Positions 1 through 64,000 of a stretch of 64,000 nt of DNA are shown one piece after another (within the stretch, counting starts at the first letter, position 1; each line of letters begins with the position of its first letter). The position numbers and the translations under genes are program-made. The stretch lies in contig CM035357.1 in the NCBI GenBank assembly GCA_020137815.1, positions 434,001 to 498,000 on the forward strand. Direction: 5' to 3'. Origin of the DNA: Hormiphora californensis (lineage: Eukaryota > Animalia > Ctenophora). Under the pieces are notes generated by a model. It was not told where the DNA came from. It worked only from the letters and a program-made list of their open reading frames with translations, and ran no database searches.

Positions 1-994
1 GCAATACTAAGAAAGTTGATAAGTTGTTTGTTTTTGTGTTCAACAAGCAGCAAGACCTCCAGTACAAATAGTTGGAACTAATGTGGAAAACAAACATAAC
101 TATCGTGGTCTAATGTTGTCTAATGGTCTGGTATGTTGATCATCGTGGAAGGTCTCTTCAACCAATCTTCTGCTCAATCATCATCTGCCCGCGCTGTTCT
201 CGAGAGTAGGGTATAATAGTCTGACAGCCCTTATGCAAAATCGTTTTTATTTTTACTTTCATTAATCATTATAATTGAGTCTAAGACTTCAGAGCCGTCA
301 TCCACCTTGTAACTACTGTGTAGTTTCCGGGAGGGAGAGTTCATGTGTTTGCCAGTATATTATTATTATATTAGTAATAACTGGCATGAAGAACACACAG
401 CCAAACCTCATCAAGCCAAACTTTGACATACCGTGCCAATTACACCCCAGCTGGCCAGCTAGGAGGCTTGACTGTTTGACTCGTCGTCGACCAGCGACAT
501 GGACTAACTAGCCATGGTTGACAACCGGAAAGTTTTAACCGGAAAGTTTTTATTTATGTTCATCACGTTTTTTAAGTTATTTTTGGCCGCACCTCGATTT
601 ACCGTGACAATTAAACCCCAGCTAGAAGTCCGGTAAATCGAGGCTTGACTGTTTGACTTGTCATATTATGGCTGTCGACAAACGTGACCTGTTATACGGA
701 TAGTTATAATGCAGTCTGCCGCTGACAAGTTTTATAAGTTATTTTTGGCCGGGCTGTCATTTCCATATTCACTTTCTGTACATCTAATTTTCTACAACGC
801 TTCTATTCACTATTGCAGTATAGTGTGATGTAGTTGCAGGAATAGCTATAGGATGGTCTGGATTGTATGGATTCTGCCAATATATCCAATACGATATTGT
901 TAGAGCATTGTACAGTATCGGAGAGCAATTGTTCATTGAAGTTGTGAAGCTGAAAGATTATGTACATTGTTTGCCATGCTACGCAGTCTGTCTC

Positions 995-1049
995 TGTCTG
1001 GCGCCGCGACCCATCTGAGAATCAAATGGGGTATGGCGCCGCCATACAG
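995..1049. repeat. Short dispersed hairpin family CTGTCTGGCG...GACCC(C)AT(C/T)TGAGAATCA...GCCA(T/G)ACAG
   Basis: Related copies at about 16750-16821 and 21326-21380. Confidence 0.6.
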
Positions 1050-2233
1050 GTCTGTCTCCGGGCTCGCGTAAGCTCACACCGGGCCTTCGGCCCGGCCCGG
1101 TGTGAGAGCTGACAGGCAAGGAAGATGTCAATACACTGTGTGAACATTATATCATGTGTACACTTTCCTATTGTACATGTATTGTACATCGTACAATGGG
1201 AAAGTGTAAAATATCATTTCGTCATTCCCGCGTGATGCCCATTGTACTTCTACTAAAAAGCAAAATTAATGGCATTGTCTATAGCTATTCTCCAAACAAT
1301 ATAGCCCCTCCCTTTTGACGCAATCCAGCTTTTTCCTCCTCGTGAAACCATGGCAACAGAGTTAATGCCACACCCATCTCATTGTTTTGAGTTTCCCAAC
1401 ACCCTCTAATTCTCCATTGTTATGAATTGCTAATCACATGATAACTGAGTCACACATATCTCACATGGTCTAGCTAAATAATCTCACATCTGACATATTT
1501 CACCATCTGTGCTTCAAGTTCCATGTGTATTGTGTAACGTTCTCATGCCCTCATAATATGAGGACATGACAGAGCGGCACATGTCCTCATAATTATCATG
1601 TGTAATTGCGTACTCCTATAATAATTCCACGGCCATATCATTTGCATTATATGCATGTTAAGACCTCTGAACTGGCCATGTTCCAGAAACTTCTTTTTCA
1701 CCGCGGCAGCAGCGGGCCATGTGATGTGCAGAAGGTCGAAGAAGCATAAAATTCCAGTCAGTAGCTGCTGTTGCAGACGTCACAGTTCGAGGCAGTATAA
1801 TTTGATTTGAAAATATGATGCTATTAATCTTAATAAGCTTCGGTAGCTCTCTCTCTTCTCTTGCGTCAGTAGATTGTCAATTAAAACAGCTCTCCTCCAT
1901 TTCTTGATTTTTCTCCAATTTGGATTCCGTTCAAATAGTTTGACAGTTTTAGTTTGGAATATACTCTGCCATGTCAATCATGCTCTGACAGAATATATGA
2001 TACCATTCAACAGACATTATTAGTTTATTGTGTGAACAAAACCATTATCTATGAACTGTGACATCTATATTGTATGTCGAATGCCATTGTCACAAGCTAA
2101 TTGTCGCTTTCAGCTTTTTGTTCAAACAGTTCCTGCTTTTTCTACAAATCTTCATTTTACAATTATTGTACAAGCAATTTGTTGAGTGGTACAACACATC
2201 TTTTTTAGGATATTGTTCAGGATTTGAAGAAAC

Positions 2234-4574
2234 ATGGTTCGTTTTGGTATTATTGTGTGTGATGGCAACCCAAAATGGATTTCCATGCTTGAAGACATTG
2301 CAACTGAGTAAGTGTGAAGTTTGTTATGTTCTAAACCTCCTTTACATTTGTGTTTCGCGGGCGGGGCGCGTGCAACAGGGTCTAGCTAGCCAATGTGAAG
2401 TATGATGCACTGCCCTTATTTCCTGGACTAGCCAGCTGAATTCAATAATCGTCTCCACAATTTCCAATTTAAAATTATACTTTAGTTCAAAGTCAAATAT
2501 TATTTCAGGTTTTTCTATAGACCCGGCGACCACCCTCTAGAATATTTCCACGCCTGGAAGGGAGATGTACCAACCCTTGCCAGTACATCACATCTAGATG
2601 GTCTCATATCACTTGGGTCAGCCCATATGGTTAGTACTGCGTCATGGCACCTCTTAGAATCGCTTTTCACTCCATTAAATGTATAGATGGGATTGAAATA
2701 TGCAGCTTCTCGCTCAATCTGATATGCACATGAACCCTATTTAGTAGCCTGATGACATCATCCCTATTATAGGTGGACCAGGTAGATTCTACACCATGGA
2801 TGAGACAACTTGGAAACTTCTTTCTCGCCGTGGAGAACAGTTCAATCAAGGTACACACTTACAAAAACACGTGTATGCACTATGCACTAACATGTAAACC
2901 TAACCCCATATCCTAACGCTAAAAGCAGTGCTTGTTAAAACTTAAAACTAATCCAATACCCATTTATCATCAATTGGTTATCCCAAAAACCCCAAACCAC
3001 CTATTACATTTCAGCTGGTATGTATCTGCTTCAGTCACCAACTGATAAACCACGTGTACGGTGGAACAGTGGGTAAAGGAGACTGTGGGTTTGTGTTTGG
3101 GGCTGCTGACACTGTTATCAACTTTTCTGCAATCTCGGAACACAATCAACTGACGTCATTGTTCAAGAGATACTCAACGGGAGGCAGTATGAGGTTGCTG
3201 GAGTCACACAGGTATTATACAAATACACAGGTATTATAGGTTGTTGGAGTCACACAGGTATACAATGCAATATCCCCCTGAGCCCATGATAGGATGTTAC
3301 AATGCAACATCCCCCAAAGGATATTGGCACGGAGAAACAGCTGCACTTTCACCAGGAGAACACATGCGTTAGCGCAGCAACGCAGCGTGGTGAAAGCTGC
3401 AGGTTTCTCCTAGTGAATATCTTTTGGGGGATTGAACTTTTTATACGCGTCTACTGGTACAACTGAGTCAAGCGAATCTAATACAATACAATCAAATACT
3501 GCTTTAGATGAAACCTTGTTTAGTATCAAGGTTCAAAGGCCAAAGTAAACATTTATCAGTTTAATTAAAAGTTGAATGTATCGCAGCTTAACTTGCAAAA
3601 GTGAAACAGTTCACGCCAACATGGTGTGTTGTAACTCAAACTCGAATCAACTAACTACTATTACCTATTTTACTCTATTATTTTAACTATAGATAGTTGA
3701 TTTGGAGTTAGAGTTAGTAAACTTATTTAAACTTTATCAGCTAACTTTTAACATATTGTTCTACAGGGATGGAGTTGCTATAATAACATTATTCTATACA
3801 GGGATGAAGTTCAGCTAACAATATTGTTCTACACAGGGATGAAGTTCAGAAGATAGCTAAGGGCGGTGTTCTAATTGGAAGTTCTAAAAGCTGTAAAAAC
3901 GAAATGGTACTAGTCAGAAACAATATCATCTCTTTGCAGTCTCATCCTGATCTGTCACCAGGTTAGAGCTACTATTGATAATACATAATAGTACACATGA
4001 GCCTATAGCTAGTAATAGTTGTAGTAATAGTAGTTAATAAAAGTTAAAGTACTAGATTAAATATTCGCCAGGTAAAAGCTACTAGTTAAGTTAGAGAGAT
4101 TCTATAACTGAATATTATATTTTTAGATCAGTTTTACAGCTTGAGCAATAGTTCATTTTATAAACCAAAATAATATGTGGTATGAAAAAATGTAGTAACA
4201 AAAAACATATATGCGGACACGAAATGGCATAATTATTTTTGATCTTTATGTTAATTCTAAAGTGAATTCCTTTCGTACAGAATTGATGATGCTGGGGGGG
4301 GGGGCTCTCCTAGTGCCGGTGATATCGCTTTGCGATAGTCCCCTGTGGGCTTGCCGTTGGGCGTTGGGATGCCCAGGCGGTGCAGGCACTCTGCAGACAT
4401 GGATAAATCTCAACATATGTTCCCTTTTCAGAGTTGATGATGGATAAGATCTGGCCCGCACTGATAAGTAAAGGAGCTGTAAGTGAAGCTAAAAGAGAGT
4501 TCTACGAAGCCGAAATGACAAATCTCCACACCATCCCTTGTCTTCAGCTGATACGAGAGTTCTTGAAACACTGA
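2234..4574 (+). CDS. Class-I glutamine amidotransferase-like protein (GATase1_1 / gamma-glutamyl peptidase-like), 6 exons
   Basis: Exons about 2234-2307, 2509-2629, 2773-2850, 3015-3211, 3837-3961, 4432-4574, all GT-AG and phase-compatible. Protein: MVRFGIIVCD...DGLISLGS...LVCICFSHQ (nucleophile elbow, cf. GICFGHQ)...ESHRDEV...SLQSHPD (cf. QGHPE)...LIREFLKH*. Confidence 0.85.
3308..3433. repeat. Imperfect hairpin/MITE in a GATase intron
   Basis: ATCCCCCAAAGGATATT...GGAGAAAC...TTTCACCA / TGGTGAAAG...GTTTCTCC...AATATCTTTTGGGGGAT. Confidence 0.55.
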
Positions 4575-5792
4575 GAGAGAAATACCAAAACAGGGGATAT
4601 ATATTTTGAGAGTTATATAGATAGGGACATTCAATTGGATTGTAGAATGATATCAATGAAAGTCAGGGACTGTATTTACTAAAATTCGGTTGTGTTCTTC
4701 GTTATAGAAGATCAATAATCTCACTGTGATTTGTGGGGATTGTGTCCTCAGGAGAACTCGACAGGGCAATGAAATAATATATAGTAGTCAAGCCTCGATA
4801 TACCGTGCACTTCGGATTTATATATTGTTCAAAAACCCTTCTCGACCGAGTAGGTAAATCGGGTTCCAACTGTGTAATTAATTAACTATTAATTATTCTG
4901 ACAGCTATGATGAATATGATATTTTCTTTCATAAAACTCCCAATGAAACTTGTTTATTTTGACCAAAATGTGGAAGATGTGGTTTCTGCAGTAAGTTAAT
5001 ACTCTCATCTCCAGCCTAGCTTCTCATGTAGAAAACTCAATTGGGACAGACCAACGACCCCCCTTGATTTAGTTTTATAGCTTCTTCTGAAGAGAGCTAA
5101 AGAGAGAGGAGTCCTGCAGCCATCACCTCATGTTTTTAGTTTTTACTTCCTACTGTGAATCCTAGCTCCAGTGCTGCGTGTTAAGAAGACTTTGCTTTTA
5201 CTAGCTGATATTCGGCATGTTTATAAATTGCAGTAGTATTTCATCCCTGTTGTTAAAGGGATACACCAGGTTAAGATTTGTTACATGTTCTACATGTTCA
5301 CACTTGATTGTATCCATCCTCAAGACTCTGATAAACAAAACAGATGAATCCAACGACTCCTGCTGTATTTACTGTACGTGTACATTAGCATTTAGCATAT
5401 TACCTACATATTATTATTATTATATTACCTACATATATTTAGCAAATAAAAGAATATAACAGAACGATCATGAAATTGTTTTTGCACGTGTACCTCTTAT
5501 AAAATCTTATGAACACTAAAATTGTTTTTATAGTATCCCAATCTTTAAATAGTTTGGTGTATGTGACCCTGTGTGATGTTTGTTTTCCCACTCTGATCTG
5601 TGTAATACACTTGTTATTGCAGCAGAGACTTCACCGCTTGTTTATCTTACACAAAGTCTAGCACGTTTCCTTTCACTCTGTTACCGGCAGCTTGTACTGT
5701 CGCGGTCGAATTGCTGTGTGCCTGGTATTTTCTTTTAGAATGATTAGTAGTGATTCATTGATTACTCTTACACTTATAGTTATACTGAACTG

Positions 5793-6041
5793 TATACCTT
5801 ACTCTCGTTTTTTAAGAAACGCTTTAGTAAGAAACTTTTTTATAAGAAACTTTTAAAATGTAAATCGCACAATTCAGAGACACCACAACAAAATAGAACA
5901 CCCCTAACTTGTTTAGTTTCTTGATAAAGGAGAAATTCTTTTTGTTTTTGGATTCCTTACACCTGTAGTTTCCTAGAAAAAAAGTTCCTTATTTAAAAGT
6001 TTCTTGAAATATGCGAGCTTAATTAACGAGAGTAAGGTATA
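5793..6041. mobile_element. Short MITE with TA ends
   Basis: TATACCTTACTCTCGTT ... AACGAGAGTAAGGTATA with inner inverted TAAGAAAC motifs. Confidence 0.6.
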
Positions 6042-6593
6042 TTATAAAGATGGCATAATATATTTCATTCAATATTTTAAAGATAGCAGGGTATATTTAA
6101 TATTTGTTTCATTCATTTTCCATCCCACATCACGTTTTTATTTCAACAAATAGTAACACATCTCATCTGATTATCTGCACGTTCAAACCCAGCAATATCA
6201 CGTTCAAATTTGAACAAAGATTCGATGTGGCCCCGTTCAACACCACACTAAAACATGCCCTCTCCCTCCCCTCTCTGTTTTGTCTGATCATGCAATGATC
6301 ATCACAGTAATCAGATATTGCGCTGAACTTGAGTTCTCAGGATCAATGTTTGGTTAGTGAAATAGTGCACTTGTATAGTTTGTATCTGTCGAAGCACAAT
6401 GAATGATACAACCGCTACAGCCATGACTATTTTGGTAACAAAATTTCGAATGCATTGCGGGATTCCCGGGAAATTTCCTCATCGGGAAACAATCGGGACT
6501 AAAAACTAAGGTTCAGTTATTTTCCCTCCCTAACCCTGCAGATCATGGCGCCATTGAATTTGAATGTAAACTTGTTTCCCTAGATAAACAAAC

Positions 6594-6818
6594 AGCAATT
6601 ACCACCCACATTCTCGCCTGCAGCAGTACTCATTCTCCCTGACCTACTCCCCCTCCCCTCGTCATGTCAATTACCACCCACATTCAGCAGTACTCATTCT
6701 CCCTGACCTCCCTCGTCATGTCGTTGTTTGTGCAGCAATTACCACCCACATTCTGCAGTACTCACTCTCCCTGACCTACTCCCTGGTCCCCCCCCCTCGT
6801 CATGTCATTGTTTGTTCA
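6594..6818. repeat. Degenerate tandem repeat, 3 units of about 70-80 bp
   Basis: AATTACCACCCACATTC...CAGTACTCA.TCTCCCTGACCT...CCTCGTCATGTC x3. Confidence 0.75.
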
Positions 6819-7449
6819 GCGATATACCATCATGGTCTAACAATGATCATTTCGACGTCGGCATGTAGATTTAGTTATTTTTAATTCACATACTAACCAT
6901 TAAGATGTCAACTTCCACCCTTCACAAACCATCAATGACAAACAATTTGTTCGTCAGACCATGTTTACTACGCAAGGGCCGGTAAACAAAGATCTTTTTG
7001 ACAATGACTTCTTCGTGTTTTGTTTACTTTGGCCTACTTTAATACACACACCAAGTGTGTATCATGTACCTATCTTTTCAACACGCAAAGCCTCATTAGG
7101 CCATGTGGCATGTACAAATACACACGTGCATGAGAATACTTTTCTAAAATATTGCCTGTTTCTATAATTTGCGTCGAATGAACGCACTTCCTGGTGCTCT
7201 TATAATATCTTCGGATTTATGTAATATTGTACATCTTTTATTTCTCTCCTTCTGATTTCACCCGCATTCATTTGTCTCTCGCATAAACTGAACATATAAT
7301 TTGCTATTTGTGACCATATAAATCATATATAATGCTGTCATAAAACTGATAAGACTTTTGAACTTTTGTAGTGCCTCACATAGCTGATAAAAGTGACCGT
7401 TTGAGTGTTTGACCTTGTGTTTTCTTGAAAATTGTTTTCTATCTGACAT

Positions 7450-8603
7450 CTGTGGTGGGAGAAATGGCTCACCCTAGAACAATTGCAAGTTAATAGCAAA
7501 AATGCATAATAACCTGTAAATCACATGTAATTCGAAGTTCAAACTAGTTTTGAAATAGTTTTGAAATTTTTTTAGAAAAATTTTAGTTTTAAAATAGCTT
7601 TTGAAATAGTTTTGAAATAGCTTTTGAAATAGTTTTGAAATAGCTTTTGAAATAGCTTTTGAAATAGCTTTTGAAATAGCTTTTGAAATGGCTTTGGACG
7701 GGTGGTAGAAATGGCTCATGTGGCTCATCTGGCAGCTGCACGATTATTATGAACACAAGGACATTCATATAAAAGCGAAAAACAGTGTACCCGACTAATT
7801 TTAATACGCTGAATCACGTGAGCAACTCTGGCAAGTGCTCAGATGTGAAGAAAGTGCCCTAATTGAGCAAAATTGGGTGTAATTGACCGGACTTACAACT
7901 TTTCTCCTGAAAACGCTAGAAGTTAATGTGAGGGCACTTTTCCGACTAACTTTGATACGCTGAATCACGTAAGCAACTTTTCCAAGCCCTAAGAGGCGGG
8001 GAAATTGCCCTAATTGAGCAATTATGGTCAATTAGACCCAATCAGACTCAATTAGGGCAATTTCCCCGCCTCTTAGGGCTTGAAAAAGTTGCTTACGTGA
8101 ATCAGCGTATCAAAGTTAGTCGGAAAAGTGCCCTCACATTAACTTCTAGCGTTTTCAGGAGAAAAGTTGTAAGTCCTGTCAATTACACCCAATTATGCTC
8201 AATTAGTGCACTTTCTTCACATCTGAGCGCTTGCCAGAGTTGCTCACGTGATTCAGCGTATTAAAATTAGTCGGGTACACTGGTTTTCACTTTTATATGA
8301 ATGTCCTTGTGTTCATAATGATCGTGCAGCTGCCAGATGAGCCACATGAGCCATTTCTACCACCCGTCCAAAGCTATTTCAAAAGCTATTTCAAAAGCTA
8401 TTTCAAAAGCTATTTCAAAAGCTATTTCAAAACTATTTCAGAAGCTATTTCAAAACTATTTCAAAAGCTATTTCAAAACTAAAATTTTTCTAAAAAAATT
8501 TCAAAACTATTTCAAAACTAGTTTGAACTTCGAATTACAAGTGATTTACAGGTTATTATGCATTTTTGCTATTAACTAGGGTGAGCCATTTCTCCCACCA
8601 CAG
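7450..8603. mobile_element. Foldback/palindromic non-autonomous element, arms about 560-570 bp, loop about 28 nt
   Basis: 7450-8018 is the near-perfect reverse complement of 8047-8603. It contains internal GCTTTTGAAATA 12-mers and is flanked by ACAT on both sides (7446-7449, 8604-8607). Confidence 0.85.
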
Positions 8604-8905
8604 ACATCTGTGGTACTATAGTACTTGAACATTTTCCATTAGTCTACCTCGATGATAGTAGCCCCTTCAAATTACATCTTATCTTCTTTACAGACGTTCA
8701 GACTCATGACCACACGCTCCGGCACACACATACATTGTCCTACAGCTATTCAATTCACCTCTCCCCCGACCTTCGACCTCTCCTAACTATTTCATTTCCC
8801 TCTCTGTAAAGCCCCGGCCTTCGACCTCTCCTAACTATTTCATTTCCCTCTCAACTCTGTAACTCAATATCATCTCTCCATGTAGCAGCTCACGCACATT
8901 ACACA

Positions 8906-8956
<51 letters not shown>

Positions 8957-9224
8957 AGAAAGAGAGAGAGAGAAGAGAGAAGAGAAAAAAGGGGGGAAAG
9001 AGAGAGGAGAGAAGAAGAAGGAGAGAGGGGAGAGGAGAAAAGAGGGAGGGAAAAGAAGGGGTTAAAGGGGCTTTATTTTTTCCTTTTTTTTTCTCCCCCC
9101 TCTCCCTCTTCTTTCCTGTTTTCCCTCCCTCCTTCTCCCGCCCTTCCCCCCCCCCCCCCCCTTCCCCCCCCCCGGGGGTACTTCCTTTTTGTCCTTTTTT
9201 TGCTTGAAACAGGGCCCAAATCCT

Positions 9225-10318
9225 TCCAAGGACCGCCACATTTATCGTTCCGGATCCACAGCACCACTCGCTCAGTGAGTTTCTGTTCTGTGATGAGTAC
9301 CCGGGTGTAGGCGGAAGGTCCGGCACTTCACGAAGGAAGCTATCCAGGTTCGCCTTAAATTCAGCCTGATCTGCAATTTCTCGAAGGTCTTTTGGCAATG
9401 AATTCCACAGCCTAGGACCCACTGAGCCAAATGATGAGCTATAGAGAGAAGAGTTTCTCTTGCTCTTGACCCTTGCAAGATCAGGTATCACCGCCTTCAG
9501 CCCATGCCTCGATGTTCTGTAGAAGGCGACATTGACATCATTTGGTACTACTTCATGCCGAATCTTGTGCATGTGTAGGATGGAGTACCTTTCACGCCTC
9601 CTTTGTAATGACATGAGTCCAAGGATTTTTAGGCGTTCCCAGTAGTCACTGTCCTGAAGCCCAGAAATCTTGGCAGTAAACCTTCTTTGAACCGATTCAA
9701 GGAGCTGTATGTCACCGACCAATTGGGGGCACCACAGAGGAGAGCAATACTCCATTGTGCTCCTCACTAGGCTCTTATAGAGAGTTATCATGAGGACTGT
9801 ATCTCTGCCACTAAAAACGCTGAGTATCCACTGGGACATTCTTCTGCCTCTTGTGGTCAGATTGACATAATGCGGCCTCCAGGAGAGATCTTCAGAGACT
9901 GTAACGCCCAAGTCTCGGAGCTGATCAGATGGTAGAAGGATCTCTCCACCACTAGTGTAGTAGTACACCGCAGACATCGGCATGTGGTTCATGAGAGATG
10001 ATCGATTGTGACGATGCACCATTAACTCATATTTCTCTTCATTGAGCTTCATATTATTTCTTTCAGCCCACTGATGCACACGATCCAAGTCTTTCTGTAA
10101 CTTCTCGCAATCCTCCTTAACAGAGATTTCCATGCCCACTCTGGAGTCATCAGCAAAGAAGCTTAGAAGGGCATCAAGCACTTCACCCTCCAAATCATTC
10201 AGAAATATCAAGAATAAGAGGGGGCCCAGCACCGTCCCCTGAGGGACACCGCTGATGATTACTGCTATTACTGAGTGACACCCTTCTAGCACAACCGTTT
10301 GTTTCCGGCCAGACAGAA
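9225..10318 (-). mobile_element. 5'-truncated non-LTR retrotransposon (CR1/L2-group LINE, RT C-terminal half) between (GA)n tracts
   Basis: SGVPQGTVLGPLLFLIFLND, FADD, RDLGV, LYKSLVRSTMEYCSPLW, LESVQRRFT, RLWNSLP. The 5' end abuts (TC)n and the 3' end runs into garbled purine-rich sequence. Confidence 0.9.
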
Positions 10319-10325
10319 GGGAGAG

Positions 10326-10373
<48 letters not shown>

Positions 10374-10727
10374 ACACACGCACACTCTGGATCATATAAT
10401 TGTCTACCTAGCTCTTAACTTCCCTCTCTATAATCTTGTGTGTGTTTGTCTTTTTGTTTCACAAAATATTATTCGAGGCCACCATCACCTGTAAAACCTA
10501 CAAACCTGGGCACAAATTCCTGATTTCCGGATCACAATAACCCAACTGCACGGCCCAATACATCATCCTAAGTCCTTACTGCTGCACCTATAACTCTGAC
10601 GTGTCACCGCGGGTTTGAACAAAACAATTCCTAACTCCTATAATACTGCTCCCATAACAAAACTCTGGAGTACCTCCTTACCACCGATTGTATAGCGTTA
10701 TTGGCGTGCTGCACGGGTCGAGGGAAG

Positions 10728-13700
10728 ATGATGTCAATACTGGATAAACTCCAGGGGAATATCTCTAATCGGGAACTCTCCAAATTCAGGGACCAGAATT
10801 ATGATGATGTGAGTTATTATACTTCTTCTCAACTTTACATCCTCTCAACTTTATATCCACTTCAAATCAATGTATCCGCTAAATTCAAACCATGTTGAAG
10901 TATCTTCTTTTTCTTCTAACTTCTCTAGCTCTAAAGTTCTTATCAAATATCTCTGCAGATCAAGAAGGAGTGTCTAGATTCTGGGGAGTACTGGACAGAC
11001 CCCCTCTTTGGACCTGAAGACACCTCACTTTGGGAGGGCGAGGCGAAGAAAGAAGTGGAGTGGATGCGAATCAAGGTAACCATTGGTTACTAACCAACCG
11101 GCATGATGATTATCATGGTCGTTGCTAGGTTTCTAGGTGCCCAGTGGGCACTGTCCACTCTAACATATTTCCAAATCAAAAGATGCCCGTCAAATTCTGC
11201 AGTACATCTTTTCACACGGCAGCTGCACACCACATGGGTTTTTGTGTTTCTCTCAGCCCTCTCTTAAAGTCCATAGCCTCATCTAAGCCTGTCCTTTTAC
11301 TATCTATCCTAACCGAGCCTGCATCCTGAATGTAGTTAATAAAGGAGCAGTTCTTTGAACTTCTCCTAAATGGTCCGTCAGTCCACCTCCAAACCCCTTT
11401 TATAGTCTCCTCCAATCCCCCCTCTAGGATATCCATGAAGGTGCAACCCCCCAACCTCTCCAACCTTTCCTACCCACCTCTCCAACCTCTCCTACCCACC
11501 CCTCCAACCTCTCAACCTCTCAACCTCTCCAACACACCCCTCCCACCCCTCCAACCTCTCAACCCACCCCTCCAACCTCTCAACCTACCCCTCCAACCTC
11601 TCAACCCACCCCTCCATCAGCAATGAATCTATTCTCTCCAACCCACCTCTCCAACCTTTCAACCCACCTCTAGCTCTCCAACCTCTCCAACCCTCTATTC
11701 TCTCCAACCCCCTCTCCAGGATATCCATGAAGGTGCAACCCTCTACGTGAATGGAGGATGTGAGGATGATGTGAGACAGGGCGCCATGGGTAACTGTTGG
11801 TTCGTAGCCGCTGTAGCATGCTTCGGAATCCACAAGAAACTCCTCGATCATGTAATACTTTAATTAACTGCTTAATTAACTACTTTTTAAATTAAGCTGT
11901 GTGACTGTTTACAGTCCCAGAGGAGCAACCCAAACCAAACCAGCTCAAGCTCAAATTTTTCTTTCTTTTAAACTCTGTAAAATTGAAATATCTCAAGTGT
12001 TTTACTCGTAATATTATCTCTGCCAGGTGATTCCAGAACCTAAGAAGCAGGATCCACAAGAGAATGAAGATTATTGTGGAATGTTCCTGTTCAGGTTTTA
12101 CAGGTTCGGAGAGTGGGTCGAGGTAAGAACTGTGGGTGGGGACGGGTGGGGACGGGTGGGGTGGTGGGGACGGGTAGGGTGGTGGAAGTTTTTTGGTGGT
12201 GGGGGTTCAGACACTTTAAATCAGGAATCACAAACTCAGCCTATCTCTCACACACTTCAAAGAATTTTCTAGTTTTTAAAACGGGGCTAAAAGTTCACAA
12301 TTTTATCACGTGTCAACATTTCTACTTTCTAGGTTGTGATTGATGACTGGCTACCTACACGTCATGGTAAGCTAGTATTCATGCACAGTACAGAGAAGAA
12401 CGAGTTCTGGTGTGCCTTGTTGGAGAAGGCCTACGCAAAGTAAGTGATCTACTTTATTAGATCTACTACTACTTTAGAATTCTAGAACAGAAATTGTAAA
12501 GAGTTATGGGGCATGAAATCACAACGTTTTGGAGCATGTAAGGAATCATAAATTCTCAATTAATAGCTTATAAACAACGTGTAGTAAACTAAAACAGAAA
12601 AAGCAGGATAAGCGGTCAACGTTTAGCAAGAAAACAGTATAGATACATTGTATATGGACAATATACATTTACATATTATGCATGATTGCATGAATGTACT
12701 TGTATGTTATACAAATACATTCATGCATTGTTCAATGCTGGATAAAAGCAACTTCCACCAAGTCAATAGAAAGAGAGAAAAGAAACTAAAATAAGAACAA
12801 TCGAAATTGTAGCAATATTATTGTAAAAACACAGAAGAAGGCAATTAGTGATAGTAAAACTAAATAGTACTGCAATGAAAATTACAGGAGCTATTGGTAA
12901 TTATGTCTCGCAGATTGGATTTTAATTGGGATTGTTTGATTTTGAAGAACATTGTTTCCTAATTATACTCCCTAATTGTTTCCTAATTGTTTCCTAATTA
13001 GGTAATTTGAAGACTCCCCTAATTATACTTCCTAATTAGGTTGGCTGGAAGTTACGAGGCACTTGATGCTGGACGACCCGCGGATGCCCTTACTGATCTA
13101 ACTGGTGAGTCTCAGGATATATGTTGAGTCATTGGAAAGATCTCCCATTCAAAGTTTTCGGATGGTACAATAAGGATTCATTGAATTTGAATCCGATCCA
13201 AATTTCTAAATCACAACTTTAACTCATATCATATCATTAGTAATAACTGATCAATCTAAATCTCAATTTTGTTCAGGCGGAGTCAGTCAGTTTACTGACT
13301 TTACAAAAGCTAACATCCGAGAGGATGAGGTTGCTAGAGAGAAACTGTTTCAGTAAGTACATGATTTGAGATGTTGCACAACTCCTCAAACATATATAGG
13401 TTCTGTCTCACCTTTTTAGCACTCATGAAATTCGTATGAATGGTCTGCGGACATTAAGTCCACGGCCGTACAAGGTATAACCGACTAACAAACATACCTT
13501 CTGGTATGTTTCTATCAAAAGTCGTAACTCTAAAAACATCCCTGAACCCCCCCCCCCCCCCCCACTTCAGAGATCTGTTGAAGGCGTTATCCCGGGACTC
13601 CCTGGTGAACTGCAGCATGGTAGTTGATGAGCATGAGAACATGGAATCGATGAGGGAAAGTGGTCTGATCGTGGGGCATGCCTACACTCTCATCAAGTGT

Positions 13701-16692
13701 TATGAGTTGTCCCTGGGATTCCTAGGGTTGCAGGGGCGACACAGGCTGGTTAAGCTGAGGAACCCATGGGGAGGGACTGAGTGGAAGGGAGCCTGGAGTG
13801 ATGATGATCCGAGGTGGGCCGAGATATCCGAATCGAAGAAGAAGGTAACGAAACGTATTTGCCACTACTTTAGGATTTGAAGATAATCCCAGCTCCCCAA
13901 TGATGCCTGCAGCCTCACAATTGCCCCCTAATCATCTCCTAACTGCCTTTACCTCCCCCTCCTAATCAGTGAGTTAATTAATTATCCCCTAATTACCTCC
14001 TAATTATCCCCTAATTACCTCCTAATTATCCCCTAATTACCTCCTAATTTCAGGAGATCGATTTCACGAATTAGTTAATTAACTACCCTCCAATAACCCC
14101 TCCTAATTTCAGGAGATGGATTTCACTAATGAGGATGACTACCTACCTCCCCTCCTAATTAATTAGTTAATTAATTAATTACCTCCTAATTTCAGGAGAT
14201 GGATTTCACGAATGATACCCCCCCCCCCCTTATTTCAGGAGATGGATTTCACGAATGAGGATGATCCCCTCCCCCTAATTATCTCCTAATTACCAGGAGA
14301 TGGATTTCACGAATCAGTTAATTAACTACCCTCCAATAACCCCTTCTAATTTCAGGAGATGGATTTCACGATGGATCCCCTAATTACCCCCTAATTTAAT
14401 AATTACCCCCTAATTTCAGGAGATGGATTTCACGAATCAGTGAACTAATTATTCCCTAATGACCCCCTAATTTCAGGAGATGGATTTCACGAATTAGTTA
14501 ATTAATTACCCCCTAATTACCTCCTTATCAGGAGATGGATTTCACGAATGAGGATGACGGAGAGTTTTGGATGGAATATGATGAACTGATTAAGAATTTT
14601 GATAATATCACCATCTGTCGAATCATTAATTTGGACATGAATCTGATCAGAAAAAGGGTAAGAAAGATCTAAATTGTATCAGCTGGGGGGACCACATACA
14701 GCACTGTACTGAAATTCGCACCGCCGTAGGTGGTGCCTCTAACTTCAGTTCTCACTAGCACATACAACACTTTCGGTGCAAACTCCAGTACGCACTGCCG
14801 TATGTGGTGCCTCTTACTGATAAATATCGGTGGGACTATCAGTACACAATCTCACGTGAGCTTAGCTCAGAAAAGATCAGTACGGTGCTGTATGTGCTCT
14901 TCGTACTGAACTGAAAGGTCACGTGCACGCACTAGCCAATGACAGACCTGCATCTCACAATACACACACACACCCACACCACAGCAACCAATAAGAGGCG
15001 CACGCACTCTCACTACGACAGAAAGGGCCACACCTAGAACAAGGGCGAGATTATCCGACATATCGAGAAAATATGTGCTGCAATCGGGAAAGATAAGAGA
15101 GAGAGATAAGTGGAGATAAACATAACAAGAGAGAGAAAAGGAGGTAGAGAGAGTTCGGTATTAGTGAGAGGAAGATATTTCACAAAAAATTACGTGTTTT
15201 TAGCTTGTTTTGAAGGTTTTTTATTGATTGTTCAGTAAGAGGCACCACATACACTCACTGTACTGAAGTTTCCACCGACAGTATGTGGTGCGACGTTCTG
15301 GAGTTCGCACCGGTGCTGTATGTGGTCCCCCCTGGGAAGTTTTCCAGGTGATCTATTCCTATTCAACCTTTGAAAAGGAAATTGCGAATTTCATCTGACT
15401 GACGAACTTTCTTCGAAGGACAGTCAGTGACTGCATCCTTTGAAGAAGGTTCATCGTTTGGTATTTCTGTTTTTATTTCTACTAGTCAGAACACAGAATT
15501 CCATGTATTTACTTCCAAGTACATAGTACTATTACTGATATTCCCACAGTGGTACCTGAGGGAGATAAGGGGGAAATGGACACCAGGTGAAAATGCTGGG
15601 GGATGTGCAAACTTCAAGGAAACCTTCTACACCAATCCTCAAATTCAGGTTGGAATAAGACTGGGACTTAACTATAATTCCAATACCGTCTGGGATGGTT
15701 CTGTGACTATAAGTGTTTTACAAACAAAGCTTTTCCTGTCCAATTAAATATTGGTACAATTTGTATCATTTGTACTACAAAGACACATGATAACAGTTGT
15801 TATTCCCACACAGTTCAAGATCCTGGAAGAAGATGATGAAACTGTACAGATTGTTCTGGCTCAGAGGGATCTGAGGATCGATGATTTGGATAACCATGTC
15901 ATTGGCTTTAGGATATTCAAGGTACTTACTACAATTATCATCAATCAAGAATTCGCCGCACTTTTACCACGCCAATCATGAATTCGCCGCCATTTACCGC
16001 GCCAATCAAGAATTCGCCGCGTTTTTACCACGCCAATCAAGAATTCGCCGCGTTTTTACCGCGCCAATCAAGAATTCGCCGCTTTTTTACCGCGCCAATC
16101 AAGAATTCGCCGCCATTTACCGCGCCAATCAAGAATTCGCCGCGTTTTTACCGCGACAATCAAGAATTCGCCGCCATTTACCACGCCAATCAAGAATTCA
16201 CCGCGTGATCTTTCTAGGAGTTTACACCAGCTATCCACTGAGCCTTGTAATTAGAAATGTTTATTTTCCTTATAGGTTGCAGATAATAACGATGCCAAGA
16301 TTGTTAGAAAGGGAGGGAAAGCTGTTGAAAAGGCTCCCTACAGTAATGTCAGGGAGATTTACCATAGATGTCGGTTGGAGGTTGGTACCTATGTCATCAT
16401 TCCTACCACCTATGAGCCTGATGTTGAGGCAGATTACCTACTGAGGATCTTCACTGAAGATGACGCCTGTGTAGAGTGAGTAGATAATAGGGCTATCAAC
16501 ATCCAAATTAATTCAATTTATAGTTCCCATCTAGTTCAAGTTTCGATCGTCGGGCCGGAGGTGCCTACTCGTACCAAAATATGCTCGAGAAGCTGGCATT
16601 TGGCAACTGGAATTTGTTATCTGGATTCTGAGTTATGATAGCTTTTCGAAACTGTTAACTAACTATTGAACCTTTACAGGGTTCTTGAATGA
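10728..16692 (+). CDS. Calpain cysteine protease (CysPc + CBSW/domain III; no PEF or C2 tail seen), about 13 exons
   Basis: Spliced exons give [20 protein letters not shown] (catalytic Cys), [25 protein letters not shown] (His), LRNPWG (Asn), DDGEFWM, AGGCANF...[13 protein letters not shown]...YLLRIFTE, and a terminal exon VLE*. The start codon is uncertain. Confidence 0.93.
14040..14560 (+). repeat. Calpain acceptor echo cluster: 8 intronic copies of ...CAG|GAGATGGATTTCACGAAT before the real exon start at 14532
   Basis: CAG copies at about 14051, 14110, 14193, 14236, 14294, 14353, 14417 and 14474. The real acceptor at 14529-14531 continues [14 protein letters not shown]. Confidence 0.92.
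14686..15331. mobile_element. PIF/Harbinger-like MITE in a calpain intron
   Basis: TIRs GGGGGACCACATACAGCAC / GTGCTGTATGTGGTCCCCC with subterminal repeats. 3-bp CTG flanks on both sides (CWG-type TSD). Confidence 0.65.
15942..16206 (+). repeat. Intronic minisatellite, about 30-bp unit x9 (CCAATCAAGAATTCGCCGC..TTTACC.CG)
   Basis: Lies within the calpain intron at 15922-16275 and is not derived from exon sequence. Confidence 0.85.
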
Positions 16693-17191
16693 GGAATGAA
16701 CGAATTCACCAAGCCATCTTCCAGACGAACTTTCCATCTACATCACCAGCTGTCTGGCGGCGCCGACCCCATCTGATTGAACCATGTCGAATCAAAACAG
16801 GGTCCATGAGGCTGCCAGACTGGAATCACCTTTTTAGTTCTGAAATTAGACTTTAACAGAAATCTTGTTGTTAATGCCACCCCTTACTCTACAGAATGAC
16901 CATGTGTATGTGCTTTGGATATGAATGTATTTTTTGTATATTGTCTGGTTAATCTCGTTTTAACACTAAACTATATCCGAGTTTTTATTTCAAATCCTTT
17001 AAAATTAGTACATGTGTCAAACGATATATCCCATGTCACACATACTTCTCAAATGGTGGTCCATGCTACACATTGTTCAACAAAAGAGTTCTTCTGCAAA
17101 TTCCAACACCACAGTCCACCGCTCTGGCAACACTAAAATATGACAAACGTTCCTACATGAACATGTTGCATTGTGTTGTAAACAGCACACT

Positions 17192-20100
17192 CTACGTGAA
17201 GTTAGCGAAGAATGGTGTCAATGTGGTGTAATCCCTATCACCTCCTGCTCCTGTAGTCATCCATGGTTGCTCAGTTGAAATGTCACAGTCAGGGTTACCC
17301 GCAACGTGGAGACGTTCCAGATCAGCAATCACTGAGTCGTCCCTCAGGTCAACTCTGCAGTGGGAAAAGGGGCGGAATATTAGTGTTTAGATCAACTCTA
17401 GGGAGGGGGAAGGAGTTATAGTTAGATGAAAAATGGGGGCGGTAGTCAGGGATGTGTGGGACGGGTTGGGGCTGGTGGAGTAAGATGCCAGGGCCATGAA
17501 AGACAAATCGAAAGAAAAAATATCCAGAAGCTTTTGATTCAAAAGTTTTGAAGTTCATACCTGTTGAATATTTTGAGCACCTTCCCATCATCATTGGTGG
17601 TGATGATATCTCCAGGGGCTGCAAGATATGCAGAGGCAACCTGGGGAAGGGAAGATGAAATGAAGGGGTGTTGAGAAGATCTTCTTCTTCTTTTTCATAA
17701 GAGAGCCTGGGCAGGGAACCCACTAGGGGCTATCGCGACAGCGATTTGGTTGGCACTATGAGTGTTCGTGATGAATTCGGGGGAAAGGTTAAACTTAAAT
17801 CGGGATCCGACTGTTATAAGTAAATACTGAGCTGTTATACCTTGTTTCCCTCGTCAAGTAGTAGCCGAACATTGCTGCTGGACCCAATGGTCTGCATGTA
17901 AAGATCCACAGTAGCGAAGCTGGTTTTGCTTCTCTGGTTGGAGTCCACAATTACCACATAGTTGGGTGCATTCCAGGTTAGAGAGAGGGTGAGAAGATCA
18001 CGTAGTGTGCCCTCTGTCGTGTACTTTGCCAAATCAGCCTAGGAATATTTTGAAGAGAATTAGCACATTCCATGAGGGTGGTAAGACAGCTAGCCAAAGT
18101 TTCAATTCCAAATTTTTTAAATGAATGTAAACACAAAATCACCCTAACTAGGCCTAGTGGATCAAATGAGGACCGCGTGGGCTGAATCCTGGAAATCAAA
18201 ACGGTTCTGGGACAGGAAGGCAATATATGAAATGTACAACACTGTACCTACCCGAATAAAGAGGACTAGGTAGTGTGAGTCTCTTACTTAGTTAAGTTAT
18301 GATAATGACGTCATGAGGGCACCTACCCGAATAAAGAGGAGGATGGTGAGGGAGGAGCCAGTTCGTAGGTTTCTAAAGGCAACTCCGTTCAGAGACCACT
18401 CATCGACACTATAACATTGGAGCTGTTCCACTTGGATCTCGTCACACACCTACAAATTGTGTTGTTCATTCAGTATCAGGTGGGTAAAATCGGTGAAAAT
18501 TGGGTAGAATTGGGTGAAATTAGGTGAAAACGGGGTAAAAAAGGAACATGGGTGAGTTATACTGAACAGTCATCATCCTACTTTATGGTGGATCAGGAGC
18601 CCTGCTAATTTTACTAACCGTTTGCCCCAAGTTCTCCAACACAAAGTCATGATGAATAACGTCCCTCCAATGGAGAGAGGTAGCTGCTGAGTTCTTTCTT
18701 GTTCGACCCAACACACCGTCCCTCATAAACCTAGGGAGAAGGATTTTAAAGAATTGGTTATAACTTACATATACTCCGGACACTTCTCTCAGGACACGAT
18801 TCGAGTTCGATTGAGCAAGTGAAATAAGCGAAGAAGAAAACAGTGGAAATAATCCCTGCACAGTGCACCAATACCTGCCCACTACCTCCCCAACCAACCT
18901 GATGACACGGCCCCATCTGTCCACTAGGTACATATCGTTCTTTTTGGAGCGAGCTGCCACCGACTCGTTTCCGTATTTGCCTGAATACAGTAGTTGGTGA
19001 CGCAATTGAGCTTTCTTGTTTCGCCTCCCGTTTAGATTCTCACAAGATCAGACGGGAATTAGACGGGAATTAGACGGGAATTAGACGGGAATTAGACGGG
19101 AATTAGACGGGAATTAGACGGGAGTTAGACGGGAATTAGACGGGAGTTAGACGGGAATTAGACGGGAATTAGACGGGAATTAGACGGGAATTAGACGGGA
19201 ATTAGACGGGAGTTAGACGGGAATTAGACGGGAATTAGACGGGAATTAGACGGGAATTAGACGGGAATTAGACACTAGACGGGAATTAATCGGGAATTAG
19301 AAAACACCAAGTCACTAACCTCCATACTCATCAATAAAGCTGCCCAATGTGTCCCAAATTCCACTCTCCCTGGTGTCCTGTATGGGTGTCACGTGATCTT
19401 TAACGTTGTAATACTTGTTGATCCTGTTTTTCATCATTCGGAACTTGGCCTTGGACTTTGGGATATCCCTGGATATGGAGTGGTTGGAAGTGGACTCTAG
19501 TGCTACACTCTAAGTCTACAGTGGACTATATATCTAAATTTAGATTTAGATAAAGAGTCCAAAAAGTCTATAAACTCTAGGAGGACTCTATGTCTAAAAA
19601 GTCTACACAGGGCGGACTCTTTATCTAAAAAGTCTACAAAGGGCAGACTCTATATCTACATAAATCTAAATTAGACATAGAGTCCGCCATTCTCTAGTAC
19701 TAGCATTCTGTGGATGGGCGAAAGGGAAATGACAGCAGAAACAATTCCGTCAATTCCAATTTTCAATCAAAACTTCTCTCACCGATTGATAACAACCACA
19801 TCAACATCTGCAAACATGTTCGATCTTCTGCTGTCCATTTGGAAGTTCTTCCAACGACGGGCGAGCATTCCTGCAATACCCGCCACCGACTGGCATGTTC
19901 CTGTTAAAAGTTGTGATGAAGGAGCAGGAGTTTTTATGAAGGAGCAAAAAAAATTAAACAAACTACAGCGTTTGTAAATCTACAGTATAACTACCACAAA
20001 TACAAGAAAGAATCTACTACCTAGCGCCCTATGTAACATTACCACAGTGTGCCTCAGCCAGGTAAAGAATGTTTGGTCGTTCGTTTGTTTCAGTTTCATA

Positions 20101-20508
20101 GTCCCAGACCTCGACACCGTTACTGTTGAGCTGCTTCAGTTCGGGAACACGGCCACACAGATTGGGATGGTACCGGAAAAAATACGGCCTGGGAGGAAGT
20201 TCAATCAGTAGTCAGTTTTTAAGGGGGACTGGGGAAGTGGGGGAAGCTTTTGTAAGTGAATTTATTCCCTCGACAGCTTGTTGAGTAAACAACTTCAGTG
20301 CAGCTCTTGTTCTAATGTCAATATCTCATAATACTAATAGTATGATCTCGAATATTATCTCATGAGATCTCAGCTGTTAAAATAGTTTCTACCTGTGATG
20401 TTCACCATATAAAGGTGGGGTGGGTGTGATGTATTCAGTGGTGGCGGTGGCATCTTGCTGCGCCCAGCAAATGGAGCAGCAGACTGCAAACAACAACGCA
20501 AACAACAT
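17192..20508 (-). CDS. Secreted protein with two tandem selenoprotein-P N-terminal-like (thioredoxin-fold) domains, with Cys in place of Sec; about 10 exons
   Basis: Signal peptide MLFALLFAVCCSICWA. Domain 1: LYLAEAHCGTCQ...VVVINR...TPIQDTRESGIWDTL...SKKNDMYLVDRWGRV, which parallels SelP LLQASUYLC...YIVVNH...PVYQQ...VWTLL...SKDDFLIYDRCGRL. Domain 2: CYSVDEWSLNG...ILLFIR...YVVIVD...LLLDE...DIITTNDDGKV. All introns are GT-AG. Confidence 0.7.
19049..19300. repeat. 11-bp minisatellite TTAGACGGGA(A/G), about 22 copies, in a SelP-like gene intron
   Basis: Direct inspection. The sense (minus) strand unit TCCCGTCTAAT contains CTAAT. Confidence 0.9.
19520..19690. repeat. Imperfect inverted-repeat element in a SelP-like gene intron
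   Basis: GGACTATATATCTAAATTTAGATTTA ... TAAATCTAAATTAGACATAGAGTCC with internal GACTCT..TCTAAAAAGTCTA repeats. Confidence 0.5.
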
Positions 20509-20556
20509 GGCTATAGTAGAGTGTGTGTCGTGTTTCTCTAACTCTCTCTATCTCTT

Positions 20557-20658
<102 letters not shown>

Positions 20659-20801
20659 TCTCTTTTCTCCCTGTTGTCTATCTCCACTCTCTCTAGCTGC
20701 TATCACTGTGGCCTTTTCCTATTGGCTACGGGCGATGCTGTAATGAGATTTTAGACTGAGTATAACATAAACTATGTTCTATCCCCGGGGCGGGGAGGGA
20801 G

Positions 20802-20911
<110 letters not shown>

Positions 20912-21593
20912 GAAGGAGAAAGATGAAAGGATAATTGGAATATTCATCCTGCATCCATCATCACTCGAATAATCCCAATTTGTATCCGTTATTTGGGGCC
21001 ACGTCAGCATTCCGGACGTGCCCCCTCTCAGACGGAAAGGGGTGAGACTATCATTGAGAAATTAGGAGTGGGCGGGGAGTGGGAGGAGATCATGTTAGGA
21101 GCAAGAGGACCCAAAATCATCTCTCCATCTCGAGCTGAGAGGTCCTTACTAAGAAGACTGAGGGAATCATGATAACTGGACCGGCTGCTCGGGTATGGGG
21201 GGGGGGGGCCGGTATCGGTAGATCAGCGCTGATTTACTGTTATACACCCTGGTTTACCATAATTACCAGGCAGACTCCTTTCCCTGGAGCATCCCAGTCA
21301 ATCAGGGTTCGGCTGCAGTAATCAGCCTTGTCTGGCGCCGCAGACCCCATTTGAGAATCAGCCTGAGTTTTGCCGCCTTTTTTCTGCCAACAAATTAAAC
21401 GATTTCAGATTTTTTTTGTTTGCAAATGACATTTTCACTAAATTTTACATTTCAAAAGGCACGTTAATATTCAACACTCTGACATGTTCCAATGGCAATT
21501 CACACACTGACATGTTCCCATGGCAACTCATACACTGAGATGTTCCCATGGCAACTCACAAACTGAGGGGAGAGAGAGGGCAACCCTAGATAA

Positions 21594-23072
21594 GGCAATT
21601 TCTGATTTGCCGCATACGGCGTCTAGACGGCGTCGCAACGCCGTCTAGACGGCGTCTAGACGGTATACCGTCTGGACGGGTTTCGGTGAAATCAGCTAAA
21701 AACGGTACCGAAATTGCTTGAGACGGGTTATAGACGGTATCAGACGGTCTCTAGACGGGTTATAGACGGTATCAGACGGTGTTGCGACGGTATCAGACGG
21801 TCTCTAGACGGTGTCTAGACGGTACCGTCCCGGCGTCTGGACGGCGTCTGGACGGTATCCGTCCGAAGTTGAGACGGCACGTCTGAAAATTGTACCAGAC
21901 GTTGAGACGGACTTTTAGAACTCCGTCTGTATTTCAGACGGAGTTTTAAAAGTACGTCTCAACGCAGTCTAAAGGAAAATCGATGAAAGTACCGTCTAGA
22001 CAACGTCTCAACTGAAACCGGTCAACATACCGTCTAAACAACGTCTAGACAACGTCTAAACAGAATCTCGCGATTCAGTTTCAAATACCGTCTAGACAAC
22101 TTCTCCAGCAATTTCGATAAGAATACCGTCTAAACAACGTCTAGACAACGTCTCAAATAATGATGTCTAGACTCGACCGTTTTCGAAGACCATTCTGGAT
22201 TACCCATGCCAGTTGGAATTAGTGGTAGATGTGTGCCTATTGAATGAAAATTACACATGTGTTTAACCAGCACAGTCGTACCGCGATGCTCGGGGACGGG
22301 AAAGGGGTTATCCTCCCGGTAATTTTCGTACCCAACTTCTTACATTCAACCAAACTGTTTTGGTATCTCCACATTCACTCTTACATCCAGCTATCGCGTT
22401 GTAATACAACTGTGAGATACTGTCTATGGCTGATACTATCAGTGATAGATAGTGTCGGTTATGAGACGTTGTTTAGACGGTATCTGTATCGGATTCGCTT
22501 AAGACGTTGTCTAGACGTTGTTTAGACGGTATTCGTATCGAAATTGCTGGAGAAGTTGTCTAGACGGTATTTGAAACTGAATCGCGAGATTCTGTTTAGA
22601 CGTTGTCTAGACGTTGTTTAGACGGTATGTTGACCGGTTTCAGTTGAGACGTTGTCTAGACGGTACTTTCATCGATTTTCCTTTAGACTGCGTTGAGACG
22701 TACTTTTAAAACTCCGTCTGAAATACAGACGGAGTTCTAAAAGTCCGTCTCAACGTCTGGTACAATTTTCAGACGTGCCGTCTCAACTTCGGACGGATAC
22801 CGTCTAGACACCGTCCAGACGCCGTCCAGACGCCGGGACGGTACCGTCTAGACACCGTCTAGAGACCGTCTGATACCGTCGCAACACCGTCTGATACCGT
22901 CTATAACCCGTCTAGAGACCGTCTGATACCGTCTATAACCCGTCTCAAGCAATTTCGGTACCGTTTTTAGCTGATTTCACCGAAACCCGTCCAGACGGTA
23001 TACCGTCTAGACGCCGTCTAGACGGCGTTGCGACGCCGTCTAGACGCCATATGCGGCAAATCAGAAATTGCC
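21594..23072. mobile_element. Mutator(MULE)/Foldback-like element with long TIRs and a 9-bp TSD
   Basis: Inverted arms of about 570 bp start GGCAATTTCTGATTTGCCGCATA and are rich in TCTAGAC/AGACGG subrepeats. The direct repeat CCTAGATAA lies at 21585-21593 and 23073-23081. Confidence 0.88.
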
Positions 23073-23345
23073 CCTAGATAACGCTACCTTCCTAATTAAC
23101 TTGAATCCTAAAAACAACGATAGTGAAACTAAAATAGTAGTCTAGAACCCGCTAATACGTTTCCGATATTAAATATACCTCTCGACATGGATGGTCTCTG
23201 ATTCCCTGATTTTTGAAATATTTTGAACTGACGGTTCTATCTTTGATATAATATATTAGTTTCACTTTCACTTACACAACTAAATAAATCGAACTATGAA
23301 ACAATTCCTTCTGATAATCAAATCACGATAAACTAGATGTGTTAT

Positions 23346-23622
23346 ACAGTCGGGCCCCGATTTACAGGGCAAAATCCTTTCCCCGGAGCATCCCAGTAAA
23401 TCGGGGTCCGATTGTAACTGCAAACTAGTCCAAAATCCAATGAAAAGGAAAAGATGGGGGTATCTAGATATATCACGTATTGCAAAACTTTACTAAAACA
23501 TCCTAAGAAAATCGCAGATTTCTCGAAATTGACATGATACTGGCCTTACAAAATCAAGGAGAAACCCTATACAGTTGGATGCCGATTTACCAGAACATCC
23601 CGGTAAATCGGGGTCCGACTGT
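23346..23622. mobile_element. Two copies of a short dispersed hairpin MITE family (ACAGTCGG.CCCCGATTTAC...GTAAATCGGGGTCCGACTGT)
   Basis: Copies at about 23346-23416 and 23569-23622. Related or partial copies at about 590-652, 4785-4872, 17796-17813, 21275-21318, 22273-22325 and 42850-42875. Confidence 0.7.
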
Positions 23623-24038
23623 ACTACCTAAATCAATCAAACTATGCGCCAATAAATTCAAACTTTCTTCCAAATTGGGGCAGGTTATCGATATAAATAA
23701 CAGGAATTTAACAGAGCAATTTACAAAAAGTACTTGAGTAATATTTCAAAACATAACCGAGTACTTTTTGTAAATTGGTCCCTAACAAATGTAGATCCAG
23801 TTTTAGAAAAATCAGCCACCAACAAAATTCTAGGATAATATATCTGAAACACCCATTAATCTCAACAACAATCATGATTATATAGTCCCATAATAACACT
23901 TTGAGTCCCTTAATATTTCCCTCTCTTGTGACCCCAAGCTGTTCCTCCCATTGTTCCTCACTGTTCCTCCTCAATTCCCCTAAATAATGTTGTCCCTTGT
24001 TGATCCAGGATCCTCCTCCCCTCCTATCTGATACATTA

Positions 24039-27000
24039 CTACGTTATCGATCGACTCGACCCATTAAATCCATTCAACGCGACCTGAAAATGGGGGAAGA
24101 GGTTTTAGATTGAGTTAAAATAAATGATAATACTTTGTCATACGGTGCTTGTCAGGGGAAAGAGTATATCAAGCCGTTCAGAGCCGCTATATTTTACTGA
24201 ACACATTATATGTTCGGGATAAGTAGATTGGTTGTGGTGCACCATACCCACCATCACCATGGTGACAAGAGGGGGAGAGAGATCAAGAAAGATATCATTC
24301 GAACACACGATGATGCCAGCATATATTGAACACTCAGCCGAACAACAAAACACAAACCATGTGCAGCTTATAACCTTCCTGTAAAACATGCCCTTTCTAG
24401 AGCAGTATATGTTTAAGATATGAGAGTAAGTGGATCGGACACGGTGTAGAAAATCAGTTATATTTAGTGGAAACCAAGCAGCGACACGCTTGAAACAAGG
24501 CACACGTGCGACACACATAAACATTCATTCTGAATAGTGATAACTCTTGCTGAAGCATTCTGCTTTCAAATTAAAGCTAAATCAAACACACAGAATGCAG
24601 CTGGAAAGACACATGTACTACACACGTGCATTGTGATTTAACACACATGTACACACGTGTTTACCATTTCAAATGTATTCCTACAATTGGACTGATCCCC
24701 TTCTGAGGCTGAGTTTAGTTGGGGGAGTGTTGCTGATCGGACACGTGATACCCCTCGAATACCCTGGGTAACCTAGAGAGTGGGAATGGTAACCATGGTA
24801 ACCTAGAGAGTGGGAGTGGTAACCATGGAGCTAGTGGGAGTGGTAACCATGGTAACCTAGAGAGTGGGCGGTGGTAACCAAGGTAACCTAGAGAGTGGGA
24901 GTGGTAACCATGGTAACCTAGAGAGTGGTAACCTGGGTAACCTAGAGAGTGAGAGTGGTAACCATGGTAACCTACAGAGTGGTCGTAACCATAGAGTTAG
25001 TGATGGATCGTGGTGTTGCACTGATCTATTATTCTATCCTAGTAAAAAACTTGGTACACAAATTAGATATCAATCAATCTCACATAGTGGAGGTGTACAA
25101 ATCATTTGGAACAGTGAATAATGGAGTTCAGTATTTTACTATTGAGACAGTATACCATGGACACAGAAACGTGATCTACCAGACATGTATGATTAGTTGA
25201 TATACCGAACCCTCACAGAGAACGGTGTGAGCTACACAAATGATCACACCTCTACTACTAATCATTAGTACATTGGTACACACACATGTCACACCTCACG
25301 CCTCTGCCTTCTCTCCGTGGCTGTTTGTGCTGCAAAAGCCCCCTTTCTCCTGACCCTCCTCCACCTGGCAGCGGCTCGTGCAACTCCAAAGATATGGATG
25401 GTGGGGAGGGGAGGTTCCTTCTCACTATCTAGATAGGCCAGGGTGTGCTAGAGAGACAAAGAGAGAGAGAGAGAGAGAAAGATAGAGTAGAGAGAGATAG
25501 AATAGAGATAATAGATAGAGAGAGAGAAGAGAGAAATAGGAAAGAGATAAAGAGATATAGAGAGGATAGAGAGATGCTACTGATAGATCATCCTCATGCT
25601 ATGTATCCTAGATACTCGAGACCGAGCTCTCTGCTCTAATCGTACGCTCTCTCTCTCTAGTCTCTCCTACTCGCTTCTTCTCTGAAACATCTGAGAGAGA
25701 GGGAAAAAAGTTGTTCTAACATCGAACCCTCATTTGTTTGTTTGTGATTGCTGCATCCAAAGGTTCTAACCCTTACGATGCCGTGATAGAGGGTTCAGGT
25801 GAGCAAGGTTTTATCTACCGAACCCTCACAGAGCCGGACAAAGCAAGGCAAGAGAAAATGTTTAAGCGTGCATCACACTTAAACACAACATTATTACTAA
25901 CTAATTAATTAATTAATTAATTAGTATAATTACCTTACTGACACTGTCAGCTAGTTGACCGATAACGAAACTCCACGACGTGGTACAGCCCGCTGTGATC
26001 GTACCCTTACTGACCAGGTAGTCAAACGCCTGGGGGAGTTAATTGGGAGTTAATTGGGGAGTTAATTAGGGGACTAATTGGAAAGTTAATTGGGAGTTAA
26101 CTAGCTGTGATGGTACCCTTACTGACCAGGTAGTCAAACGCCTGGGGGAGTTAATTAGGGAGTTAATTAGGGGACTAATTGGAAAGTTAATTGGGAGTTA
26201 ACTAGCTGTGATGGTACCCTTACTGACCAGGTAGTCAAACGCCTGGGGGAGTTAATTAGGGAGGTAATTAGCTGTGATGGTACCCTTACTGACCAGGTAG
26301 TCAAACGCCTGGGGGAGTTAATTAGGGGACTAATTGGAAAGTTAATTGGGGGTTAATTAGTTAGTGTTAATTAGGGAGTTAATTAGAGAGTTAAAAGTCA
26401 CGGCGGAAGTTGTTGAGTAAGGGAACAACTAAACGTACCACTCCGAATATTTGGTGAACACTTTCCAACCGCTGTCCTCTTTTACACTCAACTATCTTGT
26501 CAAGTTGGTTATCCTTTTGGAGTGTTCCAGACACCATTAACCAACTATCAATCGATGAGTTGCTGCCTCGATAGTTCTGAGGATGGAGAGGAGGGGGGGG
26601 GGGGTTAGGTAAAATATGTATCTCCCTTTCAGTCTGTCTCTTTCTTTTTCTCTGTCTCTCTTCCTTTCAGTCTACCTCTATCTATCTTTCTCTTTTTCTT
26701 TCGTTCTCTCATTCCCTCCCTCCCTCCCAACTGCAACTCTCGCTCTCACCTGTCCGGAGTCGTTCCCCTCGCTGTGATCCCCTCCTGTTCCCCCGTTAGT
26801 ATTATCCACCCCGTTGTTATGGTGATCCGGTGCTGATCCGTTCTGATCCCCAGTTGTTGTGGTAGTTGTTGAGGATCCTGCACCATTACTGCTGGGTTCA
26901 CCTACACTTGCCACATTACCATTCACACCTGTCAGAGATTAGGAGGGGGTTACTAGCAGTTCACCTACCACTTACACCTGCAGGAGGGAACATTCTACAT

Positions 27001-30000
27001 CTATAATAGAAAAAGGGCAGGGTCTAAGAGGGAAAACAATAAAATGAAAGTCTCTCTAAAACATTCCGTACCATTTGATGGTATATAACCATTCCCGCTG
27101 GTTGACCTACCATTTGATGGTATATAACCATTCCCGCTGGTTGACCTACCATTTGATGGTATATAACCATTCCCGCTGGTTGACCTACCATTTGATGGTA
27201 TATAACCATTCCCGCTGGTTGACCGGGACCGGGGAGGACTTGATAAGTGTCTCTCTGATTCTAACATCAGTGTAGCGGGACTACTGCTTCGCCCATTACC
27301 TGATGGGGGAATTGTCATCATACGTGAATATAATGTACGGAGGGGGGATTGTCAGGGAATTGTCATCAGAAGTGATGCATAATTTGAAGAAGGACGGAAT
27401 ATTCTTCTTCCGAAATGTTCTAACATTATGTTCAAATACACCCAATAACACCTAATTAAACCCAATCGCTCACCATTTTCACTATTGGTGTAGGTGAGAT
27501 TTGAACACACAGTGTCGGTAATACTATCAAAACTATTACATTTCATCACATGTCCACCCGTCTTCTCCTGGTCTCCTCCCTTATACTGACTGGTAGGGGA
27601 GAGGAGGGTTAGGGATCACTCTGGAGTTTCATTTGGGGGGGGGGGGGGGGGTATTTAAGGGTACACCTCGGCAAAATTTTTGTCGAGTGCCCGCTTAGCT
27701 CTCCATATGGGGTTGTAGGGCATACCAAGCCGACCTCAAATATGCAATTTTAGCCCTTAACTCGAATTCATATTTTTGCCTTAACGGTCCAAAGTTTGAC
27801 CCTAAAAACCGGTTTTTAAGGTCCCTAAATTTTATTTTTAGGGCTAGAAAGCTGAAAATTTAGGGATTCATAGAGGATACCAAGGTGTATAGCTCAAACA
27901 GAAATTTTTTGAAATGGAGCTCAATTTTTTGACTGGGACTATTTTACTTTTTTTGACTTTGAGGCCATATTTGGACATGTTCCTATGGACCGTTAAGGCT
28001 AAAAATTGGATATTTGGTGCTCCTAACAATTGTCAAAGTAGCCACAAATTTTCAGGAGGTCCGAATTTGAAATGTGGCCTACAGGTTTCTTTTTGTAAAG
28101 CACATATTTTAGGAAAACTTAAAATGGCTATATCTCAAAAACGGTAGGTCCTAGCGATCTAATTTCGTGCTAAATCGATTCAGCGGGTCCGATTTTGGGG
28201 GGGTCGTCTCTTAGACATTTTGCTCTAAGTCTAACCGTTTTTTCAGAAATCGTATTTTAAGGTTTGTACATGTTTAGCAGAAATAGGTAAGATTAGCTCT
28301 AACTAGAAGCATTTCTGCTAAACATGTACAAACCTTAAAATACGATTTCTGAAAAAACGGTTAGACTTAGAGCGAAATGTCTAAGAGACGACCCCCCCAA
28401 AATCGGACCCGCTGAATCGATTTAGCACAAAATTAGATCGCTAGGACCTACCGTTTTTGAGATATAGCCATTTTAAGTTTTCCTAAAATATGTGCTTTAC
28501 AAAAAGAAACCTGTAGGCCACATTTCAAATTCGGACCTCCTGAAAATTTGTGGCTACTTTGACAATTGTTAGGAGCACCAAATATCCAATTTTTAGCCTT
28601 AACGGTCCATAGGAACATGTCCAAATATGGCCTCAAAGTCAAAAAAAGTAAAATAGTCTCAGTCAAAAAATTGAGCTCCATTTCAAAAAATTTCTGTTTG
28701 AGCTATACACCTTGGTATCCTCTATGAATCCCTAAATTTTCAGCTTTCTAGCCCTAAAAATAAAATTTAGGGACCTTAAAAACCGGTTTTTAGGGTCAAA
28801 CTTTGAGGGCCTGTAAGGCAAAAATATGAATTCGAGTTAAGGGCTAAAATTGCATATTTGAGGTCGGCTTGGTATGCCCTACAACCCCATATGGAGAGCT
28901 AAGCGGGCACTCGACAAAAATTTTGCCGAGGTGTACCCTTAATTGGGCATATTATTTGTTTGGCTCCAGAGTCCAGGGTTTAACATATAATATTAGAAGT
29001 GCTAAAGAAATAAAATCTAACCAGGCCCCAAATATTGGAACATAACAAAGGGATCTGGCGGGTTGCTTACTTTTGATACTGAGTAATGCTAAACTTACTT
29101 TTCATACTGGGTAATGCTAAACTTACTTTTCGTACTGAGTAATGCTAAACTTACTTTTGATACTGAGTAATGCTAAACTTACTTTTGATACTGGGTAATG
29201 CTAAACTTACTTTTGATACTGGGTAATGCTAAACTTTTCTTCTTTCAGAAACTGGAGGTAGTAAAAACAGAATAAAAACACGTCCTCTTGTTTCTGTAAT
29301 CTGTCCTCCAACTGATGCCTGATGATGAGATATATTATAGTGTTAATAAATCGTATCACAGTCTGTTATAATTCCAGAAGTATTTAATTAATAATTAAAG
29401 TCACTATTATGGACTGTAAACGCAGGTATTAAAAGTAAGAATGATAATTGATGATTTCTACTAAAGGTAAAATCTAGTACCTACCCGAAGAGCAGCCAGT
29501 CGTAAGCGATGGTGAGGTAGAGGATTTCCTTTGCATTTAAATTCTGATGTACAGCCCCGTCCTGATAGAGCAATTTCCAATTAATTAATTAGAAAGGAAT
29601 GAGGATAATTTCCAATCAACTACATAATTAGTAATGGATTTGTATTGGATAAAGACGTTGATGAAATATATTCAATATTCATGGTATGAATATATTGAAT
29701 ATATGATTCATGTAGCCGATAGTTGCATATTGCATCATAGGATTCAGAGAGAGAAAGAAATAGTATTGCATGATGGATTGAAAGAAGAGAGGACCTGTCC
29801 TTGGCATATTGCCAGTATTATTTGTATTGGAATTCAGCCAGTATTATATGTATTGGCTCGAAGCCAGCATTCACACTTACTGCCCATAAAGTAAGCCTCA
29901 GTAGAGAGACGAAGAGGGGTGTCCTATCCCAACCTGAGATACAGTGTAGCAATAAACCTCCCTCACCTGTTGTAGAAATAGTTGTTACGTTCCTCCTTTA

Positions 30001-30778
30001 CATTTGTCGAACAATATTTAAGTTGTGTGAGAGAATCTTTGTGATTCAGTTTAAGAAAATGGTTAAATATGAGTTTATTATTTTTGTACACCCCTGTATT
30101 CTAAAAATATACCTTCTCCCAGGCACTTTATCATTAGCATCATGTAGTTGTTCGTCAACTCAACGAGGTTCCATCTCTAAAAAGGGAAAGTGTTAATTAG
30201 CCGCATTTATTCCACCGACACAAAAATCATAAATATATCCCATTTTAGAGCCACACACACACAGACAAAATGCCGCTGACTCAAAGTGTGTGCAAGTGGG
30301 CAGACCCTAAAAAGAGAGACTGTGTGCGCGCCGCGCAGCCACATACACTGACACAAAACTTTCTAAACATAACCCACAGTCCGCGCGTTACGTCTATTTA
30401 CCATACCTTGTAGTCTAGCCATTCACAGGGCAATTCTGAAACAAGGGGTGAATCGGGGAGTTTCAATTCAGCGTTCACGAAGGCTTGTTCCCAGTCGAAG
30501 AACATCTTCTCCGCACACCACTGTTTGGTACGGAATTCCGTGAAAAACTCAGTTCCTGAAAAGAGAGAGAGATGATAAGAAACTGACAGTGAGAAACCGA
30601 GATAGATAAATTTGTGCTCATGTCAGATCAAATCAAATCAATGTGATGGAGAGATTAAATTATATGTACATAATACAACATATGATTATCACTGCGTCTA
30701 AGATGGTGATAGAAACAATATACCCCTTCTATGATCATGATTTCTTATCACCCCTCTATGATGACTACTTTCACAGAA

Positions 30779-30850
<72 letters not shown>

Positions 30851-31264
30851 GTGACATAGAGAATATAGACCAGGTATGTATATGGGATGAGGGAGAGAGA
30901 CAGATAGCCCTATATGTCTAGACATGTGTAACTCAGTTAGACACACACACGCACACATATTGGTACAAACTGACACACACTGGACATGTCAGAAATGTTT
31001 CATGGTATTGGGTGAGTTACACCACTAATACATAATACAGGGTGTGTGTGTTCTGCATGTCGTGTTTGCTAGTAACTTGTGATTTTCTTCCCTATCTAAC
31101 TCTAGCTCTCAGATCTCATTCTGAAGAACTTGTGAATAGTGAGTGTTTTTTCGTACCTGGGTAGGGAACCGAGTAAAGATCAAAATCACAGTATCGCTTT
31201 TCTTTGTCCGCTTTTTCGCTGGAAGTAATACTGAGTCCAAACTTGACCTGCAGTAGAAAGGGGA

Positions 31265-31338
<74 letters not shown>

Positions 31339-34300
31339 CAAGATAACAAGCATATGGTATTACACTATTTCCAAGAGACTGCAGATGCGGCTACGTGAAA
31401 TCAGTAAAAACATAAAAACATGGCCATGTACATATTATGGGGGGAATGTTATATTCAAGATAAGAATAGCCCTCTGGCTCAGGTAATGCTTTTCTAGTTC
31501 GCTCAATTTTGAGTGACAGACTAAAAAACTTAGGTTTTTGTGACCCTCTCTAAAAATAGCTCGTTACCTCTCTAAAAATAGCTCGTTACCTCTCTAAAAA
31601 TAACTCGTTACCTCTCTAAAAATAACTCGTTACCTCTCTAAAAATAACTCGTTACCTCTCTAAAAATAACTCGTTACCTCTCTAAAAATAGCTCGTTACC
31701 TCTCTAAAAATAGCTCGTTACCTCTCTAAAAATAGCTCGTTACCTCTCTAAAAATAGCTCGTTACCTCTCTAAAAATAACTCGTTACCTCTCTAAAAATA
31801 GCTCGTTACCTCTCTAAAAATAACTCGTTACCTCTCTAAAAATAACTCGTTACCTCTCTAAAAATAACTCGTTACCTTCTTATTTTCCACCATCATATCA
31901 AAGATGTGTTTGACACGTAGAAACTTGAGTAGGTCCTTGTCTGCTTCTCGTGCCTTGTCGCACGTCTCCCACTCACTAGGCAAATCATCAAGTTAGTTAG
32001 GGGGAAGGGCGGGTGGTGGTTAGTTAGGGGGAAGGGCGGGGTGGGAGGGGCGGTGGTTTCTGAAAGTGCAACAAATGTATTTTTAGGACATCTTGTGTCA
32101 GGGGGCACTACATTGCAGAGTACTGTCAAGTTTCAGAGACTTGTCAGATGTTTTAGAGAACTGGAAAAATGCCAACTGTAAGTGGAGACGGGGGTTTTAA
32201 ACAGGGAGCAGGGGTTGGGAAAGCAGCTTTAAAATGTCTGAGATAAGAAAGTCGGACCACCTTACCAAAAACCTTTCAGCGGTACCATGACTTCCGGTAG
32301 GTTCTCAATTTTACAATCAAAATGATACTCAGGCTGAGAATTAACCAAAAGGAAGTCTCTTCGACATTATTTCTTGCACAGCCCCAAGCCCTATACCCCC
32401 CACTATCTCTGCTCATTACTCAACAGTCGGTCGCCCATGATACACATTTCACCAACATCTTTCTGCAGAACCCACTCGGATCTCTTTTTGTTCAGATCTA
32501 AACAGCAACACTGCTTTACCATTCTCTCCTCCTTTGTTGGGAAATATTCAGTAATGGCATACATGTTGCATCACTCTCCCCCTCAATCTCTCTCCCGCAG
32601 CTCGCTTTGTACCCACTCATATACAATTGCACAACACCACCACATGTGCAGATTGTGCAGATTGTGCAAAGTGTATTAATGCTGCAGTAGCAGTCTATCA
32701 TTACAAAACACTGATAACAAAGATATTCACTAGATCTTGCCTGACTGGACTGAGTTTTGAAAATGTGTCTTACCTTGAATATTCGTCCCAGGTTCCTTGT
32801 AGCCATTCCATCCCTGAACGTCCCACTATCTCTGCGGTTGTGGCTAGGGTGGCCGATCTGCAGACAAACTGAGGAAATAAAGAGAGAGATTAGTAGAAGA
32901 GAGGGATAGAGAGAGAGGGATAGAGAGAGAGGGATAGAGAGAGTTGAAAAAGAGAAGAAAATAAATATAGGACCGGTCGATAGAATGACTGATTTTATAC
33001 AAAGAAACCCAGAGATTAGGGAATTTAATCAAGTAGCTGTGCAATGAAAGGCTACCTCGATGTTTTTCTGTATAACAATCTCTTTCTCCAGAAACTTCTA
33101 TATCCAATAATGAAACTTCCTCTCTAGGAATCTAGAACATTCATTTGCTTCTAACAGATCTAGGTTTTAATACCTACAATGCATTCTATCAAGAGAAAAA
33201 GGGTGTTTTGGAAACATAAGACTTATAGAAGATTCCTTTGAAGCAATATTATTTATAGAGGGATGTAAGAGTAAGACAGGGTTTAATAATATTTATCATT
33301 TATATGTGAGCATGGAGGGATAAATTTCAATTGTTGTGGGATGTGTTGAAGAGGGGGGGGGGGTATTGAAGAGGGGGGGGGTGTTTGAGACCTGTGCTTT
33401 GTTTTAATCTCGAAACGTGTGAAGAAAAGTAGCTACAAAGAGGCAGAGAGAGAGGCAGAGAGAGGGTTATGGGGGAGACGAAGTGGTCGTGATGGCTTCT
33501 AAGTTACGTAAATCGTGTCGATAATACGATAATATTAACGTCACAGATCAGTAGATCAATGGATTCCCTGTGATACACAAATTGTGAAAGTGTATCCATC
33601 TCTCTATCTTCCTATCTTTATCACTCTCTCTATCTATCATTCTCTCTGTCTATGTCTCTACCTCTGCCTGTACTATGTACGTAACAATATTCACAATTTT
33701 TTTTGAATTCACAATATTTTTGCGAATTGAGATAATGTTCAAACTGCAGCCTCCACATTATACTTTTTAAGTTTGAGTATAATCTTTATCTTTATTGTGT
33801 CTCTATATTACAATATCATCGCACGCAAGCAGGAGAGAGAGATAGAGAGATAGAGAGAGAGAAAGAACGAGAGATAGAGGTAGAGACAGGGATAGCAGAG
33901 ATAGAGAGAGGGAGCGTGAGAGAAAGGGCAGACGGCCAGTATTATGCTTTACAAACGGCGACTACGCTCAATCGAACTATAGGCCGTTTAAAACAATACA
34001 TGTACATTGTTAAGTGTATACAAAGTTATACCGGTGTTTCCATGTCATGTTACCTTATTGTTAGCTTAAAAAGGCTAAAAAACATCTTATGCTCAGATGC
34101 AGGATACACTGTTTACTCTTGTAAAGTACTAGAATAAAGAGTCTTAAGTTAGAATAAAGAGTCTTAAGTTAGAATAAGTCTTAAGTTAGAATAAGTCTTA
34201 AGTTAGAATAAGTCTTAAGTTAGAATAAGTCTTAAGTTAGAATAAGTCTTAAGTTAGAATAAGTCTTAAGTTAGAATAAGTCTTAAGTTAGAATAAGTCT

Positions 34301-37300
34301 TAAGTTAGAATAAGTCTTAAGTTAGAATAAGTCTTAAGTTAGAATAAGTCTTAAGTTAGAATAAGTCTTAAGTTAGAATAAAGAGTCTTAAGTTCACCGT
34401 AGGCTGATAGAAGTTCTAACTATCAGTTTCGCTCCCCCACCAGTTACAACTCACTAACTCCCTAGCAGCGAAACATCACCAATTACCCCCCCCCCCATTT
34501 ACCGAACTATGAAAACATCACCAATTACCTTGTCCTTGTAGAAGATGACAGGGGACGGAAAGCGAGATCTGCACCGGGCTAGACGGGCTTTCTGGATGTG
34601 TTCCTTTATCTCTGCAGATATCTCTACCGGGGCACTGTAATAGGGATTATCATTAGGGGTAGTATTATTAGCATGTTATTAGCATTACATACTATTAACT
34701 GGGACACGTTTACGTGAAGTTGATAATGATTTATTTCGGATTATCTCAGGATAGTATGATGAGTGAGTTATTAGTGAACATTTCTATTACTAGAAGTTGT
34801 TTTTTAAATAATAGTTCCTCACAATAAGCAAGTGTAATGTTGAACTAAAGCATACAAAAGTGTCAACACACATCTAGAACACTCTCTTTAACATATAAAG
34901 CAACTCCATTCATTTAGAAGCCTCTATCTAAATGTCCCAAAATCGCAAATCACACAGCACAACACACATAAATGGTATCACTGGTAACTATCCCGCTGAC
35001 CCAATTGCGCTTTTCTCTTGGAGAATGGGCGTTGGGCGGGGCATTTCACCGGCATACCACTGGGCGTCCAGCAGGTCCGGCTTTTCCTAGGCTTTCCTAG
35101 TCCTTGACGTGATCCAAATTGCATATTGTCAGTTTGAACGGCAGACTGACTGTTCATCACACTCTCCACTTCCTCATCACCACTCATAACATCCACCTCT
35201 ATCACTCCCTTGTTTCCCTTTGAAACATCATTAGCTAACCGAAACAAAAACCCGTAATCCCCCTCACACACCGCCTCTTGTAGAACATCCATTAGGGAGT
35301 GATATACCCCACTGTCTAAACGAAGACATCCTGCTAGACGGACTGGATTCAGAAGCTTTTTATCGCTCTCTGTCAGTTTGTATGGTTTAGGTTTGGCTCT
35401 AAGTAGTTCTGCGAGAGTGGAGTACAGAGTTGGAGTGGCCGTCCCGGCAAGTTCGTTTAGCATTAGAATCGACACATCATCTTCCGGATTACTTTTCATA
35501 ACATTCCTTATTAAAACTTTCTTTAAATCGGAATTTTTAGATCTTTTTAGCGCCATGTTCAAAGCTTTCAAAAGCTTTCTATCACCCCTCTCCTTAACCA
35601 GATATACAGCCTCATCAAATAGAAATCTTGTTGTAGCATCACAACTGTCAGTAACTCCGTTTAGTTCAGTGCAGGTACCACAGAAAAATTCTAGACATGT
35701 CCGAGAAATCCAGTCAACTTTGAAAACAGCACTTATTTTGTTCAAATCTCGAAAACTCTCTTCATTCAGGTTCCCATCCTTCACATTTCCCGTGTAACAA
35801 CACTCAAGAAACAAATCAACTCCTTTTTCTGTAAAATCAGTCATGTCTACCTGGACAAGAGGCCCCTCTTTAGCCATACCCAGGATAACTGGGCTGTTAA
35901 CTGCCAGGATAAATGAATTTGCAGGAATCACCCCACCCTCTGAGGTTAGTAGTTCAACATTGTTCAGACCAGGGTAGTCACGGAATTCTACCCCCAGACA
36001 AGCCTGAGCAAACACTTGGTAGTAGGAAGACATGAAATATCAAAGGATAAACTAAAATGACTGCGTTTGATAGAAATATGACAAAACGGGCAGTGAATTT
36101 TAGGATAATTTCCACACATGACACTAAGTCATGCATGAATCACGGCATGTGAGACTACATCAATTGTCACTGTTATCAGTTAAATGTTACACTACAATTG
36201 ACATGATAAAAGTGGCAACATTCCATTCACACAACGTGTTCAGACCACATGTGCTTGTAACACCCAGATCTGGTTGGACAATGAGCTTGGTTTTTGACAG
36301 TATTGTGTTATTCAGATGGACCCCCCCCCCCTCTAACTATAATGAACCACCCCCCCCCCCTGATCCCTCTAACTATTATAGACCACCCACCCCCACCACG
36401 TACAGAATACAAAAACCTACCATTCACGGTAGCTAGTTGGTATTATGAGTTGTCTTGGGTAATGCCCGCACAGCTCCCCATTACAGTTACTCAGCATCTC
36501 TACATTATAATCTTTCTCAAATAACTTCTTACACTGTTCCTCAACCTGGCAGGGAGAACTGGTTAATAAAGGGGTGGAGGAACTGTGACTAGTCTTACAC
36601 GTGGCAACTGGAGAGGTGTGGAGGAGGTGTGGAGGTGTGGAGAGGAGAACTGAGGGAAAAACTTTTGAAACAATCTAACTATATCTAATGCAAATTTGCA
36701 CGGAAATGTGACACCCTATCGTCAATGTGACGACGTGATCCGTCAATGTGACGACGTGATCCGTCAGTGTGACGACGTGATCCGTCAGTGTGACGACGTA
36801 ATTCGTAGGTATCACGTATCACAAGTGCTAGAGATCTGCTTGCGAACTTGAGGGGTCACATCACAGACATAAAATGGAGAGAAATAAACAGGGATCACAT
36901 CACAAGGTAGCTCGCTTAGCTACCTGGTCTATTACCAGGACTTTGTGGGGGAGATGGAGACACACAGAGACAGAAAGAGAGAGAGACAGATAGATAAAAT
37001 ACATAGCATTGCTATTATAGCAACAGACAGACATGTAGACATAGTGAGGCAGAGAGAAAAAGATAGAAACAGGTCCCTCGATTTGCGATTGGTACGATCG
37101 CCCCAGTTTTGCTAGTATATTCTAACTCAGGAGGGGTTTATAATAATCTACAGTAGATCTACTGGGGAAACTGACTCAGGGTATATTTTACACTTGATGA
37201 AGTATAGTATATTCCGATCTACAGCTGTAGATCTACTACTGGGGAAACTAACCGTTGCAATGATGGGATTCTCCAGGGTGGTATGGTACGTCATTTGTGA

Positions 37301-37348
37301 GAAGTGGTCCACCAGCCATGATATACTCAGCTCTTCAGACTCACCCAT
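24039..37348 (-). CDS. MTMR14: Myotubularin-related protein 14 (Jumpy/EDTP) phosphoinositide 3-phosphatase, multi-exon
   Basis: Exons encode NGELCGHYPR (about 36420-36545), ARCRSRFPSPVI (about 34530-34635), FVCRSATLA, IFDMMVENKK|VKFGLSITSSEKADKEKRY...SVPYPG, catalytic HCISGWDRTPLFVSLLRLTLWA (about 29880-29966), EILYLTIAYDWLLFGHQLEDRL and SWLMVSG. These match the MTMR14 motifs in order. Confidence 0.93.
24765..24995 (-). repeat. MTMR14 acceptor echo cluster (CTCTCTAG|GTTACC...), about 6-7 copies
   Basis: The + strand reads GGTAACCATGGTAACCTAGAGAGTGG repeated. The exon-proximal copy continues VTQGIRGVSR. Confidence 0.8.
25990..26345 (-). repeat. MTMR14 acceptor echo: 3 intronic copies of AATTAACTCCCCCAG|GCGTTTGACTACCTGGTCAGTAAGGGTAC.ATCACAGC
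   Basis: Four copies on the + strand read GTGAT(C/G)GTACCCTTACTGACCAGGTAGTCAAACGCCTGGGGGAGTTAATT. Only the copy at about 25990-26030 continues into coding sequence. Confidence 0.9.
27068..27224 (-). repeat. MTMR14 donor echo, 39-bp unit x4, in frame (RSTSGNGYIPSNG)
   Basis: Each unit ends ...CCATCAAATG|GTA(GGT/CGG). Confidence 0.9.
27659..28938. mobile_element. Kolobok-like palindromic non-autonomous element in an MTMR14 intron
   Basis: Near-perfect inverted arms of about 625 bp with a loop of about 26 nt. Ends read TTAA|GGGTACACC...GGTGTACCC|TTAA (TTAA TSD with RR...YY termini, the Kolobok rather than piggyBac pattern). Confidence 0.8.
29066..29234 (-). repeat. MTMR14 donor echo, 28-bp unit x6
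   Basis: The exon end ...AAG TTT AGC ATT ACC CAG TAT CAA AA|GTAAGT is repeated five more times in the intron. Confidence 0.9.
31546..31877 (-). repeat. MTMR14 donor-initiated 22-bp array, about 15 copies (AG|GTAACGAG(T/C)TATTTTTAGAG)
   Basis: Begins exactly at the donor of the ...MMVENKK exon. Confidence 0.9.
34130..34394. repeat. 17-bp minisatellite TTAGAATAAGTCTTAAG, about 15 copies, in an MTMR14 intron
   Basis: Direct inspection. The sense (minus) strand unit contains TTCTAAC. Confidence 0.9.
34978..36033 (-). CDS. Intronless BTB/POZ-domain protein (351 aa) nested in MTMR14 intron 2
   Basis: Clean 351-codon ORF with an N-terminal BTB signature: NVELLTSEGGVIPANSFILAVNSPVI...DFTEKGVDLFLECCYTG...LNKISAVFKVDWISRTC. 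Confidence 0.8.
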   Translation of the reverse strand: MSSYYQVFAQACLGVEFRDYPGLNNVELLTSEGGVIPANSFILAVNSPVILGMAKEGPLVQVDMTDFTEKGVDLFLECCYTGNVKDGNLNEESFRDLNKISAVFKVDWISRTCLEFFCGTCTELNGVTDSCDATTRFLFDEAVYLVKERGDRKLLKALNMALKRSKNSDLKKVLIRNVMKSNPEDDVSILMLNELAGTATPTLYSTLAELLRAKPKPYKLTESDKKLLNPVRLAGCLRLDSGVYHSLMDVLQEAVCEGDYGFLFRLANDVSKGNKGVIEVDVMSGDEEVESVMNSQSAVQTDNMQFGSRQGLGKPRKSRTCWTPSGMPVKCPAQRPFSKRKAQLGQRDSYQ

Positions 37349-39463
37349 TTCACTTTTCCTATATTACACTACTGCTAGAAATAGGGGTTGGTTTAGTTGT
37401 TATACGAACTTGCTAATACACTACTGCTAGAGAGGGGTTGGTTTAGTTGTTATACGAACTTGCTACTACACTACTGGAGATAGGTTGGTTTAGTTAATTA
37501 TCTATAATGAGATCTGATCAGGATTAATTGTGCGAGATAGCAGCTATAGAGAAAAACAATCTTGTTCCTAAAGTTGATTTAGTTATTAAATGCGAACTTG
37601 AGCTGTATAATAGTACAATGCATGTAAGGCTCAGTGTCATTTGCGGAATGTGGAAGTGGGGGTAATTATATACGTAGCATTCTTTTAGCATGTTGGTATT
37701 TTTAGAGAGAGAGTGGAAAAGAGAAAATAAAGAGAGAATATAAAGAGAGAAAATAAAGAGAGAATATAAAGAGAGAAACTTGAGTGGTATGTGCGGATAT
37801 ATTTTAGTCTGAGAACTAGGAATGGAATTTTATTTGTGTTTGACAGGTGGCCTGGTGGCAGTCCCAAAACTTGAAAATCTCATTTTGAAACCAAAGACAA
37901 ATCACACAAGAAACAAAACACTCGAGAGGCATTTCTGGGAACTAAATAATGTGTTGATACACAATGATTTTATCGAGTGTCACGAGCTGGCAGAATAAAG
38001 ATCAACAAAACTCGAAACATAAAACTTTTGAGTGTTGTCTTTGTTTTACATATCCGTGTGTTTATTATTTCTCTTCCTGAAAGTTTGTTCTACCACTATG
38101 CACTGTATGTGAGATAATACAGCAGTATATATTACGTCATCATTATCACAACAACGACATGCGTGGACTAGTTAATTGTTACCGGCTTAACGCTATAGTA
38201 GTAGTGAGTGGACTATTAGTGTCACCCAGCTGTACCACAGTGCTGTACCACAGTGTTGCTCATTGTGTAGTGTATCTACACTACCAATGAGTTACTGTGT
38301 CATTCCTACCCATCATGGAATCACGAATGGAATGTATTTCACCGTTCCAATCTTTGATGCCTTCTGCCTGTATTCTGTAATCATGTAATCTTGTATCTAC
38401 TGCACTCTCATCTACACTATCATCAGTCATGCAACTGACATGGAAACCGTTTTAAGATAGCAACATTCTTCATCCGTGTGCTCACCAAAAAGTTGTCAAA
38501 GCGCCTTCCAACCAAAGTCCAAAAATCTGCTAATTTATAATAGCACAAAACGTATTGATTCAATTAACCAGAGAGATTCAAGCACGCGGATTGTTGAGAC
38601 AGGAGACTCTAACAGGAAATCCCAGTATGTAATACATTATATAAGTATAAATTTTGGACCAAAGTCGGTCTTGAGTTTTATATTAGAATGCTCGACGTAG
38701 AATCAATCTAAAGAAAACTCCTGCTGATTCAAATGTGTCTTTGAATGGGATGGCAAAGCTAAAGCGTAAAATTTGGGTGCCTTCCATAGCTAACAATCTA
38801 TCGATTTTGGGCGGTCGAAACAGGTTAGGGCTGCCCCGTGCCAGTTAGCCGTTAGCGGTTAGCCTTTAGAGTCTGGCTAGGGTTTTTCTTAGGGTTATCG
38901 GTTAGTGCTATCGATTATCTATCAGATACCGTTTAGTTTACTCAAATTGGCAATGTGGTTGGCGGTTGCGTGGCCGGCAGACGTTTGAAAAAATCAGCCA
39001 AGAATCTAAAGTTTTAGAATTTTTTTGACCGTTGTAAAAAAACGGTACGTACGATTAAAAGTGCGGCGCAAAAAGTATTCTGCGCTGCATTACTCGTTAT
39101 CCAGTGCGCGTCGTATCAAATCGAGTCGGACCAGAATACAAAAATTTTACAAAAAGTTCCCTTTTTCGGCTTTCTGTCTTTTCGGTTTACTCTCTGCAGC
39201 TGCCCTCGGCCCTGTTTGCGGGGGCTCTGTTCCCTAAACCTCCGCCGGGGCTGCGTCCCTGGGCCCTGCTTGTGGGGGCTTTCACCCCCTAACCGTGGCT
39301 ACCGCTAACCGCGGCCGCCCTGACGGCTGACCCCAGACGCACAGACACACACTTGACGCTGCCAATCGGTGTTGGGATACGTTTTTAAGCTCACAAAACT
39401 TCCTTAGAACCCCTTGAATGTGCACACGGCACATATCTGCACCAAGGGAGGGGACATGAATCG

Positions 39464-39619
39464 TAAAGTCGGATTTTTTGAAGTTGTCACCCCCAAATGA
39501 CCGCGCGTGTGAAATTTATCAATTTTGACGCGCACACCACACGTTAACATGTGATGTGACACGCAAAAACATTCCGCGCACGAGAAGGGGGGTGACAACT
39601 TCAAAAAATCCGACTTTAG
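39464..39619. repeat. Hairpin element (arms about 30 bp) upstream of p38
   Basis: TAAAGTCGGATTTTTTGAAGTTGTCACCCC / GGGGTGACAACTTCAAAAAATCCGACTTTA. Confidence 0.7.
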
Positions 39620-39622
39620 ATT

Positions 39623-39780
39623 ATGGAGGCGAGACACTGTGTTGAGACGCGCACCATTGCGACGTGCATTGCGACGCGCATTTTGGCTTTGCGACGCGCA
39701 TTTAAGCACTGCGACGCGCATGTGCGCGTCGCAATGCGCGTCGCAATGGTGCGCGTCTCAACACAGTGTCTCGCCTCCAT
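39623..39780. repeat. CpG-rich hairpin element directly adjacent to the previous one
   Basis: ATGGAGGCGAGACACTGTGTTGAGACGCGCACCATTGCGACG / its reverse complement ending GCCTCCAT, with internal TGCGACGCGCA repeats. Confidence 0.7.
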
Positions 39781-40080
39781 GACAAAAATTATGCTCTTTC
39801 CAGCGTTTTGCCGAAGTTTGAGAACAATAAATGGGCCCAACAGCTCCTCAAAGCTTGTTGTATGGCTCGCGAGTGCTCATTGGAGCTGTTCTGTGCTGGT
39901 GTGTGGTTGACTCTACCCAGTTTTCAACCCATCCACCTTTTCTCCCAATATTAAAACTTGTCTAAAACTCGGGGTGGCGGCCAACATCGGCCTGAATATA
40001 AATAAGTGTAGACACTTCACAATAAATAATCCCAATATTAAACTAAAACTTCATAACATTTCCCATCAGTAGATAGAGTT

Positions 40081-48982
<8,902 letters not shown>

Positions 48983-50093
48983 GAGATATCCTAGCTCTAA
49001 AACACAGTTATTTTGTATCCCTGTGCAGATGCATGGACACAACATGATTTTCTATCGAACTATATCTCTCAATTAGTACAGCCTAGATGAGCTGTGACGT
49101 GTGAGGAACATGCTGAAACGAGCGTGTGATAAAATGTGTAATATGTTTTTTATGATTTACGTAATTAGCCAAAAGTATAAAGAGAAAGAGAGAAAGAGAT
49201 CATTATGTGATTGTTGTTGGAGAAAGAGAAAGAGAGAGAAAGAGAGATCATTATGTGATTGTTGTTTGCGAAAGAGAGATATCATGATATGATATTGAGC
49301 TCACGATATTGTTGTTTGTAAAATATGTGGAAGATACTAGGACGCCTGACATTTGTTCATTTACCCATTTGATCTTTGAAGTTTTAAATATTGAGGAATT
49401 TACGTAAGAACATTTGTTGAACTGAAAAGAATGAAAAGGCGTGATCTCGAGAGAGAGCGTGTGTGGGAGAGACTCAGAAAAAAAGAAAGAGGGAGAGAGA
49501 GGGAGAGAGAGAAAGAAAGAGAGAGCGAGAGTGAGAGGGACACAGAGAGAGACAGAGAAGGAGCGAGAAAGAAAGAATCATGTTGAAATTGTATCCATTT
49601 GTTTTCTAAGATCTCAACAAAATAAGCACGCTTGTATCATTAGTACCAGAAGTTGTAAAAACACGCCTTAATAATATCTCTTCTTTTCATTGGTAATGCG
49701 CTGAGTCTTTTTTCTCTCTTCCTATTATTTGTGTTAAAGACATGTTAAAGATCTCTCTCTCGTTCAATCATCATAGCTTGTGATTATATCCACTCTCTCT
49801 CTGTGATTATATCCACTCTCTAGCTCTCTGTGAGAGTCTAATTAACATGTTATTAACACAACAAATCTCTCAAACATAGAGAAACCGGGTGGCCACACTA
49901 CACGGAAATCTGTGTACCACAACTGCAAACGACCCACACACATTGTCTCTTGTCAGCGCAATGTCACCAGCTAGTTCACTAGTTGCTGCTTTTGTGTCGA
50001 CTTGATCTACCCTCGGTAACTGCAGATATATCTCTCTCTTGTCAGATTATAACTTGAAGTGAGTGTCCCCCTGTGTTAGACATGTTCTGTCTG

Positions 50094-51989
50094 TTAGAAT
50101 CTTCGTCCACTCTTTTTCAGCTGAGCCCTGAACTTGGCCACTGTGTTGAGTAGATCGGTACCTGGAGAAAGAAGGTTTCAGTATAGGGGATATAATGGGT
50201 TTTAGTAAGTGGTTTAGGATGGGTGTTAATAATGGGTTGCATGGACCTTCGCTTTTGGAGACAAGAAACTGTTGATACATGCAGGTTGCCAAATTTGAGA
50301 AATTTGATGTTTGGCCGATGTGTGTTTATGTTCCAAAAATAGTCAATAATCACAAAAACAGTCACATGATCACTTCTCGTGTTTTGAGAGGAGCGAGAAG
50401 AGTGGTCATGCATTGTTTTGACGCCTGACAGACTCCTTGTTCATTACCAACAACAGATCAGAGAGAGAAAGAGAGAGAAAAAAGAGAGCAAGAGAGACAG
50501 AGTGCGAAGATGCGTATTTTAAAATACGGCGAATGTACAATGACACGAGATGCTGTTTGCTAATCGGATTTGAGTCGCCGCGTCTGCTGCTGAACGGCGA
50601 ACTTTTTTACCAACGGAACACGGCTGCATAGCAAGACATATTCTAGACGCATTGACGCAAAACAGACAAATTTTTCAGATTGAAAAGTTTTTCTCTTTTG
50701 AGCTGAGCTGTCGGAATCGTTCACGGAAATAGCAAGCGAGTTTGTCACTGTTTAACTAAGAGAGAACTCACCTTCTACCCGGTTAGTAAAGTATTGGAAG
50801 AAGATAAAATCAATTACACACGCCACTCCTAACACGGCCGCCATCATTGTCAGCCATTGCTGGTTTTCTGGAAGTGTCCAGTAGAGTATCAGACAGATCA
50901 CAACTGAGGAAATAGAGAGGTTGTACCAGAACGCCCTAACATTTACCGCAAAGTGCAAAACCCAAAAAATAACTATCACGACTTTCGTTTTGAAAACAGA
51001 CAGATTAAATAACACTGCAAAGTGTGAACTGTGAATTGAACCAGCTCCGTGCAGATATGACTTACTGAGTGTCGGTAAAACGTAGAGGAGGATCTGGCTA
51101 ACTTTCTGCATCACTATAACAAGTTTCCTTCTCTCCTTCGCTCTTGATACGGCAGCTGTGAGGAGAGGGGAATATATTAGGTTTAAACAGTTGCACAAAG
51201 TTTATTGGAAAACACCGACAGAACAAGACAAAACATATACAGACATCACGGTGGGCGCCCTTGTTGAGTAAGGAGTGAGACTCAACATGGGCGCCCACCC
51301 CACTAACCCCAAACACTGACAGAGAGACCCTTCCCCCTCTCTTTCCCCCGCTTCTTACAACCCTCCCCTCCCTTCCTCCACCCCATATAACAACCTCCCT
51401 CTCCATCCCACTCTGATCTCTCTATCTCGAACCTGCGGCAGTCTCTGATCCAGCATGACTAAGAATATCCCTCCCCTCCCTCTCTCCCATCCCCTCCCTC
51501 TCCCCCCAACCCCTCCCTCTCTCACAGCAGCACCTGTGAGCAGATCTGCTCACCTGCGGCAGTCTCTGAACCAGCATGACTGAGAATACCCAACCCCTCC
51601 CTCTCTCACAGCAGCACCTGTGAGCAGATCAGCTAACCTGCAGCAGTCTCTGATCCAGCATGACTAAGGATATCCAGGGCACTGGGTCTCCTACTCCCAT
51701 CATATCCTCCCATATCCGCCACACTCAACAGTGATCCCCTCCTGCTCCCGTTAACACTTGCAATACTGCCATTCCTATGTGCCCCAATGGGGGTCTTCAG
51801 GAGGTTGTTCCCCACACTGGTAGGTGGACTATCTTTAGGGCAGGTCCTGGCAGCTGCAGTGGTGGGAGCAGCAGGGGGTGGCATTAGGATGGAGTGGTCG
51901 GTAGGGGGCGGGGTTGTGGCTGTGGTCTGAACGAATGGGACCGTTGCCGCGATGTGAGGTTCCAACTCTATCTCTTCGTCTCCAGACAT
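50094..51989 (-). CDS. Uncharacterised multipass membrane protein with a Pro/Thr-rich cytoplasmic N-terminus, 3 coding exons
   Basis: Exons about 51989-51638, 51155-50772 and 50161-50094 join in phase 1. There are 3-4 hydrophobic segments (VVIVIFWVLHFAV; ISSVVICLILYW; MMAAVLGVACVIDFIFF), RRGS/RRPS motifs and a basic C-terminal tail. No family recognised. Confidence 0.7.
51430..51672 (-). repeat. Donor echo x2 of the first coding exon of the membrane-protein gene
   Basis: The exon end GAT ATC CTT AGT CAT GCT GGA TCA GAG ACT GCT GCA G|GT is copied at about 51551-51590 and 51430-51470. Confidence 0.9.
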
Positions 51990-53628
51990 TTCGTGCAGTA
52001 GTAGGGGTGGGACTGGGTGTTTACATGGCGTGCTGGGAGAGAGGGGGTGTTTACATTTCGTGTAGTAGTAGGTGGTGGGACTGGGTGTTTACATGGTGTG
52101 CTGGGAGAGAGAATAAGAAATAGGGATAACGTGTTAAATTATCGTGGTAGATAAGGGCTTGAAACAAGCAAGATAAGGGCTTGAAACAAGCTCGACAAGT
52201 CAAAAACAAACATAAAAAGGATTACAAATAGCAATTCAAAAACTGATCAAAATAATACTCGATTTATGTAATAGCCAATTAACTACGTACATAGAATAGA
52301 ATAAACATCATATAATGAGGTGGTCGGTTCGCAGATGTGAATCTGGTTTCGACAGGTCACTAGCTTTACAGCATATAATCATAATATTCCTTCACCATTA
52401 TCAACAAATTAGGGTGAAAGAGCTAGGAGATCAAGGATTGCTAGGTCACCAAAATACACTGTTGAGGAACACAGCTGCCAGGCCAATGCTCTCTATTTGA
52501 AAGAAATTAGAATAATAGGGTCATGCCAAGCAAATGCTCTGACAGAGGAACGTACTAATTTTGATTTGAGTGTGTGATCAACTAACTGTGCATATAATGT
52601 AGTGAAATCAGGGTGTATTATATGAGGTACAATGTGAGGTAACTGTAATAGTGTAATAATGTATGATATTGGTAATGGGAATGAACACATGAGATTGAGA
52701 GGGAGAGAGAGAGAGGGATATGAAAAAATAATATAAGATAGGTATAACAGGTATTGTGAGTTCTAGGACTTCAAATAAACGGGCAAATTGATCAAAAATT
52801 CACATGTAGCCGATCTATGGTCATAAACAATACAATTTAACATCTCGGGGAGGAGGAGAGAGAGAGAGAGAGAGAGAGAAAAAAAAGAGGGAAAGATAGA
52901 GAGGATAGTAGAAGGATATTCCTCAAATAATGGATATTGAACGCGTATGTCGAGTCACTCCATCATGCCCTAAATCAACTTCTTGATTGTTCTAAGATGT
53001 TCTCCATCGGTCTCTCTCTATTTTTAACCTTATCTCTCTCCCCCTGCTTTTCTCTCCCTCACTCTCCCTCACTCTCTCCCTCTCTCCCTCTCTCCCTCTC
53101 TCCCTCTCTTACCGCTCCATCCCCTGTCAACAGGTCGTTAAAAGGCTAGTTTAGAGAGAGACTTGAGAGAGATGTGGGTGCATGCATTATGCAACCGCCC
53201 ACATATGGAGAGCTTGCCTATAAAAACTTGGCTAGACTGGCAGGCCAATGCTCTGAAGAAATGAGAATAGGGTTATATAGGACAAAGATCTGACAGGGCA
53301 AGACAGTTGCTGGAAAATGCAAAAAATCTACGAAGCCAAATTTTACGAAGCCAAATCCTTAGACCTTTTGTTCAGAACAGTTCTTTTATTACAGCATTTT
53401 AGATTAACACAGTACAGATTAACACATTTTAGTACATTTTAGATTAACCATTGACACGTAATTAACGTAATTAACTAAGTGCTGTAATTCAACTGAATAT
53501 TGTTTGATACAAAATTGACAAACAAGTGGAATGAAGTGTTGATTGATTTACAGTACGACCAATAAAGAGAGGAAGGAGGGAGAGAGAATGAAACGTGGAA
53601 AAGGTTAGCGACTGGAAGAAAACATTCG

Positions 53629-53688
<60 letters not shown>

Positions 53689-54904
53689 GTGAGAGAGAGA
53701 GAGAGAGAGAGAGAAAAAGAGAGAGAGTGTGTGTGTGTGTGTGTTTTTGCGAGTGATGAGTGATGGTAGACAAATAATATACTCATTTCCGGTTTCTCAA
53801 TTCTACCATTGCAGCCTTCAATTTTCAGATCTATCAGCAGCACGTCAATAGATTAATTGAGTTGGGGCCAGGGTATTTTTCGGAATTGAATTTATCAAAA
53901 GATGAATAGATGAATTAGAGAAAAAATAGTGATAGAAAAGGATAAATAGAGATAGAAAATGATAAATAGAGATAGAAAAGGATAAATAGGAAATTAGAAA
54001 GATTGAGAGCAAAATAAATTCTGCTTTACACGTACTTGCACGTACAGGCTTACACCAATACAATTTGTACACACAGTACACAAGCTCTGATACTCAGAAT
54101 CATGATCCCTTCTCTCTTTCCGCATCTTTCTCTCTCACTTTCTCTCTCTCTCTCACTTTCTCTCTCTCTTCCTCTCGCTATGAACAATAGGGTCAGAGCA
54201 TGTACTCTTCCCGTTTCTCTCTCCCCCTCCTCCAATACACCATTACTCCTACTCCTAGCTAGTAGCTATACACTAAAAGAGAAGATGAATTCAGCACTTC
54301 TTGGTGAAAATTAAAAATCCTACTGAAGTTCTTGACTCATTTCCTCTTTCTCTCTCTCTCTTTTTTCCAGGTAAACAAGAACAGAGCTATACTACAGCTC
54401 CCAGCCCAAAGCGTGATGATAGGTCTAGTAAATATACAGAGCTACTATTCAACATGTGTGGCATACTCATGGGCTTCAGTTCATGTTTAGAGGACAATTC
54501 TATAGCACATATTTTTGTCAAAAAAGCCAAACAGGGGTCAAAAAGAGAGAGCTTCTGTAAGTGTATAATATAACAACAACAAAAGTGAAAGCTAACAATG
54601 TTAGACACATGTGCATTCCTGCATTTTAGGATACCTAGAGTTTTTCTAATTGTGTACCCTAAAATATATATATGCGAGAGAGGTATAAGGGTAAAAACAT
54701 GAGAGAGGTGTAAGGGTTAAAACTAGACGGTTGTTATTCAGAGAGAAAGTCAGAGAGGTATGTTACCCAAGAGACTCATGATAAAGACATGAGACCAAGT
54801 CAGACTAAATAGAACGTGCCGGGGTGATAGGAAATATGAAATTGCACAGATTCTTGGCCGGCACTGAATTTATCACACGGGTTACAACTCACACTGCTTA
54901 TATA

Positions 54905-55541
54905 CAGGGTGTTCATATGGGATCTTTACAAGCGTTGGGCTTCACCCAGAAAAAAGTTGACAAAATTAGCTTATGAAACTTCATACTTGGACTATTCTAT
55001 ACCCTCATTCAAGGTTCCTGATGTTTTCGGAGCTCTAATACCCCTGGAAGTGTGTTTTTGGCATCAAAACTACCAGAAGGAATTTTTTGCTGGTGCTGAG
55101 ACTTTGTTAGAATGTTTTTTGGGTATTTTTTATGTCAATTCCAAAGTTTCATGATGATTGGATGAACTCAAAATTTCGAAAAAAGTACCTGGAAAGACTC
55201 TAAAATATCAATTTTTGCCATTTTTGAGCTGTTTTTGGGCCTTTTCAGCCAGTTTATTTGGAACTTGGTGACTGAACCACACATCCAATCATCATGAAAC
55301 TTTGGAATTGACATAGAAAATACCCAAAAAACATTCTAGCAAAGTCTCAGCACCAGCAAAAAATTCCTTCTGGTAGTTTTGATGCCAAAAACACACTTCC
55401 AGGGGTATTAGAGCTCCGAAAACACCAGGAACCTTGAATGAGGGTATAGAATAGTCCAAGTATGAAGTTTCATGAGCTAAGTTTGTCAAATTTTTTCTGG
55501 GTGAAGCCCAACGCTTGTAAAGATCCCATATGAACACCCTG
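54905..55541. mobile_element. Tc1/mariner-type MITE with TIRs of about 260 bp
   Basis: TA|CAGGGTGTTCATATGGG...CCCATATGAACACCCTG|TA, spacer about 120 bp. Confidence 0.85.
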
Positions 55542-58500
55542 TACACCATGAAAGTCTAGAAACTTGAGTGAACAGGGATCGGGGAGAGATCAGGGACGAG
55601 GTCATGGAAACCTGTACAAGAAATGGAAACATGTACAAGAAATGGAAACCTGTGTCCAAGTGTAAGCAAGATTTACTAGTATTACACGATTTAGAGTCAA
55701 GTGGAGACGCCATGAGACGGAAACAAAGAAGAACGGGGAGAAATTAGCGATCGCGAAACAGTCAGAGTAGTAAGAGATAGGGAGAGATAGAAAGGGAGTT
55801 AGATTGAAAGAAAGAAAGAGAGAAAGAAAGAAAGAAGGAGAGAAAGAAGGAGAGGAAGAAGGAAGGAGAGAAAGAAAGAGAAAGAGAATGAGGTAGAAAA
55901 ACGTCATTGCCATGTGCATTTACCGTAGACACACATGATCTCTGATTAGGGCTGTAACAAAGAGAGAGATGAACTACTATGTGGCTACTGTAATCATTAC
56001 AATTTCCAACATGAAATAACTTCATACTTGAGTAGGTACTTGTAAAGCTCACATTGCGCTATGTGAGGGTTGGTGACATAGACACCTGGCGCGGGCAGAT
56101 CAACTTCATACGTGGAACATGAACACAAAGCCTATATAAAAAGTTGGTTACAAAATAAACCAGCTCTTGATCTCCGCGACCTTCGTAAGGTGACCTTAGC
56201 GCCGACAAGGGATGGGCAACTTCGTTACTAACTGTATAAAGATTGTGGTGGGTTTCTAAAATACCGGTTGTAAACATTTCCCTCCAAAAGAAGCCCGTGG
56301 GCCGGAATATAGGCTTTATGGAATTGTTTCTTTTTTAAACGTCTAAAGACCGCAGACTCGGACTAATAATTGTGTGCTCTAAGCTCCTAAACTTCTGCCT
56401 CGGGAGAGAGATTGGTGTAATAACTAGAGAGAGAGAATGGGAGAAACAGCATCTCATGGTGGACGTTCTGCTGGGGAATTGAGGGGAGGCTGGAAAGATT
56501 AAACAAAAATGCCCAAAGATCTCTCAATTTCCTTCGTGGATTCAGAAATTAAAACGAGAAAAGAGCTCAACCACCATGCAGCTCAAAGACACAAAACTCC
56601 GTCACAACTCTCTATGCTATGCTATTCTTTGTAAAGCGTATATTCACAACACCTATCCAAATCAAATATACCAATTAACAAAGCATTCAAAGCAGGTGTG
56701 GAAGTGTTACTGATGTGTAGGACCGGTCGACATGTTTTTAATAAAAACTGAGAGCTGTCGTTGAGGCCCTGTAGAGAGAGACTGCACATTATAGTCGGAG
56801 AGACTGCATTTTATAGTCGGCTGATAAATTGCCAGATCAGCTGATTATACAATTCTAAAATAACAACTCTACAAGTGCAACAACCCAGCGAATCTCTATA
56901 GTTGTCCAAGAAACGTACATGAACTGTATGATCAGACTCAAGAATAGTCAAGTGATACATTAATGTACTGAATATAAAAACCATTCAATAAATTGAGGTA
57001 TCTTGAGAAGGAATATAACTCACAAAATAAAAGAGGATAATAGAAAGTCATTCAGTGTACAGAATAAGGAGAAGAAGGGTATAACAATAGAAGATACAAT
57101 ATCGAGGCTTCCTGTGAAGACTGAAGAACAATAGAGAAACAATATCGCTGAGATAGAAATAAATAAAGAGAAACATAGAAATAAAGAAAGAGAAATCACG
57201 AGGGAGGGTGAGAATCAGAGAAAGAAAGCAAGTGATCAGAGATGCATGAAGCTGTCATGGTACACCTGTGAAAAGTAAGAAAATGAGACACCGTTTCATT
57301 GAAATGAAGTGCCGGCGTGTCAATTTCTTAATTTTTCAATCTTGATCTGACAAATATATTGAAGACGAACTGCCCCTAAATGTTCGAAAACCGGAAACGA
57401 TCATCAAATCAGAATAATTAGAAAGAGCTGTGATTTTCACAGTGTGAGCATGGAACGAGTAGAATACGTCTGGAAATTTCCTGACTACGAATTGGCCATA
57501 CAATTAGATCTGCAGTGCGCTCATGATATAAGAAGAAAAGGAAAAGTTTAATCAGTCGGTCCTCTTTATGTATTACAAGACAATTTAGGCCAAAATTATA
57601 CGCTGAACAAATCTTTCTTCTAGGCTGTCTAGCGGGATCATAGATACCAATTTGAGCGCATTGTTTTGAATATTTCAAAACAGCACACCGCTTTGAAGAG
57701 CGGGCTCGTGTACCTATATTTGATATTACGTGTCTCATTCCACCTGATGCCTAGTTGAATGGTAAAGCATCAACAACAAGACTCTATCTCTCTGTGTTGG
57801 ATCGATAATATCACCTCAAAATTGAGCACGTGTGTTTTACTTGTTTTGTTGAAGGGAGAGAGAGAGAGTCAAACAAGGCAATGTTTTACAACGTAAGCAG
57901 TAAGAGACCGTCTCGTTCTTTTGGGGGGGTGGGGGAGAAAATATAAAACAACGAAAGCTCCAGATAAGACAGCGAGTTGAACTGCTAGTTCCTATTTTCT
58001 ATTATTGAGTAAAAAACTCAACAAATTTTAGCTGGAGTGATGGTCAGATGGTCTGAGCAGTGAGCCTAGCTGGTAAAAACTCAACAAATTTTAGCTGGAG
58101 TGATGATCAGATATGGTCTGAGCTAGAAAGGGAGGGTGAATTATATTTTGTTAATCCAGCTATGAATACCATTGAATGGTGAATGGTGAATGGTGAAACA
58201 CTGAATCACTGAATCAGAATGGTGAATGGTGAATCAGAATGGTGAATGGTGTGGTACCGGTATACATCATGGTGGTATGGGCGACCAGCCAAATTGATCT
58301 AGGTCATTAATTGATTTCACACGAAGAGAAATACACACAAAGCCGAGAGATAGAGAGAGTGATACAAATAGAGTGACCTAGGCAGATTATCGTAGCCCAA
58401 AAGTTTTACAGTTTCAAAAGCAAAGACTCAATCAGAAACTTATTATATATTTAACATAACTTAACTAAGTGCCCACGTACGCGTTGAGTATGATAATGGG

Positions 58501-58977
58501 GAACATTAACAGATGGTGAAGGACAGTGGGCACGATCATCTCAGGTCTAAATAAAGCTACGAACAAGTAGGACCATCAATTTGGTCTTTAACCAAAATTA
58601 GAAGGCTGGAACTATCAATCCAAGAACCTCTCCAGTTACAGACTTCTTTTCTGCTCCCTCATACATAATGTAATGCTGTGGTCCACCTGTACTGTCGAAT
58701 TGTAATGTACTACTACTATAATACTATATAGATTACCTTAACTCTCTCTCACTCTCTCACCCTCCTTCTCTCCATCTCACTCTCTCCCTCCAACTATCCC
58801 TCTCTTTATCTCCCTACCTCTCACTCTCCCTCCCTCCATCTATCGCTATCTCTAATTTGATAAGTATGGAGGCACCATCACCTCTTTTGTGTGCCTATAT
58901 GTGCAATGCTCAAGCATTATTATTATACGGTCACACCACTACCATACTACGAATGGGAGAGAGGGAGGGAGAGAGAA

Positions 58978-59106
<129 letters not shown>

Positions 59107-59657
59107 TGTCATTATGGTAGAGCATGAGCAATACATGCCAGCTGGCTTTTGTTAAATATTACAATAATTCGATTCAAGCAAATCTACCACACCCCATAAA
59201 TTAAATTTAAAAATTAAAATAATCTGGCTTGAAAACCAAGTATAGAGCTACTGGATGAAAAAAGAATGGAAAAAGTAATGCTCCTACTGAACGAGTTCGA
59301 GTCTGAGATCTGGAATGTTCTAGTATTCTACGTCAAGCCATGACACTGTCATTGACAGGTCGTAAGTTGCATCTCACATGCTATAGTGACACGTCAAGGC
59401 CAACACCTAGCACTCCCTCTCACAAAATGAACAATAGGAAAAACCTAACCTACCAGTTTTATTAGAATGCCATTCTAAAAGCTATAGTGTTTTAGGTCAG
59501 ACTAGGGCATAAAACTTCGTAGAGAGAGACTATTGCATTTGTCAGGTCTAGAAAGCACGTGTTAGAGTGGTCGACTGACCTGCTGCAGCTGTAGTGAGAT
59601 GTGAGAACTATTAGCCCTATTTCATTATTGGATTTTCTGCCTCTCTCTTTCTCTCTT

Positions 59658-59732
<75 letters not shown>

Positions 59733-59886
59733 CTCTTTCTCTTTTTATCGACTCTCATGTGCAAAAGTAGCTATGAAATAAATGCATGGCGAGGAATTCG
59801 ATTACATCGTGGCATCGTACAATGCATCTGAGAGATACGCAGAGAAGAGAGAGATGAGAGAGAGAGGGAAGAGAGAGAAGAGAGAG

Positions 59887-59918
<32 letters not shown>

Positions 59919-62269
59919 AGAGAGAGAGGAAGAAAGAGAGAGAGAGAAAGAGGGGGGGGGAGAGGAGAGGGAGGGAGAGAGAAGAGAGAGGAGAGGAGGA
60001 GAGGATGAAGAGGAGACGAGAGAGAAGAGAGAGAGAGGAGAGGAGGAGAGAGGAGAGGAGTGAAAGGAGAGAGTGGAGGAGAGATATCTTTTTTTTACCG
60101 GAAGGAACGAATAGCAAAATAAAACTGTAACGAAACAAAATGAACACCGCGAGCAAGATAAACAAGACGTACGACCAAACATAACACAGAAAAAAAGAGG
60201 GAAAATAGAGTCGAGTAGAGAGTACAAGTCAAGGAGACAAGAGCTCTCGACGCACACTTGCTAATGCAGGCATGCCCTAAAAGAAAGGGAAGAGCACCTC
60301 AGACTGAGAAAGTAACAGAAAGAAAGTCACCACATAATGACCAACAGCAAACCTGCTTGAGATTAAGCACAAATTACTAACGTACACAATTAATTAACCC
60401 GTCTGCTCCCCACACTCCTGAGATACTACAGCTTCAGAGAGGAGTCTAATGCAGAAAGAGGGTGGGAAGAATAACAGGATCGGTTTTTTTGGAGTCATGG
60501 CGCGCAATGAACCAAGCAAATGGAGATGAAAGTCTTGACCAGACCGGTGATCATGAGGACGCACAGAGGAGGTCATGCACATCCTAGATATGATAGATAG
60601 AAAGTTAGGTGCCAACGGCAGCACGGAGTTTTTATACATAGCGAAAATCCATACCAGGGGTACATAACATATAGAAACAGGTGAACTGTGTCCCCTGGCG
60701 CACCGTCGGTGCGCGCGTCCTGTACCCATAAAGGCCATCGTCACTGGCAAGGGTTTATGTACGAGCCGCTGGATATTGACGCAGTTACTCGGCCTCCTGA
60801 GCTCTTGTTTTTAGCTTTTGGAGCCTCTCTCTTTTCTCTTTTCCGCGGCGAAAACACGACACGGGTCGACAACTTGGAAGCGCCACCAACAAGGTACGGA
60901 CGCTCAGGCAGACGCCGGGAACGGCTTCAGCATAGCATATCTAAGCCTCCTGGGAATTTCTTACGAGTAAAAAATAATATCGGCTGGAGCGTAATCACGG
61001 AAGAGGAAATTGAGAGTCGAGACGATGTAGGACAGCACGAGAAGGACACTTACGCTTGGGATTCCAAGCCATGTGGCCGCGAACAATTGCTAAAGAGCGT
61101 AGATAACCCACGAGCTCTAAGAAATGATGATGAAATGAACGGCTGACGCGATCGAGAGAGATGAGGGTCGAGAGATTTTTTTTTTCTTTTTTAAGGGAGG
61201 GAGGAAGGAGAGCAAGGGACAACGATGGGGGGGGAATTGGAGAGCCAACACAGAGAACAGAGGAAAGGTACGCTGGACGACGAGTAAGACAGAGACTGAA
61301 GAGGAGAGATCCATGACGAAGCACGAGAGAACAGAGACAAGACTGTCGAGAGGGAGGGAGAGAGAGAGAAAGAGGAGAGCAGAAGGAGGAGGAGGGACGG
61401 AGCTGACGAGGCGAAGAGGAGAAGAGAAGGAAAGGCCACGGAAGAAAAAGAAGAAGAGGAAGAAAGAAATGAGGAGGAGGGGAAAGGAAGAGAAAAGAAT
61501 AAGAGAGAAAGAGACAGAGAGAGGGGAATCATTATCAAGGAAATACACAACAAGAAATTGACTGGTTATAGAAAAATCTGTAACTTTTATTAGCCATCCT
61601 ATACACCAACAGCAGCTGTTGGCTGTAAACAAAAATCAGTTCATCTTTTTTGCCACGATATTCAATCTCCCACATGAAAAACAAGATAGGTACCCTGGTA
61701 CCAACTATGGCTCGTTTTGTTCAAACCCGGGGCGCAGTGAGATAGTGCCGAGCAAGGCAAGAAATGGCATAACAAGGCAAGAAATGGCATAACAACTTCA
61801 AAGAGACTTCAAAGAGACTTCCCAACTTGGTAACCATCTAAAACCTAGCCTGGTCCATACTCTATTCGATGTGGACCAGAGGAGACTAGAGAGGGAGTCA
61901 CGTTAGTAAAGTCATGCAGTGTGTAGGAAAGATAGAGAGAGGGGGGGGGGGTGAGAGAAGCATGATGAGGGAGAAAAAAAAGAAGGAGAGAGAAGAAGAA
62001 GGACGAGACGAGAGAGAGAGAGAGAGAGAAGAAGACGGAGGAGGGATATCTGAAGAGGAGAGAGAGAAGAGAGGAGAGCAGAGAGAGAGAGAGACAGGAG
62101 AGAGAGGGCAGAGATTTGCATAATGATGCCATTCATGCGCAGGCAAACAACTGCACCGGAACACACAAGAGAGCAATGCATGAGCAAAAAGAGAGAGGAG
62201 AGAAGAGAGAGAGAGAGTAGGAGAGAGAGAGGCATGTGAGCGAGAAAGAAGAAAACAAAAAAAGGTTTC

Positions 62270-63780
62270 AAGGAATTTTTAAAAAAAAAAAACCAAAAGA
62301 AAAATGAATTAATTAAAGGGGCCTTAAAAAAAAAAGAAAGGGGGAAGAAAAAAAAAAACGGGTGGGCCCCAAAAAAAAAATTTTGGGGGAAAAAGGGGGG
62401 AGGAAGGGGGAGAAGGGAAGAAAGGAAAAAAAAAAAGGAAAAAATAAAGGAGAAAAAAGGGAAGGGATTTTGGGGTTTTTTAAGGGAGAGGAGGAGAAAA
62501 AATAAAAAAATTTTTCTTTTTTAAAATTTAAGAGTTTTTAAAAAAAAAAAGAGGGGGAGGGAGGAAGAAACAAAAAGAAAAAAAAGGAAAAAAAAGGATA
62601 AAAAAGGGGGGGAAAAAAGAAAAGAAAAAGGAAAAAAGGGGAAGAAAAGGACTAAATGGAATAAAAAGGAAAAAAAGGAAAAAAGGAAATGGGAAAAAAA
62701 AAGGAAAAAGAGAAGAAAAGGAAAAAGGATTAAAAGGAAAAAAAAAAAGAGAAAAAAAAGGGGAAAAAAAAAAAAAGGGGGGAAAAAAAAAAAGAGAGGG
62801 GGGGTAAAAAAAAAAGAAAAAAAGATTTGAGAGAAAAAAAAATTTTTAAGTTTTCCCCCCCCAAAAAAAAATTTTTAAAAGTAAAAGGGCCTTTAAAAAA
62901 AAACCCCACCCTTTCCCCCTCCCCCCTTTTTCCTTTTTCCCCTTTTTCCCCCCCAAAACTGGGGTCCCTTATTTTTTTTTCCCCTTACCCCCAAACACCA
63001 ATTTAAACCCCGAAAAAAATTAAAAGGGGGATTTTTGTTTTTGTAGGGTTTTTTTTTTAAAAAATTTTTTTTTTTTCTTTTTTTTTAAATTTTTTCTTTA
63101 AAAATTTTTGGGAAAAAAAAAATTAAACAAAAATTTTTTTTTTTTCTTTTTTTAAAAAATTTTTTTATTTAAAAAAATTTTTTTAAAAAATTTTTAAAAA
63201 AAAAACAAAAAAAAAAATTTTTTTATTTTGGATTTGGAAAAAAAGGGGGGGTGGGTTTTTTTTTAAAAAAAAAAATTTTTTAAACCCAAAAAAATAAATT
63301 TTTAAAAGTTGGGGAAAGAAAATTTTGGAGGGGGAAAAGGGGGAAAATTTTTAAAGGGGGGGGTTTTTTTAAAAAAAAGGGGGGGAAAAAGGGTTTTTTA
63401 AATTTGGGGGGAAAAAAAAAAAAAGAAAAGAGAGAAAACCCCGGGGGGGAAAAAAAAAAAATTTTTGGGGGAAAAAAGGGGGAAAAAAAAAAAAAAAGGG
63501 GGAGGAAAAACCCGAAAAAGGGGGTGGGGGGGGGGAAAAAATAAAGGGGGGGGAAAGAGGAGAAAAAAAAAAACCCCCCAAAAAAAAAAAAAAAAAAAAT
63601 TTTAAAAGGGAAAGGTGAAAAAAAAAAAAGGGAAAGGGGTCGGAGGGGAAAAAAAAGAGGAAAATTTAAAAAAAAAGAAAGGGGGAAAAAAAAAAAAATT
63701 TTTGGAAAAAAAAAAAGGGGGGGAAAAGGGGGGAAAAAAATTTTTTTTTAAAAAACTGAGAGAGAGAGAGAGTGAGAAGA
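62270..63780. other. Homopolymer-rich, uninterpretable sequence; probable basecalling or assembly artefact
   Basis: Irregular runs of A, G, T and C with no periodicity, flanked by degraded (GA)n. Confidence 0.75.
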
Positions 63781-64000
63781 GGAGGAGGGGAGAGAGAGAG
63801 AGAGAGAGAGAGAGGAGATTGTACACATGTGTAGGACACGTGCAACTTCAATCTCCTCCAAGCACAACAGCCCCCCCCCCCCCTCCAGTCCCTCCCCTCT
63901 ATCAGCTCTCTCTAGCTGAACAATATTCAACACTGATCACGTAGGGATCACGTACATCACCACCACTCTAAATTGTCTAGAACCTTCCCGGTAAATAGGG

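Follow-up and report, generated by a model that had tools for sequence, protein, structure and literature searches.

Intronic tandem copies of exon ends vary almost only at silent sites in the ctenophore Hormiphora californensis

Introns are reportedly created or extended by tandem duplication of an AGGT-containing segment, as set out in Rogers' model and in later genome surveys. Minisatellites that span an exon–intron junction are known from human genes, namely the 37-bp VNTR in F7 intron 7, IFI6/6-16, CBS intron 13, LMNB2 and PDGF; their copy number is described as polymorphic, with the two nearest pseudo-sites also being used in IFI6 and CBS and normally only the most upstream site in F7 (PMC1557585). 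Sequence also passes by conversion between pseudogenes and functional genes, as in the MHC, in R genes and from the chicken immunoglobulin pseudo-V donors, and through it the selection that a single copy experiences extends to its relatives, so that silent ones can be preserved (reviewed in PMC3924837).

We analyzed a 64,000-nucleotide stretch of contig CM035357.1 (the window) together with the 200 kb upstream of it, 264 kb in all. Introns in this region hold tandem copies of the adjoining exon end with its splice site, which we refer to as echoes, with repeat lengths of 20–90 nt; tandem repeats make up ~19% of the sequence examined. As in the human minisatellites (PMC1557585), the first monomer spans the exon–intron boundary and the donor site is repeated in the intron. 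Unlike the human cases described there, such arrays are found throughout the region, with at least 24 families in the 264 kb; both donors and acceptors have them, and the largest comprise 105–176 units. The boundary-spanning monomer is the first in donor arrays and the last in acceptor arrays, the other monomers being intronic, and the outermost unit alone is entered by a unique open frame. The GT or AG is intact in nearly all units, and seven families have a frame backed by a Pfam match. The features of the window are collected in Table 1.

Junction-spanning duplications are common in this genome and are probably tolerated because the outermost splice site would still yield a normal mRNA. The situation is like that in Rogers' model, in which a duplication across or within an exon gives two equivalent splice sites and leaves the mRNA unchanged; whereas that model concerns intron birth, existing junctions have here been re-duplicated into arrays, and the novelty lies in the later evolution of the copies. 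Tandemly duplicated mutually exclusive exons are ruled out, each unit having one splice site and most lengths not being multiples of three. Although junction-spanning minisatellites are already known, variation among monomers that is confined to silent sites appears undescribed: it is absent from the accessible text of PMC1557585, and we found no paper describing it.

Table 1. Exon ends and their echoes in the window, with the differences seen among copies and the support for the reading frame
Feature	Positions	Strand	Boundary	Differences among copies	Frame
GATase-like exon end and one spaced donor echo (3238-3261)	3186..3261	+	last exon base 3211	single difference, CTG/TTG, first position, silent	weak Pfam GATase match, E=0.019
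Acceptor echoes of next GATase-like exon (3753-3765, 3788-3814)	3753..3850	+	exon start 3837	within blocks, confined to intron-derived part; GAA/GGA at repeat edge	Pfam GATase match, E=0.052
Eight acceptor and exon-start modules 5' of true calpain acceptor	13979..14560	+	exon start 14532	exon-derived part: ACG/ACT silent, ATG/ATC Met to Ile; spacers highly variable; end points differ between modules	Pfam Peptidase_C2 match, E=6e-7
Three acceptor echoes with ~13 codons of exon start each ('MTMR14' in the original prediction)	25988..26395	-	exon start 26029	ACC in all echoes, ACG in exon; silent	open frame only, since a Pfam search of the exon gave no match
Four identical 39-nt donor units	27069..27224	-		no variation, hence zero-divergence data only	
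Exon end with GTAAGT, then five 28-nt echoes	29066..29236	-	last exon base 29211	ACC/ACT and TAT/TAC silent; CAA/GAA non-silent	low confidence: longest open frame, poor coding score, no match in Pfam search
MAP-kinase-like ('p38') exon end and 105 donor echoes of 38 nt	44046..48066	+	last exon base 44072	see text	Pfam Pkinase match, E=2e-6
Donor echoes (51509-51592, 51430-51470) of exon called 'membrane gene' in the original prediction	51420..51676	-	last exon base 51638	four silent (ATC/ATT, CTT/CTC, GGA/GGT, GCT/GCC); one GAT/GGT at repeat edge; only two in 45-nt intron-derived part	151-codon open frame; no match in Pfam search
Acceptor echo of 'membrane gene' exon	51986..52111	-	exon start 52032	ACG/ACA and CTG/CTA, both silent	

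Variants were tallied with an ungapped block search working purely from coordinates, and frames were set from the flanking unique exon rather than from the variants. In the window we counted 17 synonymous and 5 non-synonymous events (P=3e-8 to 2e-6), where chance would give a synonymous fraction of about 0.25 (0.21–0.28, depending on the transition weight). A hand count in the original prediction had given the same 17:5, from a list that differs slightly in that p38 singletons are now included and a few edge mismatches trimmed. Across the window and the 200 kb upstream, 20 curated junction-echo families yielded 54:10 (P=5e-26 to 2e-20). Events that share an array are only partly independent in this count, and for four of the families the frame is backed by open-frame length alone. 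Sequence outside the window contributed 37:5; Pfam-supported frames, including two GATase pieces that fall below the Pfam cut-off, gave 42:7, and restoring the trimmed edge mismatches gave 57:13. The claim that echoes also differ from each other synonymously was borne out as well, with 26:4 among echoes alone. In a frame-blind test, a single residue class modulo 3 held 8/8 and 11/12 of the variable columns in two arrays (P=5e-4 and 1e-4). As a control, 53 other tandem arrays passed through the same pipeline and scored in their best pseudo-frame gave 19:41, spread over the codon positions as 20:17:23 (2e-9 against the curated set, Fisher's test).

These controls bear on whether selection is needed at all. 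Mutational bias (CpG, transitions), bias in a hand tally or an assembly or polishing artefact that mixes haplotypes might in principle suffice, given that the assembly derives from noisy long reads of a heterozygous animal, with short-read polishing, and that indels at the distal end of the p38 array could be errors. We find such an origin scarcely credible. Only 13 of the 54 silent events lie in CpG context and transitions outnumber transversions by 35:19, so CpG or transition hotspots do not account for the bias; the exhaustive tally reproduces the hand count, and the control arrays are flat across codon positions. The original argument against a sequencing artefact likewise holds up: several columns carry three alleles and one exon end exists in up to five versions, which two haplotypes cannot supply, and the changes follow the degeneracy of the code, which is invisible to an assembler, with transitions only at two-fold sites and three alleles at four-fold sites. 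The same sequence, moreover, decays randomly in the distal p38 units. Neither a paralogue elsewhere nor a mix of two haplotypes accounts for the pattern.

When echoes of 24 families are compared with the exon of their own chromosome, divergence averages 0.097 at position 3 but 0.0096 at positions 1 and 2. A ratio of ~0.1 between these classes is what polymorphism in live genes typically shows. Among third-position columns of the small arrays 20% are variable, compared with 1.4% at first and 0.5% at second positions; many arrays show zero divergence. The clearest cases come from outside the window: three copies of a hydrolase exon end encode an identical 26-residue peptide despite 14 silent changes, and a GPCR exon end shows 8 silent changes and no others, with two copies encoding identical peptides. 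In the ARL2BP array, the 50-nt exon part differs at six silent sites only, and the spacers are strongly diverged and rich in indels. That nearly every difference, whether between echo and exon or among echoes, is silent points to a protein-level filter acting on untranslated DNA, most likely via exchange of sequence with the live exon.

The MAP-kinase intron opens with 106 tandem 38-nt units, each made up of the last 27 nt of the exon followed by GTGAGTATTTT; GTTAGT is found in 4 of the 106. The four common variable columns all fall on third codon positions, and the first 87 echoes contain 47 third-position substitution cells and 2 others. In the distal 18 units (from 47377), the corresponding figures are 2 and 23, along with 21 deletions (P=1e-14 for the contrast), and this far end of the array is in random decay with indels. 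Variants present in at least two units of the two large arrays are distributed 6:0 and singletons 3:5 (P=0.03), so that new singletons look neutral and unfiltered. In the small arrays, four of the five non-silent differences are found no more than a few bases from where homology ends; one of these four had been trimmed by the block search and was restored manually.

The original prediction had offered two options: that the echoes are an archive of exon ends, past or allelic, or that conversion or unequal exchange returns them to the exon and so places them under indirect selection at the protein level. Of this, the protein-level filter stands, divergence at positions 1 and 2 being ~0.1 of that at position 3, and the plain archive does not. 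Were the echoes neutral fossils of earlier exon states, with purifying selection on the exon alone, ~63% of differences should be silent at equal rates; with the 54:10 of the enlarged sample this is rejected (P=1e-4; P=4e-4 in Pfam-verified frames), and the window alone gives only P=0.11. Echoes also differ among themselves at three-allele silent sites, and in the two best multi-copy arrays, hydrolase and ARL2BP, divergence is greatest in the copy closest to the exon. A fossil record, one variant of which adds a higher mutation rate specific to the exon, can point to differences specific to the exon (p38 CTA, ARL2BP columns 31 and 43, the MTMR14-like ACG) and to third positions that are more variable (34/167) than those intron-derived positions of the same units that lie >6 nt from the junction (5/120; stratified P=0.0014). 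It also agrees with a genome paper that gives higher SNP heterozygosity for exons than for introns (PMC8527503). An exon-only mutation excess has no known mechanism, however, and we rate a temporal archive in either form as very improbable.

Alternatively, the differences may have been allelic when the arrays were born, through unequal crossing-over between diverged homologues followed by fast array turnover, with no later exchange and no selection on echoes. The species is highly heterozygous, the mean third-position divergence and the ratio of ~0.1 resemble allelic polymorphism, and both the zero divergence of many arrays and the nearly identical intron-derived parts of the hydrolase and 51.5-kb arrays suggest youth. 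The ARL2BP and calpain arrays, by contrast, must be old, given their strongly diverged spacers, yet the exon parts of both are intact. Third-position differences reach 26–38% in some copies (p38, GPCR, hydrolase and ARL2BP), which exceeds any allelic diversity that could be documented. Arrays of >100 units grow by internal amplification, yet their common variants are still silent only. All four allele combinations occur among the p38 units and among the ARL2BP units, the exon copy included, although recurrent mutation could also give these. Taken together, we consider an allelic origin unlikely.

The reading that we favor, with our confidence evenly divided, is concerted evolution: in a species of very high diversity, echoes would undergo conversion or unequal exchange with alleles of the live exon. 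Each live exon end would form a small multi-copy family with the echoes in its intron. Gene conversion, unequal exchange or slippage would transfer short stretches among the echoes and the unit at the live junction, either on a single chromosome or, in a heterozygote, from one homologue to the other. A stretch derived from the live exon would already have passed protein-level selection, and one entering the live slot would be exposed to it. If exchange outpaces point mutation, amino-acid changes born in an echo would be overwritten or purged and silent variants would persist and spread, the persisting ones being those that distinguish exon alleles in the population. Neutral decay would be expected where exchange seldom reaches, namely at array ends, at homology edges and in brand-new singletons. 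Ongoing exchange fits the singletons, the far end of the p38 array and the edge changes better than a passive fossil record does. Minor alleles in the exon state lie nearer the exon than expected by chance (P=0.001–0.013).

We infer the exchange as well as its direction and rate, and the rate that the model requires is an assumed value. In a scaled Wright–Fisher simulation, non-silent relative to silent divergence falls to 0.05–0.2 at a 2N x event rate of 100–400 and silent divergence remains near allelic diversity; one-way copying from exon to echo gives the same pattern as two-way exchange. SNP heterozygosity in the species is 2% (PMC8527503), and in a coding exon of the hydrolase gene we found 7–9% difference from another sample labelled as this species; a metagenome scan for population variants returned only distant relatives. 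Several points count against concerted evolution. Classical homologous conversion is inefficient at 20–90 nt. A simple exchange model predicts third positions about as variable as intron-derived ones, so that the observed excess speaks against it unless the intron bases are under constraint or conversion tracts do not extend to them. The 26–38% divergence in some copies is likewise unfavorable, and a most-diverged nearest copy is unexpected if exchange declines with distance. As in pseudogene–gene conversion (PMC3924837), an expressed copy would swap tracts with unexpressed ones, and selection on it would shape and could preserve them. Unlike the systems reviewed there, the units are 20–90-nt fragments of single exons in the gene's own intron rather than whole genes, the stored variation is silent and there is no sign of diversifying selection.

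More tentatively, exchange may amount to a genome-wide two-way reservoir, in which silent intron cassettes and the live exon end regularly replace each other. Intronic DNA would then be under indirect protein-level selection, and silent diversity would be several-fold higher in echoed ends than elsewhere in the gene; such a reservoir would be a natural archive of alleles with a measurable exchange rate. A bolder version has the echo units read directly via recursive or trans-splicing. Direct use at the protein level, whether by alternative, recursive or trans-splicing, would expose echoes to selection without any exchange. Their splice sites are almost all intact, trans-splicing is common in the species, and in-frame open units occur, namely the 39-nt units of Table 1, one of 36 nt beyond the window and the closest ARL2BP echo, which shares the frame of the true exon. 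Most units, however, are not a multiple of three in length (38, 31, 80, 78 and ~92 nt) or have stops in the intron-derived part, so that splicing at an echo would cause a frameshift or a premature stop. Donor echoes come without an acceptor, no donor stands where the repeated segment starts, and a repeated or N-terminally truncated hydrolase or GPCR core is implausible. Splicing of human F7 normally relies on the most upstream site alone (PMC1557585). Direct use therefore seems to us decidedly unlikely.

Untranslated intronic DNA can bear a clear signature of protein-coding selection, with non-silent divergence ~0.1 of silent, and gene finders based on conservation or dN/dS would miscall echoes as exons. 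Should the pattern stem from exchange with the live exon, the arrays would provide hundreds of natural replicates for short-repeat ectopic conversion and its reach, and a gauge of the efficacy of selection in a hyper-diverse marine animal. They may also help to explain the higher SNP heterozygosity reported for exons than for introns in this species, and with up to 176 identical decoy sites they constitute a severe natural test of splice-site choice. In the second sample, word depth over the hydrolase array is ~10x higher, a depth that, as a gauge of copy-number polymorphism, is confounded by poly-G and repeats. In the same comparison, which covered contigs, one RNA contig stops where the repeat begins.

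As originally predicted, the echoes (intronic tandem copies of an adjoining exon end or start together with its splice site) are real: we confirmed them at the MAP-kinase-like exon, first named p38, and at the calpain exon, and the window's other spliced genes are flanked by comparable structures. Earlier work (PMC1557585) describes minisatellites whose first monomer lies across an exon–intron boundary in human F7, IFI6, CBS, LMNB2 and PDGF, with the most upstream donor of F7 selected through 5'-to-3' scanning. The arrays as such are therefore of a known kind and share the boundary-spanning monomer, but they are unusually pervasive here and occur at acceptors too. In the literature, we found no description of silent-only (synonymous-only) variation among intronic monomers.

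We analysed 264 kb (the window plus C8:234001-434000 of the same contig, C8) of one haplotype assembly, drawn from a source genome of 45 contigs and 110.7 Mb; the published Hormiphora californensis assembly has 44 scaffolds, 110 Mb, 13% tandem repeats and 2% SNP heterozygosity (PMC8527503). Tandem repeat makes up 18.6% of the 264 kb, with 145 array clusters of period at least 15. Arrays were shortlisted when the outer unit ran on into an open, coding-like flank, and the curated set holds 20 families with usable data and 4 without variation. The reading frame was taken in every family from the unique exon adjoining the array, the true junction unit served as the probe in an ungapped best-segment search for copies, run on coordinates only, and each allele unlike the live copy was scored once per column as an event. 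Exons were searched singly against Pfam. A gene name denotes what an individual exon matched there, except that the putative names 'MTMR14', 'SelP-like' and 'membrane gene' come from the original prediction. Pfam supports the frames of the hydrolase, two GPCR exons, the SLC6 transporter, the MAP kinase, calpain, ARL2BP and DCP1, and more weakly those of two GATase exons; the frames of four families are open-frame assignments only. An automatic junction finder (built on a splice motif, an open frame and codon log-odds) proved over-permissive and misplaced the p38 junction, and its use was limited to shortlisting arrays and supplying the control set. An annotation-free self-BLAST scan recovered the GPCR and ARL2BP arrays again; its remaining period-3 matches were non-coding satellites with four mismatches. 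One 51-nt array was dropped as an echo, being an in-frame coding repeat within an open frame of 286 codons that extends on from a GPCR transmembrane-7 segment.

Arrays and related features in the 264 kb. Plain coordinates refer to the window; L handles are pieces of the 200 kb upstream on contig C8.
Feature	Location	Strand	Description
MAP-kinase-like (p38) array	44046-48066; exon's last base 44072	+	105 more 38-nt units, each the exon's last 27 nt plus GTGAGTATTTT
p38 last 18 units	47377-48066	+	distal end of the array
Calpain acceptor echoes	exon at 14532		eight acceptor-plus-exon-start modules upstream of exon
Hydrolase exon end	L014:642-910		three copies encoding an identical 26-residue peptide; 14 silent changes, including four-fold sites with three alleles
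Hydrolase-gene coding exon	L014:4280-4443 (C8:368280-368443)		compared with second sample
GPCR exon end	L004:7102-7262		8 silent differences over 25 codons
ARL2BP exon start	L001:5764-6186	-	four echoes, differing from the exon at six silent sites only
SLC6 transporter exon	L006:8406 to L007:3839 (C8:292406-297839)	-	176 tandem 31-nt units, each AG plus the exon's first 29 nt
Acceptor-echo spacers of two different genes	13979-14549; 25990-26395		common TAATTA-plus-C-run motif
51-nt (17-codon) array	L019:6907-7240 (C8:420907-421240)	+	GPCR C-terminal tail exon
GGTTACCATGGTAACC arrays	24767-24982; L006:3845-4155; L007:4469-4896 and 5233-5672; L010:9606-9856		palindromic motif at array core
Reverse-transcriptase-like frame	8838-10391	-	518 codons
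23-nt array pair	7584-7695; 8370-8481		mutual reverse complements around ~700 bp

The echoes vary mostly at silent sites. A hand count of about 17 silent to about 5 non-silent positions in the window was matched by our coordinate-based tally (17:5), the two lists differing slightly, and the 200 kb upstream gave 37:5. All families together give 54:10 where a silent fraction of 0.22-0.28 is expected under transition weights of 1-4 (P = 5e-26 to 2e-20, within-array events not being fully independent); Pfam-verified frames alone give 42:7, and restoring trimmed edge mismatches gives 57:13. The pN/pS comparison proposed for the whole genome was carried out on 264 kb, and over that extent the bias holds. 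Variation among the echoes themselves is also mainly silent (26:4), as had been claimed. In small arrays, 20% of third-position columns are variable, against 1.4% of first-position columns, 0.5% of second-position columns and 3.7% of those derived from the intron, and a frame-blind modulo-3 test finds two arrays with 8/8 and 11/12 variable columns in a single residue class. Over the 24 families, echoes diverge from the exon by a mean of 0.097 at third codon positions, 0.0096 at the first two positions and 0.017 at intron-derived bases, a level and ratio that resemble live-gene polymorphism in a very diverse species.

That this pattern stems from mutational bias or artefact is scarcely credible, as 53 arrays not accepted as echoes, put through identical code in their best pseudo-frame, yield 19:41 (codon positions 20:17:23; Fisher's test against the curated set, 2e-9). 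Nor do CpG or transition hotspots account for it, with 13 of the 54 silent events in CpG context and 19 transversions. The p38 array holds an internal comparison: its first 87 echoes carry 47 third-position substitution cells against 2 others, whereas the last 18 units carry 2 against 23, along with 21 deletions. Identical sequence therefore decays randomly at the far end of the array. These distal units, in contrast to the first 87, are rich in indels and in substitutions of the G>T or A>C type, which reflect either real array-edge decay or unpolished long-read errors; some may be assembly errors, and they are codon-random either way. Because sites can carry three alleles and a single exon end exists in as many as five versions, a mix of two haplotypes is ruled out. 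A paralogue as donor of the hydrolase variants is likewise ruled out, since a search of the assembly found no further copy of that exon end.

A temporal archive, in which echoes decay as neutral fossils beside a constrained exon, predicts about 63% silent changes; this was rejected at P=1e-4 in the enlarged sample (P=0.11 in the window alone), making such an origin very improbable. Taken with the echo-only ratio of 26:4, the rejection implies that changes in echo lineages are filtered or never arise in place. In two large arrays, variants present in at least two units are 6:0 and singletons 3:5, so that older changes are filtered and new ones look unfiltered. In small arrays, most non-silent differences sit at the boundaries of the repeat. 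All four allele combinations are present among p38 and ARL2BP units, and p38 minor alleles of exon state lie closer to the exon than chance predicts. At ARL2BP and calpain, the spacers are heavily diverged and the exon part is intact; these arrays are old but maintained. In the hydrolase array and the 51.5 kb array, intron-derived parts are almost identical and silent differences many, and silent differences therefore enter faster than by point mutation.

We give about an even chance to a reading in which short stretches are swapped, both in cis and from one homologue to the other, between a live junction unit and the echoes beside it. An amino-acid change born in an echo would then be either overwritten or purged, and only variants neutral for the protein would last. 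Among gene duplicates, and for pseudogene partners, this principle is already established (PMC3924837). In a scaled simulation, the ratio of non-silent to silent divergence drops to 0.05-0.2 at a 2N x event rate of 100-400, with silent divergence remaining close to allelic diversity; the model calls for an effective exchange rate of roughly 3-10 divided by Ne. Copying in one direction, out of the exon into the echo, gave the same picture as two-way exchange, and the data therefore fit an allele archive refreshed from the exon and cassettes cycling through the exon alike.

Several observations keep other explanations alive. Within the same units, variation is higher at third positions than at intron-derived bases over 6 nt from the junction (stratified P=0.0014), 26-38% of third positions differ in several arrays, and in two arrays the most diverged copy is the one nearest the exon. 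The repeats are also short for classical conversion. We hold it possible but unlikely that the copies were already allelic at birth, through unequal crossing-over. Direct use of the echoes via splicing is improbable; we looked for tiny introns or hidden splice pairs that would make them translatable and found no general arrangement.

Contigs of a second sample, labelled as the same species, depart by 7-9% from a hydrolase-gene coding exon (11-15 of about 155 bases), reflecting either very high within-species diversity or a cryptic sibling species; contigs from sequencing reads were repeat-dominated and carried no information about exon-end alleles. A related protein, 86% identical, reads straight through a ~75-nt intron with no echo, so that array is not common to that relative. 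A metagenome scan for DNA of other individuals or species returned distant hydrolases only.

Several features were observed in passing. Of the ARL2BP acceptor echoes, the one closest to the exon precedes the true exon start by exactly 42 codons with no stop among them, and its use would insert 42 residues in frame. The SLC6 units begin AG|GT, similar to a recursive splice site, and the exon's own TTTATTTTC forms the pyrimidine tract for the next AG. The TAATTA-plus-C-run spacer motif includes a branch-point-like CTAAT. The palindrome GGTTACCATGGTAACC recurs in several unrelated arrays and looks like a dispersed satellite family. The reverse-transcriptase-like frame belongs to a retroelement with GA and poly-C low-complexity runs on its flanks, and the 23-nt array pair looks like a transposon whose inverted ends carry repeats and which may be duplicated. 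Genome-wide, dozens of protein-kinase domains are complete in a single intronless open frame, beside intron-rich kinases.
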